A DNA stretch of 64,000 bases from Candidatus Latescibacterota bacterium. GTDB lineage: Bacteria > Latescibacterota > UBA2968 > UBA8231. Below are positions 1 to 64,000 of the stretch, piece by piece. The position numbers and the translations under genes were made by a program. The stretch lies in contig CBDETY010000003.1 of NCBI GenBank assembly GCA_965243025.1, forward strand, positions 1,280,001 to 1,344,000, read 5' to 3'. Position 1 is the first letter of the stretch. Every line of letters starts with the position of its first letter. The notes beneath the pieces were generated by a model, which saw only the letters and a program-made list of their open reading frames with translations, was not told where the DNA came from and did no database searches.

Positions 1-968
1 GCTTCGAGGTCCCGTGCGGGAAACCGCGAGGCGGCCTGCCCGGGATGCGGTCGCGGCTTCGAAACGGGAATAGCCAGGGCGAACCAGGCGACGAGGTTCG
101 CCGCGCGGTCGAGGAGTACCGTGGTCAGCAGGACGCTGGCGACCACCGCCGAGGCGATTTCGACGTGACCGGACAGGAAAACTCCGGCACTGGCGAACAG
201 GAGGTCCCGGGCAGGTATGAAGGGAATCCGGGCGACGACTATCTGCACGGCGAGCAGCGAGATCCAGGATTCGAGGGGAACCCCGGGGTCGGCGGACACC
301 CACAACAGCAGCTGCAGGGCGTGAACGAGAATCAGCCTGAGGGCGTGGATGCCGAACACCGCCGTCGCCTGGCCTCGGCCGAGGCTGAGAAACCGGCGGC
401 AGAGGAGGAGCGAGAGGCCCGCGGTGACGGCGACGGCTGCGGCCGCCTCGAACAGGGAGGGCTTCCAGCCAGGCCAGGGCAAGGCGACCGTTCCGGTACC
501 CAGAAGCAGCCCCAGGATGACGGCGGCGAACAGGGTCGAGGCGATGGAGGAGAGAAGGATGTTGTCCTTAAGCGTGCGCAGGATGTCGGCACCCGGAATT
601 GCGGTCCTTCGCCTTGCCCAGACGTAGGCGTACGCCTCTCCGGAATAGTCGAGAACCTGGCTGCTGAATATCCGGCGGCGCACCGCCGCCGGAGCGAGCT
701 GACGTACCGGCAGTCCCCACAGGATCCGGAAGATCCAGACCTCGCACGCCGGAAGGGCAGCGAACATCGCCGCGAAGACGGCGTAGAAGGCGACCGAATC
801 CGGCAGCGACGCGATCACCTCCACAGCGCCGATTTCCAGTACCTGGTAGAGCAGCAGGCACCCCATCGAAAGGGTGAGGAGGATGTTCAGCGGCCGGAGC
901 AACAGCGGCAGACGGCGGCGGAGGGCGTCGATGGAGCTGCGCCAGGAGGTGGTGAACCCGGGAATCAC
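1..968 (-). CDS. Polytopic membrane protein (lysylphosphatidylglycerol-synthase TM/flippase-like), 3' end outside the window
   Basis: My translation of the minus strand is open to the window edge with many hydrophobic helices (LNILLTLSMGCLLLYQV...LDYSGEAYAYVWA...LKDNILLSSIAS). It is absent from the ORF track because there is no stop in the window. Start approximate. Confidence 0.6.
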   Translation of the reverse strand, partial: MIPGFTTSWRSSIDALRRRLPLLLRPLNILLTLSMGCLLLYQVLEIGAVEVIASLPDSVAFYAVFAAMFAALPACEVWIFRILWGLPVRQLAPAAVRRRIFSSQVLDYSGEAYAYVWARRRTAIPGADILRTLKDNILLSSIASTLFAAVILGLLLGTGTVALPWPGWKPSLFEAAAAVAVTAGLSLLLCRRFLSLGRGQATAVFGIHALRLILVHALQLLLWVSADPGVPLESWISLLAVQIVVARIPFIPARDLLFASAGVFLSGHVEIASAVVASVLLTTVLLDRAANLVAWFALAIPVSKPRPHPGQAASRFPARDLE

Positions 969-1754
969 CGTTGCGCCGTTGGCATGGAGGAACCGGGGGA
1001 TCTTTCCGATCCGTATATATCGCCGCCGCGTTGCCGGGTCGTGGCGGGTAGTTGACAATGGCGATTTCGTCACACCCCCCGGGGCGGGGGCGTTCGGGGC
1101 TGCTTCTTCTGCTGGTTCTGTATGACCTGACATGCGCGGCTCACGACCGGAACGCGGAGAGCGTCGGCGGACCGGCGTCGGTGTTCGCGGCAGTGGATCT
1201 CGAGGGAAGCAACCCTGATGTGTACCGGGTTGTGGGCCGCATCGCCGGCGGAGCTCCCGGGGTCTCGACGACTCCGTCATTTGTCTTACCGCGGACGGGG
1301 CGTTGCTGAATCGGAAGCGGGAGGCGGGGCCGATGCGGACTGAGTGGTGGAAACCCGTAATCTTCGATTTCCATACAGACGAAACCGCGGGAGAAAGGTT
1401 CCGCTGCCGCATACTGGAGCTCCCCGTCGCCGGCCGGGCTTGCTGGTTCGCGTTGAGCCTCGGCCTCTACGTACCGAGGATCGAAGCGGCGGTTCTTCCC
1501 CTGGGAATCGCCCGCTGCGACGACCTCTCCTTCTGGTCGGACAACGGCCTGTCGCTGCGGAACGCCGCGGCCATCACCTCCCTGTGCGCCGTCGCCATGC
1601 ACCTCGGGGTCACCGCGGTCATGGGCATCCGCTTCGACGCCTCCGTCCTCATCCTGCTTCCGCTCTGGAATCCCGTGCCGGCGCCGCTCGAAAGAGTGAG
1701 GTCGGCGGGATTCGACCGGGGGCGGCCGCGGGCCGAACCCCAGTCGCAGCCGCC

Positions 1755-2901
1755 TTGCGAATACTGCTGGTAACCCAGGACTACCCCCCGGCGGTCGGGG
1801 GCATTCAGACCTTTGCCCGCGAGCTTGCCTCCAGGCTGGGGGTCCGGTGTACCGGCCTGAGGGTGATGGCCCCGGCCCATCCCGGCGCCGGAACCTTCGA
1901 CAACGGCAGCGGCGTGGCGGCGACGCGAGTCCGCTGCCGCCCGGAGTGGCTCGCCATCGCCCTTCTCCCGGCGCTGGTCCGGCACGCCGTCTTCCGGCGC
2001 GCCGACGTCGCCGTCCACATGCAGTGGCAGGTCGCAGTCCCTTCGCTGCTGATCCGGGCCATCTGCGGGCGCCCCGGGGGGATCGTGGTCATGGCGCATG
2101 GGAGGGAGCTTCTCCACGATCCGGTCCCCGGCAGGGTCGCCGGGAGGATCTACGGGCTGCTGCGCCGCTGGACCCTGAAGAACAGCGACCGTCTCTGCGC
2201 CAACAGCAGGTTCACCGCCGGGCTCCTCGAAGCCGGGGGAGCGGCGGCAGGGCGCATCGCCGTCGTCGGCTGCGGCACCGATCCCGACCGCTACCGTCCG
2301 GGGGACCGCGGCGCGCCGGCGCCTCAATCTCCCGGGCGGGCGCATCCTCTTCACCCTCTGCCGGCTGACCCCCCACAAGGGAATCGATACCGCCATCCGA
2401 GCCGTGGCCGGGCTAGGGGATTTCGGGACCTCCTCTGTCTGGTGGGGGGAACCGGGCGGGACCGTGAACGTCTGGCAACCCTGGCGGGGAAACTCGGAGT
2501 GGGGGAGCGGGTGCGCTTCCTCGGCGAGGTCGAAGAGGAGGAGTTGGCGGACTACTACAGGGCCTGCGACCTGTTCGCGATGCTGTCGAGGAGGGACGGA
2601 GCGGACGTCGAAGGCCTGGGGATCGCCTTTCTCGACGCCGCGGCCTGCGGCAGACCGGTGCTGGGCACCCTGTCGGGAGGAATTCCGGACGCCGTCGAGC
2701 ACGGCCGCACCGGTCTCCTCGTCGAACCCGGAAACGCAGATGCGGCAGCGGCGGCCATGCGCAGGCTGCTGAACGATCGCGGCTGCGCGGACCGGCTCGG
2801 CCGGCAGGGCAGGTCGAGGGTGGAGGAGAGTTTCACCTGGGAACTGGTCTGCCGGCGGGTGCACGGGTACTGGTGGAAGCAACCGAATCGCAACCGGTAT
2901 G
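1755..2901 (+). pseudogene. GT4-family glycosyltransferase with frameshifts
   Basis: RILLVTQDYPPAVGGIQ N-terminus and EGLGIAFLDAAACGRPV motif. The expected segment RILFTLCRLTPHKGIDTAIRAV lies in another frame (~2310-2425), and the stop is shifted near 2870. Confidence 0.7.
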
Positions 2902-3183
2902 ACTCATTTACAGCTGGATGCTGCCGGAACCCGTTCCGCTCTCGGCTGTCACACAACGTTGACGAGTTCGAAGCCGTATTCCCGGCTCGTGGTGCTGAAC
3001 CGCATGGTGTCGAAAGTGCGGCGCATTCCCGGCATGGAATACCGGTCCCTCGCCGACGGCGTCAAACGCCGCACCGGAAGCGTCAACGACGCGGTCGAAC
3101 GCTTCAAGGAGGAGCTGTGCTCCCTCGCCCGGCACCGGGGATGCGACGCCATCCTCGCCGGGGCTGGCTTGAAACGAATATGA
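2899..3183 (+). pseudogene. Fragment resembling the C-terminal part of a UDP-2,3-diacylglucosamine diphosphatase-like metallophosphoesterase
   Basis: YSRLVVLNRMVSKVRR..GMEYRSLADGVKRR...FKEEL..LARHRGCDAI resembles that family. The N-terminal metal-binding motifs are absent. Confidence 0.45.
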
Positions 3184-4361
3184 AGATCGCCCTGTTCACC
3201 GAGACCTTTCTGCCGAAGATCGACGGTGTGGTCAACACCCTCTGCCAGCTCCTGCGGCATCTGGAAAGACGCGGGCACGAGGCGGTCGTCGTCGCCCCGG
3301 GGAAGGGCCCGGAAACATTCGCTTCCGCCAGGGTGATCTACCACCGGGGAGCCGGACTTCCGATGTACCCCGAACTGCGGGTTGTCTCCCCCTTCACCGA
3401 TGTCGGTGCATCCCTGCGCGGTTTCAGGCCCGATCTCGTACACGTGGCCAACCCGGTCTTCCTCGGCGTAGCCGGAACGAGGTGGGCGGAGAGGTCGGGT
3501 TTTCCCGTCATCGCCTCGTATCACACCGACGTGCCGGGGTACGCCCGCACCTACGGATTCCCCGCCCTGGCCCGTCCTCTGTGGGGCTACCTGCGATGGG
3601 TTCACGACAAGGCGAGGCTGAACCTGTGTCCCTCCAGGGCGACCCTGGCCGAGCTCGAGTCGCGGGGTTTCTCCAATCTCAAGCTCTGGACGCGGGGGGT
3701 CGACGCGGACCGCTTCTCCCCGGACAAGGCCTCGCAGGAATGGCGCCACCGCCTGACGGGCGGCGATCCGCAGGCGCCGCTGCTGCTGTACGTCGGCAGA
3801 CTGGCACCCGAGAAGCGCGTGGACTGGCTGCGCCCCTTGCTGGAAGAACTTCCCGGAGCCCGGATGGCCATCGTCGGCGGAGGCCCGTCCCGCGGGGAGC
3901 TCGAGCGGCTCTTTGCTGGCACGGCCACGGTGTTCGCCGGATACCTGCAGGGGGAGGACCTCGCCGGCGCCTACGCCAGCGCCGACATCTTCGCTTTTCC
4001 TTCGGCCAGCGAGACCTTCGGCAACGTCGTTCTCGAAGCCGCCGCCTCCGGGCTTCCGGCCGTGGCTCCGAGAGCCGGGGGGGTCGTCGACATCGTCCGC
4101 GACGGCGAAACCGGTTTCCTGTTCGAAGCGCACAGCCGCAAGGCGTTCAGCGACAGCGTTCGCCGACTGGTGCACGACCTCGGGAAACGCCGGGAGATGT
4201 CGGCGAAGGCGCGCTCGCTGGCGGAGGGACGCAGCTGGGAAGCGGTGCTGGACGGTCTGCTCGAGGAGTACCACCGGGTCGCCGGTTTCCCGCCGCGGAG
4301 ATCCCGGACAGCGGCCCGCTCCGGGAACGAGTTTGGTCTGTTGGCGGCCGGCCCGCGGTGA
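3180..4361 (+). CDS. GT4-family glycosyltransferase (glycolipid synthase-like)
   Basis: MKIALFTETFLPKIDGVVNTL, YVGRLAPEK and ETFGNVVLEAAASGLP motifs. Confidence 0.9.
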   Translation: MKIALFTETFLPKIDGVVNTLCQLLRHLERRGHEAVVVAPGKGPETFASARVIYHRGAGLPMYPELRVVSPFTDVGASLRGFRPDLVHVANPVFLGVAGTRWAERSGFPVIASYHTDVPGYARTYGFPALARPLWGYLRWVHDKARLNLCPSRATLAELESRGFSNLKLWTRGVDADRFSPDKASQEWRHRLTGGDPQAPLLLYVGRLAPEKRVDWLRPLLEELPGARMAIVGGGPSRGELERLFAGTATVFAGYLQGEDLAGAYASADIFAFPSASETFGNVVLEAAASGLPAVAPRAGGVVDIVRDGETGFLFEAHSRKAFSDSVRRLVHDLGKRREMSAKARSLAEGRSWEAVLDGLLEEYHRVAGFPPRRSRTAARSGNEFGLLAAGPR

Positions 4362-4777
4362 GAACGGCAGGCCGTGGGAGCGCATGCGCTGCCCGCCCTG
4401 CCGGCGACCTCGCCGGGTTCCCGGCCGTCTTCGGACTGTCGGGATCCATCGAGGCGGCGCCAGCGGGTGCGACACCTGGAAATCGGCAATGCCGTACCCG
4501 AGGTCGCCATCCCCGCGCCAAGCGGGGATGCCCCGGCGATCGAGGTGAGGACATACAACCTCGACCACCTGTGCCGGGGAAACGACAACGATGTGGCGGC
4601 GGCTGGCTGGTCCTGTCCAGGCAGCACGAAGGAGCTGTCCCCCCGGGTCGACCCGGCAAAGCGAAGGCCGCTGCCCGGAACGAGGCATGGCCCCGGACAG
4701 AGAGTGGAGACCCGGAATCTTCCTCCATTCGAATTCAGGTCCAAAGCAGTCGGAGCTCAGCGACAACGGAATCCGGC

Positions 4778-5530
4778 CTACGACACTCGCTTTCCCCCCC
4801 GCAGCACCGGCAGGCGATCCCCCCAGGGCTCGCCGGTGCGCACCAGGATCAGGTCGGGCACGTGGTACTGGGGAACGTAGGCCCGCCGCGGCCGGTCCCT
4901 GGAGGTATTGGGGCCGCTGCGATGCAGCAGCAGCGAGGAGAAGACGGCCACCTGTCCGGCGCGCATCTCCACGGGAATGGCCCCGTCGTCCTCTACCTGG
5001 GCCTTTTTTCCGGCATAGCGATGCTCGTCCTCCTCTTCGGGTACATGCTCCAGCACACCGCGCCTGTGAGATCCGGGAATGACCCATATGCAGCCGTTCT
5101 CCAGGTCGGAGTCGGAGATCGCCGTCCAGCAGGTGATGTACTCCAGCGGCTCGGTGGTCGTATATCCCGAGTCCTGGTGCCAGTCGAAAACCTTGCCGCG
5201 GCCTTCCGGCATCTTCGTCGTCGCCTGGTTGTAGTAGAGATCGGCATCCTCCCCGATGAGTAGACGGCAGGCTTCCAGGTATATCGGCTTCCTGAGGAAA
5301 TCGAGCGCCACCGGGCTCAAGGTGTGGAACTGGCTGAAGGCGCGCCTCCCGCGGGCGCTTTCCACCGCCTCGGTGTCGCCGCCGGCCTCGACCTCGCGCA
5401 CGTGCCCGGCGTATACCCGGTCCATCTCCGCCGCCATCCGCTGGAGCTCTTCCCCAGAGAAAACCACGCCGGTGACGAAATAACCCAGGTCGCGAAACTG
5501 CTGCACCTCTTCAGTGCTGATCAGTGTCAT
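4778..5530 (-). CDS. Phytanoyl-CoA dioxygenase (PhyH) family protein
   Basis: WHQDSGY HxD motif, ENGCIWVIPGSH and LLHRSGPN. Start taken at MTLISTEE. Confidence 0.88.
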   Translation of the reverse strand: MTLISTEEVQQFRDLGYFVTGVVFSGEELQRMAAEMDRVYAGHVREVEAGGDTEAVESARGRRAFSQFHTLSPVALDFLRKPIYLEACRLLIGEDADLYYNQATTKMPEGRGKVFDWHQDSGYTTTEPLEYITCWTAISDSDLENGCIWVIPGSHRRGVLEHVPEEEDEHRYAGKKAQVEDDGAIPVEMRAGQVAVFSSLLLHRSGPNTSRDRPRRAYVPQYHVPDLILVRTGEPWGDRLPVLRGGKRVS

Positions 5531-5895
5531 GGAGACCCACCTGTTCGGAGGCCCTGCCGGCGATCTGCCGCCAGGGTGCCGGGAGGAGAAGCGGTCAGCC
5601 GTCCGCCTCCGGAAGGTGAAGGAAAAACCCCTCGAGGGGGACGGCCAGCACCCACGGCAGACCGGGGATGCACAGACCTGCCGATGGCACCGCAAGCCAC
5701 TGCAGCGATGCCTGGCCGCGCCGGTGCCGCCCATCCCGGGAACTCTCGGTCCGGCCCACATCCGGAACAGGGAATACAGGGCGGCCACCGCAGCGGTCAG
5801 GTTGGGGTCCCGGGGCCGGGGTGTCAAGATTCCGGCGCGGCCGGCACCGGTTCCCGGGACTCGCGGTCAACGCTTGCGAGCAGGGCCCGCACATG

Positions 5896-5933
5896 AAAAA
5901 AGGCCTGTCCCGGTATGAAGCCCGGGACAGGCC
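5896..5933 (-). terminator. Rho-independent terminator
   Basis: GGCCTGTCCCGG...CCGGGACAGGCC stem followed on the minus strand by T6, downstream of the 6101-8089 gene. Confidence 0.7.
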
Positions 5934-6100
5934 GTACCGGATTCCTCCTTGAGGGGAGGACCCTCCGGGGAAGGAGAGGAATTGAGGCGGAGTCAGGGGA
6001 TTGTGACGATTTTGTGCCGCCAGGGGACCTGCGCATCCCTGAGAGCGCAAGGGTGGCTGCCAATCGTGACCGATCGCAGCGAGGAGCGGAAGCCGACCCT

Positions 6101-8089
6101 TCAATAGACCAGCGGAAACGGGGCCAGGGCGGTATCGGTCCCCGAGTCCGCCTCCACGGCCAGGCGCAGCAGGTACAGGCCCGGAGGCAGGAGTTCTCCG
6201 CCGGTTCGGCCGTCCCAGGAAGCAGAGAACCGGCCGCTGCCCCAGCCGGCCGTTTCCAGGATGGCGACCTGCCGGCCCGTCAGGTCCAGCACATCGAGGA
6301 CCACCGGTACCTTCCCGCCCAGATTCACCAGTTCGTAGCTGACTTCGAGAGTCTCGTTGACGCCGTCTCCGTCCGGGGTGATTGCCGAGACGGCGAGTTT
6401 CTGGATCGAACGGGCTTCCAGGTTCGGCGCCCTGACAGTCAGGCCGCGTCCATCCGTACGTGGATCGACGTCTCCCGGAGCGATCCGATGGCGGACCTCC
6501 TCCGGCCGGGTGCTGTCGAACGCCCTGCCGGAGAACAGGGTGGATGCCTGGAAGACCTCCGCCCGGAAGTCGATCTCGATCGGTTCACCGGAGAGCTGTA
6601 TGTCGATGAAGGGAAGACGTACGACTGTGTAGCGCCCGTTCCAGGGTTCCACCTCGTACTCGTCGTTGCCGAGAGTTCTCGCTCCGATTCTCACCCCATC
6701 GAAATAAGGGGCGGCCGGGGTATCGATCTGAATGCTGTCGAAGCCGGAGTCCTCTTCAGAAACGACGGCAAACAGTTTGTAGGTGAAGGAAGTCACCTCC
6801 CCGAGGCGGGTTTCGGGTGGGTTGATTTCGGCGATGAGGAGCGAAGCTATCGGGGGTTGAGTGATGTGGAACTGGATGTAGTCCAGTCTGCTGCCGGCGT
6901 TGCCGGTCGAGCTGAATTCGACGGCAAACTGAGCGAACCGGTGTGGCCGGGTGGCGGTGAGATCCAGCCCGCCCGAAGCAAGCTCCGAGGGAGCGGTCCA
7001 GAAATCCCAGTTCTCGCTGTCCGGGGTGATTCCCGCCGCCTCCCCTCCTTCGAGCCGGTGGTAGGAGCGGCGCGTCAATTCCTCCCCGTCCGCACCGAAA
7101 CGCGATTTCCGATCTCCTTTGAAAGTGTTGCGCCAGTATTGGTTGGGGTCTTCGTCGCCGCCGCTGCGGGCGCTGACCCTGACGCTGGCCCCGGGAGATG
7201 CGTCTCCGCTCCAGGACAACTCCTCGAGGCTTGCGCGGCCGCCCAGGTCGACTATTCCCGAGATGAAACCGGCTTCCGGGACGTACCCGTCGCCGTAGAT
7301 CTCGAACTCGGCGATCTCCCACAGCTCCAACGGGGCGGCGAACACGACCGCCTGAACGGGGCGATCGACGGTCAGGTCGAACTCCGACCTCGTATTCTCG
7401 AAATCCTCGTGCAGGACGTCGAACTCGAGATGCCCGACCTGAAGCGGGAGTTCCCGCGTGGACCCGCCGAACTTGAACCGGTTCAACAGTCGCGGGATCC
7501 ACCCCGGGCGTACGGGATCGCCGCCCGCCACACCCAATGTCAGCTCGGGTATGAAGCGGTCGAGAGCGTGATCCGGCCGGGTACCGAAACGGATGCGGCT
7601 GATGTTGTAGGGATTGCCGAGATTGAAGACGAGGATCTTGTAGTCGACATCGCAGTCGCAGCCGGGATCGTACAGGGCCAGGGCGTTGTAGCTGCCCGAT
7701 TGCCCCTCTGACGACCTCTTGCCCGCTGAGCCTTCGTACACAGTCGCGGGATCGCCATCGAGCAGATTGTCAATCTGGGGTTCGTTCTGCAGACGTCCCG
7801 CCGTGGTGGAAACGCGGACCGAACCGCCTTTGTCCCGTATCGAGGGGGTCAGGTTTTCCTCGGGGGAGGCGAAAACCGGGGCGATGGCGCCGTTTTCGAA
7901 AACGATCAGTCGGGTGGAACCGAAATCACCCGCGGCCGCTTCCTCCCAGGTCAGCTGAACCAGTCTGGCGTCCTTCGGGGCAGGCAGCCCCTGCCCGCCG
8001 ATGCGGACAATCGTCAGGGCCCCTGGTTCCCGGGATGCCGAAATGCAGACCGAGAGTGCGGCGACGACTGCAATTCCCCGGTGTTTCAA
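6101..8089 (-). CDS. Secreted protein with C-terminal FlgD-like Ig domain
   Basis: Signal-like N-terminus (KHRGIAVVAALSVCISA) and C-terminal ITPDGDGVNE...WDGRTGGELLPPGLYLLRL. Start approximate. Confidence 0.75.
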   Translation of the reverse strand: MKHRGIAVVAALSVCISASREPGALTIVRIGGQGLPAPKDARLVQLTWEEAAAGDFGSTRLIVFENGAIAPVFASPEENLTPSIRDKGGSVRVSTTAGRLQNEPQIDNLLDGDPATVYEGSAGKRSSEGQSGSYNALALYDPGCDCDVDYKILVFNLGNPYNISRIRFGTRPDHALDRFIPELTLGVAGGDPVRPGWIPRLLNRFKFGGSTRELPLQVGHLEFDVLHEDFENTRSEFDLTVDRPVQAVVFAAPLELWEIAEFEIYGDGYVPEAGFISGIVDLGGRASLEELSWSGDASPGASVRVSARSGGDEDPNQYWRNTFKGDRKSRFGADGEELTRRSYHRLEGGEAAGITPDSENWDFWTAPSELASGGLDLTATRPHRFAQFAVEFSSTGNAGSRLDYIQFHITQPPIASLLIAEINPPETRLGEVTSFTYKLFAVVSEEDSGFDSIQIDTPAAPYFDGVRIGARTLGNDEYEVEPWNGRYTVVRLPFIDIQLSGEPIEIDFRAEVFQASTLFSGRAFDSTRPEEVRHRIAPGDVDPRTDGRGLTVRAPNLEARSIQKLAVSAITPDGDGVNETLEVSYELVNLGGKVPVVLDVLDLTGRQVAILETAGWGSGRFSASWDGRTGGELLPPGLYLLRLAVEADSGTDTALAPFPLVY

Positions 8090-8172
8090 TCTCACCTCGC
8101 ACGTTTCGGGAAAACCCCGTGTGCACAGCACCCTTGCAGGTGCGGGGTACCCGGTGGCTGCCGGTCCGGATG

Positions 8173-9918
8173 CTATTCGTACAGTTCGACCGCCGTCTCC
8201 CCGCGGGCAAAGCGCTGTGCCGTTTGCGCCGCCGACTGCGAGCCGATGCTGCGGCGGGTATCGGTTGCCCACCGGGCCAGACCGACCAGGAGTTGCCCCC
8301 GGGCCGGATGCCCCGCGCAGTGTTCCCACTCGTCGAACACGGAGCGCAGGGTGTTGAGCAGCGACCAGCCGTTGTCGTCCTTGAGAATGGTCAGGCCCAG
8401 TTCGGACAGAAGCCGGTCCCCCGAAAACCCGCTGTTGAGGTAGTCGCGGGTCATGCGGCCTATCTCGCGAATCCGGATCGACTCGACCGCCTCGAGGATG
8501 TCCCGCAGCGCACCTTCGCCCGCGGCGCTCTCTCCCCGTACCTGTGGGGACAGGCGTCCGGGGAGGTCGGTGAGTTTCCTGGTCGAGATGTTGAGCCAGC
8601 GGTCGTCGAAGAAGCGCCAGGCGGCGTGATAGCAGGCGCGGGCGGCAACGGCAAACCCGGCCTGTTTCTCCACCGCCCGGAGGTTCGAACCCAGAGCCAG
8701 TTCCCAGCCCAGATCGTGCCAGCCAGGGCTCATTCCGACGGGAGTGCGCGCCATGCGGTCAGCCGCCAGCAGCACCATGGTGGTGGCGATCTGTCCGATC
8801 GACGCTCCCTGCCGCAAGGATTCGGAAACGGCCCCGAAGGTCGTGGCGATGTCGCCGCTGACGAGGGCTTCGGTCAAACCGTTTTCGTCGTATTTCCCAC
8901 TCTGTCCCCGGTTCGCCGAAGCCTCCTCGATCACGGCTTCGGCATCGGTGAACAGGTCCATGGCCTCGCGCAGCACGTCCATCGGAACCGGCCGGCCGCG
9001 GCCCAGCATCTTTCCGGCGAGGTTGCAGACCAGCTCCTCGCTCAGGTCCCATCCGAACTCGTCGAGCAGCTCGGCGAGATGGACCAGGTTCCTCAGGTTG
9101 TCCTGTTGGCCCAGGAAGTGGGGCTGAACCGCGCACTCCAGAAGCAGGGGGACGATGTCGCCGTCGCGGTCCCCCAGGCGGCGGGCGGTTATCAGGCACT
9201 TTTCGATCCCCTCCGACATCTTGTCGGCGGCGAAGTAGCGTACCCATCCTGCGAGCCTGGGCCAGTCGACGGGCGGGGGCAGCGGTTCCACCGGGGGGCG
9301 GTCCCCGGCGGTTCCCGCCGCGGCCGAGGCCGCCATCATCAGCGGGATCAGGCGGTCCTCCGGCTGGTAGCGCCGCGCCAGGTTCAACCCGTTGACGAAC
9401 TGGGCGACGTCGTGGCCCCCGTTCTCGTGCCGGTGCGTGGCGATGTGCCTGCCCATGTGGCGGACGATCGACTCCAGGGTTTCCCTCTCCGAAACCCCCT
9501 TTGCCAGCAGAATGGCGATCGCCTTCGAAAGCGTCCAGCTGTCGCCGTTGTTGAGCCCCTCCTGCAGCAGCAGGAAATGGGCGTCGTGGCGTTTCGAGCC
9601 GCCGCTCGCCACGTCGACGAAAACGCCCCCGTCCCGCACCCGGACCGGAAAGGTATCGAGATCGTCGCAGCCTCCGGTAAAGCAGCCGCCGCCGGCCATG
9701 TCGTAGCTGTACCCGTGCCAGTCGCAGGTGAGGACGCCGCCGCGGACTATCCCCCTGGTGAGGGGGTATCCCATGTGGGGGCACTGGTTGTCCGTCGCAT
9801 ACAGTTCGCCGTCGTGGAGGAACAGGGCGACGCTGTGGCCTTCCACGCGCACTGCTTTCGGCTTTCCCTCCTCGACCTCGGCGAGGTCGGCGACCCGCAC
9901 GAAGCTGTCCGTCGTCAT
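8173..9918 (-). CDS. Rieske [2Fe-2S] domain protein with long helical C-terminal region (paralog 2)
   Basis: CPHMG...CDWHG Rieske ligands. Start MTTDSF follows a GGAG RBS. Confidence 0.85.
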   Translation of the reverse strand: MTTDSFVRVADLAEVEEGKPKAVRVEGHSVALFLHDGELYATDNQCPHMGYPLTRGIVRGGVLTCDWHGYSYDMAGGGCFTGGCDDLDTFPVRVRDGGVFVDVASGGSKRHDAHFLLLQEGLNNGDSWTLSKAIAILLAKGVSERETLESIVRHMGRHIATHRHENGGHDVAQFVNGLNLARRYQPEDRLIPLMMAASAAAGTAGDRPPVEPLPPPVDWPRLAGWVRYFAADKMSEGIEKCLITARRLGDRDGDIVPLLLECAVQPHFLGQQDNLRNLVHLAELLDEFGWDLSEELVCNLAGKMLGRGRPVPMDVLREAMDLFTDAEAVIEEASANRGQSGKYDENGLTEALVSGDIATTFGAVSESLRQGASIGQIATTMVLLAADRMARTPVGMSPGWHDLGWELALGSNLRAVEKQAGFAVAARACYHAAWRFFDDRWLNISTRKLTDLPGRLSPQVRGESAAGEGALRDILEAVESIRIREIGRMTRDYLNSGFSGDRLLSELGLTILKDDNGWSLLNTLRSVFDEWEHCAGHPARGQLLVGLARWATDTRRSIGSQSAAQTAQRFARGETAVELYE

Positions 9919-9928
9919 GGTCTCCCCT

Positions 9929-11695
9929 TCAATCGTCGAAGACGTCCACGGTGGTGCGGCCCTCGGCGAAACGCATCGCCGTGGTCGTCGCCGATCCGCT
10001 TTCCGCGTTGGTGCGGATGTCGGTGGCGTAGCGGGCGAGGGCGACCAGCAGTTGAGCACGGGAGGGATGTCCGGCCCCGGCCGCCGCATCACCGGATCCG
10101 CCGGCTTCCCACTCTTCCCAGATGGTTCCCAGGGTCGGCAGCAGCTCCGGCCCGGTATCGTTCCAGAGGATCAGGCGTCCGAGCTCATGGAGAAGCCGGT
10201 TGCCGTCGCAGCCGGCCCGCAGACAGGCGAGGACCTGGTCTCCGACATCGGCGACCTGCAGGGTCTCGACCGACCTCGAGATGGCAGCGATGCCTTCCCC
10301 CTCGTTTCTCCAGATGTGCTCACGGGCATATTCGGGAGCCTGGCCGAGGGGGCGCGCGGGTATGTTGAGCCAGCGGTCGTCGAACAGCTGCCAGGCGAGG
10401 TGAAACAGTCCCATGACGGCGACGCGGTCCCCGGCTTGGGCACGGGCAGCCCTCAGCGACCGGGCGAGATTCAGCTCCCGGGTCAGGCACTCCCAGCCGG
10501 CGTCGACGTTGACGGGGGTGCGTGCCATGCGGTCCGCCGCGAGCAGGACGAAGGTAGTTATCAACCGTTCCAGGCGGACCCCGGAGGCCAGGGCGGCGGC
10601 GATGGCGTCGAAGGAGCGGTCGATGTCCACGCTCGACACCGCGTCGACGAGGGCGTCTTCGTCGTATTCGTCCCGGGTGCCCTCCGTTTGCGCGGCCCTG
10701 TCGATCTCCGGCCTCAGGGAGATCATCTTTTCGATGGCGTCCCGTCTGAACAGCTGCGGCTCCCCCCGCCGCTGGCCGACGGTCTTGGCGCCGAGATTCA
10801 GGGTGAGCTCGGAGGCATGCTCCCAGCCGAAGGACCGCGTCAGCTCGGCGAGGTATCCCAGGGTCTGGAAATTGCCGCTGAACCCGAGAAAACCGGGCTG
10901 CGCCGCGCATTCGTACAGCAGGGGGAGGATACCGCCCTCTTCCCCCTTTGCCCTCGCCGTGAACAGGCACCTCTCGATCCGGTTTTCCTGGCCGTTGCGG
11001 GAGAAGAGCCGCACCCATCCGGCAATGCGGTCCCAGGCGACCGGTTCGGGCAGGGTGACCACCTCGAGGCGTTCGGCCGCCTCTCCGGCGGCGCTGGTCG
11101 CCGCGGTTGCCAGTGCCATCAGGCGGTCCTCGCCCCCGTAGCGCCGTCCGATGGCGATCCCGTTGACGAAGCGGGCGAGATCGACCCCGGCGCCGGCGTC
11201 CCGCGAGCTCGCCACGTGCCTGCCGAAATGCCTGAGGATGACGGCGACGATGTCGCTTTCCGGCACCTCCCCGCGCAGCATCAGGGCGATCGCCTTTGAA
11301 ATCGTCCAGCGGTCCTCGTGCAGGAGCCCTTCCCGCAACAGCCGCAGGTGCTGCTCCCGGCGGCGGTAGGCGCCGTCTCCCGGGCGTATCCAGATCTCCT
11401 CGCCGCGCAGCTCCACCGGGAAGACCTCGAGATCGTCGCACATGTTGTTGAAACAGCCGCCCCCCTCGAGGTCGAAGCGGCGGCCGTGCCAGTCGCAGGT
11501 CAGCACGCCGTTGCGGACAACTCCGCGAGTCAGGGGGTATCCCATGTGGGGACACTGGTTGTCGGTGGCGAAAATGCGGCCGTCGACGTTGAAAAGGGCG
11601 ATGCTGCGCCCTTCACCGACCCGGACCGCCTTCGCATCTCCCGGCTCCAGCTCTTCGAGGGTTGCTACCTTGTTCCAGCCGTCTGTCGTTTCCAT
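9929..11695 (-). CDS. Rieske [2Fe-2S] domain protein with long helical C-terminal region (paralog 1)
   Basis: CPHMG...CDWHG. Full-length similarity to the downstream gene (LLAADRMARTPV, FDDRWLNI shared). Confidence 0.85.
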   Translation of the reverse strand: METTDGWNKVATLEELEPGDAKAVRVGEGRSIALFNVDGRIFATDNQCPHMGYPLTRGVVRNGVLTCDWHGRRFDLEGGGCFNNMCDDLEVFPVELRGEEIWIRPGDGAYRRREQHLRLLREGLLHEDRWTISKAIALMLRGEVPESDIVAVILRHFGRHVASSRDAGAGVDLARFVNGIAIGRRYGGEDRLMALATAATSAAGEAAERLEVVTLPEPVAWDRIAGWVRLFSRNGQENRIERCLFTARAKGEEGGILPLLYECAAQPGFLGFSGNFQTLGYLAELTRSFGWEHASELTLNLGAKTVGQRRGEPQLFRRDAIEKMISLRPEIDRAAQTEGTRDEYDEDALVDAVSSVDIDRSFDAIAAALASGVRLERLITTFVLLAADRMARTPVNVDAGWECLTRELNLARSLRAARAQAGDRVAVMGLFHLAWQLFDDRWLNIPARPLGQAPEYAREHIWRNEGEGIAAISRSVETLQVADVGDQVLACLRAGCDGNRLLHELGRLILWNDTGPELLPTLGTIWEEWEAGGSGDAAAGAGHPSRAQLLVALARYATDIRTNAESGSATTTAMRFAEGRTTVDVFDD

Positions 11696-11746
11696 TCCCT
11701 TCTTTCGAGCCCGGCCGATGGCGGCGCGGGATGGCGTGCGGAGGAA

Positions 11747-12655
11747 TTACCTGGCCGCCTTGACCCCGGGCATGGCCGGAAGGTAGGACTGGCGGCGGCG
11801 GTTTCCCGTCGTCCACGCCGCATCGGCGGGGCGGTGCTCCTCGAGCCAGTCGCGCAGCGGGGCTTCTCCCTGTTCCGGCGCGTACGTGCTGTTGTTGCTC
11901 GGGTTGTCGCGGAGCAGCTGCCCCCGGATCGGGTCGAGACCTTGGTAGAGGTGTTCGACGGTCATGTTGTCCTTGGGCAGCAGCCAGCGGTAGCTGTAGC
12001 CCATCATCAGCATCTTGCGCGTCTCGTGCCAGCTGTTGAAGCTGCGGCTGTGCCAGATGCGGCGGTCGATGATGACGGAGGTGCCGGGAGGCACGCACAG
12101 GGGAATCGCACCGTCGGGGCTGGATCGGCCGTCCTCGGGAACGTCGATTTCGTCGTGCAGGTGAGATCCCGGGACGATGAGAGTGTTGCCGCGGCCGGTC
12201 TCCGACATGTCGCTGATGAAAAAGAACACCTTGAGCGAAAGGCGGGGGCGCGGTGTCGCCTCGATTTCGTCGTTCACCCTCATGCTGTCCTGGTGCCAGG
12301 CAACGGTGGCAGCCGATGGCGGCCGTTCCGGATCGCCCGGCGGGGTCATCAACAGGCCGGAATGGTAGATGCAGATGTTCCAGCCGAGTATTCCCCAGAC
12401 CTTGGGGAAGGTGGTCTCCCAGTCGACGAGTTCGAGAAACAGCGGGTCCTGGCCGATGATGTCGGGAATGTCGACGGGATCGTGGGGTCCGAACCCGTGG
12501 TGGCGCCGCTTCTCGGCGATCAGGCGGTCGCAGGCGTGCCTCAGGGCCTCGGTGCGGTCGGGCGGCAGGGCTTCGGGAATGACGAGGTACCCCTGTTCCT
12601 CGAACCGGGTGCGCTCCGCATCGGTGAGGCAATGGGCCAGGCAGGAGGAATTCAT
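11747..12655 (-). CDS. PhyH-family dioxygenase
   Basis: FEEQGYLVIP, WHQDS, IVPGSH and IWHSRS motifs. Confidence 0.85.
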   Translation of the reverse strand: MNSSCLAHCLTDAERTRFEEQGYLVIPEALPPDRTEALRHACDRLIAEKRRHHGFGPHDPVDIPDIIGQDPLFLELVDWETTFPKVWGILGWNICIYHSGLLMTPPGDPERPPSAATVAWHQDSMRVNDEIEATPRPRLSLKVFFFISDMSETGRGNTLIVPGSHLHDEIDVPEDGRSSPDGAIPLCVPPGTSVIIDRRIWHSRSFNSWHETRKMLMMGYSYRWLLPKDNMTVEHLYQGLDPIRGQLLRDNPSNNSTYAPEQGEAPLRDWLEEHRPADAAWTTGNRRRQSYLPAMPGVKAAR

Positions 12656-12970
12656 GAGCAGGAAAATAGAACCTTTGAAGGGCAATCCAAAAGGCGTCCC
12701 GCGAGCGCGGCCGCCGCGGTTGGAAAAAAGTGGTTCAGTTCCCCCGCGGGTTCCACTCGTTCGTCCCGGGGGGGAGGTGCGGTCCATGCACCGGCCGCCC
12801 GCGGGTGCCTCCGACTGCGGCTGCCGGGGGCCAACAGCCGTCGGAAACGACCTCTGCCGGGGTCAGCCCCGGCTCGCTCCAGCAGATTGCGAAGAGGATT
12901 TTCCTTGGAATTGGCGCGAAACAGTGGTACCGTTGACACAGATGGTATCCTCTCTTCAAGGAGGTGTCTC

Positions 12971-13456
12971 ATGAAGAAGCGGATGCTGATGGCAGGCGTC
13001 GCTCTCGCTTTCGCGAGCGCGGCTTGGGGGCAGTGCCCGAGCTCCGACGTTCCGGCGCCCTCTCAGGCCACCGTCCAACCCTACGGAAGCCACCAAGAGC
13101 AGTTCATGCTGGTTTCGTGGGAGTCGGTCGAAGACGCGACGCGTTACACGATCTACTGGGAGGTTCCCGTCGACTACCAGGTCGATCCCAGTGGAGAGGT
13201 CGTCGAGCTCGACGAGCCGCGGGTTTCCTTCGTGCCGCTGGGCACGGTGGACGCCCTGCTCGACAGCGAGACGCAGAGCGCGGTCTTCGAGACCGGGGAT
13301 TCCGAGGCCACGGGCTGGGGCGTCACCGCCGACGTCGATGTCCACGGCCGTTGGGTTTCGTCCTCGATGACGACCGCCGCCTTGATCGCTCCGGAGACCA
13401 CCACCGCTGTCGAGGCGGTGAGCTGGGCCGAGGTCAAGGCAACGGCCTCCGAGTAG
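12971..13456 (+). CDS. Small secreted protein with C-terminal TAVEAVSWAEVK tail
   Basis: GGAGG RBS, signal peptide MKKRMLMAGVALAFASAAWG, terminator downstream. Confidence 0.75.
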   Translation: MKKRMLMAGVALAFASAAWGQCPSSDVPAPSQATVQPYGSHQEQFMLVSWESVEDATRYTIYWEVPVDYQVDPSGEVVELDEPRVSFVPLGTVDALLDSETQSAVFETGDSEATGWGVTADVDVHGRWVSSSMTTAALIAPETTTAVEAVSWAEVKATASE

Positions 13457-13478
13457 GCCTGCCACATCTGAAGCAGCG

Positions 13479-13513
13479 ACCCCGTCGAGCCCGGCTCGGC
13501 GGGGTTTTTTTTT
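13479..13513 (+). terminator. Rho-independent terminator between convergent genes
   Basis: CCCGTCGAGC-CCG-GCTCGGCGGG stem followed by a T-run. Confidence 0.75.
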
Positions 13514-15316
13514 ACAGGCCGAGCGACCTGCTGCCGGTCCGGGTGAGGCGAGCCGCCGTCCACCCCGGTTCCCAGGTAAAGTCGACGATGCACTCGCGAA
13601 CCCCGTCCACCGCGAGCACGCGGTCGCGGATGGGGTTGCCGATGAACCGGTATTTCGGGCGGCCGCGGTGGGGCATCGTCATCAGGATGCGGACCACTCC
13701 GCCGTCGACGCGCAGATCGTAGATGTACCCCATGTCGACCACGTTGCTGTCGATCCTCCCGAGCTGGTCGTCTTCCACCTGGCGCAAAGCATCCCATACG
13801 GAGCGTTTGAGCGCGAGGTCGGCGGCCCCGGCAGGGGTCAGGCCGGTCTCTCCGGGGCGCCCCAACCTCCCGTTCGCAGCCGCCTCGACCTCCGGCAGTT
13901 CTCCTTCCGAAACCAGGAGGGGATTCAGCAGTCGTCGGCGCAGATCCTGAACGATCTCGCGTCCGTTTTGCTCTGGATAATGCGAGGCGAAGTAGGCGTT
14001 CTTCTGAAAGAGCGCCGATCCCTCTCTCATCTCCGTCCTGCCCTGGATGGCGGCGCGGCACCAGATCTGGCCGCGGCCGAAATAGCTGAGGTTGGGAGGG
14101 CCGCCGTGGTTCAGGGGGCCGCAGTTTTCCGACCGGTGCTCCAGCCACAGGGCAATGAAGGCGTCGCGGCTTTCGCGGCGGAAGAATCCGGCGCCCCACT
14201 GGTCGTTCTCGCGGGAAGCCGGAACCTCCCCTTCGTGCAGATTGCCCTCGCCGTCGATCCAGACCGAGTCGCTGAAAGGCATCCCGTAGAACAGCCATTC
14301 GTCGTCGCGCACCACGTTGGTCTCGAAGGGCCCCAGCGCATCCATGCGGCTCTCCTTGAGGAACCAGGGAAGCCCGGCGTAGAAGGTGTAGGTCAGGTCC
14401 ATGTGCAGCCGGCTCGGGGTGAACACCGGGTGCAGGGGAGACCGGGGGAACCCCCAGCGTCGAACCTGCACGCACAAAGGGCCGCCGATGACCTCGTAGT
14501 TGGGGCAGCGGGACCAGCCGGTGACGCGGAACTTCTGGTAGTTGCCGGAAGCCATGTAGTCGTGACCCCAGTCGATTCCCGGTGGCTCCCCATGCCCTTC
14601 TCCTCCGGTGTTCAGCTCCAGCGGGCGCCGTAGGGCACGGTGCCGAAACCGCGCCTGAACTGCAACCGCTGCAACTGCCCGTTCTGGGGGGAGAGGTGAG
14701 CGGTGAAGTGGTTGCTGGCGATGCTGAGGCCGAACTCCTCGCCGCTGACCGAAAGGTCGGATGGGTACTCCGGCAACTCGGCGTCCGGGTTGCCGTACAG
14801 AACCAGGAACCGGACGCGGCCGTTGGCCGGCGTATCGACCTGGAGCAGCAGCCGGCAGCTTCGCAGCCCGCCATCGAGAGCCTCCCGGCAGACCTGGCTC
14901 GGAACTTCGCCCAGGGTTGCGCTTTCGTCGTCGATCCTGGCGACGCGAAGCTCGCGGCGCAGATCGGTAACCTGGTCCGCGGCAAACTCGACGACGGTTT
15001 CGACAGGCTCCCTCGATCTGCCCAGGCCGGCGCTCTCGACGATCTCCAGCACCTTGTAGAAAGCCCAACCCCGGGCCCAGTCCGCCCAGGGGCCAGGCAG
15101 CTCGGCTACGCGCCCGAAGTTCGGGGCCGGGGACGAGACCGCTTCGCTGGCGCCGTGACCGGACACGCGCCGCTGGCGTTCGAAGCCGACGGTATCCTTG
15201 ATCGACTCCGCCAGCGACATGGCGACGTCGAGATTCCCCTCGCGGTGAGCCGTCGCCAGGAGCCTGATCTTCCCCTCGACGCTGTCGGTGCGGTGGCGGT
15301 ATTCGGTCTCCTGCAT
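13512..15316 (-). pseudogene. ~600-aa protein with C-terminal DUF59/FeS-assembly (SufT/PaaD-like) domain, split by one frameshift near 14625
   Basis: ORF 14612-15316 continues in another frame (FGTVPYG|..PLELNTGGEGHGEPPGIDW). C-terminus VWDALRQVED...VVDMGYIYDL...FTWEPGWT is DUF59-like. Confidence 0.65.
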
Positions 15317-15430
15317 TCCTCTGCCTCCTGGTCTGGATCTCCGGCCCGAAGGTGCTTCGGCACCCCTGAACCAGGCGTTTCAACGCGGGTGGTGGAATCG
15401 AAGGATCGAACCGACCCGGTCTCGGGCAGG

Positions 15431-16462
15431 CTACGAATTAATGCAGGACTCTGCTTCGGCCACGTCGTCGGCGCTGCCGATAATCAGCGGAGTCCGCTGG
15501 TGCAGGCTCTCCGGAACGAGATCGAGTATGCGCGTTGTTCCGGTCGAGGCCCGTCCCCCGGCCTGCTCGACGACGAACGCGAGCGGCGCCGCCTCGTACA
15601 GCAGCCGCAGCTTGCCGTTTTCCGATTCCCGATCCCCGGGATAGAGGAAGACCCCCCCCTTGAGCAGGTTGCGATGGAAATCCGATACCAGGGAACCTAT
15701 GTAGCGCGCCGAGTAGGGGCGGCCCCTCGACTTGTCATTCGCCTTCAGACTGCTGACGTAGTTGCGGACTCCGGGAAACCACTTGTCGGCGTTTCCCTCG
15801 TTGACGCTGTAGATCTTGCCGCGGGAGGGGATGCGGATGTTCTGGTGTGAGAGCAGGAACTCGCCCAGGGTCGGGTCCAGGGTGAATCCGTGGGTGCCCC
15901 GCCCGGTCGTGTACACCAGCATCGTGCTCGAGCCGTAGATGATGTAGCCGGCGCACACCTGGTCGGTGCCGCGTCTCAGGAAGTCCTTTTCGATGGGGCG
16001 CCGCCTTCTTCCCAGGCGCTTGTGGCGGTAGATGGAGAAGATGGTCCCGATACTGACGTTGACGTCGATGTTGGAGGAGCCGTCGACAGGATCGAAAACG
16101 AGGAGGTAATCGCCGCTGGGATGCCTGGCGGGGATGGTGTAGACGTCGTCCATCTCCTCGGACGCCATCCCGGCGAGGTGGCCGGTGTGGTCGGTGGCAT
16201 GGATAATCGTGGAATTGGCGAATTCGTCCATTTGCTGGACTTCCTCGCCGTGGACGTTGACCCTCCCGGTCAGGCCCATCACCTGCGCCAGCCCCGCCTT
16301 GTTGACCTCCCGGGCGATCAGTTTTCCGGCTATGGCCAGGGCCTGCAACAACTCGGAGAATCCTCCCCTGGCCTCGGGAAACCGGTGCTGCTCTTCGGTA
16401 ATGAACCTGTGGAGAGTGGTTCCCCTTTCCATTCCCGGGAGCGGCTGGGGTGAAGTCGCCAT
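15431..16462 (-). CDS. fbp: Fructose-1,6-bisphosphatase class 1
   Basis: FDPVDGSSNIDVNVSIGTIF, RYIGSLVSDFHRNLLKGG and GKLRLLYEAAP motifs. Confidence 0.96.
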   Translation of the reverse strand: MATSPQPLPGMERGTTLHRFITEEQHRFPEARGGFSELLQALAIAGKLIAREVNKAGLAQVMGLTGRVNVHGEEVQQMDEFANSTIIHATDHTGHLAGMASEEMDDVYTIPARHPSGDYLLVFDPVDGSSNIDVNVSIGTIFSIYRHKRLGRRRRPIEKDFLRRGTDQVCAGYIIYGSSTMLVYTTGRGTHGFTLDPTLGEFLLSHQNIRIPSRGKIYSVNEGNADKWFPGVRNYVSSLKANDKSRGRPYSARYIGSLVSDFHRNLLKGGVFLYPGDRESENGKLRLLYEAAPLAFVVEQAGGRASTGTTRILDLVPESLHQRTPLIIGSADDVAEAESCINS

Positions 16463-16574
16463 ATGTCAGGATCCCTTCCGGGCGAACAAGAAACGGTCGG
16501 AGCAGACGGGGTCAAGGCAGACCCCGGTGGAAGCCGGTTCCCTCTCAAACTTCAGCGAGCGCGGCCTCCCCGGG

Positions 16575-17588
16575 TCAAAGCTCCGCGGCGAGAACCCACA
16601 TCGGTTTCTCTCCCACCTCGTAGCTTTCGAGAAAGGTGAGAATCCCGGAACCTCGGTCGATTCCATAAGCCGACATCCTGCCGCTGTCGACGCCTGCGGC
16701 GAAGACGAACTTTCCCTGCGGGTCCACGTCGAAACCGCGCACGTGGGGTTCGGTGGCCGCTCTGCCGATGAGGGTGAGCTTCCCGGAAGCCGGGTCGATG
16801 GCGAAGCAGGCGACCGTATCGTGGCCGCGGTTCGGGGCGTAGAGGAATTCTCCCGAAGGGTGAACGCGCAGCTGGGCGGTGGTGTTCCCGGCCGGGTCGA
16901 AATCCGGGGGCAACGTCGAGACCGTCTGGAAGGGCGGGGACAGACGGCCGTCCCCGGCGACCCGGTACGCCGAAATGCTGTTCCCCTGCTCATCGGTCGT
17001 GTACATCACGTCGAGGCCGGGATGGAAGCGGATGTGCCGCGGGCCTGTCCGCGTGGGAGGGACAAGGATTCCGAGATCCTGCAGGGCGAATTCGCCGGTC
17101 TCCCCATCGTAGGCGTACTGGAAGATGGCGTTCTGGGTTATGCAGTGGGGCACGTACACCCAGCGGTTGCCGGGATGTACCTGGACGGAATGCGCTCCCC
17201 GGATCGTATGGACCGTACAGGCCGCGGGGGCGACGAGGGCCCCGTCATCGCCGACGCGGTAGCTGCTGGCGCGGGCGCCCCCGTTGCTCGAGGTGAGCAT
17301 GAACCTGCCGGTGGCGTCGGAAGTCGCGTACACGGAATCCGACTCTTCCCGGATCGTCCCGAGAAGATCCAGGGAGCCGTCGCCCCGGTCGATGGCAAGG
17401 CTCGCCAGCCGGCCGGCCCTGCGCAGGACCACGTAGAGGAACCGTTTCCCCGGCGCGATGGCGATGGCGGCAGGTCCACCTTCAATGGGAGTCCGACGGG
17501 CGAGGCGGAGGGCGCCGGTTTCACTGTCCAGGGAGTAGACGTCTACCCTGTCCTCATCCATGATCGAGACGTATACGTAGCAGGCCAT
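16575..17588 (-). CDS. pgl: 6-phosphogluconolactonase / lactonase beta-propeller family
   Basis: GAHSV, GPRHIRFHP and LYAPNRGHDT motifs. Confidence 0.8.
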   Translation of the reverse strand: MACYVYVSIMDEDRVDVYSLDSETGALRLARRTPIEGGPAAIAIAPGKRFLYVVLRRAGRLASLAIDRGDGSLDLLGTIREESDSVYATSDATGRFMLTSSNGGARASSYRVGDDGALVAPAACTVHTIRGAHSVQVHPGNRWVYVPHCITQNAIFQYAYDGETGEFALQDLGILVPPTRTGPRHIRFHPGLDVMYTTDEQGNSISAYRVAGDGRLSPPFQTVSTLPPDFDPAGNTTAQLRVHPSGEFLYAPNRGHDTVACFAIDPASGKLTLIGRAATEPHVRGFDVDPQGKFVFAAGVDSGRMSAYGIDRGSGILTFLESYEVGEKPMWVLAAEL

Positions 17589-17800
17589 CCTGTCTCCTGT
17601 GTTTCGGGGTTGTCGTCGGCGAGCAACCTACGGGAAACCTCGTCAAGGAACCAACGCGGCAGGCTGAGCCTCGACACGAGTTCACGGGGAAGCCGGCCGG
17701 AAAGGGATTCGGCTCCATTTCCATTCCATCCCGGATGGGTTGCAACCACGGGCGCACATGAGGTTTTTTCAAAGCAACCCGAAACTGAACGGAAGGTGAG

Positions 17801-18985
17801 ATGAAAAAAGAAACATACAGGGTCGCCGTCCTCGGGTGCCGGGGCCGGGGCGGGGCAGCTGCGCGCGCCTACTTCGCGCATCCGCGCACCGAACTGGTCG
17901 GCCTTTGCGACCTGGTGGCGGAACGCCGCGATCGACTGGGAGAGGAGCTGGGAGTCGGGGCCCGCTACGAGGACCTCGACGCCATGATCGGGGAGACTTC
18001 CCCCGACATCGTCGCCATTCCGACGGGAACCGAGTTCCACCACGACCTCGCAATGCGGGTGCTCGACCACGGCGTCCACATCGATATCGAGAAGCCGTTG
18101 TGCGTCGACCTGGAAGAGGGGGACGAGGTTGTCGCCAGGGCCGCCGAAAAGGGGGTGCGAACAGCGGTACACCACCAGGGCCGGACCGGAGCAACCATGC
18201 GCGCCATCGCCAACGCCCTTGCGGAAGGGCGCATAGGGGAGGTGCAGCACCTGCACGGATACGGCAAGGGGTACTACGGCGGCTACGGGCTGATGAACAT
18301 CGGCACCCACATGATCAACATGACCCTGAAGGTGGCCGGGCACTGCCGGGCCGTCTCCGCGGCGGCGATGACGGGCGGAAGCCCGATCGCTCCCGAGGAC
18401 GTGCTGCGCTCCCCCCTCGGCATGGGCGTGATTGCCGGGGAACGTCTGAGCGCCATCCTCGAATTCGACCGCGGGGTTACCGCGACCCTGCTCCACCACC
18501 GCTACCCGGAACGGGTAACCCCGATGATCGAAATCGCCGGGAGCGAAGGCCGCCTGATGGTCGAGAGCCTGCTGTACAGGAAGGACCGCCGGAACGCCCT
18601 CTGCCTGGCGGCGCGGTACTTCACTCCCGGCCTCCATGAATGGGAAGAACTCGAACCGGTGCTGCCTCCCGGATTCGACCCGGACGGGCCCGCCGATACC
18701 GAGGATTTCTGGTTCGTGGAGGAGTACGTGTCAGCCCTCGACGAGGGGCGCGACCACGAATGCAGCGGCGCCGAGGGGCTGCACGTACTGGAGGTCATGA
18801 TGGGGCTGTTCGAGTCGGCCGCGTACGGCCGCCGGATCGAGATTCCCCAGGAAGACCGGAGTCATCCCCTGCTGCGCTGGCGCCGGGAACACGGCCTCGA
18901 GGACCCCGGCCCCATGCCTAGGGACTACGGGGAATGGCTGGCGGCCGAAGACGAGCGGCTCGCCCGCAGGGACTCTGTCGCGTAA
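17801..18985 (+). CDS. Gfo/Idh/MocA oxidoreductase
   Basis: Rossmann VAVLGCRGRG, IEKPLC and GLMNIGTH motifs. Confidence 0.9.
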   Translation: MKKETYRVAVLGCRGRGGAAARAYFAHPRTELVGLCDLVAERRDRLGEELGVGARYEDLDAMIGETSPDIVAIPTGTEFHHDLAMRVLDHGVHIDIEKPLCVDLEEGDEVVARAAEKGVRTAVHHQGRTGATMRAIANALAEGRIGEVQHLHGYGKGYYGGYGLMNIGTHMINMTLKVAGHCRAVSAAAMTGGSPIAPEDVLRSPLGMGVIAGERLSAILEFDRGVTATLLHHRYPERVTPMIEIAGSEGRLMVESLLYRKDRRNALCLAARYFTPGLHEWEELEPVLPPGFDPDGPADTEDFWFVEEYVSALDEGRDHECSGAEGLHVLEVMMGLFESAAYGRRIEIPQEDRSHPLLRWRREHGLEDPGPMPRDYGEWLAAEDERLARRDSVA

Positions 18986-19073
18986 ACCCGGGTGGCAACC
19001 AGGCCGTGGATGGCGGACGGCAACGGCCGGATCAACTGCAGATCGCCGCCCGCAGGTACGGATGGCCGGGGGA

Positions 19074-19940
19074 TCAGGCCGCTTCGGGCAGGTTCTCCGG
19101 CATGTTCTCCAGCCTCGTCAGCCAGTAGTGGGCGTCGAAGTTCCCGTCGCCCGTCAGAAACCTCCACAGCTTGATCCTGTTGACGATCTCGAGGCGCCCG
19201 TCGGCCGCCTCGAACCAGGGTTCCTGCCGGTTGAGGATCGTCGGGATGCTGTCTTCCTCGTGGCTCGAGCCGCCGTAGATGATCTCCGGCGCCCCCCCTT
19301 CGTCAAGGTCGTCGGTGTTCCACAGCCGCAGCTGCCTCACCGCGGGGTTCAGGCGGATCTTGAACATGTAGCGGACCCGTTCGGTCCTGTTCTGGCGCCC
19401 GCAGTGCCAGATGCCGTGGTGGACGACCGCGAGGGTGCCGGCCCCGCACACCATCGGCAGCTGCCCGAGGAAGTTCTGGTAGCGGCCGACGTCGAGCTCG
19501 TTGACGCGGCGGAAGTGGCTTCCCGGCAGCAGCATGGTTCCCCCCATTTCCAGCGGCACGTCGTGCGGGAAGTACATCAGCTGGATGTCGAAGTGCATGC
19601 GCATGTCGATGATGGAGTCGCCGTGCAGTCCCTGGGCATGGCCTTCGTTCGGTTGGCGGACGTGAACGGCCTGATGGTCGAACAGGGGATCGGCCCCGAC
19701 CAGGCTCTGGATGATTCCGTGTATTTCCGGCATCCTCAGCATCTTCCCGACCGGAGAAGGGTCGGGGTAGCAATTCGACAACGGCGTGCCGGCGGGCTGG
19801 CTGGCAATGCCGCCCCCGTCGATCTCGGCGATCACCGCCCGGTTGATCTCGTCCGGTACGATTTCGTCGAACTGAAGCACCCCGCGGGCCGCGAATTCGG
19901 CCATCTGTTTCGAGTTGAGCAGGTACTGTTTGCCGGCCAT
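19074..19940 (-). CDS. PhyH-family dioxygenase
   Basis: LHGDS, GGTMLLPGSH and IWHCGR motifs. Start overlaps the upstream stop (TGATG). Confidence 0.85.
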   Translation of the reverse strand: MAGKQYLLNSKQMAEFAARGVLQFDEIVPDEINRAVIAEIDGGGIASQPAGTPLSNCYPDPSPVGKMLRMPEIHGIIQSLVGADPLFDHQAVHVRQPNEGHAQGLHGDSIIDMRMHFDIQLMYFPHDVPLEMGGTMLLPGSHFRRVNELDVGRYQNFLGQLPMVCGAGTLAVVHHGIWHCGRQNRTERVRYMFKIRLNPAVRQLRLWNTDDLDEGGAPEIIYGGSSHEEDSIPTILNRQEPWFEAADGRLEIVNRIKLWRFLTGDGNFDAHYWLTRLENMPENLPEAA

Positions 19941-20230
19941 CAGTCGATCTCCTCCAGTTTCTCGAAAATGAACTCGTTCTTTTGAAACGACGTGGTGTAC
20001 TCGGTGCCGGGGTAGGGGGGGATGAGCTGCGGGAACTGGATCACCCTCCACCCGTCGAGCAGGGCGTCGAGTCCGGTCTCGTACGGGGGTTCGGTGCTGT
20101 CGCCGGTGGTGTGGTGTCCCTTGCCCGTACCGTCGTAAAAAGTCCATCCCTTGACCGGGCTGTCGAGCGCCGAGTAGGACAAGTAGAGAATCATCACCTT
20201 CTGTCTGCGCTCCGGCATCTCCTTCTCCAT
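19940..20230 (-). CDS. Small hypothetical protein
   Basis: Protein-like composition and translational coupling to the PhyH gene. Confidence 0.7.
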   Translation of the reverse strand: MEKEMPERRQKVMILYLSYSALDSPVKGWTFYDGTGKGHHTTGDSTEPPYETGLDALLDGWRVIQFPQLIPPYPGTEYTTSFQKNEFIFEKLEEID

Positions 20231-20300
20231 CCCCCAACTGGTTGGGATCCAGCGGTCCGTCTCCTGTTCCCTAAATGATAAGCACTCCCGGTCAGGGCCG

Positions 20301-21506
20301 TCAGGCCGATGCGGGGGCAGCCGGAAGGCTGCCGGGGGCGCGGTCCCGGATCGGCAGGTGGACGATTGCGGCCACGACTCCGAGCGCGATGGCGCCCACC
20401 CAGACAGCGTCGTAGGAACCGGTGGCGTCGTAGATGCGGCCGCCGAGCCAGACCCCGAGGAAGGCGCCGACCTGGTGGCTGAAAAAGACGATCCCGTAGA
20501 GCGAGGAGAGCCTGGCGGGACCGAATATCTGGGCGACGGTACCGCTGGTCAGCGGCACTGTCGCCAACCAGAGGAACCCGATGGCGCAGGCGAAGACCAG
20601 GGCTGTCGCGGTGGTGACGGGCACCACCAGAAAGCCGCTGATGACCAGGGCCCGGGCGAAGTAGAGGAAGCTGAGGAGGTATTTCTTGCGGTAGCGGTCG
20701 CCGAGCCGGCCGAAGAGATAAGATCCCCCCATGTTGAACAGCCCGATCAGGGCGAGGGCGGCCGCCGCGGCCATCTCGGGGAGCCCGTGATCCCCGAGGT
20801 AGGCCGGCAGATGGGTGGCTATGAAAGCGACGTGAAAACCGCACACGAAGAAGCCGGCGTTGAGCAGGAGGTAGCCGGAATGCCGGCCCGCCCGGGAGAG
20901 CATGCGGGAGAAGCCTTCCTCGATGTCGGAGGTTTGGCCCCCTTCTCCTTGCCTCGGCGCCGGAGGGAATCCGGTTGCGAACAGGCCGATGGCGGCCACG
21001 ACCGCCGCGGCGTACAGGAGGGTAGCCTGCCAGGATACCGTGTCGATCAGCCACTGGATCAGCGGGACGACGGCGAAGGTGCCGAACGAACCGGCAGCGG
21101 TTACGATGCCGAAGGAAGTCGCCCTTTTTTCGGCGGGTACCACCCGGGCGACGGCGCCGAGAAGGACGACGTAGGAGGTGGCGCTGAGAGCGAACCCGAT
21201 CAGGGCTCCCAGAGAGAGGAAGGTCAGCCAGGGAGCGGCAGCAAGGGCGAGCAGGACGAAGCCGGCCGCGTACAGGAAGGCGCCGGCGGCCACCACCCGG
21301 CGCGGCCCCACGCGGTCGGCGAGCATGCCCGCGAGCGGCAGCCCGAACAGGAGGTTCTGTAGGGCCATGGCCAGGCTGAAGGTCTCCCGGCCGGTCGACA
21401 GCGCCTCCGTCACCGGCTGCAGGAACAGTCCGAACGACTGCCTTGCCCCCATGGAGATGGCGACGATGACCGCACTGACCAGGATGACGAGGGTGGACTT
21501 TTTCAA
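20301..21506 (-). CDS. MFS transporter
   Basis: About 12 hydrophobic segments and the MFS motif A GMLADRVGPRR. Confidence 0.92.
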   Translation of the reverse strand: MKKSTLVILVSAVIVAISMGARQSFGLFLQPVTEALSTGRETFSLAMALQNLLFGLPLAGMLADRVGPRRVVAAGAFLYAAGFVLLALAAAPWLTFLSLGALIGFALSATSYVVLLGAVARVVPAEKRATSFGIVTAAGSFGTFAVVPLIQWLIDTVSWQATLLYAAAVVAAIGLFATGFPPAPRQGEGGQTSDIEEGFSRMLSRAGRHSGYLLLNAGFFVCGFHVAFIATHLPAYLGDHGLPEMAAAAALALIGLFNMGGSYLFGRLGDRYRKKYLLSFLYFARALVISGFLVVPVTTATALVFACAIGFLWLATVPLTSGTVAQIFGPARLSSLYGIVFFSHQVGAFLGVWLGGRIYDATGSYDAVWVGAIALGVVAAIVHLPIRDRAPGSLPAAPASA

Positions 21507-21732
21507 AGCCGGGGGATCCGGAAGGACTCAGCAGTGCGTTGCGGCCTGTAACCGGAAACCGGCGAACGCCGCAACAATCTCGGGCGGATGTCGACAGAAC
21601 CCGGATTCGGCAAGGAACCTCGTCAACTCGGGGAGGTGAGGGGTGGGGGCTTGGGGCTTGGAAGGGCGCCGGACAGGGGGGCAGCCTTCAGACATGCCCC
21701 CGGGGGGCTGCCTCCTGCCGGCTTCTCTACGG

Positions 21733-22602
21733 TCAGGCGAAATACATCTCGCCGGTAAATGGCAGGGGCTCGGAAGGCCGTTCGTAATGGATCTGCTTCG
21801 GAGTCCTTTCGATTGCCGCCGCCCACTGGTCGCGCCAGTCCTCGTAGCGGGTCTCCAATGCCGGGTCGCTGCGGCTGCGAACCACGCTGCTGGGCCACTC
21901 CGGCCGCGGTGACGGCTCCCCCGTCTTCTGGTAACGCAGGTCCATGCTCCAGCGCACCGCGTCGGTGTTGTTGGGGCCGGAGCCGTGCGGGGTCAGCTTG
22001 TGCACGAACAGCACGTCTCCCTTTTTCATCGGCAGCGTCACCTTTTCGACGTCGGGGAGGTCGCGGTTGTAGGTCCAGTAGACCACGCGGTTGCGGTGCA
22101 CCCGCGGCAGGACCTGCAGGCAGCCGTTCTCCTCGGTGGCGTCGACCAGCGGCACCCAGACCGTCACCTGCAGGATGCCCGCCGCTTCCCGGGTGGTGAA
22201 TACGGCGTCCTGGTGGAAGACGACGTCGGTCGAGGGCATCTTCGGGCGCACGTGGGACACCGCGTTGCAGCTGATTTCCGGACCGATGAAGGGCTCGATG
22301 AGATCGACGAGGTTGTCGTTTCGCAGGAACTCGAAGGTGGCGCGGCGGCGCGTTACGCCGATATCGGGGCAGCCGTTGACCTGGTCGCAGTCGTCGGCCA
22401 GCCTGGCGAGGCGGGTTTCGAAGGGCTCGTCCTCGTGGAGGTCGTCGATCTCGCCGCGGTCGTGGAGACCGCGGGCGATCTCGTCGACGATGGCGTCGTG
22501 GTCCTGAATCAGGGGCTCGAGATCGGCGTCTGTGAGTCCTCCTTCGACGATGACGTACCCTTCTTCCTTGAAGAAGTCGATATGTTGAGCGGTGGTCTGC
22601 AT
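21733..22602 (-). CDS. PhyH-family dioxygenase
   Basis: FHQDA, ENGCLQVLP, PHGSGPN and RWSMDLRY motifs. Confidence 0.87.
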   Translation of the reverse strand: MQTTAQHIDFFKEEGYVIVEGGLTDADLEPLIQDHDAIVDEIARGLHDRGEIDDLHEDEPFETRLARLADDCDQVNGCPDIGVTRRRATFEFLRNDNLVDLIEPFIGPEISCNAVSHVRPKMPSTDVVFHQDAVFTTREAAGILQVTVWVPLVDATEENGCLQVLPRVHRNRVVYWTYNRDLPDVEKVTLPMKKGDVLFVHKLTPHGSGPNNTDAVRWSMDLRYQKTGEPSPRPEWPSSVVRSRSDPALETRYEDWRDQWAAAIERTPKQIHYERPSEPLPFTGEMYFA

Positions 22603-22715
22603 GTCGGCTCCGGGGTTTACGTGACTTTTTTCAATTCGCAGGCCTGCGTTTGTCCGCAGGCCACCTGAAGATAGCGAAATAGCGATCCGCCCCACCAAAA
22701 CCGAAGGAGCATACG

Positions 22716-23501
22716 ATGCCCGATCCACACTCCCTGGAAGGGAAGAAAGCACTGGTGACCGGAGGCAAGCGCCGCATCGGCAGGGGGATCGCCCTGTCGC
22801 TGGCGGAGGCCGGCTGCGATGTCGGCATCAACGACCTCGTAGAAGACGCCGACGCCGGGGAGACCCTGCGCCTGATCGGAGAGCGCGGCCGCGAGGCGGC
22901 GTTCTTTGCCGCCGACATCTCCGACAGCGCCCAGGTCGAGAGCATGTTCACCGGGTTCCTCGCGCGCTTCGGCCGCATCGACATCCTCGTGAACAACCCC
23001 TACGGCGGCACCGGACAGCAGTTTCTCGAGCTCACCGAGGAGAACTGGGACGCCAATCTCGATGTCGGCCTGAAGGGGTTCTTCCTGTGCAGCCAGCAGG
23101 CCGCCCGGGCCATGGTCGATCAGGGGGAGGGGGGCTGCATCGTCAGCACCTCCTCCGTTCACGCGGAGCGCGCCTGGAGGGGAGACACCGCTTACGGCGC
23201 CGCCAAGGCTGGAGTCCTTCGCCTTACCGAGAGCATGGCCGTCGACCTCGGCGTGCACGGCATCCGCTGCAACGCCGTCATGCCCGGCCACATGAACACC
23301 GACCACGTGATTGGGACGCCGCCTCCGGAAAGGGGGAGCATCGGTGAGAGCCTGTTCTCTTCAGTGCCCCTGCGGCGCCGCGGCACCCCGGAGGACATCG
23401 GCCGGGCGGTCGCCTTTCTCTGCTCGCCTGCCGCGGGCTGCATTACCGGGGTATCGCTGGCCGTCGACGGCGGCCTGCTGGCAACGGGGCCGGGGGACTA
23501 G
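22716..23501 (+). CDS. Short-chain dehydrogenase/reductase
   Basis: TGGKRRIG cofactor motif and YGAAK catalytic motif. Confidence 0.92.
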   Translation: MPDPHSLEGKKALVTGGKRRIGRGIALSLAEAGCDVGINDLVEDADAGETLRLIGERGREAAFFAADISDSAQVESMFTGFLARFGRIDILVNNPYGGTGQQFLELTEENWDANLDVGLKGFFLCSQQAARAMVDQGEGGCIVSTSSVHAERAWRGDTAYGAAKAGVLRLTESMAVDLGVHGIRCNAVMPGHMNTDHVIGTPPPERGSIGESLFSSVPLRRRGTPEDIGRAVAFLCSPAAGCITGVSLAVDGGLLATGPGD

Positions 23502-23700
23502 TGCCCCGTCGCAGAGATAGATTGACAAAATTGGGATGCCGAGGCGCCCGGCTCACAAGGCGCCTGAGCGAGTCGTACCGAGGGTGTACGGCGAGCGAAG
23601 GCAACGCCGTGAGCCGGGATGGATCGGCGTCCCAATGTCGAGATATTTCTGCGCCGGGGCACTTGGCAGGAGTCAGGCCGTGACCGCGGAAAACACCTGG

Positions 23701-24676
23701 ATGCAGCTGCGCAGCAGGAACAAGGACTGCGGGGCGGTATTCGACAAACCGTTTCCCGTCGGCACCGAGTACTACCGGCCGCCGACGCCGGCGCCGGAGT
23801 TCTGGGACGGCGATTTCCGCCGCATCAGCGCCGCCGGCATGAGCATCGTGCGCGTCTGGTACAGCTGGAACTGGGTCGAGACCCTGCCAAACCGCTACGA
23901 GTTCGACGACCTCGACCTGCTGTTCGACACCGCGGCGAAACACCGGCTCAAGGTGTGGCTCGACACCCCGCTTGGAACCCATATGGCCGCTCCGGCCTGG
24001 ATGCTGCGCGAGCACCCCGACATGCGCGCCGTCTGGCGGGACGGCAGCGTGCAGCAGGACCTGGCCGGGGACTTTTCCCCCCATGGCAGCATGACCCACA
24101 ACTTCGACCACCCGATGTGGCGGGTGTACGTCGAGCGCTACCTGCGCCAGCTGGTGCCCCGTTACAGGGACCACGAGGCGATGGGGATCTGGGGCACCTG
24201 GGACGGGATCAGCTACGCCGCCGCCTGGACCGCGTCCGAGCCGTACCCACCCTACAACGACTACACCATCGCCAGGTACAAGGACTGGCTGTACCGGCGT
24301 TTCACCCTCGACGAGCTGAACGCGAAACTGCTGCGCCGCTACCGCTCCTGGGAGGACGTGCAGCCGCCGCGCAGCAACGCCGCCATCGTCGAGATGCTCC
24401 TGTACCGGCAGTTCCACTTCGAGAACATGGCGGACCATCTCGGCTGGATGGCCGACCTCGTCGACCGACTCGACGGCCGCCACGAGCAGCGCTCGCACGG
24501 GGGCTCCTATCCGATGCCTCACAACGAGACGGTGAGCCCGGTGATCGACAGCTGGGGCCTGTCCCACCACTCCGGCGACCGCCTGACGAGCGGCGATCCG
24601 TACAGCCTTGCCTGCGAGGCCTACGGCTTTCACTGGTGCCGGGCAATGGGGCGGAACGGCCGCTGGTGGAACGAGG
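23701..24676 (+). pseudogene. GH42-like beta-galactosidase, 5' half, interrupted by the transposon
   Basis: GTEYYRPP, WNWVETLPNRYEFDDLD and APAWM motifs. The frame breaks at the target-site duplication and rejoins in frame at 59131. Confidence 0.85.
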
Positions 24677-24741
24677 GGGAATTATCTAGATAACTGCGCA
24701 AGGTAATTTTAGTGATCTCATCCGCGAATTTAAAGAAAATC

Positions 24742-24750
24742 TGGTATAAT
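24742..24750 (+). promoter_or_regulatory. Extended -10 promoter motif (TGGTATAAT) facing into the element
   Basis: Perfect TGnTATAAT inside the terminal IR, mirrored at the right end. Confidence 0.5.
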
Positions 24751-24874
24751 ATAATAGAGAAAATGCAGAGAACCGGACATCCCCCTGTCCCCCTGCTTTA
24801 ACCGGGAGATGGGGGATGTCGGCAGGCTGACCATTCCGGGATGATTCCGTGCTGATCCAGAAGCCTGCCAGATT

Positions 24875-25290
24875 GGCACCCTGAATCGGAAGGCCACCGC
24901 CCTGATCGTGGAGGGATGCGCGGATTCCCCCTGAGTTTCGCAAAGCCGTCGTCGTCGAGGTGAGGAGGGCATCATTCGGTTTGGTCGATAAGATGGCAAG
25001 GCCGGCTGGATCTCATTCCTGGATCGAAAGGCCGGGATCTGATCGAGGAGGGAACCGGGACTCCTGCCTGATCTGAGTCGGCGACTCGCAACCGCATATC
25101 ATGGCGTTCTCATAGTCAGGCAGTCTGCATCCGGACTCGTACGCACGTCCCCCCGGGAAGTCGGCACCGTGGATCGGAGGTGGCCACCACTCTGATCGAG
25201 GAGGGGGATGCCCGAACTCCCCTGAGTCTGCAAATCCGTCGTCGCCGAGGTGAGGAGGAAGTCATCCCGTTTGGTCGACAAGATGGCAAG
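24875..25290. repeat. ~125-bp subterminal direct repeat, two copies (24875-25000, 25163-25290) plus a partial copy
   Basis: Shared CCGTCGTCGYCGAGGTGAGGAGG and GTTTGGTCGAYAAGATGGCAAG blocks. Confidence 0.8.
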
Positions 25291-25479
25291 CAGGTGACGG
25301 AGGATTCTCGGGATTCAGGCTGAGCTTCAGGCGCAACAGGGGAGGCAGCCGGCAGGGATGTCGCCTTGCCGACCATTTGGCATGATTCGCCGCTTCCCTC
25401 CACCAGATGAGAATCGATTCCCGTTCCGCCGGCAATGCGCAAGACGGCAGGCACCGGCAGCGGGATGTCGCCTTGCTGA

Positions 25480-26475
25480 CTATTCGAACAGCTTCGCCCT
25501 TTCCTTCGACCGGTGATGAGTGTAGGGAGTCGGAGGAACCTCCGTCGCCAGCAGATCCCGGTAGGTCAGCCGCTTCCGCATCATCCGCGCGGTCAGGTAC
25601 CTCATCTGCTCGTCGGGGTCCAGGTTGCGGATGTTGTGCCTGCCTGTGATCTCCTTGAGGTATCGGGGCAGATACTTGGGAGACACGTGGTGGTGGGTCC
25701 CGTATATCGTTCGCTTCGCCTTGGCCCAGAACGATTCCATGCCGTTGGTGTGAACATCCCCTCGGACGTATTCATCCTTGTGGTTGACGGTTTCGTGTCT
25801 TCCCCGCCATCCGAAATTATCGCGAAAGACCGGGGCATTGTCGCTGAAAAGGGTGCCCTCCGGGCGTACGTTTTCCTCGGCGAAGGGGAACACGGTCTCG
25901 CGTGTCTCATCAGGAACCACCTTGGCGGCCACGTCGCCGGTTTCCCGGCACCACATTCCGCTCACCGGGGTACTGCCATACCTCCATTTCCAGTGAAACT
26001 TCTTGTCGGCGTGCCTGTTTTTATCGTCTCCGGCGAACCAGGCTTGATCTATCTCGGCTACCCTGCTGCGCAGCGGTTCGGGATCCGGCCAGGCTTCCCG
26101 GATGCGGTGCAGCAGGAACGAGGCCGACGGATACGCCAGATTCAGGTCGCGGCTCAGCTGCCTGGCGCTGATTCCCTTCGGGTGGGACAGGTGCAGGTAG
26201 ACGGCGGTTGCCCATTTCTCCAAGGGGATCTTGGAGTGCGACATGACCGTTCCGGTGCGCACGCTGAAGCGCTTGCGGCAGCCGCCGCACCAGTAGGGCA
26301 TGGGTTTGCGGCCGGGACATTCCGAGACCCCGCCGGAGCGGCCGCAGCGCGGACAGCGTATGGATTCGGCCAGGCCGTCTGAGGTCTTTCCCAATATGAG
26401 CTGTTCGAACCATTCTTCTGCCGTCGTATTGCCTGAAAAGTTTACCGATAACCAGATACCATTGTCATTATCCAT
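25480..26475 (-). CDS. IS1595-family (ISXO2-like DDE) transposase, left arm
   Basis: Zn ribbon CPRCG...YWCGGC, then EIDQ, FSDN and HTNGMESFW catalytic motifs. Confidence 0.93.
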   Translation of the reverse strand: MDNDNGIWLSVNFSGNTTAEEWFEQLILGKTSDGLAESIRCPRCGRSGGVSECPGRKPMPYWCGGCRKRFSVRTGTVMSHSKIPLEKWATAVYLHLSHPKGISARQLSRDLNLAYPSASFLLHRIREAWPDPEPLRSRVAEIDQAWFAGDDKNRHADKKFHWKWRYGSTPVSGMWCRETGDVAAKVVPDETRETVFPFAEENVRPEGTLFSDNAPVFRDNFGWRGRHETVNHKDEYVRGDVHTNGMESFWAKAKRTIYGTHHHVSPKYLPRYLKEITGRHNIRNLDPDEQMRYLTARMMRKRLTYRDLLATEVPPTPYTHHRSKERAKLFE

Positions 26476-26660
26476 TCCGATTGCCTTCGGGCCGTGGAAT
26501 ACCGTACTGGAGACCTGCGGCCCTTACCAAAAAGTGTGATTCACGCTCCCATGGCTGTCCTTTCGGTTTCAGTGGGATGGTGACTCTGCCGGAATGTCAC
26601 CGACAGATGGGACTGGGGAGCGGCAGTGAATCCTGCCGGCTTCCCGTTGCATGTGCCTCT

Positions 26661-26689
26661 AGTGTATTCCGGAAAAATTAAAAAAGCAA
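26661..26689 (-). promoter_or_regulatory. Sigma70-like promoter for the left transposase
   Basis: TTGCTT-17 bp-TACACT on the minus strand, conserved in the right arm. Confidence 0.55.
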
Positions 26690-27339
26690 ATCGACTCCCG
26701 AGTTTTTTCGAAAGAGCTCGTAATAACGGCGGAGAACTTTAGTTTCTGAAGGCGGAGGATGGGGCGGCAGGACAGGGGGAGGGAAGAGGTCGGCGGGGAG
26801 GTGCAGGAAGGCTCGATTCAAGGGGACTGAAGCCGGGGTGCGGCGGTCCCCGGCAGCTGGCGAAAACCGAAAGTCGCGCTGCGATCCCGAGGCGGAAAAA
26901 CACGGGTCTGCGGATAATCGAGAGGACGCGGAGGGGCAAATTCTGAAGCGGCCATCGCCGGGGAATCCGGGAGATTTCAGGAACGGCGCGTCGAGGCGCT
27001 GGCTACGGAATTGCGATGGGAGGGTAGCCCGGAAGCTGACGAACCGGCATGGCCGTGAGTGCTCCCTGGCATGGTCTTTTCTGAGGCCCAAGACCGGCAG
27101 GCTCCATCGGAGCATTTCCCGGTTTCCCGGCTGGAACTAAATCCGTTCGGGGGGCCACAGAAGCCGCACCAATAGGGCATGGGCACTGCGAGGTCTGCCC
27201 CGAAAATCCGCAAGCTGGGCAAAGTTCTGCAAGGATCGACCTGATGGCCTGTTCTTTGATGACAAGTGCGTCCCCCGGGAGCATTCAAAAGAGGAGCACC
27301 CTGACGGTTCTTTTCGTCTCCGGATGGATGAACTCGCTG

Positions 27340-27831
27340 TCCTCTCCAGGGGGTTGCGGCGGTGTCCGAGATGGGAGGCGATCATGTCCAGCCGCGGGTC
27401 GAATATGTTGAACACGAGGCGGCCCTCGTAGGCAAATGTTCGCGAATGCGGCCCAGGGCCTGGCGCTGGTCGGCCGGGGTTAGAAGGTGCAGGAACGACC
27501 GGAAGGGGGATGATGACGAGGTTCGGAACTCAGGTCGGAGCGCATGTCCCCTCGACCAGCTCGATGGCTGCCGCGTCGCTTCCCGGAGCCGGGCGACCTT
27601 CTTCCGGGCCGCGGAGGGCATTGCCGGCGAGCTGTCAAGGCCCACCACCGGCACCCCGGCATGGGAAATCGGTATCAGGACTCGCCCCGTGCCTCAGCCC
27701 ACCTCCAGGACCGGCGACCGGGTCTGCCCGGCCTCCTCCACGTAGAAGGCCACGTCGCCGCGCACACCCTCCTGCCCGGCCCACCCGAAGGTGCGGTCGT
27801 AGAGGTCTGCGGCGGCCTCGTAGAAGTCCAT
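27340..27831 (-). pseudogene. Class I SAM-dependent methyltransferase remnant
   Basis: MDFYEAAADLYD...DVAFYVEEA...VLEVG*GTGRVLIPI...VVGLDSS...PFRSFLHLLT, with an internal stop and frameshifts. Confidence 0.75.
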
Positions 27832-27940
27832 GGGAGGGGCTGCTGAGCGCGCTTGCCTAAGGCGACGAAAGTGGGGGGAAAAAGGAAGGATCCTCTGCCT
27901 CGCTGCTCAGAGACGCATTCTGTCGAACCGGAAGGGGCCA

Positions 27941-28858
27941 CTATCCGAGAATATCGTGAAGGCGAAGATAGATATCCCCTGTCTGCGAAGCGTGTCTCCT
28001 CTTCCTGAGCAGGAGCTCCACAAGCTCTATGCGACCCTCCAGTACCGCCATTAGATCACTACCATCCATAAGAACCATGAGGCGCCTCCCGCTGGAGTGC
28101 TTTCTTACTGCGTCTTCTGAGAAACCGTTTATCGATAGGAATAGACCGAGTGTGTTTTCCAGTTTCGCGCGAAGCTTCTCGCTAAATACGCTGAGGTCAG
28201 GGGACCCTGACTGCTCGTCACGCCACTTGGCTTCGAATAGGAAATCCACTCCCTCGAAAGAGAATGCCCCGTCGAGTTGCTCACCTATGATTCTGAACGC
28301 AGCTTTCGGATCCAAGTCGAAGAGATCAAACAGTCCGAGCATTAGACGTTCGAGGGCGTAACCACGTTCGGTAGGAGTTTGGCTAAGCAGTTTGTAGTAC
28401 TCCTGTCGCAACTCTCCCAGTCGTTTGCTTACGCCTTCATTCCTGAGCCGTTTTTCTAGGCTTCTCCTTCGCCTTTCTTCGATCCGTTCCTGCTCATCTA
28501 CAAGCGCATGGTGGGCTTCCGACAGTTTGGCTAGTGCTTCGACAGCCTCCTTCGCTCGGCTCTCTTTGACTGCTCCGTCCTCAAGTTGTCGCAGGTGAGT
28601 GAAATCTCTTATTCGCGTGACTTCGGAAATGAGCCGAAGTAAGTCGCCCTGATGCTTGTCTTGATCTCGTGCTAGGAACTCGACAAGCGTCGTGACGATA
28701 TTTCGTTTATAGTCTTCCCAATTCAGGCTGGAGAGTATAGCGGGATTGCTGATAGCATTTAGGAGAAAACTCCGGAGATCAGACTTATACCAGTATACAT
28801 GCGTTAGAGCGTGTTTCAGCGCATTGATAGCTGCGGGAGAAATCAATTTGCGTTCCAT
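27941..28858 (-). CDS. Mrr-like PD-(D/E)xK restriction endonuclease with N-terminal helical domain
   Basis: RGYALE...EQLDGAF...FLFEAKW nuclease motif. Visibly lower GC than the backbone. Confidence 0.8.
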   Translation of the reverse strand: MERKLISPAAINALKHALTHVYWYKSDLRSFLLNAISNPAILSSLNWEDYKRNIVTTLVEFLARDQDKHQGDLLRLISEVTRIRDFTHLRQLEDGAVKESRAKEAVEALAKLSEAHHALVDEQERIEERRRRSLEKRLRNEGVSKRLGELRQEYYKLLSQTPTERGYALERLMLGLFDLFDLDPKAAFRIIGEQLDGAFSFEGVDFLFEAKWRDEQSGSPDLSVFSEKLRAKLENTLGLFLSINGFSEDAVRKHSSGRRLMVLMDGSDLMAVLEGRIELVELLLRKRRHASQTGDIYLRLHDILG

Positions 28859-28914
28859 TTAGATCTTTCTGAGTCCTATCGCTACTTGACCTGCCGAAGG
28901 CATGATGTACCTGC

Positions 28915-30084
28915 TAGTGTCCCGTCGCATTAATTCGTTCACAAATCTCTTGATCTTAGCGAGGATGGAATCAGCCGTGGCCGTCCATACGAAGGGGTGG
29001 GCCTTTTGGTTCCAATGGTCTGTGAAGTGCTCAATGCGACGGATCCATTCCTTCACCTTCCTGAAGGAGCCGCGTGGAATCGCCCGCCGCGTGAGGATGC
29101 CGAACCAGATCTCCACCTGGTTTAGCCAGCACGCATAGGTCGGGGTGAAATGGAGGTGGAAGCGGGGGTGTCGAGCCAGCCACTGCTTTACTTTGGCGTG
29201 TTTGTGGGTAGCGTAGTTATCGACTACCAGATGAAGGTCCAGATCCGCCGGCACCTGGTCCTCGATGTGGCGCAGAAACTGGAGAAATTCCTGATGCCGA
29301 TGGCGGGGCTTGCACTGCGCCATGACCTCTCCGCTCTCGATGTCGAGCGCCGCAAACAGGGTGGTCGTGCCATGGCGCTTGTAGTCGTGGGTTACCCCTT
29401 CCACATAGCCCAGACCCAAAGGCAGCAACGGCTGGCTGCGCTCCAGGGCCTGGATCTGGCTCTTCTCGTCTACGCACAACACCAGGGCGTGCTCGGGAGG
29501 GTTCAGATACAGACCGACGATGTCGCGCACTTTCTCCACGAAGAACGGATCGGTGGACAGTTTGAAGGTCTTCTGCCGATGGGGCTGTAAGCCGAAGGTG
29601 CGCCAGATGCGATGCACCGTGTCCTTGGACATCCCCGACGCGGCCGCCATGGAGCGCACCGTCCACTGGGTCTGGTGTTCGGGCTTCTCGTTGAGCGTCT
29701 TGTATACGACCGCCGCCACCTGCTCGTCATCAATGGAGCGGGGCGTCCCCGGACGCAGCCGTCATACAGGCCCATGAGACCTTGCTCCACAAAGCGCTTG
29801 CGCCACTTTCCAACGGTCGCCGGCGAGGTGGACAACCTGCGGGCAATGGCTTGGTTGGGCCACCCGTCGGCGGCCAGCAGAACAATCTCTGCACGACGGA
29901 CGAGACCGTGGGGCGTAGAGCGTGAGCTGGCTAGAGATTGCAATTGCTTTCGAGTCGATTCACTCAATTCGAACGGAGCCAACGGGCGTCCGGATCGCAT
30001 CGTGTCTCTCCTTTGGAAAAGGTCCTTGGAGAAGGATACCTACGACGCGGGTATTATGCTAGTAATTTCTGAGACTATACACTA
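28915..30084 (-). mobile_element. IS630-family insertion sequence with a frameshifted transposase
   Basis: Imperfect IRs TAGTGT...GTC.CA..AATT at both ends, TA duplication in a CTAG target, and DEKSQIQAL, DNYATH and WLNQVEIWF motifs. Apparent 1-bp deletions near 29760 and 28945. Confidence 0.92.
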
Positions 30085-30149
30085 GTACCACCTACCCATG
30101 GCCTATAGCATCACGGGGATAGAACTGCAAAATGGCTCCCCCCGGACTT

Positions 30150-31256
30150 CTAGGACGAATCAACAATTCTGACTTGTAGGTTATTGCGACGTTCTGCGTT
30201 TGAAATGGTAGCTACGGTCGCCGAAAGTTGCCCCAGATCGAGAGCCCACCGATCCCCTGTCCCGGAGCTGTAGGGTGGCTTGAAGCCCTTGGGAGAAGGA
30301 TACTCAACCTGTATGTCAGGGTACAATGCCTTCGCGAAGTAGCAGCCGATAGCCTGCAATTTACTGCCGGCGGGGGCCAACAAGATTCGGTGGTTAACAG
30401 ACAAATCCCAGTACAAGCGGGAGACAACTTCCACCGTCTCCCGATAGTCCAACGTGGAGACAACACGCTTTGGTAGTACGGCATTGTGTGTGCCCGAAAC
30501 TACTGGATTATCACCCTCCCACTCTCGTCGAACTTGGTCATGAATCCAGGCGGTAGCCTCCTCACGCCACCTATGGTAGGGAGGTCGACTGTTGATCAGA
30601 AGAAGCCGGCTTGGGTAGACCGTATTCAGGAGAACCTGGGTGAGGGCATCATTGAACGACATGAACACGATCGCCGCGGTCGGCTGCCCCTGCATTGCGA
30701 CACTGGACAGAGAATCAACTCGCACCACACCATGGACCCCGGTAAAAACCGAAACGCTAGGCTGATGAAGCCTCCCCCTCCTCTTCGCGTCCTCGAACTC
30801 CTCTTGGTTGGGCCCATACGCCTCAGCCTCAGCGTACACGATAAATACCTCAACCTGCAATCTGCAACAAACGTTCAAGACAAGGATAATCGCTAGCTTG
30901 GACATAGTTGACACGTCAAGAATCACCCTCCGGGCCCGGCTTCCCTGCAACTTGGCATGCAGACGCGTCTCGAAATCTCCTGGTTCGAAACGGTTGTACT
31001 GAAGGACATCACTGTCTGTAATGGCAACGCCCCGTGCGGCAAGTCGGCCTCGCACCTCCACCAGTCGGTTTCTAGGGTCCTTCGGAACGTAGTCTAACAG
31101 AATCCCCTTCGCGTTCCTTGCGCTGTCCCCGAACATCTCAGGAATTGCCAGCGCTCGATCCTCGAATCCGGGGGCATGAACCAGAACATCCCCATCAAAG
31201 CACTCAACGCTCTTGCATGCCTGAAGGGGGGGCAACAAATCAGCAATTCTGTTCAT
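30150..31256 (-). CDS. Hypothetical protein, possibly two tandem CARF-like Rossmann domains
   Basis: APGFEDRA, VILDVSTMSK and LLAPAGSKLQAIG segments resemble CARF-like strand-loop-K motifs. The fold call is inference. Confidence 0.65.
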   Translation of the reverse strand: MNRIADLLPPLQACKSVECFDGDVLVHAPGFEDRALAIPEMFGDSARNAKGILLDYVPKDPRNRLVEVRGRLAARGVAITDSDVLQYNRFEPGDFETRLHAKLQGSRARRVILDVSTMSKLAIILVLNVCCRLQVEVFIVYAEAEAYGPNQEEFEDAKRRGRLHQPSVSVFTGVHGVVRVDSLSSVAMQGQPTAAIVFMSFNDALTQVLLNTVYPSRLLLINSRPPYHRWREEATAWIHDQVRREWEGDNPVVSGTHNAVLPKRVVSTLDYRETVEVVSRLYWDLSVNHRILLAPAGSKLQAIGCYFAKALYPDIQVEYPSPKGFKPPYSSGTGDRWALDLGQLSATVATISNAERRNNLQVRIVDSS

Positions 31257-31307
31257 CGCGCTCTCTCATCTGGTAATTCTCACGGACACACCACCTCCTT
31301 CAATGCT

Positions 31308-34004
31308 CTATAATCCCTCTCCGTCAGCCCCTTCTTGCAGGTCATCGTATGCGGCATCATGCTCACTCGCCTGCAGGAAGGGCATCACCAACTGGCTTTC
31401 GGGAGTACTAGAGTCCGAACGCCTACTGAAGATGGCATCTTTGAATCGGTCCGGCTCCAACAACAGTTTGATGAAGTCGTCACACTTCAGTTGAACGCTG
31501 TCACGCTTGGACAAAGCAAGCGAACAAAAGGGGAGCAAGAGCCGCCGCAAATACAGGCGGGGGACGAAGGCTCCACGGACACTCTTCCCCCTACTGTCGC
31601 GCATAAAAAGGCCGTACCTCACCAAGTCCACATATACCTCTTGTGCAAGTCCACTAATGCGAAAGTCATCGACGATTTCCATTCGAAACGCCATCCGGGG
31701 CACCTCTCTGTCCAAGGAGCCCTCGGAGATTTGGTATGTGGGCCCGAGCAATAGTTCTCTGGCCGCCGCGACGAAGGCCTCGACAACAGCTTTGAGATGC
31801 TCGCCGTAGGCACCGGCCAGCTGGAAATCGGCCTTGTCCTGCTGGAGAGCTGCTAATGTGTGCTCAACGCGGTTCGGATTGGTCGGTTCGTTGCGAGTTT
31901 GGGAGTCAAGCCACTGGCCTCCACGATTACGGAAGATTCGATCCTGAGTCTCGTCCGGGACAGGTAGGTCAACCTGGGAGGTCTGCTCGTTGTTCGTCTT
32001 GGGCGCGTCATCAACAATGTCCGTCATCAGTTGGATCAAGGTCCGAGTATCCCCGGACCAAAGATCCGCGAATACACTGGCGCCGGTGTAGGTAACACGT
32101 GCTCGCGAGGGGCCCCGACGTTGGGAACTGCCATCAATGGGCACCGGGTTAGACACAATAGGGACCCTTGTCCTCAACCGACGTGCGAATTCAGTCTTGG
32201 AGAAGGGCGTCTTGCCGAGGACGGCTCCGAGGGTGGCGTCTTGATCGGGAACACGCGGATCAAAGGCCAGCCTTCGGGAAAACACCTCCTCGAGGAAGGA
32301 TAGGCGCTCCTCATCCGAAAGAAACAGAGCTTCCTCACCCATGTCGACCAATTGGTAATCGTCTCCGTCCTGCAGCTTTTTACCGCTGGAGTCTTCAGAG
32401 ACAAACGTACAAAAGGCTTCGGTCGCGATCTTGGAGAGGAAGTTTGGAGACCGTTGGAGAAACAGCCGGTTCAGAACTCGCTGCATAGAATGGGAGACTC
32501 GGGGAGTGGAGAAGTCATCGACAAACAAGAGCACTGACCTGTCTCCGAACCAAGGAGAACATGACCTAACAGCGGTGACAAACCTGGTCAGCCATCCAAA
32601 CTGGGCCATGTCCGCAAAGGCAGGGAAAGGCGTAAAGGCGTCATCAAGAAATGTCCACTTGATGTGCTCAACAATTGTTCGATACCGCTCCAATCGGTCC
32701 TCCCCGTCGATCAAGTGGACCTCGTCTGGCGGCACTACCCATCCCTCGACCATCGCAAGGAACTCGTCTGTCACCGGTTCCTGGAGCCGGCCCGTCCGCG
32801 CTGATTGGACGCCAAGCAGATCGGCCAAGACACATAGGTTGGCGTAACAGACCAACCGCTTTTCATCATCCTTCGTAGGTCTCGATGGATAGCGTGAAAA
32901 CACGTCAGCTAGATCGTTGGCATTGACGTACAACGCTACGAATTGGTTCCGCATCGGGAGAGCGGTAACCTCCCCGCACTCCACCACAAGCCGTTCGCTC
33001 AGCCGTCTAAACAGCATGGTCTTACCACAGCCTCGTGGTCCGGTCACAACAGTCGGAATGTCGAGGGCCAAGATCTTGGAACGGGCGGGCACGGTAGGGA
33101 CAAATAGGCGTTCCCACCAGTTCCACCGCTCACCGATCATTTCACTCACTTGGAATTGCCCCACAGACCCCTCTTCAGTGGATGTGTGACCAGGGGCCGC
33201 AGTTTGGAGCGCCGATAGATCGTGCGCTTTCGCCTGTCGCTTCATTTCGAGAAGCGCCTGAAGGAGTTCCCGGGGGCCCCTACGCTCTGATCCTAGATCT
33301 CTCAAGAGTTTTCCCAAGTCTTGGCGAATTCTTAGCAGAATCTTTCGGTCCGTAGCAGTGGTCTTTGAGTAGTCAATATGCTCAAGGATCTTGTTGATGA
33401 TGATCGCTAATCCCTCGTAATCATCCTTGGGCAACACGGCCGCACCTGTTGCTCCGTATCCGAAGTCGGATACAAATACTGGAGCCCGCCTCTGTAGGGA
33501 GTCGTCCAGCATGGTAGCGGAGGCGTCCCCGATGAGGATGTTGCCGGGATGCAAGTCTCCATGGCGAGCAACACCCCTCTCCTGGCAGGAGTTTAGCACG
33601 TGCAAAATGCGCTCAATCACTGAGACGAGGAAGCTTGTGCTGACTTGCTCCACGCGCTGGAGGTGGGCGTTCAAGTTTTCCCCAGGTGGTATGTAATCCC
33701 ATACGGTATACTGACAAAGATGTGTCTCTCCCTGGTGGGTTATCTGTTCAGGGCCTAGTCCGTGAAAGTGAACCACATGGGGAACGAGGTTCAGCAGCAT
33801 GACCTTGTTCAATTCGACCTGCCAGCCGTTTCTCAATTCGTCAAAAATCAGTTTGATTGCCCATGGGGGGCCGGGGAATTCGGTCTGTTCTGCGCGGTAC
33901 ACATAGCCAATCTTGCCGGCTCCGATAAATTCCAGAAGCTTGTACCCATTGACTAGGTGGCCCGATAGGCTGCGTCGCCATTCGTCGGACTGCCTTCTTT
34001 GCAT
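31308..34004 (-). CDS. Ser/Thr protein kinase fused to a P-loop (STAND/ORC-CDC6-like) ATPase
   Basis: Kinase motifs GAGKIG, AIK, HGDLHPGN and DFG, then Walker A GPRGCGKT and Walker B LLFVDD. Start taken at MQRRQS. Confidence 0.85.
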   Translation of the reverse strand: MQRRQSDEWRRSLSGHLVNGYKLLEFIGAGKIGYVYRAEQTEFPGPPWAIKLIFDELRNGWQVELNKVMLLNLVPHVVHFHGLGPEQITHQGETHLCQYTVWDYIPPGENLNAHLQRVEQVSTSFLVSVIERILHVLNSCQERGVARHGDLHPGNILIGDASATMLDDSLQRRAPVFVSDFGYGATGAAVLPKDDYEGLAIIINKILEHIDYSKTTATDRKILLRIRQDLGKLLRDLGSERRGPRELLQALLEMKRQAKAHDLSALQTAAPGHTSTEEGSVGQFQVSEMIGERWNWWERLFVPTVPARSKILALDIPTVVTGPRGCGKTMLFRRLSERLVVECGEVTALPMRNQFVALYVNANDLADVFSRYPSRPTKDDEKRLVCYANLCVLADLLGVQSARTGRLQEPVTDEFLAMVEGWVVPPDEVHLIDGEDRLERYRTIVEHIKWTFLDDAFTPFPAFADMAQFGWLTRFVTAVRSCSPWFGDRSVLLFVDDFSTPRVSHSMQRVLNRLFLQRSPNFLSKIATEAFCTFVSEDSSGKKLQDGDDYQLVDMGEEALFLSDEERLSFLEEVFSRRLAFDPRVPDQDATLGAVLGKTPFSKTEFARRLRTRVPIVSNPVPIDGSSQRRGPSRARVTYTGASVFADLWSGDTRTLIQLMTDIVDDAPKTNNEQTSQVDLPVPDETQDRIFRNRGGQWLDSQTRNEPTNPNRVEHTLAALQQDKADFQLAGAYGEHLKAVVEAFVAAARELLLGPTYQISEGSLDREVPRMAFRMEIVDDFRISGLAQEVYVDLVRYGLFMRDSRGKSVRGAFVPRLYLRRLLLPFCSLALSKRDSVQLKCDDFIKLLLEPDRFKDAIFSRRSDSSTPESQLVMPFLQASEHDAAYDDLQEGADGEGL

Positions 34005-34056
34005 GGTTGCTTGAAGTTTCTCCGGGCCTGGAGTGGGGGAAGGGCTTGGGCAGGGC

Positions 34057-35208
34057 TTAGGGCTTCCTGAATACCAGGACAGTTTCGTTCTTGGTGCCCT
34101 TGCATTTGCGTCTGGAGCGGCGGATGTCGGGAATCTTGTCCTCGTAGACGTGTTCCAGATGAAATTCCTTAAGCATAGGCTCAGTGTCAAATACGGTGTG
34201 AGCGAGAGTCGCCGTGCAACTCGGTCGGCGACGTCCGCGAGTTGAGTCGCCTAGCACTAGGACTATTCGGCCACCGGGGAGCACCTTAGGCCCAATTCGG
34301 GTGCACACCTTGGTAAGGAGTGCGCTGAACGATCGTTCACGGTCGCGGGCCTGCGGGTCGTAATTGCGTGGCAATCTACGTTCATGGAACCATAGGCGTA
34401 GGCGATTGTCCCTTACGTAATGAAGCTCATTCATGTAGGGGGGGCTAGTGATTACGGTTGTGATCTCGCGGAGGGGGGGGAACAGTCGTGCGTCTGTCTC
34501 GACTACCCACCTCCGCTGAAGGAGATGGGCCGGGGGGCGGCGGTATGTTCGTCGTAGCTTCGATTGCAGCCTGTGAAGGACGTCTCGTTGTTCGTACATT
34601 TCGGGGAAAGCGTCCCTTGGGAAGTTTTTGGTGCGGAGATATGGCACAAGATGGCTACTTGGGTAAGAGAGGAATCCTGGTCGCTGATGGTGTAGGATTC
34701 CGAGTAAGCAGGCTAGGAGGAAGTCGTCGTGCCTTTGGACGCACTCGTCGCGGAAAGCAAGGGCGCTTCGGAGCGTTTCTGGATGAAAGAAGGCGCGAAC
34801 CCATTTGGGTATTCGTCGCAGATCCTGGGACATCAGACGTTGGCGAGAGCCTTCCCACACTTCCTGCAATCTGAGGTTGGCACTCTCTATGGTAGGGGGA
34901 GCGAACAACTTTGCCCGGGTAAGCAGCACAGCATATGAATTCCAGTCACCTGCAATCACTTGACGATTGCCTAGTGCTGCCTCGAGAGCTACCACCCCGC
35001 TCCCACAGAAGGGGTCAACGAGGAGGTCGCCAGGGTCTGTATAACGGTCGATGAGTGAGCGAGCCATCGACGTCTTCATTCGGCCAATATATGGTGCCAA
35101 TTGATGGAATGTACAGTCGGTGGCGAGAGTTGACTCCTTAGTCCAGATTGGGCCTTGCTTTGAGCAGGGAAGCACCGGCGTAGTGGATGTACTTGGAAAG
35201 CCTGTCAT
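34057..35208 (-). CDS. DNA methyltransferase, probably N4-cytosine
   Basis: Motif I DPFCGSG precedes motif IV TSPPY. Confidence 0.85.
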   Translation of the reverse strand: MTGFPSTSTTPVLPCSKQGPIWTKESTLATDCTFHQLAPYIGRMKTSMARSLIDRYTDPGDLLVDPFCGSGVVALEAALGNRQVIAGDWNSYAVLLTRAKLFAPPTIESANLRLQEVWEGSRQRLMSQDLRRIPKWVRAFFHPETLRSALAFRDECVQRHDDFLLACLLGILHHQRPGFLSYPSSHLVPYLRTKNFPRDAFPEMYEQRDVLHRLQSKLRRTYRRPPAHLLQRRWVVETDARLFPPLREITTVITSPPYMNELHYVRDNRLRLWFHERRLPRNYDPQARDRERSFSALLTKVCTRIGPKVLPGGRIVLVLGDSTRGRRRPSCTATLAHTVFDTEPMLKEFHLEHVYEDKIPDIRRSRRKCKGTKNETVLVFRKP

Positions 35209-35401
35209 AGTTTCTTGCGGCTGGTAGAATTGTGTTTGGGGGAAGTTGGGGGGAGACCAGGGCAGGGAAAGGAGGAGGAAACTTGGGGAAAGGGCGTCTC
35301 TTCTCGTTGGGCTTCTGTGATCAGAAAGGGGGCAGGTTCGTACGAGGTGAGATGCATTGCTGAGCAGGAGGCGTAGTAGATGCTCTATCGGAAAGCTCTA
35401 C

Positions 35402-36129
35402 CTACCATGCGAAGTGTAGCCCGCGCTGCCGCAGATGCTCCCGCCGGCGTTCATAGTCCGGCATGAGCCTCCCGAGGGCCTGCCAGTACTCCCGCCCGTG
35501 GCCCCGGTGGCACAGGTGCACCAACTCGTGGACCACCACATAGTCCACCAAACGCATCGGGGCCTGGATGATGCGCCAGTTCAGCCGGATGGTGCCGCCG
35601 CGGTCGCAGCTGCCCCAGCGCCTCTTTTGGTCTGAGATCACAACCCGGGGCATTTCCACGCCGGCCTTCGGGCACCACATCTCCACCCTTTCCGGCAGCC
35701 GCTCTGCGGCGTGACCCCGCAGCCACGAAACCAGCGCCGCTCGCACGTGATCCCGCTGCTCCGCTCCCGCCGGCGCCGGCACGTGCAGCCACCCGCCTCG
35801 CAGCTTCGCCTCTCCGGTGCCGCCGGAATCAACCTTCAGCCGGTAGTGCCGACCCAGGTACATCACGCTCTCCCCGCTGACGAACTCCCGCGGCGATAGC
35901 GGCACTCCGTTTGACCCCACCCCCCGAAGCCGCTGGACGATCCACCCTGCCTTCCGCTGGACGACCGCATCGAGCCGGTCGGTGCTGAAATTCTCGGGCG
36001 CGAGAAGCAACACCCCGCCCCCGGGATCCACTGTCACCGCAACGGTCTTCTTCCGCCGGGCACTGCGCCGAATAGCGTACGTCACCCTCGTATCCCCCCA
36101 GGTGATGGCCGAGGTCTCCAGGCTTCCCG

Positions 36130-36133
<4 letters not shown>
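35402..36133 (-). CDS. YgjP/DUF45 (M48-like) metal-dependent hydrolase associated with type I R-M
   Basis: RWGSC and DYVVVHELVH (HExxH). Overlaps the hsdR stop. Confidence 0.9.
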
Positions 36134-39140
<3,007 letters not shown>

Positions 39141-39144
<4 letters not shown>

Positions 39145-40305
39145 GCAGCCTTGATGTCGGGGGCGACACGGAGTTCGCCGGTGAGGAGGACGGACATAAG
39201 GGCAGACTTAGCGACCTGCACTTGATCGATATACGCCTGTTTCCTCTGGAGGACTTCGTCCAGAGACGATAGGATCGTGGAAATCTCGGTTTGCTCTGAC
39301 AAGGAAGGCACAGGGATCGGGATGCTATTGAGGTCAGCCTGATTGAGTTTCGATCGTGTCGCCGCGTTGATGAATGGGCGAACATCCCTGTGCACCAAGG
39401 AGTAGTAGAACCATGAATTGTTGAATCCGTCCTTCGTGCGTAGGACATGCGCATGGTTGTTCACCCAACACTTCCCGTCGACCATATATGCGATGGGTCG
39501 AGTTCGGTACTCATCAAAGTAACCACCGTCCTCAGCCATCAGGATGAGTGGTTCATCAAAGATCCAATCCGACACGTGGTCAACAACACCGTTCGCACCG
39601 TAGTAGGGATACGGCCCTCTCATGCTCTCCCGCTGGCTCTTGTTGAGGGGCTTTCTCCTGCGGTCAAGAACTTCAAAAACCTCCTGAACTAACTTGACCT
39701 CCCACACCTCTGGAATTTCTCCGATCTCCGTCTGCTTGAACCGCGTGTGCCGGCCCGGCAGGCCCCGCGTGAGCAGCTCCTGCATCAGGCCCCGCTTGAC
39801 GACCTGCACTTGGTCGATGACCGCCTGGGTCTTCTCGATAGCGTCGTCCACCGAGGAGAGGATGGCGGCAATCTTCCGCTGCTCCGCCGGAGAGGGAAGC
39901 GGAAGTTTCAACCCACAAAGATCAGTCTTGTTCACTGCAGCGAATGTGCTGCCCTGGGAAACGCGGACAAGGCCAGACACCATCCTCCGGAGTGCATGCC
40001 ACAAGAAGGTAGATTCGACGCCGGTCGCGGTTATTGCGGACAACCCTCTTCCAATACAAATCCGCGTGTCCGCCAAGTTCAGAGCTCCAACCGGTGCTCG
40101 AACACTCAAGAGGATGTCCCCTAGCTGAGCCTCCTTCTGCGGCTTACTGCAGTATTTTACCGGTTGCGGGGTATGAGCACCGAACTCCGCATTTCCTTGG
40201 ATAAAGGGAGGTCCATCTCCGTCTTCGTTTACGGTGCTCGACGGAGGTGACTGGCCCATGTTGACCGTGGCAACGTCACCTAGACGAACCGTTTCCCAGT
40301 CAAGG

Positions 40306-40313
<8 letters not shown>
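39141..40313 (-). CDS. hsdS: Type I R-M specificity subunit S
   Basis: Two lower-GC TRDs separated by the conserved PSPAEQRKIAAILSSVD / KRGLMQELLT helices. Confidence 0.94.
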
Positions 40314-42141
<1,828 letters not shown>

Positions 42142-43040
42142 CGGAATGGGTCACGGTCAGGGCGAGCGTCCGTTCTTCATGGCGGACCTTCACCCGGCTG
42201 CGGTGCCCGCAGAAGGACGGTAAGTCGTTTACTGTTTCGTGCGGTCAGGTGTCTTTGATTGAACTGGCAAAGCTAAGGTCGCAGGCCACGTCGAGACAGC
42301 GGGGGGACTCGTCGGGTCCCGTTTCAGCGTGCAGTGCAGGCGTCCGGCCTATTCCCGGGGGCAGCGGGGCTGAATGCGCTCGGGAACGATGCCGAGGCGA
42401 GTCCATTATGACCGACGACAGCTGAGAGAGCGCATGGTCTGGGAGGAAGGGAAGGGGCCGCCGTTGTCGGTGCGGATAACGCGGGGGCCGGAGGCCTCGA
42501 AACTACAGGCGCGATTTTCGGAAAAATCTGGTATAACATAGTAGAGCAAGACGTTTACTCCCCTCCCCGCAGGACCTGGGAACTGCACGCTTCCCTCGAT
42601 CCGAAGGACTGCATCCCACCGAATCACCGTTTCCTCCTCCGCCACCGCCGCCGCCAAGGCGTTTCCTGTTTCGATCACTCACAGACCCATCCGTCGCCGT
42701 TGTCGTTCCACCGAATCGAGGGGCTTTCCTCCGGTAGGAACTCCGCCTGGGCTTCAGGGAACAGGGAAGGTCAGTGAGGATGCCGCCGGCCAGGGCCGTC
42801 TCAAAGGGCTCGCTCCCCCTGGTCTAATGCTCATTGCAATGAAGTGAAGCAGACGCAGTTGCCACAGCCGGATCGCTGAATTCTGCAAACGGGATTCCTC
42901 CCCACATCCCGACCCTGCCGGAACCCGAATAACCTGTCAACACCTGCTGCCGGCTTTCCGCTTCAAGGCCGGGTCAGGCCCGTTCTGTGCCCTTCTGTCG
43001 GTGTCCACCGACAAATCAACCCCCCAACTGGAGAATTGAA

Positions 43041-43286
43041 ATGACGCAAGATCAGCTGAAAAGAGCCAGAGACGCCCTGGGAATGAAGCAATGGGAGTTG
43101 GGCCTCGCCCTGGGAGTCAGTGAGGCCGAAGTGTGCCTGTGGGAGAAGGGAAAGCGAACGATGCCGGAACGGTATCTCCGGCTCATGGGAGCGATCATCC
43201 ACCATCAGGAGCGGGGCTTGATCCTGTCCTACAAGGCATTCAATCCACCAAAAAAGGAGCAAGAAAATGGGAACCACCGTCTGTGA
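43041..43286 (+). CDS. XRE/Cro-like helix-turn-helix protein
   Basis: LKRARDALGMKQWELGLALGVSEAEVCLWEKG pattern, GGAG RBS. Confidence 0.8.
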   Translation: MTQDQLKRARDALGMKQWELGLALGVSEAEVCLWEKGKRTMPERYLRLMGAIIHHQERGLILSYKAFNPPKKEQENGNHRL

Positions 43287-43488
43287 TATCTGCAACGGGG
43301 TCGTATCCGAAGACGATTTGCGCGGGGAGCTCAAGGTCGGAACGGCCAGCATGATGGCCGAGGGGAGAAAGTTCGATGTCTGCATCGAGTGCGTGCACGG
43401 CCTTACCAAGTCCTCCCGGAAAACGGTGGCTTCGCCCTTCCGGATCTTCGTGGACGAGGAGGGCAGAATCCGGGACACGAGGGAGTAA
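43267..43488 (+). CDS. Small CxxC...CxxC zinc-finger protein
   Basis: CDIC...CIEC. AAGGAG RBS, overlaps neighbouring genes. Confidence 0.6.
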   Translation: MGTTVCDICNGVVSEDDLRGELKVGTASMMAEGRKFDVCIECVHGLTKSSRKTVASPFRIFVDEEGRIRDTRE

Positions 43489-43643
43489 TGGTTTTCAAGC
43501 CGGTCTGCTGCGTATGCGGCCAGGAAATCAGACCCTGGCACCTGTTCTACAGGCCCACCCCCGGCGAGCACATCTGCATCCCCTGCAGCGAGAAGGAAGC
43601 TCCCGATGAGGAACAGAGATCAGCCGACGATGATGACGGATAG
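43488..43643 (+). CDS. Small zinc-finger protein
   Basis: TAATG stop/start coupling and CCVC...CIPC. Confidence 0.5.
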   Translation: MVFKPVCCVCGQEIRPWHLFYRPTPGEHICIPCSEKEAPDEEQRSADDDDG

Positions 43644-43955
43644 TTTGTGGCAGGGGGGATCGAGCAGGCTGGAAGGCAATGGGCCGGAGTCTCCTGTCCG
43701 TCCATTGAGCTATGCCCCCCGAGCGTAGTCTCTTGAGCCGGAAAGAGAGCATTCCCGCATTTTGCCGATTTCGTCCAGCCCGGCCTTCGGTACCCTCTGC
43801 CACTTCTCTCAACCTCACCAGACAGGCGCAGGGCAGCCGCCCCGTCATCCCGGCACCCTCCCGGATCAGCTTTTTCAGCCTGGCTCCATGCTCCCCATCA
43901 ACAGAACGAACCCCTTCAATGAACTGTTGGTAAACCACCGACAAAGGAGAAAACC

Positions 43956-44165
43956 ATGTCCGACGAAGTGGATCTACCCAGGTGGGTCATCCGCCGATAT
44001 GCGGTGGTCAAGGAGGGTAAGGTTGACCGGTTTGAAACCCTTCCCGAAGCAACCGCACACCGCCAGAAGCACGGAGGGGAAGTTCGCGAGCTCGTGTTCC
44101 GTCTGTCCGAGGTCAAGACCCTATCCCAAAGGGTCGAGGGGTGGGTACGGGCTGATGGAGAGTGA
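43956..44165 (+). CDS. Small hypothetical protein (paralog of 44757-45005)
   Basis: AAGGAG RBS. PRWVIRR.AVVK.GKV.RFETLPEAT.HRQ.HGGEVREL.FRL is shared with the second copy. Confidence 0.7.
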   Translation: MSDEVDLPRWVIRRYAVVKEGKVDRFETLPEATAHRQKHGGEVRELVFRLSEVKTLSQRVEGWVRADGE

Positions 44166-44246
44166 CAGGACAGGCCGACACCCCATTGCTCTCCACAAGC
44201 TCGCACTAATACGCAAATCCCCCTTTCCGGAAAAGGAAACCAGTCC

Positions 44247-44519
44247 ATGAACCAGAAAACGAGAAACAAAATCGAATCCGTATATCAGGACGTGGCCTTC
44301 GAGAAGGTTCACCTGATGGCGGACGTAGATCCAGCCTGTATTGCCATCTTCTTCCGGCACCCCGAGATGGGAGGGATCGCCCTCCCGGTGTCGGCAGTGC
44401 AGGCTATATGCCTCACCTTCGCACTGCTGGAGTTGTTCGGAGAATCGGAGGGTATCATGGATCCGTATCTGGACATCGCCCTGGAGGAGATCAGGAAAAT
44501 GGCGGTGAAGAAAGGATGA
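44247..44519 (+). CDS. Small hypothetical protein
   Basis: AAGGA RBS and ATGA overlap with the next gene. Confidence 0.6.
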   Translation: MNQKTRNKIESVYQDVAFEKVHLMADVDPACIAIFFRHPEMGGIALPVSAVQAICLTFALLELFGESEGIMDPYLDIALEEIRKMAVKKG

Positions 44520-44764
44520 CAGAACTATACCAGCCTTCCCCGGCCCTAGCAGCGATTGTCGGAGACACTCCGTTGTCCTGGGTGAAAATCATCGAGTTGG
44601 TAGGGGATCATATCAAGGAAAACAACCTGGAGGCGGAGCCGCTATACATCCATACGGATGCCGCTCTCCGCGCCCTGGTGGACCGGGACACGGTGTCTGC
44701 GAAGGAGCTGACCGAGGTCCTGAAGAATCACATAACCCCACAGGAAGGAATGCCGGATGGCTGA
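44516..44764 (+). CDS. Stand-alone SWIB/MDM2-domain protein
   Basis: PSPALAAIVG..PLS...IIELVGDHIKENNL...IHTDAALRAL matches the SWIB pattern. Confidence 0.75.
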   Translation: MTELYQPSPALAAIVGDTPLSWVKIIELVGDHIKENNLEAEPLYIHTDAALRALVDRDTVSAKELTEVLKNHITPQEGMPDG

Positions 44765-45005
44765 CACGGAACGTCGATGCAGCAGTTCCGTTGAGGAAGC
44801 GGATTTCCCCCGGTGGGTGATCCGTCGATGGGCAGTCGTGAAAGACGGCAAGGTGAGCCGCTTCGAAACGCTGCCGGAGGCCACCCGGCACCGCCAGGAC
44901 CATGGCGGCGAAGTCCGGGAGCTGGAATTCAGGCTGGCAAGTGTCAAGACGGTCCCCCAGGGCTACCAGCCCAACCAGGGCTGGACCAGGGCGGATGGAG
45001 AATAG
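44757..45005 (+). CDS. Small hypothetical protein (paralog of 43956-44165)
   Basis: Clear duplicate of the upstream 69-aa ORF, ending RADGE. Confidence 0.7.
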   Translation: MADTERRCSSSVEEADFPRWVIRRWAVVKDGKVSRFETLPEATRHRQDHGGEVRELEFRLASVKTVPQGYQPNQGWTRADGE

Positions 45006-45034
45006 TCCTGCAGTCCATCTCTCCTCCCCCTTTT

Positions 45035-45070
45035 CCCCTGTCGGCTTCGTGCCGGCAGGGGGTTTTTGTT
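45035..45070 (+). terminator. Rho-independent terminator
   Basis: CCCCTGTCGGC-TTCGT-GCCGGCAGGGG followed by TTTTTGTT. Confidence 0.65.
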
Positions 45071-45137
45071 GGTGTTCACCGAGCGAAGACGGACGAAGTC
45101 ATCACCCCCCGACAGAACAGTACCAGAAAGGACCCCC

Positions 45138-45575
45138 ATGAAACTCGAAGTCGTAGAACGCAAGGTGCGGCAGATCTGGCAGGACGTATGCTCGGAGCCG
45201 CTCACCAGTCCCGACGAGGTGCTCGCCTACCTGGATACCCTCGACATAGCCTCAGCCGACAGGGAGGTATTCATCGTCCTCCACCTCGACACGCGCAATC
45301 GCGTAGTCGCACATGAGACGACCTCCATCGGCAGTCAGAACGCTTCCCTTGTCCATCCCCGAGAGGTGTTCAAGGCAGCGATCCTCAAGGGAGCAACCAG
45401 CATCATTCTGGCGCACAATCACCCCTCCGGGGATCCGGCGCCCTCCAAGGAAGACATCGATCTCACCCACCGTCTTGCCGAGGCCGGCGGCCTGATGGGG
45501 ATTCAGGTGCTCGATCATGTCGTCGTCGCTCCTCCTGGCGAAAGCGTGTCCATGAAGGAGCTCGGGATCGTATAG
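45138..45575 (+). CDS. radC: RadC-like JAB/MPN domain protein (short form)
   Basis: DREVF, LVHPREVFK, HNHPSGDPAPSKED and VLDHVV motifs. Confidence 0.92.
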   Translation: MKLEVVERKVRQIWQDVCSEPLTSPDEVLAYLDTLDIASADREVFIVLHLDTRNRVVAHETTSIGSQNASLVHPREVFKAAILKGATSIILAHNHPSGDPAPSKEDIDLTHRLAEAGGLMGIQVLDHVVVAPPGESVSMKELGIV

Positions 45576-45617
45576 AGGAAGGACCCCGTTCTTCCATCTC
45601 ACTCAGGAAAGGAACTC

Positions 45618-46610
45618 ATGAAACTTTTTAAACGATTCCTGGGCCGCTGGTCCAAAGCCGGCAGGGGGCTCGTCCCGGAAGGGCCGGGAAGGAACGACCG
45701 GAAAGGTCTGTCCCTGATCGAGCTGTTCGCCAGGTTCCCCGACGACGCGGCCGCGGAACGCTGGTTCGAGGAAACCCGGTGGAGCAAGCAGATCCACTGC
45801 CCCCACTGCGGCTGTTACGGCATGATATCGGAATGTCCCGACCGCAAATCCATGCCCTACTGGTGCGGGGACTGCCGAAAGCGATTCAGCGTTCGCACCG
45901 GAACGGTGCTGTCCCACTCCAAGGTCCCCCTGCAGAAATGGGTGATCGCCATCTACCTGCACCTGTCCAGCCTCAAGGGCGTGTCCAGCCTGAAGCTGCA
46001 CCGGGACCTCCAGGTAACGCATGCAACGGCCTGGTTCATGGGCCACCGGATACGCGAAGCCTGGTCGGACCAGGAGAAGCTCTCAAGCAGGAGAGGCGAG
46101 ATCGACCAGGCCTATTTTGGCGGAAAGGAGGCCAACAAGCACGCCGACAAGAGACTGCGGGAACGGTGGATGGAGGGAAAAACCATCGTCGTCGGGATGA
46201 AGGACAGGAAAACCGGCAAGGTCGCCGCCAGCGTGGTTCCTGCCGAAACGGCGGACATTCTGAGGGCATTTGCCCGGAAGCACCTGAGAGCAAACGGCAC
46301 CCTGTACAGCGACGGGGCCAGTGCCTTGAAGGATTTCAAGTGGCCGGGAAAATCCGAGTTCGTCATCCACTCGAAAGGCCAGTTCTCTACCGATGGGTCC
46401 CACACCAACGGCATCGAAAGCTTCTGGTCCATGATCAAGCGAGCCTACAAGGGGACCTATCACAAAATGTCCCCGAAGCACCTGCAGCGCTACGTCGACG
46501 AGTTCGTCGGAAGGCACAACATCCGCGACAAGGACACTCTTGAGCAGATGGAAGACCTGGTTGCCCGGATGGTGGGGAAACGGCTGCTGTACCGGGATCT
46601 GGTTAAATAG
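45618..46610 (+). CDS. IS1595-family transposase (third, more divergent copy)
   Basis: CPHCG...YWCGDC, EIDQAYFGG, YSDG and HTNGIESFW motifs. Confidence 0.93.
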   Translation: MKLFKRFLGRWSKAGRGLVPEGPGRNDRKGLSLIELFARFPDDAAAERWFEETRWSKQIHCPHCGCYGMISECPDRKSMPYWCGDCRKRFSVRTGTVLSHSKVPLQKWVIAIYLHLSSLKGVSSLKLHRDLQVTHATAWFMGHRIREAWSDQEKLSSRRGEIDQAYFGGKEANKHADKRLRERWMEGKTIVVGMKDRKTGKVAASVVPAETADILRAFARKHLRANGTLYSDGASALKDFKWPGKSEFVIHSKGQFSTDGSHTNGIESFWSMIKRAYKGTYHKMSPKHLQRYVDEFVGRHNIRDKDTLEQMEDLVARMVGKRLLYRDLVK

Positions 46611-46634
46611 AAACAGCCAGGCCCCTTCGCTGCT

Positions 46635-46670
46635 CCCCCCGCCTCTTCGAAGGTCCGGGGGCTTTTTTGT
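46635..46670 (+). terminator. Rho-independent terminator
   Basis: CCCCC...GGGGG imperfect stem followed by T6 just after the transposase stop. Confidence 0.55.
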
Positions 46671-46710
46671 GCCCTTTCGCAACATCAAACCGCTCAGAAA
46701 AGGAAACCGC

Positions 46711-46920
46711 ATGGTCGAACATCGCACCGTGGAGATCCAGACCGTAGAGGAATGCACCTTCCTTTCGGGACTTCGGATACCTGGAATCTCCATTCAAGGG
46801 GACCGCCAGGGAGGCGGCACCTACGAAATCATCCTGCCCGTAGGCCGGGCAAGGCAACTCATCGAACTGCTGTCCCGGGAGGCCGGAGGAAAGACCCCCG
46901 GGCGTCCGAAGGACATCTGA
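46711..46920 (+). CDS. Small hypothetical protein
   Basis: AAGGA RBS, 69 aa, co-oriented with the cluster. Confidence 0.5.
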   Translation: MVEHRTVEIQTVEECTFLSGLRIPGISIQGDRQGGGTYEIILPVGRARQLIELLSREAGGKTPGRPKDI

Positions 46921-46936
46921 ACGCGAAAGGAGACTG

Positions 46937-47332
46937 ATGATTCCCAATCCCATCAAAGGCAACGGCGAACAGCGGAAACTGCTGAACTCCCTGAAACCGG
47001 TTGTCAAAATCGTCGCCGTGGTCGCGGCCCGAGAAGCGGGGGTGTACCTCTACAAGCTCGCCCTCAACAAGGTCCACACCGAGTGGATCAAGGCGAAGGT
47101 GAAGGACAAGCTGAGGGTCGTTCGCAGGGACTTCGGGATGGAAACCGACCCCGAGCCCGGTCCACGGGACACCCCCGGTATCCCTGACGACGACATCCAG
47201 AACGGCGTGGATCCGGAAGGACCCAGCCCGAGAAGTCGGGCTGCCCAGCGGGCTGCCCAGCGCAGAGTGCGGGACGAAACCGGGAAGTTCGTCCGGAAAG
47301 ATCCACCACGGGAAGGGGGTGATAGCTCATGA
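46937..47332 (+). CDS. Hypothetical protein
   Basis: AAGGAG RBS, 131 aa, C-terminal RDETGKF motif. Confidence 0.6.
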   Translation: MIPNPIKGNGEQRKLLNSLKPVVKIVAVVAAREAGVYLYKLALNKVHTEWIKAKVKDKLRVVRRDFGMETDPEPGPRDTPGIPDDDIQNGVDPEGPSPRSRAAQRAAQRRVRDETGKFVRKDPPREGGDSS

Positions 47333-47412
47333 TGCCAAGGTGGTTGGCGATTCTGCTGGAAGTGGCGCTGGAGGTGATTCAGATCGTGCTGAACCACTGG
47401 CGCAGCCGGTAG
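47329..47412 (+). CDS. 27-aa hydrophobic peptide MMPRWLAILLEVALEVIQIVLNHWRSR
   Basis: GGGGGTG RBS, ATGA overlap with the previous stop, one hydrophobic helix and a W-R-S-R tail. Confidence 0.5.
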   Translation: MMPRWLAILLEVALEVIQIVLNHWRSR

Positions 47413-48128
47413 ATGCCGACCGAGGGGTAGGTGCAATCCGTTGCGCCTATCCTTTAGCCGGTAACGAAAATACAGGCAAGCGACGCAGCCTGGAGGGGCA
47501 GTCCTACGATGTTCCGTGTGGACGATTACATCTGCATCACCTGTGAGCCGCCATGGAAATCCGAAGGGCTCGACTGGCCTACATCATCCATCGATTCGGC
47601 CCCCTCTTGGTGAAGCCGACGGACTCCGGCCATTTCGCCGCCTTTCCGGCCGCGACGGCTTGCTGTCCTCCCCGCAGAGAGGAAGCCGCGCGGAAATCCC
47701 CGAATTGTCGAGGAAGGTCATCACCCCGTAGCGGACTACCGCCAGCGACCGGGCTGAGTCCAGGACTCCTTGCAGAACTGTGTTGAGTCGGGGCTCTCAT
47801 TGATGCGCAGGCTGGCCTGACTCAACCGGGGTCAGGCGCTCCCGCAGGACCTCGTTGTCTCGTTCCATCTCCTCAGCAGGTTTCATCCCTCCTCTCCTTG
47901 TCGGGCTCGGTTTCCAAGCCAAATCGTCCGAAATGTCCATTTTCCACCCCCAATTTCCATAAAAAAACCGCCGAAATGGACCTTATTTTCACCGGTTTAT
48001 CACTCATGGGGGAGTTATATTATTGACCCGGTCTTTTCGTGTCGCAGCCGGTTTCCTCGGCGGAATCCCCACGCTTTTCGCAAGTGGGTTGCATCCGCCC
48101 CAGCAACGCACCAAGGGAGATATCTGGG

Positions 48129-50324
48129 ATGAAAAAGCATTCGGTGTTCCACATGGCCTTGTTGTTGGCCGGCGTCCTGATGACGCAGGACAGTATTGCC
48201 CAGAAGATCCCCCCTTTACCCGAAGGCACCCTTGCCCGCCTGGGCAAAGGGGGAATCAGCTCGGGCGACCGAGGGCTGGCCTGGTCCCCCGACGGCACGC
48301 GGCTGGCGGTGGCCGGCATAGGCGTCTGGTTGTACAACGCCCGCACCCTGTCCGAAATCGCCTGGCTCAGAGGCGATGGGGACCCTGGCCTCTCGTCGGT
48401 GTCGTTCTCCCCGGATGGTCAGACCCTGGCCAGTAGCAGTTCGGACGGGACGGTGCGGTTGTGGGAGGTGGAGACCGGGCAGGAAAAGGCCGTCCTCGAA
48501 GGCCATTCGGGTCCGGTCTACTCGGTGTCGTTCTCCCCGGATGGGTCGTTGCTGGCCAGTGGCAGTGAGGACCAGACGGTGCGGCTGTGGGAGGTGGAGA
48601 CCGGGCAGGAACAGGCGGTCCTCCAAGGCCATACGGGAAGGGTCTACTCGGTGTCGTTTTCGCCGGATGGTCAGATGTTGGCCAGTGGCAGTAGGGACGA
48701 GACGGTGCGGTTGTGGGAGGTGGAGACCGGGCAGGAACAGGCGGTCCTCCAAGGCCATGCGGGGAGCGTCTCCTCGGTGTCGTTTTCCCCGGATGGTCAG
48801 ACCCTGGCCAGTGGCGGTTGGGACGAAACGGTGCGGTTGTGGGAGGTGGAGACGGGGCAGGAACAGGCCGTCCACCAGCGCCATACGGGTGGAGTCTCCT
48901 CGGTGTCGTTCTCCCCGGATGGTCGGACCCTGGCAAGTGGCAGTTGGGACGATACGGTGCGGTTGTGGGATATGGAATCCGGGCAGCAAAGGGCGGTCCT
49001 CCGAGGCCATGCGGGGAGCGTCTCCTCGGTGTCGTTCTCGCCGGATGGTCAGACCCTGGCCAGTGGCGGTAATGACCAGAGGGTGCGGTTGTGGGATGTG
49101 GAGACGGGGCAGGAAAAGGCCGTCCTCCAAGACCATACGGGGATCGTCTACTCGGTGTCGTTCTCCCCGGATGGTCAAACCCTGGCCAGTGGCAGTTACG
49201 ACCAGACGGTGCGGTTGTGGGATGTGGAGACGGGGCAGGAAAAGGCCGTCCTCCAGGGCCATACGAGTGGAGTCTCCTCGGTGTCGTACTCCCCGGACGG
49301 TCAGACGCTGGCCAGTGCCAGTTATGACCAGACGGTGTGGTTGTGGGATGTGGAGACCGGGCAGCAAAGGGCGGTTCTCCAAGGACAGATCCAATCGGTG
49401 TCGTTCTCCCCGGATGGTCAGATGTTGGCCAGTGGCGGTTGGGACGAGACGGTGCGGTTGTGGGATGTGGAATCCGGGCAGCAAAGGGCGGTCCTCCAAG
49501 GACATAGGAGTGAGGTCGAATCGGTGTCGTTCTCCCCGGATGGGCAGACCCTGGCCAGTGGCAGTTGGGACGATACGGGGGTGCGGTTGTGGGATGTGGC
49601 CAGCGGGCAGGAAAAGGCCGTCCTCCAAGGACATACGGCTGGGATCGAATCGGTGTCGTTCTCCCCGGATGGTCAGACCCTGGCCAGTGCCGGTAATGAC
49701 CGGACGGTGCGGTTGTGGGATGTGGAGACCGGGCAGCAAAGGGCGGTCCTCCAAGGCCATACGGGTTTGGTCGAATCGGTGTCGTTCTCCCCGGATGGTC
49801 GGACCCTGGCCAGTGGCGGTTGGGACGATACGGTGCGATTGTGGGATGTGGAGACGGGGCAGGAACAGGCCGTCCTCCAAGGCCATACGCGATTGGTCTA
49901 CTCGGTGTCGTTCTCCCCGGATGGTCAGATTTTGGCCAGTGGCAGTTCGGACGGCACGATTCTGCTGTGGGACATGGCGCCCTATCTCTCCCCCATTACC
50001 GCGGTCGAAACCCTTTCTGCCTCGCTGCCGGCCTCGACGGCGCTGCTGGCCAACTATCCCAACCCCTTCAACCCTGACACCTGGATTCCCTTTCAACTGC
50101 ACGCGCCGGCCCCGGTGCGCCTGAGCATCTACGACGCCCGGGGGGCGCTGGTCCGGGAAATCGATCTGGGTCATCGGGCGGCGGGTCAGTACCTGACCAG
50201 CGCCGGCGCCCTCCGGTGGGATGGCCGCGATCAGCGCGGCCAGCGGGTCGCCAGCGGAGTGTATCTGTATCGGTTGCAGGCCGGCCGGTTCGCCCAGGTG
50301 CGCAGGATGCTCCTTCTCAAATAG
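48129..50324 (+). CDS. Secreted WD40-repeat protein (14 repeats) with C-terminal FlgD/T9SS-type-A-like domain
   Basis: Signal peptide, GH...SVSFSPDG...LWD repeats and NYPNPFNP...WDGRD...ASGVYLYRL. Confidence 0.92.
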   Translation: MKKHSVFHMALLLAGVLMTQDSIAQKIPPLPEGTLARLGKGGISSGDRGLAWSPDGTRLAVAGIGVWLYNARTLSEIAWLRGDGDPGLSSVSFSPDGQTLASSSSDGTVRLWEVETGQEKAVLEGHSGPVYSVSFSPDGSLLASGSEDQTVRLWEVETGQEQAVLQGHTGRVYSVSFSPDGQMLASGSRDETVRLWEVETGQEQAVLQGHAGSVSSVSFSPDGQTLASGGWDETVRLWEVETGQEQAVHQRHTGGVSSVSFSPDGRTLASGSWDDTVRLWDMESGQQRAVLRGHAGSVSSVSFSPDGQTLASGGNDQRVRLWDVETGQEKAVLQDHTGIVYSVSFSPDGQTLASGSYDQTVRLWDVETGQEKAVLQGHTSGVSSVSYSPDGQTLASASYDQTVWLWDVETGQQRAVLQGQIQSVSFSPDGQMLASGGWDETVRLWDVESGQQRAVLQGHRSEVESVSFSPDGQTLASGSWDDTGVRLWDVASGQEKAVLQGHTAGIESVSFSPDGQTLASAGNDRTVRLWDVETGQQRAVLQGHTGLVESVSFSPDGRTLASGGWDDTVRLWDVETGQEQAVLQGHTRLVYSVSFSPDGQILASGSSDGTILLWDMAPYLSPITAVETLSASLPASTALLANYPNPFNPDTWIPFQLHAPAPVRLSIYDARGALVREIDLGHRAAGQYLTSAGALRWDGRDQRGQRVASGVYLYRLQAGRFAQVRRMLLLK

Positions 50325-50461
50325 CCTGGCCGGGAGGGATAACGCCCAAAGTGAACCGGCCCCCGGTGTTGAAGGTCCCGGAGGTTTTCCAATTCCTGAG
50401 GCGGGATGACAGGGGAACCTGGCCGTCTTCGGGACCCCACACCCCAAAAGAGGTAGCTCGG

Positions 50462-52651
50462 ATGAAAAAGCGTTCAGTGTTCCTCATGGCCTGGTTGGCC
50501 GGCGTCCTGATGGCGCAGGAGAGTTTTGCCCAGACGATACCCCCTTTACCCGAAGGCGCCCTCGCCCGCATGGGCAAAGGGAGTATCGGAAAGGGCGACG
50601 GAGGGGTGGCCTGGTCTCCCGACGGCACGCGGCTGGCGGTGGCCAGCATAGGCGGCATCTGGTTGTACAACGCCCGCACCCTGTCCGAATTGGCCCTGCT
50701 CCAAGACCTTGCCTGGTCGGTCCACTCGGTGTCGTTCTCCCCGGATGGTCGGACCCTGGCCAGTGGCAGCAACAGGACAGTGCGGTTGTGGGATGTGGAA
50801 ACCGGGCAAGAAAAGGCCGCCCTCCAAGGACATACGGACAACGTCCGCTCGGTGTCGTTCTCCCCGGATGGCCGGACCCTCGCCAGTGGCGCGGGTGGGG
50901 ACGAGACGATCCGGTTGTGGGATGTGGAGTCCGGGCAGGAAAAGGCGGTCCTCGAAGGCCATGCGGGGGGGATCACCTCGGTGTCGTTCTCCCCGGATAG
51001 CCGGACCCTGGTCAGTGGCAGTTACGACCAGACGGTGCGGTTGTGGGATGTGGAAACGGGGCAGGAAAAGGCGGTCCTCGAAGGCCATACGCAAACGGTC
51101 ACTTCGGTGTCGTTCTCCCGGGATGGTCAGACCCTGGCCAGTGGCAGTTGGGACGAGACGGTGCGGTTGTGGGAGGTGGAGACCGGGCAAGAAAACGCCG
51201 TCCTTGGCCAGAGGTGGGTCTACTCGGTGTCGTTCTCCCCGGATGGTGGGACCCTGGCCAGTGGAAATGGGGACGGGACCATTCGATTGTGGGACGTGGC
51301 CAGCGGCCAGGAACAGGCCGTCCTCCAAGGCCATGCGCAAGCGGTCGCCTGGGCGCGGTTCTCCCCGGATGGTCAAAGCCTGGCCAGTGGCAGTTGGGAC
51401 GAGACGGTGCGGTTGTGGGAGGTGGAAACCGGGCAGCAAACAGCCGTCCTCCAAGACCATTCGGGTTTGGTCAACTCGGTGTCGTTCTCCCCGGATGGTC
51501 AAAGCCTGGCCAGTGGCAGTTGGGACCAGACGGTGCGGTTGTGGGAGGTGGAGACCGGGCGGCTGAAGGCCCACCTCCAAGGCCATACGCATAGGGTCAA
51601 CTCGGTGTCGTTCTCCCCGGATGGCCAGACCCTGGCCAGTGGCAGTGGGGACGAGACGGTGCGATTGTGGGATGTGGCCAGCGGCCAGGAACAGGCCGTC
51701 CTCGAAGGCCATTCGGACAGGATCCATTCGGTGTCCTTTTCGCCGGACGGTCAGACCCTGGCCAGTGGCAGTGATGGCGGGACGGTGTGGTTGTGGGAAA
51801 TGGAGTCAGGGCAAGAACAGGCCGTCCTCGAAGGCCATTCGGACAGGATCCTCTCGGTGTCGTTCTCCCCGAATGGTCGGACTCTGGGCAGTGGCAGTGC
51901 TGACGAGACGGTGCGATTGTGGGATGTGGCCAGCGGCCAGGAACAGGCCGTCCTCCAAGGCCATACGCATTGGGTCAACTCGGTGTCGTTCTCCCCGAAT
52001 GGTCGGACTCTGGGCAGTGGCAGTGCTGACGAGACGGTGCGATTGTGGGATGTGGCCAGCGGCCAGGAACAGGCCGTCCTCCAAGGCCATACGCATTGGG
52101 TCAACTCGGTGTCGTTTTCGCCGGATGGTCAGACCCTGGCCAGTGGCAGTTCGGACGAGACGGTGCGGTTGTGGGATGTGGAGACCGGGCAAGAAAAGGC
52201 CACCCGCTACCATACGTGGGGTGTCAACTCGGTGTCGTTTTCGCCGGATGGGCAGATTTTGGCCAGTGGCAGTGGGGACGGCACGATTCTGCTGTGGGAC
52301 ATGGCGCCCTACGTCCCCCCCATTACCGCGGTCGAAACCCTTTCTGCCTCGCTGCCGGCCTCGACGGCGCTGCTGGCCAACTATCCCAACCCCTTCAACC
52401 CCGACACCTGGATTCCCTTTCAACTGCTCGAGCCGGCCCCGGTGCGCCTGAGCATCTACGACGCCCGGGGGGCGCTGGTCCGGGAAATCGATGTGGGTCA
52501 TCGGGCGGCGGGTCAGTACCTGACCAGCGCCGGCGCCCTCCGGTGGGACGGCCGCGATCAGCGCGGCCAGCGGGTCGCCAGCGGAGTGTATCTGTATCGG
52601 TTGCAGGCCGGCCGGTTCGCCCAGGTGCGCAGGATGCTCCTTCTCAAATAG
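50462..52651 (+). CDS. Secreted WD40-repeat protein (14 repeats) with C-terminal FlgD-like domain
   Basis: Same architecture. C-terminal domain nearly identical to that of the first copy. Confidence 0.92.
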   Translation: MKKRSVFLMAWLAGVLMAQESFAQTIPPLPEGALARMGKGSIGKGDGGVAWSPDGTRLAVASIGGIWLYNARTLSELALLQDLAWSVHSVSFSPDGRTLASGSNRTVRLWDVETGQEKAALQGHTDNVRSVSFSPDGRTLASGAGGDETIRLWDVESGQEKAVLEGHAGGITSVSFSPDSRTLVSGSYDQTVRLWDVETGQEKAVLEGHTQTVTSVSFSRDGQTLASGSWDETVRLWEVETGQENAVLGQRWVYSVSFSPDGGTLASGNGDGTIRLWDVASGQEQAVLQGHAQAVAWARFSPDGQSLASGSWDETVRLWEVETGQQTAVLQDHSGLVNSVSFSPDGQSLASGSWDQTVRLWEVETGRLKAHLQGHTHRVNSVSFSPDGQTLASGSGDETVRLWDVASGQEQAVLEGHSDRIHSVSFSPDGQTLASGSDGGTVWLWEMESGQEQAVLEGHSDRILSVSFSPNGRTLGSGSADETVRLWDVASGQEQAVLQGHTHWVNSVSFSPNGRTLGSGSADETVRLWDVASGQEQAVLQGHTHWVNSVSFSPDGQTLASGSSDETVRLWDVETGQEKATRYHTWGVNSVSFSPDGQILASGSGDGTILLWDMAPYVPPITAVETLSASLPASTALLANYPNPFNPDTWIPFQLLEPAPVRLSIYDARGALVREIDVGHRAAGQYLTSAGALRWDGRDQRGQRVASGVYLYRLQAGRFAQVRRMLLLK

Positions 52652-52784
52652 CTGGCCGGGGGATAACTCCCAAAGCGAACCCGGCCCCCGGTTTGCAGGT
52701 CCCGGAGGTTATTCAATTCCCGAGGCGGATGACAGGGGAACCCCGGCCGCCTTCGGGACGCCACACCCAAAGGAGGTAGCTCGG

Positions 52785-54992
52785 ATGAAAAAGCGTTCAG
52801 TGTTCCTCATGGCCTGGTTGTTGGCCGGCGCCCTGATGGCGCAGGAGAGTTTTGCCCAGACGATACCCCCCTTACCCGAAGGCGCCCTTGCCCGCCTGGG
52901 CAAAGGGGGTATCGGAGAGGGCGACCGAGGGGTGGCCTGGTCCCCCGACGGCACGCGGCTGGCGGTGGCCGGCGTGGGCATCTGGTTGTACGACGCCCGC
53001 ACTCTGTCCGAAGTCGCCTGGCTCAGAGGCGATGCGGACTATTTCCTCTCATCGGTGTCGTTCTCCCCGGATGGTCAGACTCTGGCCGGTGGCAGTGAGG
53101 ACAACACGGTCCGGTTGTGGGATGTGGAGACCGGGCAGGAACAGGCCGTCCTCCAAGGCCATTGGAGTTCGGTCACCTCGGTGTCGTTCTCCCCGGATGG
53201 TCAGATGTTGGCCAGTGGCAGTTGGGACGAGACGGTGCGGTTGTGGGAGGTGGAGACGGGGCAGGAAAAGGCCGTCCTCGAAGGCCATACGCAAGCGGTC
53301 ACCTCGGTGTCGTTCTCCTGGGATGGTCAGACCCTGGCCAGTGGCAGTTGGGACGAGACGGTGCGGTTGTGGGAGGTGGAGACGGGGCAGGAACAGGCCG
53401 TCCTCGAAGGCCATACGGGTCCGGTCTCCTCGGTGTCGTTCTCCCCGCATGGGCAGACCCTGGCCAGTGGCAGCTATTGGGACTCGTCCGTGCGGTTGTG
53501 GGATGCGGAGACCGGGCAGGAACAGGCCACCCTCCTCCATCCGGAGGGGGTCACCGCGGTGTCGTTCGACCGGGAGGGTTGGACCCTTGCCGGTGCCGGT
53601 ACTGGGGAGGGGATCATTCTAGTGTGGGAGGTGGAGACCGGCCAGGAACTGGCGTTCCTCACAGGCCCTGAGTGGGTGGATGTCACCTCGGTGTCGTTCT
53701 CCCCGGACGGTCAGACCTTGGCCAGTGGCGGTCTGGACCAGAGGGTGCGGGTGTGGGATCTGGAGACCGGGCAGGAAATGGCCGTCCTCCAAGACCATAC
53801 CGATGGGGTCAACTCGGTGTCGTTCTCCCCGGAGGGTCAAACCCTGGCCAGCGGCAACGGGGACGGGACGGTGCGGGTGTGGGATGTGGCCAACCAGGAA
53901 CAGGCCGTCCTTGAAGAGTTATACGGGGGGTGGGTCAGTTCGGTGTCGTTCTCCCCGGATGGGCAGACCCTGGCCAGCAGCCAAGGGGACCGGAGGGTGG
54001 TCCTGTTGTGGGAAGTGGAACCCTGGCAGGAAAAGGCCACTCTCTGTTGCCAGCAGTGGGAGGTCATTTCGGTGTCGTTTTCGCCGGATGGCTCGCTGCT
54101 GGCCAGTGGCCATATAGACGGAACCGTCCAATTGTGGGACATGGCCAGCGGCCAGGAACAGGCCGTCTTCGAAGGCCATACGGACTGGGTCAACTCAGTG
54201 TCGTTTTCGCCGGATGGGTCGCAGCTGGCCAGTGGCAGTCGGGACGAGACGGTGCGGTTGTGGGATGTGGAAACCGGGCAGGAACAGGCCGTCCTCCAAG
54301 GCCATACGGATTGGGTCCGGTCGGTGTCGTTTTCGCCGGATGGTCAGACCCTGGCCAGTGGCAGCAGGGATGGGGGGACCATTCGATTATGGGACGTGGC
54401 CAGCGGCCAGGGACAGGCCGTCTTCGAAGGCCATACGGATGGGGTCAACGCGGTGTCGTTTTCGCCGGATGGTCGGACCCTGGCCAGTGGCAGTGATGAC
54501 TACACGGTCCGGTTGTGGGATGTGGAGACCGGGCAGGAACAGGCCGTCCTCCAAGGCCATTCGGGGTGGGTCTCCTCGGTGTCGTTCTCCCCGGATGGTC
54601 AGATTTTGGCCAGTGGCAGTGGGGACGGCACGGTCTTGCTGTGGGACACGACGCGGTTTGTCCCCGACTCGTCCGTTCCTACTGCGGTCGCCGCAGCCGA
54701 GAGCAGCGCACCGGCGGCCAGCCGCCTGGAGCCGAATCACCCCAACCCCTTCAACGGACGCACCCGCATCTCCTATCGTCTGGCCGCATCCGGCCGGGTT
54801 CGGCTGGAAATCTGCAATGCCCTGGGACAGTCGGTGCGCACCTTGGTGGATCAGGTCCAGCCCGCCGGCGCGTATCGGGTCGTCTGGGACGCCCGCGATC
54901 AGCAGGGCGCCACGGTGGCCGCCGGAGTCTATCTGACGCGCCTGTCATTTCCGGGCGGACGGCAGACGCGCCGGCTGCTCTACCTAAAGTAG
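52785..54992 (+). CDS. Secreted WD40-repeat protein (14 repeats) with a different C-terminal FlgD-like domain
   Basis: Same N-terminus and repeats. C-terminus NHPNPFN...WDARD...AAGVYL is divergent. Confidence 0.92.
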   Translation: MKKRSVFLMAWLLAGALMAQESFAQTIPPLPEGALARLGKGGIGEGDRGVAWSPDGTRLAVAGVGIWLYDARTLSEVAWLRGDADYFLSSVSFSPDGQTLAGGSEDNTVRLWDVETGQEQAVLQGHWSSVTSVSFSPDGQMLASGSWDETVRLWEVETGQEKAVLEGHTQAVTSVSFSWDGQTLASGSWDETVRLWEVETGQEQAVLEGHTGPVSSVSFSPHGQTLASGSYWDSSVRLWDAETGQEQATLLHPEGVTAVSFDREGWTLAGAGTGEGIILVWEVETGQELAFLTGPEWVDVTSVSFSPDGQTLASGGLDQRVRVWDLETGQEMAVLQDHTDGVNSVSFSPEGQTLASGNGDGTVRVWDVANQEQAVLEELYGGWVSSVSFSPDGQTLASSQGDRRVVLLWEVEPWQEKATLCCQQWEVISVSFSPDGSLLASGHIDGTVQLWDMASGQEQAVFEGHTDWVNSVSFSPDGSQLASGSRDETVRLWDVETGQEQAVLQGHTDWVRSVSFSPDGQTLASGSRDGGTIRLWDVASGQGQAVFEGHTDGVNAVSFSPDGRTLASGSDDYTVRLWDVETGQEQAVLQGHSGWVSSVSFSPDGQILASGSGDGTVLLWDTTRFVPDSSVPTAVAAAESSAPAASRLEPNHPNPFNGRTRISYRLAASGRVRLEICNALGQSVRTLVDQVQPAGAYRVVWDARDQQGATVAAGVYLTRLSFPGGRQTRRLLYLK

Positions 54993-55394
54993 ACCACCGG
55001 TACTCTTCAAGATCGAATCGACCACGTCTTTCCGGAAAGGACGAATCGTTGGGCAGGAAAGTAGATCACCCTGCTGCGATAAAATGCCGGAACGCCGATA
55101 TCAATTACCTCTTCTCTAACGAAGCCCTTTTCCAAGAAAAGAAGAAGGATCAGATGGCAGCTTGGGCGGACCAACTCATCATCGCTGAGCGGGCTTTACG
55201 GCTTCCAGATACGCATTTTCTGGACGAGCACGGTTTCCGCCACATTCTTTCACGATTTCCAGGTTCCGGATCCATTCCGGACAGGGATGATGAAGTCGAG
55301 GTTGAGGGAGTCTCAGCGAAAGACCCGCCCCGAAAGGTGCGTTGTGGCGACTTGGGATCTTGTTGCCATGAAGGGATGAAGATCTCCTCGTCCG

Positions 55395-56795
55395 CGAAGC
55401 TCTTGCCCGTCGGGAACCCCGCCATCATCAGGTTGATCCTTGCAGAAATTCGGTCAGCTGCGGGATTGCCTCGGGACCCTCGACACTCCGTTCCCTGAAT
55501 CTCCCGGACTCATCCGAGGCGGGAGCGACGGATCCCTTGCGAATCGTCGGCTTCTGTATTCTCCTACGGAGAATACTCCCTTTACCGTGACCGCCTGACC
55601 TCGAAATAGATCCAACTGGACAACCGGGAATCCTCCGATGGCGCATCGCCGGTTATGATTTCTCCTCCTCGTTGGGGGAACAATACCACCGCCACCCCTG
55701 TGGCGCGGTCTATTAGCCCAACGGGTGGTTCGAATCCGGGGGCGCACTTCACCCTTCTTTGGAAAAGAGGAAAAATGATCATAGATTTCACCTCCTCTCC
55801 TGATTGCGGTCTGATTTCCAAAGCCGAATCACCCGAAAAGCCAATTTTCCGCTGTGAAAACCAACCCAAAGGAGGCCAGCGATGGCGACGAAAGCGAGTT
55901 ATTTGCCGCTGATTCTTCTGATGGTCAGTTGCACCGATGCTCCCTTGTCCTACTCTGAAAGGGGGGAGTTGTCGGAGAAGATAGTCGGGCAATGGATATC
56001 CGAAGGCGGCTCCAGCGGGTACGAGTTCACCGACAGGGGCCGGTTCACGTTCCATGTCTGGAACAACGACGGTCCCACGGAATTCGTAGCCGGTCAGTGG
56101 TGGGTGTCCACTGAGAAGATCAAGATCCAAGCTGAAGTGCGGTGTCTCCTGAAGGGTGAAGACTATTGGGAATACGCTCTTACCGGGGGAAACAGGGGGA
56201 TCGAGTTTGACAGCTCGAAGTTCAAGGTCGGGGAAGCCGTTGCGAATTACGAGCGCAAGTCATTCGAAACACCGGCCCCCCCCGCTTGTGGGCTTGCGAA
56301 TCCCTGAGTAACGGAGGGGAGACAGCTCTAATCCGGTTCCGATATGGGCGATGAAGGTGGCGCTTCCGCAGGAGCCTGTCGAGAGGAGTTCGCCGGGGTA
56401 AGCGCCCCCCTCGTGATGCGGCAGGTCTGCAAACTGGGATTCCTTCCAGCACTGACCGCACTGCCTTGTCGGTTCCTTGCCTCCGTCGACGACCTGCAGT
56501 CCCGGCTTCCTGCTATAGGCTCCGTTCGACCCGATTCGGGTATAGGAAGCCTCGGCAGGTCCCCTCGTTTTCCTTTCCGGCGAAGCTCTTGCCCGTCGGG
56601 AACCCCGCCATCATCAGGTGGATCCTTGCAGAAATTCGGTCAGCTGCGGGATTGCCTCGGGGCAGACCTCGCATTTGCGCACAGCCAGGACCCTCGACAC
56701 TCCGTTCCCTGAATCTCCCGGACTCCTCCGTGGCGGGAAGCGACAGGATCCCGGGAATCGTCGGCTTCCGTATTCTCCGTAGAGAATTCCCTCTT
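55395..56795. repeat. ~190-bp direct repeats (55395-55582 and 56581-56795) flanking one gene
   Basis: CGAAGCTCTTGCCCGTCGGGAACCCCGCCATCATCAGG...GATCCTTGCAGAAATTCGGTCAGCTGCGGGATTGCCTCGG occurs twice. The second copy has a ~29-bp insert. Confidence 0.85.
55882..56307 (+). CDS. Putative lipoprotein
   Basis: AGGAGG RBS and signal peptide ending LLMVSC (lipobox-like). Confidence 0.7.
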   Translation: MATKASYLPLILLMVSCTDAPLSYSERGELSEKIVGQWISEGGSSGYEFTDRGRFTFHVWNNDGPTEFVAGQWWVSTEKIKIQAEVRCLLKGEDYWEYALTGGNRGIEFDSSKFKVGEAVANYERKSFETPAPPACGLANP

Positions 56796-57105
56796 TTCGC
56801 CCCCAGTGTAATCTAAGCAAAAATCATGCCGGGGCTCGTTGCTTCCCGCATCGACCTTGGGCATTCACGGCCTGCCGGTTTTCGCCAGCTTTCGGGATGC
56901 CCTCCCCTCGTAGTTCCGGGCAGCCAGCACCCTCGGCATCCAGTTCCCTGAACCTCGCAGGCACACCGATCCCGGACTGAGATCCCTCCCCGATCAGCCG
57001 GCAACCTCCTCGCCCTCCCCCTGTCCTGCCGCCCCTCCTCCGCTTCCAGAAACCAAAATTTTCCGCCGTCTTTACCGGCTTCGTTTGAACTAACGCGGAG
57101 TCGAC

Positions 57106-57133
57106 TTGCTTTTTTAATCCAGCGGAATACACT
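57106..57133 (+). promoter_or_regulatory. Sigma70-like promoter for the right transposase
   Basis: TTGCTT-16 bp-TACACT, conserved with the left arm. Confidence 0.55.
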
Positions 57134-57316
57134 AGAGGCACATGCAACGGGAAGCCGGCAGGATCCGCCACCGCTTCCCAGTCCCATCTGTCGGTGACAT
57201 TCCGGCAGAGTCACCATCCCACGAAACCCGAAAGGACTGCCATGGGAGCGTGAATCACACTATTTGTTGAGGGCCTGGTTTCAACACGGTACTCCACGGC
57301 CCGAAGGTCAGTAAGG

Positions 57317-58321
57317 ATGAGTAATGGTAAAAGCATCTCGTTAATCGAATTGTTCAGCATGTTTCCAGATGACGCAACCGCAGAAAAATGGTTCGAAGAA
57401 GACAGATGGGGGAAGACCGTAGACGGCCTGCCCGAATCCATATACTGCCCGCGCTGCGGCCGCTCCGACAGGATCTCGGAATGCCCCGGCCGCAAGCCCA
57501 TGCCCTACTGGTGCGGCGGCTGTCGAAAGCGCTTCAGCGTGCGCACGGAAGGGGGAATGTCCCACTCCAAGATCCCCTTGCGGAAATGGGCCATCGGCGT
57601 CCACCTGTACGAATCCAGACCGAAGGGAATCAGCGCCAGGCAGCTTGCGAGCGACCTCGACCTAGCGTATTCGTCGGCCTTGTTCATGCTGCACCGCCTC
57701 CGGGAAGCCTGGCCGGTTCCCGAACCGCTGCGCAGCAGGATGGCCGAGATAGACCAAGCCTATTTCGCCGGAGACGATGGGAACAGGCACGGCAACAAGA
57801 AGTTTCACCGGAAATGGAAGTATGGCACTACCACCGTGAACGGAGTGCGCTGCCGGGAAACCGGCAACGTGGGCCCCAAGGTGGTCCCTGACGTGACCCG
57901 CGAAACCGTGTTCCCCTGCGCAGAGGAACACGTACGCCCGGAGGGCGCCCTTTTCAGCGACAATGCCCCGACCTTTCGCGATGGTTTCGAATGGCCGGGA
58001 AGACACGAAACCGTCAACCACAAGGATGAATACGTCAGAGGAGAGGTCCATACGAACGGCATTGAATCGTTCTGGGCCAAGGCGAAGCGAACGATATACG
58101 GGACCCACCACCATGTGTCTCCCAAGTATTTTCCCCGGTACCTCAACGAGATCACAGGCAAGCACAACATCCGCAACCTGGACCCCGAGGAGCGGATAAG
58201 GTATCTGACGGCGCGGATGATGAGGAAACGGCTGACCTACCGGGATCTGCTGGCGACGGAGGTTCCTCCGACTCCCTACACTCATCACCGGTCGAAGGAA
58301 CGGGGGAAACTGTTCGAATAG
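57317..58321 (+). CDS. IS1595-family transposase, right arm
   Basis: Same motifs as the left copy. Intact ORF but clearly diverged from it. Confidence 0.93.
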   Translation: MSNGKSISLIELFSMFPDDATAEKWFEEDRWGKTVDGLPESIYCPRCGRSDRISECPGRKPMPYWCGGCRKRFSVRTEGGMSHSKIPLRKWAIGVHLYESRPKGISARQLASDLDLAYSSALFMLHRLREAWPVPEPLRSRMAEIDQAYFAGDDGNRHGNKKFHRKWKYGTTTVNGVRCRETGNVGPKVVPDVTRETVFPCAEEHVRPEGALFSDNAPTFRDGFEWPGRHETVNHKDEYVRGEVHTNGIESFWAKAKRTIYGTHHHVSPKYFPRYLNEITGKHNIRNLDPEERIRYLTARMMRKRLTYRDLLATEVPPTPYTHHRSKERGKLFE

Positions 58322-59130
58322 TCAGCAAGTCGACATCCCCGTTGCCGATGCCTGCCGTCTTCCGCATTGCCGGCGGAACGGGAATCGATTCTCATCTGGT
58401 CTGTGGATGGAAGGCGATCATTCCGAATGGTCGGCAAGGCGACATCCCTGCCGGCTGCCTCCCCTGTTGCGCCTGAAGCTCAGGCTGCACCCTGAGGAAT
58501 CCTCAGTCATCCTGCTTGCCCTCTTGTCGACCAAACGGGATGACTTCCTCCTCACCTCGGGCGACGACGGCTTTGCAGGCCCAGGGGGCTCGCGCATCCC
58601 CTCCTCGATCAGAGCGGTGGCTTCCGGTCCAAGGTGCTGACTTCAGGGGGGAGGTACCTGCGAGTCCGGATAGATCGCAGGATGCAGACTGCCTGACTTT
58701 GAGAACGCCATGATATGCCGCTGCCAGTCCCCGACTCAGATCAGGCAAGAGTCCCGGTTCCCTCCTCGATCCGAGTGGCCTTCCCGATCCGGAATCAGAT
58801 CCAGCTTGCCCCTTGCCATCTTGTCGACCAAAACGGAATGATCCTTCTCACCTCAACGACGGCTTTGTAGACCCAGGGGGCTCGCGCATCCACTCCTCGA
58901 TCAGAGTGGGGGTCGATCCATGGTGCCAATCTGGCAGGCTTCTCCGGTCAGCATGCAATCATGTGGAATTGCCAGCCAGTCGACATCCCCATCTCCCGGC
59001 TATACAGTGGGACAGGTGGTGTCCGTTTCTCTGCAATTTCTCTACTATATTATACCAGATTTTCTTTAAATTCGCGGGTGAGATCACTAAAATTCCCTTG
59101 CGCAGTTATCTAGATAATTCCCGAACGAGG

Positions 59131-60305
59131 AGATCTACGGAAGCTTCGTCGGCGGCCTGATGCCGCGCGAGAAGATGACCACGGGCGAGGAGTCGGCCAT
59201 GCACATCTGGCTGACCCTGATCGAGGGGGGGGCCGGCGCCATGTTCTGGCAGTACCGCCCCGAGTACATGACCTTCGAGGCTCCGGGGCTCAGCATCATG
59301 GCTCTCGACGGCGGCCCGACCGAACGCTTCGCCGCCGCGGAGCGGACGATCGCGCGGATCGATGCGGTCTCCGACCACCTGCCCCTGTCGATTCCGCGCG
59401 CCGACATGGCGATCGCCTACAGCGGCAGCAGCCACCAGGTCTTCAGCTTCAACGACGCCGACTACAAGTTCCTCCAGCATCACCGCGGCATGTACCGGGC
59501 GCTGTGGCCTCACAGCGTCGCCGTCGACCTGATCACCGCGAAGACGGACTGGTCCGGATACAGGCTGGTGTACCTGCCCGACTTCGCAGTCATGGGGGAG
59601 GAGGCCCTGGCGCGGGTCAGGGGAGTGCTCGAGCAGGAACAGGGGCCGCGTCTGCTCGCCGACGGGTATTTCGCGACGTTCGCCGGCAAGGGTCACTGGA
59701 GCTTCAGCCCACCGGAAGGACTCGGCGACCTGATCGACTGCCGCCTTGCCGACTTCGACATGGTGAACGGCCGGGACGTCGAAGCCGGGAGGAATCTCCT
59801 GGCGACGCCGTACGGGGAGTTCCCGCTGCCGGCCGGCACCTCGTACAGCATTCTCGAGCCAGGGCGCGGCATGGACGCGGTTGCCTCTATCGGAGACCGG
59901 GTGGTGGGGGTGCGGTCCCCGGATGCGCGGATGACCTGGTACGGAGTCCCGCTGGCGGCGACCGGCTCTTCCGCCGTCACCGGGCAGCCGGGAGGGCCCT
60001 CGCCGGTGCCGGTGGTCGACGAAGGGGTGGCCCTGGCGGTCGCCCGGGAAGCCGGGGTGGAGTCGCGGTTCGACATCAGCGGCGACCGCGTCGTCGCATA
60101 TCGCCGGCAGTCGAGGCGGGGCGGGTCGCTGGTGTTTCTGCTGAACCTCGAAGAGAGAACGGCGCGCACGAGGGTGCGGCTGCGCTGGAAGGTTGGAGCT
60201 GCCCGCGATCTGCTCGCGGGACAGCCGCTGGCGCTGGAAAACGGCTCCTTCGAGGTGGAGATCCCTTTCGGGGAAGTGTCGGTACTCCACTGCGCCGACG
60301 CCTGA
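59131..60305 (+). pseudogene. GH42-like beta-galactosidase, 3' half (includes trimerisation-like domain)
   Basis: Continues in frame from 24676, with MFWQYRPE...FEAPG and WSGYRLVYLP segments. Confidence 0.85.
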
Positions 60306-60547
60306 ACCGGTGCGGGGAGCTTCCCAGGTCCGGCTAAACCCCGGCCGGCCTTTCTACCCCACCTCCTGGTGAAATTGCGTTATTCGCGGCCCCCGGGAAT
60401 GCACCGGCCGGCATTCCTGCTTCCGGCTGATGTCGCGTATTGGCGGCTTCGGGTCGGCACCGGAGTACCAACTCACTCCGGGGCCCGGGGGGATCAGACG
60501 ACGGACCCACCATGGACCCCGGGCGGCTGCAGTTGGCGCGGCCGCGG

Positions 60548-62152
60548 TCAGCCCGGCAGCTCGATGACCTGACCCTGCGAGGCCAGAATCCGCTGCAGCT
60601 CCGGGACCGGTATCGCGCGGGGGGCCACCTCGTGCCGAAGGACGAGGTGAGCGGCCACCCCGGCCGCCTGTCCGAGCGCCATCCAGGTCGGCTCCAGGCG
60701 AATTGAGGAGTAGGCGACGTGGGTGGTCGATGCGGCCACCGGAACGATGAGGCCGTCGGTCTTCCGGGGCAGCATGATCCGGTAGGGGATCTGGTAGGGA
60801 GCTTCCGCTTCGAGCATTCCGATGTATCCCTCCAGCACCGCTGCGTCTCCGGGGCGCCGCTTGTGGCAGGGAAAGCTGTCGATCGGGAACTCTCCCACGG
60901 CGATGCTGTCGGCATGCTCGCGCGACCCCCCGCTGACCCGGGGACCGGTGATGTCGAGCTCCGTCAACGTGTACTCACCCACCAGCCGGCGCGCTTCGCG
61001 GACGTACAGCTGAAAGGGGAAGTGCCCGTTGTCGGCGAACTCGTCGAGCGGCAGGTGGTACTGGTTGGCCAGCTCTCGGTGCCCGGCGGGGATTTCCCCG
61101 TCGTTCTGCAGGAACCACAGGAGGCCGAGGGTCAGGTTGCGGTGGCGTTCGCGGATGCGCTGACGGGTGTCCTCGTCCCCTTCGACGTAGCCGCGGTTCT
61201 CCTCGGGGAATGGGAACGCGAGGGGCCGAGGGTTGATGTTGACGTCGGTTTTGCGATTCGGGATGTCGCTGACCGAAAGGGCGCGGACCAGGGTGTCGAA
61301 ATGGGCGGGGTTGTACCCGCGGTCCGGCTTGGGGTGCCTGGGGCCGGCCAGGCGTCCGGCGGCGAGGTCGTCGAAATAGCCGAGGTATTCCCGGCGGTCG
61401 TACCCGGGAGGCGGCTGGACGAGACGGAAGGAGTTCTCCGCCTCCGTGGTCAGGCAGAGGCGGTAGGTGTAGGCCGGAAGGGCCGCGTCCCCGGCGCCGG
61501 TGGTTCCCGGCAGGAACCGGCGGGTCTGATAGTCGAAGTAAACGACCCCGGCATGCGGCTCCCCGTGCTCGTCGCGGGACTCCCGGCCGACGCGGAACTC
61601 CGCTCCCGCCGCGGCGTACAGGTCCCCCTCGTACGTGGCGTCGATGAAAACGCCCCCCTCGAGTCGCCGCACCTCGGCGGTGCTGCGATCGGCTGCCTCG
61701 ATGGCGGTAACCGCGCCCTCCTCGACATGGACCTCGAGCAGCCGCAAACCGCACAGCAGGGCGACGTTCTCCCCGCAGTTTGCCAGCATCTCGGAGAAAA
61801 CCGTTTCCGCCACGGAGGGCTCGCTGCGGTACCCGTCCCGGCAGAGCGCGACGTTCTCCGAGTCGGGTCCGTACAGGTCGGTGTAGTGGGTGAGGACCCG
61901 GTCGGTGAACTCGCGGAAGAGCCCGGCGATGGCGGCCCGGTTCTCGATGTCGCTCTTCCCCAGGCCGCTGGCCGCCATGCCCCCGATGTGCCGGTGGTAC
62001 TCGACCAGGGCGACCCGGCGACCCAGGCGGGCGGCGGCTACCGTGGCGGCGATTCCTCCCGGGGTGGCGCCGACAACGGCGACGTCGAACTTCAGGGGAA
62101 CGGCTGCTCCCGCTTCGGCGGCGTTGCCGGGGCGGCCCGAAGAAGCGGTCAT
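60548..62152 (-). CDS. FAD-dependent oxidoreductase
   Basis: DVAVVGATPGG, FIDATYEGDL, YVREARRL and SSIRLEPTWM motifs. Confidence 0.9.
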   Translation of the reverse strand: MTASSGRPGNAAEAGAAVPLKFDVAVVGATPGGIAATVAAARLGRRVALVEYHRHIGGMAASGLGKSDIENRAAIAGLFREFTDRVLTHYTDLYGPDSENVALCRDGYRSEPSVAETVFSEMLANCGENVALLCGLRLLEVHVEEGAVTAIEAADRSTAEVRRLEGGVFIDATYEGDLYAAAGAEFRVGRESRDEHGEPHAGVVYFDYQTRRFLPGTTGAGDAALPAYTYRLCLTTEAENSFRLVQPPPGYDRREYLGYFDDLAAGRLAGPRHPKPDRGYNPAHFDTLVRALSVSDIPNRKTDVNINPRPLAFPFPEENRGYVEGDEDTRQRIRERHRNLTLGLLWFLQNDGEIPAGHRELANQYHLPLDEFADNGHFPFQLYVREARRLVGEYTLTELDITGPRVSGGSREHADSIAVGEFPIDSFPCHKRRPGDAAVLEGYIGMLEAEAPYQIPYRIMLPRKTDGLIVPVAASTTHVAYSSIRLEPTWMALGQAAGVAAHLVLRHEVAPRAIPVPELQRILASQGQVIELPG

Positions 62153-62158
62153 CGCCGG

Positions 62159-62947
62159 TTACCCCCCGCCTCTCTCGATCCGCTCGATGAACCGGGTGCA
62201 GGCGCGAGCCACTTCGCCGGGACGTTCGATGTTGAGATAGTGGGAGGCGCCGGCGACCCAGACCAGCTCAATGTTTTCCCTGTCCGGGATGCGGAGCTCG
62301 TCGAGTCCGGGCCGCTTGCGGCCGCGGTCCCCATACAGCTCGAGGACCGGGACCCCGGTGCCTGCGAGGAATTCGTACCCGTCCCACTTCTTCCAGCAGG
62401 TGCGGAATTCAGCGACCTGTTCCGGGCTCCAGCGCTCGAAGACACGCCGGCGGGTCTCGTCCTTGCGGCTGATCAGCGACGGCGTCAGGGTGTCGAAGAT
62501 GCGGCCTGCGAAGGCGTCCTCCACCACCTCGTGGCTGGTCCAGCCCTCGATGGAGATCACCCCCCTGGCGATTTCCGGGCGTACCCGGGCCAGCTGCATG
62601 GCGATCATGCCGCCGATGCTGTGGCCCCCCACGAAAAGTGGAGAGGCGAGACCGAGGTCGGAGGCGGCGGTCAGCACGTCCTCTGCGAACAGCTCGATCG
62701 AGGCGTCTTGCGGGGGAGGCCAGCTTCCTCCGTGACCGCGCAGTTCCACGACGACCAGCTGCATCCTCGCGTCGAGCCGTTCGACGATATCCCTGCATCC
62801 GGAGCTGTCGTCAAAGCTTCCGGGAATCAGGATCAGGGTCGAGCCCGGTCCCGGCCGGTGCAGGCAGGAAAGGCGCCCCCACTCCATGGGGATGTTCCGC
62901 CGCGTGAAAGCGGGGCCGAGTTCGTGGTCCGGTGCGGAGAGCGTCAT
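62159..62947 (-). CDS. Alpha/beta hydrolase
   Basis: ELRGHG, GHSIGG nucleophile elbow and GASH. Start approximate. Confidence 0.85.
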   Translation of the reverse strand: MTLSAPDHELGPAFTRRNIPMEWGRLSCLHRPGPGSTLILIPGSFDDSSGCRDIVERLDARMQLVVVELRGHGGSWPPPQDASIELFAEDVLTAASDLGLASPLFVGGHSIGGMIAMQLARVRPEIARGVISIEGWTSHEVVEDAFAGRIFDTLTPSLISRKDETRRRVFERWSPEQVAEFRTCWKKWDGYEFLAGTGVPVLELYGDRGRKRPGLDELRIPDRENIELVWVAGASHYLNIERPGEVARACTRFIERIERGGG

Positions 62948-63334
62948 GGAGGCGTTGGATTTGCTGTTGAGCGGGCCCGGGGGGCGAACTCGGGGGAACC
63001 ATCCCCCGGGAATGGCCACCAACCCGGGCCAATGTGGGGGTGGCCGGGATTTTTCCGGGTGATGCGAGAGGATAGGAAGCTTGACATACCCCGGCCAGCG
63101 GGTGAGACTGACCGCATTAACGACGCCGGAACAACCGGGCGTTACGAGCATCGTCCACGCCCGGACCGGAAGGCGGCAAGGGTCGCGGCCATCTTGCCCG
63201 GGGTGGAGGGCCCTCCTTCGAGGCAGGGTCGGAAAGTGTTTCGGCAAAGGGCGGGGAGTCATTGTCGCCCGGTCTCCCCTTCCCCCGGCTTTCGCCGGCA
63301 TCGGGCAATCGGCCGGCCTGGAATGGAAAGGATC

Positions 63335-64000
63335 ATGAGGCGGGTAGCCAAACCGGAAGGCCTGCACAACATCGTTGTCGAAGAGGTGGAGACGCCCCGG
63401 ATATCCCCCACCGAGGTCCTCGTGAAAACCAGGCGCACCCTGATCAGCCGCGGTTCGGAGATAGGCGCCCGTTACACCCGGGAGGGGCCTGTCGACCCGG
63501 CGATCATGGGGTACTCGCAGGCGGGCATCGTCGTCGAGGTCGGCGCCGGGGTCGACGGATACGCGGCAGGTGACCGCGTCGCCTCGGTGCGGCCGCATGC
63601 CGAATACGTAGTCGTCGACATCGACCGCCACGGCGGCGACATCATCCCCCTTCCGGATGGCGTCGGCTTCGAGACGGCTACCTTCTGGCCGCTTGCGACC
63701 AGTTCGGTCCGGTGGATGCATGAGTCCGGTATTTCCCGGGGCGAGACCCTCGTGATCCTCGGACAGGGGCTGGTGGGAAGCCTGTGCATGCAGGTGGCCA
63801 GGAAGCTGTACGATCCCAGGATCATCGCCGTCGATGCGCTGCCCCTGCGCTGCGACCTGGCGCGTGCGCTCGGTGCCGACCAGGTGGTCGACGCGTCCGT
63901 GGACGATCCGGTCGAGGCGATCCGCGGTCTCACCGGAGAGGGGGCCGACGTCGTCGTCGAGGCCGTTGGCGGGCGCGGGGGAGCCAGGGCATTCGAGCAG
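63335..64000 (+). CDS. Zinc-binding/MDR-family dehydrogenase, 3' end outside the window
   Basis: MRRVAKPEG...LISRGSE...MGYSQAGIV...ILGQGLVG...GADVVVEAVG. Confidence 0.85.
   Translation, partial: MRRVAKPEGLHNIVVEEVETPRISPTEVLVKTRRTLISRGSEIGARYTREGPVDPAIMGYSQAGIVVEVGAGVDGYAAGDRVASVRPHAEYVVVDIDRHGGDIIPLPDGVGFETATFWPLATSSVRWMHESGISRGETLVILGQGLVGSLCMQVARKLYDPRIIAVDALPLRCDLARALGADQVVDASVDDPVEAIRGLTGEGADVVVEAVGGRGGARAFEQ

Follow-up and report, generated by a model that had tools for sequence, protein, structure and literature searches.

The window, by which we mean the whole 64,000-nt stretch of DNA analysed and to which all coordinates refer unless stated otherwise, contains a GH42-family glycosidase gene whose 5′ part (23536-24676, + strand; PF02449, Glyco_hydro_42, 3.7e-23) and in-frame 3′ part (59131-60305, + strand; PF08532, Glyco_hydro_42M) are separated by a block of 34,446 bp, 24677-59122, which we call E1. 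The block is flanked by two copies of an 8-bp target site duplication (TSD), GAACGAGG, at 24669-24676 and 59123-59130, and its ends are terminal inverted repeats, 24677-24784 (+) pairing with 59015-59122 (-), that are perfect over 27 nt and 94% identical over 108 nt. An earlier reading of this DNA, made from its letters only (the sequence-only reading), had claimed the GAACGAGG duplication at these two positions as well as ends that are perfect inverted repeats for 27 bp and near-perfect for about 100 bp, and we could confirm both. The 27-nt tip, which starts GGGAATTAT..., occurs exactly twice in the window when up to 3 mismatches are allowed, at 24677-24703 (+) and 59096-59122 (-), against an expectation of 0 from 100 shuffles.

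Behind the tips lie two homologous arms, 24677-26760 on the left and 56998-59122 on the right, that are 85% identical over 2,162 nt; they were delimited by the homology, in sliding identity, common to the eight arms of E1 and three further elements of the same genome (E2-E4), and in all eight the likeness runs about 2.1 kb inward from the tip. Each arm carries an outward-facing IS1595-family transposase gene, of 331 aa on the left (25480-26475, -; PF12762, 8.2e-31; NF033547, 141 bits) and of 334 aa on the right (57317-58321, +; PF12762, 1.7e-29; NF033547, 135 bits), both above the NF033547 cut-off of 75, in agreement with the intact outward transposase previously noted in each arm; the proteins are 79% identical, where an estimate by eye had given roughly three-quarters. 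A third IS1595-family transposase, an inner paralogue of 330 aa at 45618-46610 (+; PF12762, 2.7e-33; NF033547, 159.5 bits against the same cut-off), had been overlooked. It has no ends of its own and forms a separate clade in the transposase tree, and the D, D and E catalytic columns are conserved in all three genes of E1.

The inner paralogue lies within a conserved module of about 5 kb (42509-47467, +), common to E1-E5 and to G001a, a family member in a same-genus genome, and beginning with a 29-nt promoter-like motif. The same motif is located in the left tip at 24722-24750 (+), where it ends in TGGTATAAT and reads inward; it is found at the tips and at the starts of the inner modules and almost nowhere else, and we infer that it functions as a promoter. 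The module also encodes a small HTH (XRE-like) protein with a weak match (42987-43286, +; PF01381, 19.8 bits, below the cut-off of 23), a SWIB/MDM2-domain protein (44408-44764, +; PF02201, 1.8e-11) and a RadC-like JAB protein (45066-45575, +; PF04002, 6e-42). The arms and the inner module are shared between elements at 83-97%, and the remaining cargo differs.

In E1 the cargo amounts to more than 20 genes. On the reverse strand, a patch with a GC content of about 50% (0.505), 27941-29719, holds an ORF without assignment and an IS630-family transposase that lacks its N-terminus (PF13358; NF033545, profile positions 63-297 of 299). It is followed by a CARF-like protein of a PADLOC candidate family (30150-31256, -; PDLC01917, 1.1e-9), which gave no match in Pfam and NCBIfam scans, by a 960-aa protein combining a Ser/Thr kinase with an ORC/CDC6-like AAA domain (31308-34190, -; PF24389, 1.1e-26; PDLC01925, CARF_STK_AAA, 1.4e-25; Pkinase weak) and by a DNA methyltransferase-like ORF (34057-35208, -; PF01555; PADLOC MTase_II, 1.2e-20). 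A type I restriction-modification (R-M) operon, assigned with Pfam and PADLOC, occupies 35402-42141 (-) and comprises a YgjP-like protein (35402-36133), HsdR (36130-39144; REase_I, 5.4e-163), HsdS (39141-40313; Specificity_I, 8.1e-56) and HsdM (40306-42141; MTase_I, 2.3e-167). On the forward strand, three paralogous WD40-repeat proteins are encoded at 48039-50324, 50216-52651 and 52785-54992; the first, which is the one of the three covered by the test for sorting tails, has a T9SS-type C-terminal sorting tail (TIGR04183 and a FlgD-like tail).

The interrupted glycosidase gene and its empty sites

In silico removal of 24677-59130 gives one open frame running from RWWNE into EIYGSFVGGL. The in-frame rejoining claimed earlier is thus correct; counted from the first ATG, at 23536, the restored GH42 ORF has 771 aa, and the previous figure of about 716 aa is a count from Met56. 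Two same-genus genomes, G001 and G002, possess uninterrupted GH42 orthologues in which the 8-bp target occurs once, and the flanks of E1, from the genome that we denote G000, share precisely 8 bp when laid onto either intact orthologue. Since the TSD is accompanied by exact 8-bp empty sites in two congeners, a single insertion event, as had been proposed, is borne out. The insertion is later than speciation and both GH42 halves are still open, in keeping with the suggestion of a recent jump. The left junction is crossed without difference by short-read contigs from two runs, X17 (record 9, 23666-24759) and X20 (record 28, 24191-24750), which may derive from the assembly's own source sample.

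A family of large elements in one genus

At least five elements, E1-E5, of 34.4, 44.9, 48.5, 40.4 and 186.0 kb, are present in G000, each with its own 8-bp TSD. The other four are pairs of inward-facing tips with different cargo, and their TSDs are CTCGTAGC (44.9 kb), CGACGCGA (48.5 kb), ACCAGAAC (40.4 kb) and CCAACATC (186.0 kb). The sequence-only reading, which had suggested looking for such pairs, missed that E1 is one of several elements in G000; its idea of a family of large cargo elements holds, with members in G000 and in the congeners. Empty sites for all five elements exist in both G001 and G002, with an exact 8-bp overlap in eight of the ten comparisons and, in the two of E3, flanks that abut within 2 nt. 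The congeners themselves contain three TSD-flanked members, of 25.9, 4.6 (G001b) and 24.9 kb (G002a). In these members a transposase is confined to one end, or the other end retains a remnant, and terminal repeats measure just 86, 190 and about 540-720 nt. The tip is conserved at 83-90% over its first ~107 nt in the congeners. The earlier picture of an old foldback-like unit does not agree with these one-end transposases and short repeats: the transposase-bearing arms of 2.1-2.5 kb are no defining, ancient feature, and the family does not require them.

Three inner modules, together with arm remnants that lack a tip, are found in E5, which may have grown after insertion and not moved at its full size. 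There are 15 tip-like sequences in G000, for which the opposing tip is never closer than 34 kb; one pair at genome positions 3298967/3354081, 55 kb apart, has matching tips but no TSD to match, three tips stand alone, and some copies of the family are not clean insertions. A comparison of the tip pattern with a metagenome collection gave 0 matches, and the family has so far been seen in one genus only.

We also considered that the block might be a genomic island moved by an integrase, a conjugative element or a phage, the arms being incidental, or an artefact of assembly. A GC content of 0.606, below that of the genome (0.654), and a cargo typical of islands are compatible with this, but the ends fall exactly on IS1595-type tips with an 8-bp TSD in 5/5 paired elements of G000 and in 3/3 members of the congeners, the window contains no tRNA gene, and the models PF03432, PF02534 and PF03135, our test for relaxase, coupling and T4SS functions and hence for a conjugative or mobilisable element, have 0 matches in the whole G000 genome (96% complete). 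A misassembly would not give matching TSDs together with exact empty sites, and the left junction is covered by the short-read contigs mentioned above. We regard such an origin of E1 as very improbable.

Unit or composite transposon

The inverted arms of E1 both hold an intact transposase, they are only 85% alike, and the tree does not group their genes as sisters, which would fit descent from two different insertion sequences (ISs). This could point to an ordinary composite transposon, in which two complete inverted ISs took up the intervening DNA and either arm is self-mobile. Against this, searches with an 18-nt query (up to 3 mismatches) and a degenerate 19-nt pattern (up to 1 mismatch) detected no further copy of the tip inside E1, no inner repeat could be recognised by eye at the common inner boundary of the eight aligned arms, and no tip out of the 15 in G000 belongs to an arm-sized solo copy or is paired within 34 kb. 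Among 18 tips in the stretches of the congeners that were examined one pair only lies within 5 kb, and it is the 4.6-kb element, which has an 86-nt inverted repeat and a transposase at one end only. In addition, both tips correspond to the end downstream of the transposase, the upstream end of the ancestral IS being missing in all arms. A composite origin is accordingly improbable, albeit less so than an island or an artefact. Because there is no inner repeat and no arm-sized solo copy, the elements would move as units and not as classical composites; the earlier statements that the element lacks an inner copy of the repeat and that its arms cannot move alone are both supported, the former also by the degenerate scan. 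We consider E1 to be, with a probability of about 0.85, a unit (non-composite) transposon of the IS1595 family and one of at least five in G000.

E1 falls outside the strict definition of an insertion sequence (~0.7-3 kb, transposition genes only) and does not consist of two complete ISs with both ends each; what it has in common with the IS1595 family is a transposase that matches the family model, an 8-bp TSD and terminal repeats like those of its relatives. The ordinary relatives of these transposases, at 38-44% amino acid identity, are ISs of 1.5-2.8 kb, their tips, where readable, begin GGGGATTATATAC..., the same type as in E1, and 8-bp TSDs flank the two that were checked. The ISNwi1 group, which the sequence-only reading had named because of an end consensus ggnnatTAT, is a candidate placement within the family. 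Since the enzyme, the ends and the TSD are of this family, the E1 family is a giant variant of the IS1595 kind and not a categorically new mechanism, and the 'undescribed class' of the sequence-only reading was too strong.

Arm and inner transposases

In the transposase tree the arm pair of E2 is identical and that of E4 consists of sisters, whereas the pair of E1 does not; the arm transposases do not form two old lineages. The inner paralogue is present in seven copies in G000, at least one in each of E1-E5, all full length and without stops. It is possible that this paralogue is the working transposase of the family and that the arm copies are redundant or decaying, kept mainly for carrying the ends. 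The inner genes are under stronger constraint, with a dN/dS of 0.14-0.30 vs 0.43-0.75 for the arm genes, and are 87% identical at the amino acid level between G000 and G001, compared with 52-66%, which matches the conservation of the tips across species; their catalytic columns are intact, and the module begins with the promoter-like motif of the tips. However, G002a and G001b have TSDs and no inner-type gene, G002 holds just a truncated inner-type copy (72%), the arm genes are intact in 9/9 G000 arms examined, and the dN/dS values were calculated for a subset of copies, on frames running from stop to stop, with some upstream codons among them. We therefore view a family driven by its inner transposase only tentatively, as the less probable case. 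Because the arm genes evolve fast, some arm transposases may be decaying.

Relation to known mobile elements

Elements of the tISCpe8/MTnSag1 type are about 2 kb in size. These passenger-carrying IS1595 elements ('transporter IS') share with the E1 family a DDE transposase, terminal repeats, an 8-bp TSD and passengers, whereas members of the E1 family span 4.6-186 kb, with dozens of genes, ~100-nt conserved tips, transposases often at either end and a further paralogue in the interior. The accessible sections of PMC5704250 give tISCpe8/MTnSag1 25-bp repeats and one or few passenger genes, and there and in the corresponding sections of PMC12561309 an 8-bp TSD is described for IS1595-family elements and a circular intermediate is reported, for MTnSag1 and ISApl4, respectively. 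Within the same sections and those of PMC2853133, the IS1595-family elements described are small ISs or carry few passenger genes. Our literature searches, which covered open-access papers, turned up no comparable bacterial IS1595 element.

Tn5 and Tn10 carry their cargo between two inverted transposase-bearing arms. Tn7560, an IS1595-family pseudo-compound element of 5.8 kb (PMC12561309, sections as above), resembles them and E1 in that cargo lies between two transposase arms and the unit moves from its outer ends. The arms of composites are complete self-mobile ISs with inner ends, in contrast to E1, in which inner ends are absent and for which no solo arms were found.

Tn7-like elements employ a multi-protein TnsABC(+D/E/Q) machinery and have asymmetric ends, and TnGBS and ICE6013 (ICEs with a DDE transposase) as well as Starships are tens to hundreds of kb of cargo moved by a transposase or recombinase. 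E1 differs from the Tn7-like elements in its symmetric IS1595-type repeats, and in those E1 ORFs that were scanned Pfam gave no hit of the TnsABC type; ICEs carry conjugation genes, none of which was found in G000 with the three models above. Teratorn, a 180-kb piggyBac fusion (PMC10175614, in part), and the Starships are eukaryotic and use other enzymes, unlike the E1 family. Tn7-like elements resemble E1 in being large DDE transposons, with a cargo that, in the accessible part of PMC8649781, is mostly defence systems. Furuta, Abe and Kobayashi (2010; PMC2853133, accessible sections) described small R-M units that have terminal inverted repeats of 26-65 bp and an 8-bp duplication, the unoccupied site being present in a relative; a COG3677-type transposase remnant lies in one of them. 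Those units are a single R-M system with short repeats, whereas in E1 R-M is one of many modules in 34 kb.

Proposed mechanism and significance

We infer mobility solely from the comparison of genomes. In the mechanism that we propose, an IS1595-type DDE transposase would act on the two outermost terminal inverted repeats, of ~90-110 nt and conserved across species, so that everything between them is moved and an 8-bp target duplication is made. Movement could be by cut-and-paste or, as in small IS1595 members, by copy-out/paste-in via a circle, and the work may be done by the arm transposases, by the inner paralogue with its higher conservation, or by arm and inner enzymes alike. Through the 29-nt motif that they share, the tips and the inner module may come under the control of a single regulator. 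Units of 25-186 kb, bounded by ends and a TSD of the IS1595 type, have all moved since the divergence of three species of the genus. Simple bacterial transposons of the single-enzyme type would thereby extend one to two orders of magnitude further in size, and the family, with its ~110-nt tips and its two candidate transposases, makes a testable system for how a simple DDE enzyme pairs ends tens of kb apart. More speculatively, the elements could be giant DDE transposons of bacteria that form a class of their own, the core of which would be the conserved, promoter-bearing tips of ~100 nt, a conserved inner operon with control and accessory functions (HTH, SWIB, RadC/JAB) and two diverged but cooperating IS1595 paralogues, terminal and internal, that move tens to more than 100 kb as a unit. 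We consider this rather doubtful; if true, it would be chiefly on these elements that defence islands and eukaryote-like secreted proteins travel in the lineage.

Carried across the family are type I R-M, Dnd, GmrSD and Cas genes and the kinase-AAA/CARF-like pair, as well as WD40, LRR and ankyrin proteins, with secretion tails in several of those scanned. Because E1 carries type I R-M, the kinase-AAA/CARF-like pair, a methyltransferase and three putatively secreted WD40 proteins, the family appears to carry defence islands as well as eukaryote-like repeat proteins from place to place in the genome, which would link the mobility of both to one vehicle. As no conjugation genes were found with the three models, spread between cells would need another vehicle. 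Matches to the transposases in plasmid records, at up to 37% identity, are annotated just as 'IS1595 family transposase'.

Structure of E1 and its insertion site

E1, a 34,446-bp element (24677-59122) inserted in a GH42-family glycosidase gene, is a real, recently mobile unit transposon. It is one member of a multi-copy family of giant cargo transposons of the IS1595 type, with a conserved inner module and a further transposase paralogue. The block is flanked by an 8-bp target-site duplication (TSD), GAACGAGG, at 24669-24676 and again at 59123-59130, and its termini carry the same 27 nt in inverted orientation; this 27-mer tip has just two matches in the window even with 3 mismatches, where shuffled sequences give an expectation of 0. 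The terminal repeat extends over 108 nt at 94%, and similarity between the arms, the transposase-bearing end regions, continues in pieces for ~2.1 kb (85% over 2,162 nt). Each arm holds an intact, outward-facing transposase gene (25480-26475, minus strand; 57317-58321, plus strand). The encoded proteins share 79% identity, and both match the Pfam and NCBIfam models for IS1595 transposases. A sequence-only reading had proposed this architecture, with the duplication, the 27-bp perfect ends, near-perfect repeats of about 100 bp and proteins roughly three-quarters identical, and all of it was confirmed.

Removal of the block and one repeat copy in silico restored a single open frame across the joint, as had been predicted; counted from the first ATG the frame spans 771 aa, and the predicted ~716 aa corresponds to a start at Met56. 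The gene halves match the Glyco_hydro_42 and Glyco_hydro_42 trimerisation domains. Orthologues in two same-genus genomes, G001 and G002, are 90-92% identical in nucleotide sequence, and on both the flanks of E1 overlap by exactly 8 bp, thus the congeners hold a single target copy and the insert is absent. These empty sites bear out the claims that the block arrived in one insertion event and that it moved recently, the insertion being younger than the split of the three species. E1 would move by DDE transposition from its outer ends with an 8-bp duplication, and any step of the mechanism beyond that is one that we infer.

The left junction was crossed without difference by short-read contigs of two runs, which may derive from the assembly's own sample and so are not independent. 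In two short-read runs, X1 and X2, the flank was covered and the bins over the arm tip (24681-25181) were not; one contig of each (X1 record 7 and X2 record 23) fits up to exactly 24676 and continues with 88 and 138 letters, respectively, that are unlike the element. An empty allele in near-identical strains would fit this pattern, which is only a lead.

A promoter-like TTTAAA-17 nt-TAAAAT, a consensus match only, lies at 24706-24734 on the minus strand and points out of the element, through the left tip and into the flanking gene. At or just upstream of the GH42 start, ~130 nt (23538-23666) form a dispersed repeat with dozens of 80-99% matches in both congeners, and contig depth peaks sharply across 23512-23678 in each of the four runs; the repeat may represent a leader sequence, promoter cassette or small mobile repeat. 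No Rfam model matched the window at gathering scores, the left arm giving a chance-level miRNA match only, and no tRNA genes were found in the window. Neither the ~800-nt subterminal region nor the sequence upstream of the arm transposase contains a conserved small ORF common to the arms. A direct motif, GGGATGTCG..., present ~3 times per arm in the source genome, was dropped as a general binding site since it is not retained in congener arms.

Further members in the source genome and its congeners

Whole-genome BLAST with the left arm revealed additional arms in the source genome, G000, and reading of their flanks gave four further inward-facing tip pairs, each with its own matching 8-bp TSD: E2 (1941107-1986021, 44.9 kb), E3 (4234635-4283179, 48.5 kb), E4 (6017644-6058067, 40.4 kb) and E5 (G000:C3:852184-1038176, 185,993 bp). 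E5 has IS1595-type tips and the TSD CCAACATC, its right tip retaining just ~35 nt of the repeat. In both congeners the flanks of E2, E4 and E5 overlap by exactly 8 bp and those of E3 abut within 2 nt, which dates all five insertions after the species split. The congeners have TSD-flanked members of their own, of 25.9, 4.6 and 24.9 kb, so that the earlier suggestion to look for other end pairs with 8-bp TSDs yielded four in the source genome, with differing cargo, and three in its relatives.

Searching G000 with six tip variants gave a census of 15 tip-like sequences, ten of them in the five pairs. Two more (3298967 and 3354081 on G000:C3) form a matching 55-kb pair with no matching TSD, and three are lone (421246, 3013101 and 4268279 on G000:C3), of which one is inside E3; for 3013101 no partner was found. 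The TSD-less pair and the lone tips suggest rearranged or decayed copies. In G002, identical tips with the same 8-bp flank, ATGCAATC, lie at C1 958103(-) and 3233153(+), facing apart with 2.3 Mb between them, the pattern to be expected had recombination between elements inverted part of the chromosome.

The elements have a GC content of 0.55-0.62 vs 0.654 for the genome. Models for relaxase, coupling protein and VirB4 had no match anywhere in G000, a tip-pattern scan of a metagenome collection gave 0 matches, and a plasmid search returned only relatives at no more than 37% identity.

Unit transposon or composite

An ordinary composite would have proper inner ends and solo copies of its arms. 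The window contains no tip copy inside the element, and when the eight arms of E1-E4 are aligned, their similarity ends at a shared inner boundary, where no inverted tip copy is seen. Solo copies were looked for, and none of the 15 tips in G000 has an opposing tip less than 34 kb away. Ordinary relatives of the transposase, at 38-44% amino acid identity in MAGs of many phyla, sit in ISs of 1,495-2,796 bp whose tips, where readable, begin GGGGATTATATAC and whose TSDs are 8 bp in both of the two checked. In the 1,495-bp relative the gene begins ~110 nt in from one tip and is oriented toward the opposite tip. In the elements described here both tips are of the kind found downstream of the gene, and the kind found upstream is missing, thus the arms cannot be complete ISs. 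Transposases at this level of identity to the arm protein (loci L048-L126) come from MAGs whose labels span many bacterial phyla and also Nitrosopumilaceae archaea, and a genome often has several identical copies; this suggests a widely exchanged IS clade.

The initial description of E1 as an old foldback-like unit stands in part. The lack of inner ends and the incomplete arms agree with it, but elements can do without long arms: in the 25.9-kb element of G001 one end carries an intact gene and the opposite end retains just a C-terminal remnant, and the 4.6-kb and 24.9-kb congener elements, whose terminal repeats measure 86 and 190 nt, have genes at a single end. Nor do the arms form two ancient lineages, one per side, a model rejected on the maximum-likelihood tree (disregarding the row 'E3inner', a wrongly extracted frame with a branch length of 5.09). 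The E2 arm proteins are identical, the E4 pair are sisters and the E1 pair are not, indicating that arms have been exchanged or homogenised rather than inherited as two old lineages.

The inner module and its transposase

The inner module (42509-47467) is common to E1-E5 and the 25.9-kb element of G001, at 83-97% identity and in either orientation, as judged from BLAST tables of matches of at least 300 bp in one and at least 400 bp in another. It starts with a promoter-like motif ending TGGTATAAC and encodes, on one strand, a protein with a weak HTH match, a SWIB-domain protein, a RadC-like JAB protein and a third IS1595 transposase (45618-46610), which keeps the D, D, E columns and forms its own clade in the tree. 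No ends belonging to this paralogue were found, and the module was rejected as a nested IS since neither boundary has a tip-like sequence. G000 has seven full-length copies of the paralogue, with at least one per large element.

Across 8 arm and 5 inner genes (leaving out E2L, E2R, which is identical to E2L, E3L, E4R, E2inner, E3inner and E5inner_b), dN/dS was 0.14-0.30 for the inner genes vs 0.43-0.75 for the arm genes, and the inner paralogue is thus more constrained. This constraint favours a tentative and rather doubtful proposal that the inner paralogue, and not the arm copies, acts on the tips. Conservation between species is 83-90% over the first ~107 nt of the tips, against just 52-66% identity for the arm proteins, which leaves both the arm and the inner proteins as candidates for the tip-acting transposase. 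A 29-nt motif around a -10-like element, with an inward promoter-like site, TGGTATAAT, occurs almost exclusively at tips and inner-module starts, a distribution that is suggestive, though not proof, of shared regulation.

Cargo

The cargo of E1 comprises a complete type I restriction-modification (R-M) operon that includes a YgjP-like gene, a methyltransferase, a Ser/Thr-kinase-AAA protein beside a CARF-like protein (PADLOC candidate families), an IS630 transposase remnant and three WD40 proteins; the scan for a T9SS-type sorting tail, applied to the first WD40 protein alone, gave a match. At 30150-34190 the CARF-like ORF adjoins the kinase-AAA/ORC-CDC6-like ORF, with a match to a PADLOC candidate (CARF6 families), and the pair may be an uncharacterised defence system. 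The WD40 paralogues are in tandem, ~2.33 kb apart, and 126-bp periodic repeats at 48300-54750 (~30 copies in three blocks) correspond to their blades. A patch of 50.5% GC at 28001-29000, in a 65% GC genome, holds the N-terminally truncated IS630-family transposase and a 305-aa ORF without an assigned family.

By a crude greedy longest-ORF pick, used for E2-E5, the cargo of E2-E4 includes DndB and Dnd-type partners, GmrSD, Cas genes (GSU0053, GSU0054 and Cas3 HD), a PLD-helicase, an SMC-like ATPase, ankyrin and WD40 proteins and a C25 peptidase. E5 encodes many WD40, LRR and CARDB proteins, in a Pfam tally of 95 ORFs where overlapping WD40 families dominate and mask others. Its three inner modules and tip-less arm remnants indicate that it may have grown by accretion of several elements rather than moved at 186 kb.

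Comparison with known systems

The IS1595 family was reportedly founded in a paper by Siguier et al. in 2009. We found no bacterial IS1595 element of the size of E1-E5 in the open-access literature, although a described case could have escaped us. In published descriptions, MTnSag1 and tISCpe8 are small passenger-carrying IS1595-family elements with 25-bp repeats and 8-bp duplications, a circle being reported for MTnSag1 (PMC5704250); ISApl4 measures 712 bp and Tn7560, its pseudo-compound, 5.8 kb (PMC12561309); and genome comparison revealed small R-M units with terminal inverted repeats and 8-bp duplications (PMC2853133). Tn7-like elements are large DDE transposons carrying defence systems (PMC8649781), but their machinery probably differs from that of the E1 family.

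Follow-up and report, generated by a model that had tools for sequence, protein, structure and literature searches.

The window, as we call the whole stretch of 64,000 nucleotides analysed here, contains a horizontally mobile cassette whose core is a fused kinase-ATPase and a CARF6-family sensor, with an amino-methyltransferase always alongside, and close to it the gene of an Mrr-type endonuclease. Our essential contention, to which we give a probability of about 0.55, is that these are two separate things, a mobile defence cassette resembling BREX and Pgl and an unrelated nuclease gene. Judging by its genes and their relatives, the trio probably defends against phages. An earlier note on this DNA had joined all four genes into one module with the nuclease as its effector; the trio has held as a unit in comparison with related loci and the fourth part has not, a homologue of the nuclease being found in none of the 15 loci.

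The arrangement of the region is as the earlier note described it: four co-oriented genes and an IS630 element, all on the minus strand, follow a type I restriction-modification operon and a ygjP-like gene. The latter pair (35402..42141, identified by Pfam matches and regarded here as context) comprises hsdM (40306-42141), hsdS (39141-40313), hsdR (36130-39144) and the ygjP-like gene (35402-36133), likewise on the minus strand. Downstream lie the methyltransferase gene (34057..35208, 383 aa), the kinase-ATPase gene (31308..34004, 898 aa), the gene for the tandem-Rossmann CARF6-family protein (30150..31256, 368 aa), the IS630-family insertion sequence (28917..30082) and the endonuclease gene (27941..28858, 305 aa). 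The lower GC-content ascribed to the four genes is borne out, with values of 0.50-0.57 between 28000 and 35000 and of 0.63-0.68 on either side, as is the spacing of about 50 bp between the first three: when the kinase-ATPase is taken to start at the ATG at 34004, its gene lies 52 nt from that of the methyltransferase and 51 nt from that of the 368-aa protein. If the IS630 element is removed, about 123 nt separate the stop codon of the 368-aa gene from the ATG of the nuclease gene, close to the 120 bp proposed. The element encodes a transposase with HTH_23 and DDE_3 domains in two overlapping frames and its ends, read base by base, are inverted and bordered by a duplicated TA within a CTAG target; a DDE_3 transposase, terminal inverted repeats and TA duplication together identify the family, and IS630 elements prefer CTAG targets. 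No homologue of HsdR or YgjP was found in the 15 related loci, and the adjacency of the type I operon and ygjP is therefore specific to the window. A tRNA scan found no tRNA genes in the window, and the signal of scans for promoters and terminators did not exceed shuffled controls. Two IS1595 copies were considered as the ends of a recent composite transposon, an idea rejected on their identity of only 71-75%.

The largest protein of the cassette is a Hanks-type serine/threonine kinase fused to an ORC/Cdc6-like AAA+ ATPase. Its reading frame is open upstream to a TTG at 34190 (31308-34190, 960 aa), and alignment with 13 homologues points to the ATG at 34004 as the true start. The protein matches the Pfam family ORC-CDC6-like (PF24389) at 1.1e-26, and its C-terminal 380 aa align to positions 402-571 of that family; the kinase half matches Pfam Pkinase at 1.7e-6, under the curated cut-off, and in a PDB profile search positions 17-183 match ULK1, CDK9 and PknA at values down to 1.5e-10. 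The kinase and Walker motifs had been read as intact, and the alignment agrees, since no catalytic or Walker residue varies among the 14 homologues aligned, one of which is at 29% identity: in the kinase K51, the HGDLHxGN motif (H148, D150, N155) and DFG (D180-G182), and in the ATPase the Walker A motif GPRGCGKT (K328) and the Walker B pair DD (D496, D497).

The methyltransferase carries DPFCGSG as motif I and TSPPY as motif IV, both invariant in a 13-sequence alignment, and matches the PADLOC profile MTase_II at 1.2e-20. Pfam N6_N4_Mtase is matched at 5e-10 in the motif I region only, motif I alone was matched in a PDB sequence search, and matches to NCBIfam models of the Trm14 type are weak. 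Both SPPY and FxGxG are present, and SPPY leaves the target atom unfixed; motifs of this type also occur in enzymes that methylate adenine at N6, guanine at N2 in RNA and glutamine in proteins. To label the protein an m4C enzyme, as the earlier note did, would require methylome data.

The 368-aa protein had been called CARF-like, and profile matches uphold the label. PADLOC CARF6 matches it at 1.1e-9 over residues 23-344, CARF6 profiles match all 33 members of its family that were compared (best 4.8e-14), and Pfam HFX_2341_N is found in 12 of the 33; the family has 504 database matches and counts 754 representative clusters. The AF2 model built from a 121-sequence alignment (pLDDT 95.6, pTM 0.94) consists of two Rossmann-like halves; an earlier model from 33 close homologues (pLDDT 68) left residues 161-269 unresolved and gave uninformative Foldseek matches. 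In the later model GFEDR follows the strand at 23-27 and D114-V-S-T-M-S-K120 the strand at 110-114, with P295-x-G297-S298-K299 after the corresponding strand of the second half, and the Rossmann-like fold with conserved loops after strands 1 and 4 that marks CARF6 members is thus present in the prediction. The CARF motif is reportedly [DN]x[ST]xxx[RK], a form said to go back to Makarova in 2014. Given this predicted structure, Foldseek does not set CARF apart among tandem Rossmann proteins: tandem universal stress proteins match best (4r2j at 5.3e-6, and 7mq5), the CARF protein Cad1 scores 5.3e-5, and every TM-score is at or below 0.29. A PDB sequence search returned nothing at E 0.5 or better, and the ESM Atlas returned only unnamed clusters of the protein's own family.

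The role of the 368-aa protein is suggested by the company that its module keeps. The module recurs whole, at 350 aa, in fusion proteins: P0264 joins it to HisKA and HATPase_c, P0293 to Metallophos and P0276 to TIR; a further relative, P0383, matches Csa3_N at 1e-5. In P0391 (1250 aa) kinase, ATPase and sensor module form a single chain, which resembles the kinase-ATPase (BLASTP, 4e-10) and the sensor alignment (hhalign, probability 98.2%, E 4.6e-14). Because partners as different as a histidine kinase, TIR, a phosphoesterase and even the kinase-ATPase are attached to the module in its relatives, the 368-aa protein looks like a ligand sensor, and we treat it as a presumed one on this architectural ground. 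Among the context genes of the window and 121 neighbour ORFs scanned there is no nucleotide cyclase (Cas10, CD-NTase or other), and therefore no evident source of a ligand. Complex prediction for the sensor and residues 300-898 of the kinase-ATPase scored 0.59, 0.00 and 0.06 in three runs made without controls, and speaks neither for nor against contact.

That the trio is a unit is shown by its recurrence. Methyltransferase, kinase-ATPase and sensor genes occur together in 14 of the 15 related loci, which are genome contigs from a single pattern-based scan favouring close relatives, and the fifteenth is truncated by the end of its contig. These loci come from six phyla (Acidobacteriota, Gemmatimonadota, Desulfobacterota, Pseudomonadota, Spirochaetota and Bacteroidota); the relatives closest to the window genes, at 80-86% identity, are in metagenome contigs outside this set. 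Even the most divergent locus, L015, at 28% identity, has the trio, with stops and starts overlapping, and pairwise identities of kinase-ATPase and sensor run in parallel (r = 0.96 for 28 pairs from 8 loci, a descriptive value only). No homologue of the sensor was found in phage records and just one plasmid record contains the family, also when two distant members served as queries. The kinase-ATPase gene is interrupted by a Mutator-family transposase in L011 and split in L016, and the methyltransferase is split in L005, decay that is typical of costly mobile genes. The earlier note did not recognise the combination as a named system, and indeed no PADLOC or NCBIfam model assigns the trio to one. 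The CARF6 kinase-ATPase architecture is, however, already catalogued computationally, as the PADLOC profile 'CARF6--CARF_STK_AAA', which the window protein matches at 1.4e-25. No description of the gene set as a whole was found in the literature searched, to which Makarova et al. 2020 did not belong; that paper is presumably the origin of the PADLOC CARF6 profiles, and its text or supplements may already describe the neighbourhood of the cassette.

In proposing how such a cassette might act, we envisage an anti-phage or anti-plasmid module of the BREX or Pgl kind. The methyltransferase would mark the host's own nucleic acid and the ORC/Cdc6-like half of the kinase-ATPase would engage DNA; the sensor would bind a small ligand resembling a nucleotide, one appearing or changing upon infection, and would then switch the kinase, whose phosphorylation of host or phage proteins would stop the infection. 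The model would need no classical nuclease; the trio itself contains no recognisable effector. The neighbourhood is consistent with a defensive role. Beside the type I system of the window, neighbours include McrBC in L001, REase-ARP, a Mom-like gene and a mad2-like methyltransferase in L002, DrmMI in L007, HipA in L008 and PD-Lambda-4_A in L010, and in L013 a ParA-like and SIR2 pair is nested within the cassette; defence systems adjoin the cassette in 6 of 14 loci, or 7 if the HipA toxin is counted, and the other 7 have no recognisable defence neighbour. On the Bradyrhizobium plasmid NZ_CP088025.1, where the kinase-ATPase is split, the cassette lies near an Mrr_cat gene; L003 and L008 are examples of loci in which the cassette is intact. 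The SIR2 protein of L013 was considered as an effector of the cassette and rejected for its pairing with the ParA-like gene, ParA-sirtuin pairs being described, in the available text of a preprint, as a separate system (bioRxiv 10.64898/2026.10.19.760177).

The usual fourth gene of the cassette is that of a flavin-dependent thymidylate synthase, ThyX, which in 8 of 14 loci, and likewise on the one Bradyrhizobium plasmid, lies directly 3' of the sensor gene; in L002 and L005 it sits between the sensor and methyltransferase genes. Across phyla the copies share 56-73% identity, and all retain the RHRxxS motif. The slot 3' of the sensor gene varies, holding a RusA-like gene in L001 and DUF7019 in L009, and the window has no ThyX (best E 0.074). 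ThyX does not figure in the earlier note. Other genes of precursor metabolism occur near some of the loci: L012 has DHFR and a dCTP-deaminase-like gene on its upstream side and ThyA on its downstream side, L011 an MTHFR-like gene and L006 a RibD_C gene.

This linkage could indicate nucleotide metabolism rather than immunity. The corresponding explanation is a non-immune module that regulates the supply of thymidylate or DNA precursors, or the replication of a carrier element; its sensor would respond to a metabolite of the pyrimidine or folate kind, and its kinase-ATPase would control ThyX or replication. Besides the position of ThyX, inside the cassette in two loci, its conservation across phyla and the precursor-type genes nearby, it draws on the fact that ORC/Cdc6-type ATPases are, as textbooks have it, the replication initiators of archaea and eukaryotes. 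However, no thymidylate synthase gene adjoins the cassette in 6 of 14 loci or in the window, a patchy distribution and decaying copies ill suit a housekeeping regulator, defence genes flank half of the loci, and TIR, one of the fusion partners of the sensor module, is a typical immune effector. On balance we find this explanation doubtful.

A combination of the two ideas, a thymidylate-linked immune switch, is rather improbable. Here the sensor would read a pyrimidine-nucleotide or folate metabolite disturbed by the phage, the kinase-ATPase would gate thymidylate supply, acting on the co-encoded ThyX or on a neighbouring ThyA or DHFR as in L012, and the methyltransferase would mark self. If true, either phage DNA synthesis would be starved or the cell would be protected against phages whose target is dTMP synthesis by the host, and the cassette would represent a new nucleotide-pool class of defence, in which a CARF-type sensor works without a cyclase. 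The association of the cassette with thymidylate synthesis recurs and lends itself to direct testing; in a different defence system a thymidylate synthase domain has lately been validated, according to the part of the report at hand (DefensePredictor, PMC13092281).

The defence cassette as we read it leaves the nuclease to be accounted for. The 305-aa protein is a full-length member of a family with at least 2507 matches, and its description as a PD-(D/E)xK enzyme holds by way of that family, in which the catalytic D...(D/E)-x-K pattern is present (D196 and E209 in 33 of 33 members, position 211 K in 28 and R in 5); the window protein itself has no direct Pfam match. Mrr_cat is matched by 12 of the 33 (best 1.3e-6) and EAD8 by 19 (best 1.4e-4), the EAD8 values lying under the Pfam cut-off, and the window protein gives EAD8 at 0.013 and no Mrr_cat match at E 0.1 or better. 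Its N-terminal domain is EAD8-like and a central stretch resembles a coiled coil, as judged by eye. A PDB sequence search with the family gave no match. Plasmid homologues are annotated as restriction endonuclease, and on a Delftia plasmid a member adjoins AbiEii and Qat genes.

An integrated four-gene system, in which this nuclease would act as effector under the control of kinase-ATPase and CARF-like protein, could appeal to the common orientation and lower GC-content, to the short distance that remains without IS630, and to the variable slot 3' of the sensor gene, where a lineage-specific effector is conceivable. The EAD8-like N-terminus is of the adaptor type: effectors are brought to core systems by EADs, EAD8 among them, and those so tethered may be encoded apart from the core system, as far as the available portion of the paper goes (eLife 2020, Kaur et al., PMC7159879). 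A small helical EAD-like domain before an Mrr-clade endonuclease is common to those effectors and to the 305-aa protein; in the window, however, the EAD8 match is below the cut-off, and no cassette protein or other window ORF carries an EAD8-like N-terminal domain as its cognate partner. What counts against the integrated system is that the nuclease family is missing from all 15 cassette loci, being a separate family with unrelated contexts and about five times as many matches in the same database as the sensor family (at least 2507 against 504); its closest homologues (n=7, 81-86% identity) and those of the sensor apparently lie on different contigs, which is a weak argument. We consider the system to be improbable, read the nuclease as an independent neighbour parted from the cassette by IS630, and advise against annotating it as a component. 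A type II restriction-modification pair of methyltransferase and nuclease was likewise tried and does not fit, the former being present in 14 loci and the latter in none of the 15. Least probable of all is that the real unit is kinase-ATPase and sensor, with the methyltransferase an independent orphan or part of nearby restriction genes: its identities track those of the other genes poorly (r = 0.25-0.47) and it may be found upstream of them, downstream (L002 and L005) or, as in L004, on the other strand, but it is present in all 14 complete loci, including L015 at 28% identity, and is therefore not a chance neighbour.

A close parallel to the cassette among known systems is BREX type 2 or Pgl, which likewise combines a DNA methyltransferase, a serine/threonine kinase and AAA+ ATPases of the ORC/Cdc6 clade and has no classical restriction nuclease in its core; the components named in the available text are the PglX methyltransferase, the PglW kinase and the ORC/Cdc6-clade ATPases BrxC and BrxD (PMC12839542), a text that makes no mention of thymidylate. 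The cassette differs in that its kinase is fused straight to the ATPase, in its CARF6-type sensor and in the frequent presence of ThyX, and none of the five window proteins matches PADLOC models of PglZ, BrxC/DUF499, PglX, PglW or PglY at E 0.01 or better. MADS is also methylation-linked with kinase and ATPase components, and the window kinase domain matches mad6 at 1.1e-8, with marginal matches of window proteins to mad2 (3e-5) and mad8 (0.0068). However, the match to the NCBIfam MAD6 model scores 25.5 bits, its cut-off being 460, and MADS is an eight-gene operon (mad1-mad8) with two ATPase-nuclease modules, as its partly available description has it (PMC13662399). The single-gene defence kinases PD-T4-6 match the Hanks-type domain at values down to 7.9e-11, but the matched region, from about residue 74 to 230 in the 960-aa ORF, takes in only the N-lobe and catalytic loop of the kinase, and they lack the ORC/Cdc6 ATPase, sensor and methyltransferase, all three of which the cassette has.

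The proposed logic is shared with HINPO and related ORC-CDC6-based systems, which, in the available text of their preprint, join an ORC-CDC6-like DNA sensor to a domain that senses a diffusible nucleotide. Their parts are different, namely HEPN, an inactive nucleotidyltransferase and ParA, and the same text mentions CARF once and neither ThyX nor SIR2 (bioRxiv 10.64898/2026.10.19.760177, the source cited above for the ParA-sirtuin pairs). With the CARF sensors of type III CRISPR systems and Csa3-like regulators (HFX_2341 / DUF6293) the 368-aa protein shares a Rossmann-like sensor domain and varied output fusions; it differs from them in that its monomer has two domains instead of one CARF domain, in having a kinase-ATPase as its partner and in the absence of Cas10 or any other cyclase nearby. 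The C-terminal domain of HFX_2341 binds DNA according to the accessible text of PMC11434293. Should the trio prove to be an immune module, a CARF-type sensor would be coupled in it, without a cyclase, to an ORC/Cdc6-like ATPase and a protein kinase, and CARF-like sensors would then be able to read signals beyond the messengers of CRISPR and CBASS.

The methyltransferase, kinase-ATPase and 368-aa sensor genes form a real mobile cassette. Scanning genomes, one for each species, recovered 15 related loci (L001-L015) from six phyla, and homologues of all three genes stand together in 14 of these, the contig of the fifteenth being cut beside the sensor gene. The trio is kept even in a Bacteroidota locus at 28% identity, where stop and start codons overlap, and it is carried by a Bradyrhizobium quebecense plasmid. 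Kinase-ATPase and sensor identities track closely across loci (r = 0.96), while those of the methyltransferase follow the other cassette genes less well (0.25-0.47), and its gene differs in position or strand in three loci. Split genes occur in the cassettes of L005 and of a further locus, L016; in L011 a Mutator-family transposase gene (6512-7750) interrupts the kinase-ATPase gene.

In the window the cassette is encoded on the minus strand by a methyltransferase ORF (383 aa, 34057-35208), a kinase-ATPase ORF (960 aa, 31308-34190) and the sensor ORF (30150-31256), followed by the 305-aa ORF (27941-28858), also on the minus strand. Homologue alignment places the kinase-ATPase start at the ATG at 34004, giving a protein of 898 aa and, consequently, gaps of 52 and 51 nt among the first three genes. 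GC content is 0.50-0.57 across the four genes against 0.63-0.68 outside, and upstream of the trio lie hsdM, hsdS, hsdR and a ygjP-like gene, the last two of which overlap, hsdR stop to ygjP-like start. An IS630-family element (28917-30082), flanked at both ends by the duplicated TA of a CTAG target, separates the 368-aa and 305-aa genes, which would otherwise be about 123 nt apart. The earlier note's description of four co-oriented, lower-GC genes beside hsdMSR-ygjP, closely spaced once IS630 is removed, is thus accurate. The transposase is encoded in two frames that overlap, 29503-30000 and 28859-29719; the latter continues beyond the element's end at 28917 and terminates a single base short of the 305-aa gene's ATG. 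A pair of IS1595-family transposase genes, inverted relative to each other (25480-26475 and 45618-46610), brackets the cassette, the type I restriction-modification genes and a RadC-like JAB-domain gene (45066-45575; Pfam RadC 6e-42) that adjoins the second copy; since they are only 71-75% identical, we reject a recent composite transposon. Three large tandem genes at 48039-54992 (761, 811 and 735 aa) consist almost entirely of WD40 repeats, through which one matches the PADLOC HEAT-ARM_XIII profile.

The proposal that the Mrr-like nuclease is the effector of a four-gene system does not survive the same survey: the trio co-occurs, and a 305-aa homologue is found in none of the 15 cassette loci. 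The protein belongs over its full length to a family of 2507 matches that occurs in other contexts; plasmid homologues are annotated as restriction endonucleases, one of them flanked by an AbiEii gene and a Qat system. Among 33 close members, Pfam Mrr_cat matches 12 and EAD8, an effector-associated adaptor domain, matches 19; D196, E209 and K/R211 are conserved. The window protein itself matches EAD8 at 0.013, without an Mrr_cat match at E 0.1 or better, and no other window ORF carries such an N-terminal domain. The nuclease is not part of the cassette, and we read its gene as an independent island gene. By analogy with EAD proteins, described as recruited effectors encoded apart from the core system (PMC7159879), its product may act as a recruited effector for a system whose genes lie elsewhere.

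The kinase-ATPase matches protein kinases of the Hanks type over its N-terminal 230 residues; a 14-homologue profile matches ULK1, CDK9, PknA and StkP (down to 1.5e-10), and the window protein as a single sequence matches Pfam Pkinase at 1.7e-6, under the Pfam cut-off. The remainder matches Pfam ORC-CDC6-like (PF24389, 1.1e-26), the C-terminal 380 residues covering profile positions 402-571. The kinase and Walker motifs, noted before as intact, are invariant in all 14 aligned sequences (catalytic lysine, HGDLHxGN, DFG, Walker A GPRGCGKT, Walker B DD).

The 368-aa protein has no significant match in Pfam or NCBIfam, and its previous CARF-like label finds support in PADLOC CARF6 profiles, which match it at 1.1e-9 over almost its full length and match all 33 aligned family members (best 4.8e-14). 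Twelve of these members also have some match to Pfam HFX_2341_N, which PMC11434293 describes as the N-terminal domain of a Csa3-like regulator in haloarchaea. The family comprises 504 matches among 90% clusters and 754 representatives at 50% identity. An AlphaFold2 model from a 121-sequence alignment (pLDDT 95.6, pTM 0.94) has two Rossmann-like halves, with D114-x-S116-x-x-x-K120 after a strand in the first and P295-x-G297-S298-K299 after its counterpart in the second. Foldseek returned tandem-Rossmann matches without setting CARF apart: all had low TM-scores (at most 0.29), those to tandem universal stress proteins ranking above the CARF protein Cad1, and so the CARF assignment rests on profiles rather than structure comparison. 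In relatives the whole module is found attached to the histidine-kinase domains HisKA and HATPase_c (P0264), TIR (P0276), an unassigned 380-aa C-terminal region (P0284) or Metallophos, a calcineurin-like phosphoesterase domain (P0293), and one 1250-aa protein (P0391) joins kinase, ORC/Cdc6-like ATPase and sensor module in a single chain. Because the module keeps its shape while the fused output changes, we infer that it is a ligand sensor.

The most interesting thing to emerge is a recurrent tie to thymidylate synthesis. A gene for ThyX, the flavin-dependent thymidylate synthase, is next to the sensor gene in eight of 14 loci (L002-L006, L008, L010 and L013), co-oriented in seven, and lies between sensor and methyltransferase genes in two; the Bradyrhizobium quebecense plasmid has the same order, sensor then annotated thyX. 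The ThyX proteins score about 1e-50 with Pfam Thy1 and 4e-63 with 6j61, a solved enzyme. Between phyla they share 56-73% identity, retaining the RHRxxS motif. Those of the eight loci are 307-352 aa long and extend past the Thy1 domain by a conserved C-terminal stretch of about 80 residues. In L012 (4821-11892) the cassette is preceded by DHFR and a dCTP-deaminase-like gene and followed by a convergent, canonical ThyA (4e-123), where the theme recurs via a non-homologous enzyme. An MTHFR-like gene is present in L011 and a RibD_C gene in L006; a search of the window found no ThyX.

The thymidylate link could reflect metabolism and not defence. Like the want of a recognisable effector inside the trio, of a nucleotide cyclase among the window context genes or 121 scanned neighbour ORFs, and of a recognisable defence neighbour in seven of the 14 loci, it weakens a defensive reading. 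That reading is favoured by plasmid carriage, patchy distribution, gene decay, the TIR fusion in a relative, and defence neighbours, which occur in the window and in six of 14 loci (seven if a HipA toxin gene is counted) and include McrBC, DrmMI, PD-Lambda-4_A, REase-ARP and a nested ParA-SIR2 pair. The last is found in L013 (2954-4844), where the methyltransferase and kinase-ATPase genes enclose genes for a ParA-like ATPase and SIR2 (PADLOC ThsA 2.3e-20), with stop and start codons that overlap; in L002 a co-oriented Mom-family gene (6032-6937; Pfam Mom 4.5e-10) is directly upstream of the kinase-ATPase gene. On balance the trio is probably a defensive cassette, to which we assign a probability of roughly 0.6. 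That its kinase would work in BREX/Pgl fashion, ligand-gated and with no nuclease, is considerably less likely. The earlier observation is confirmed, and its interpretation finds partial support, for three of the four genes.

Full-text literature searches found no description of the trio gene set or its ThyX link. A PADLOC profile named CARF6--CARF_STK_AAA exists, and the sensor-kinase-ATPase architecture has thus been catalogued already, we presume in Makarova et al. 2020. Among known systems the cassette comes closest in its working to BREX type 2/Pgl and to MADS; both also join a methyltransferase, a kinase and ATPases, but membership tests place it in neither. We class the trio as a variant of this methylation-plus-kinase/ATPase kind whose CARF-type sensor is cyclase-free.
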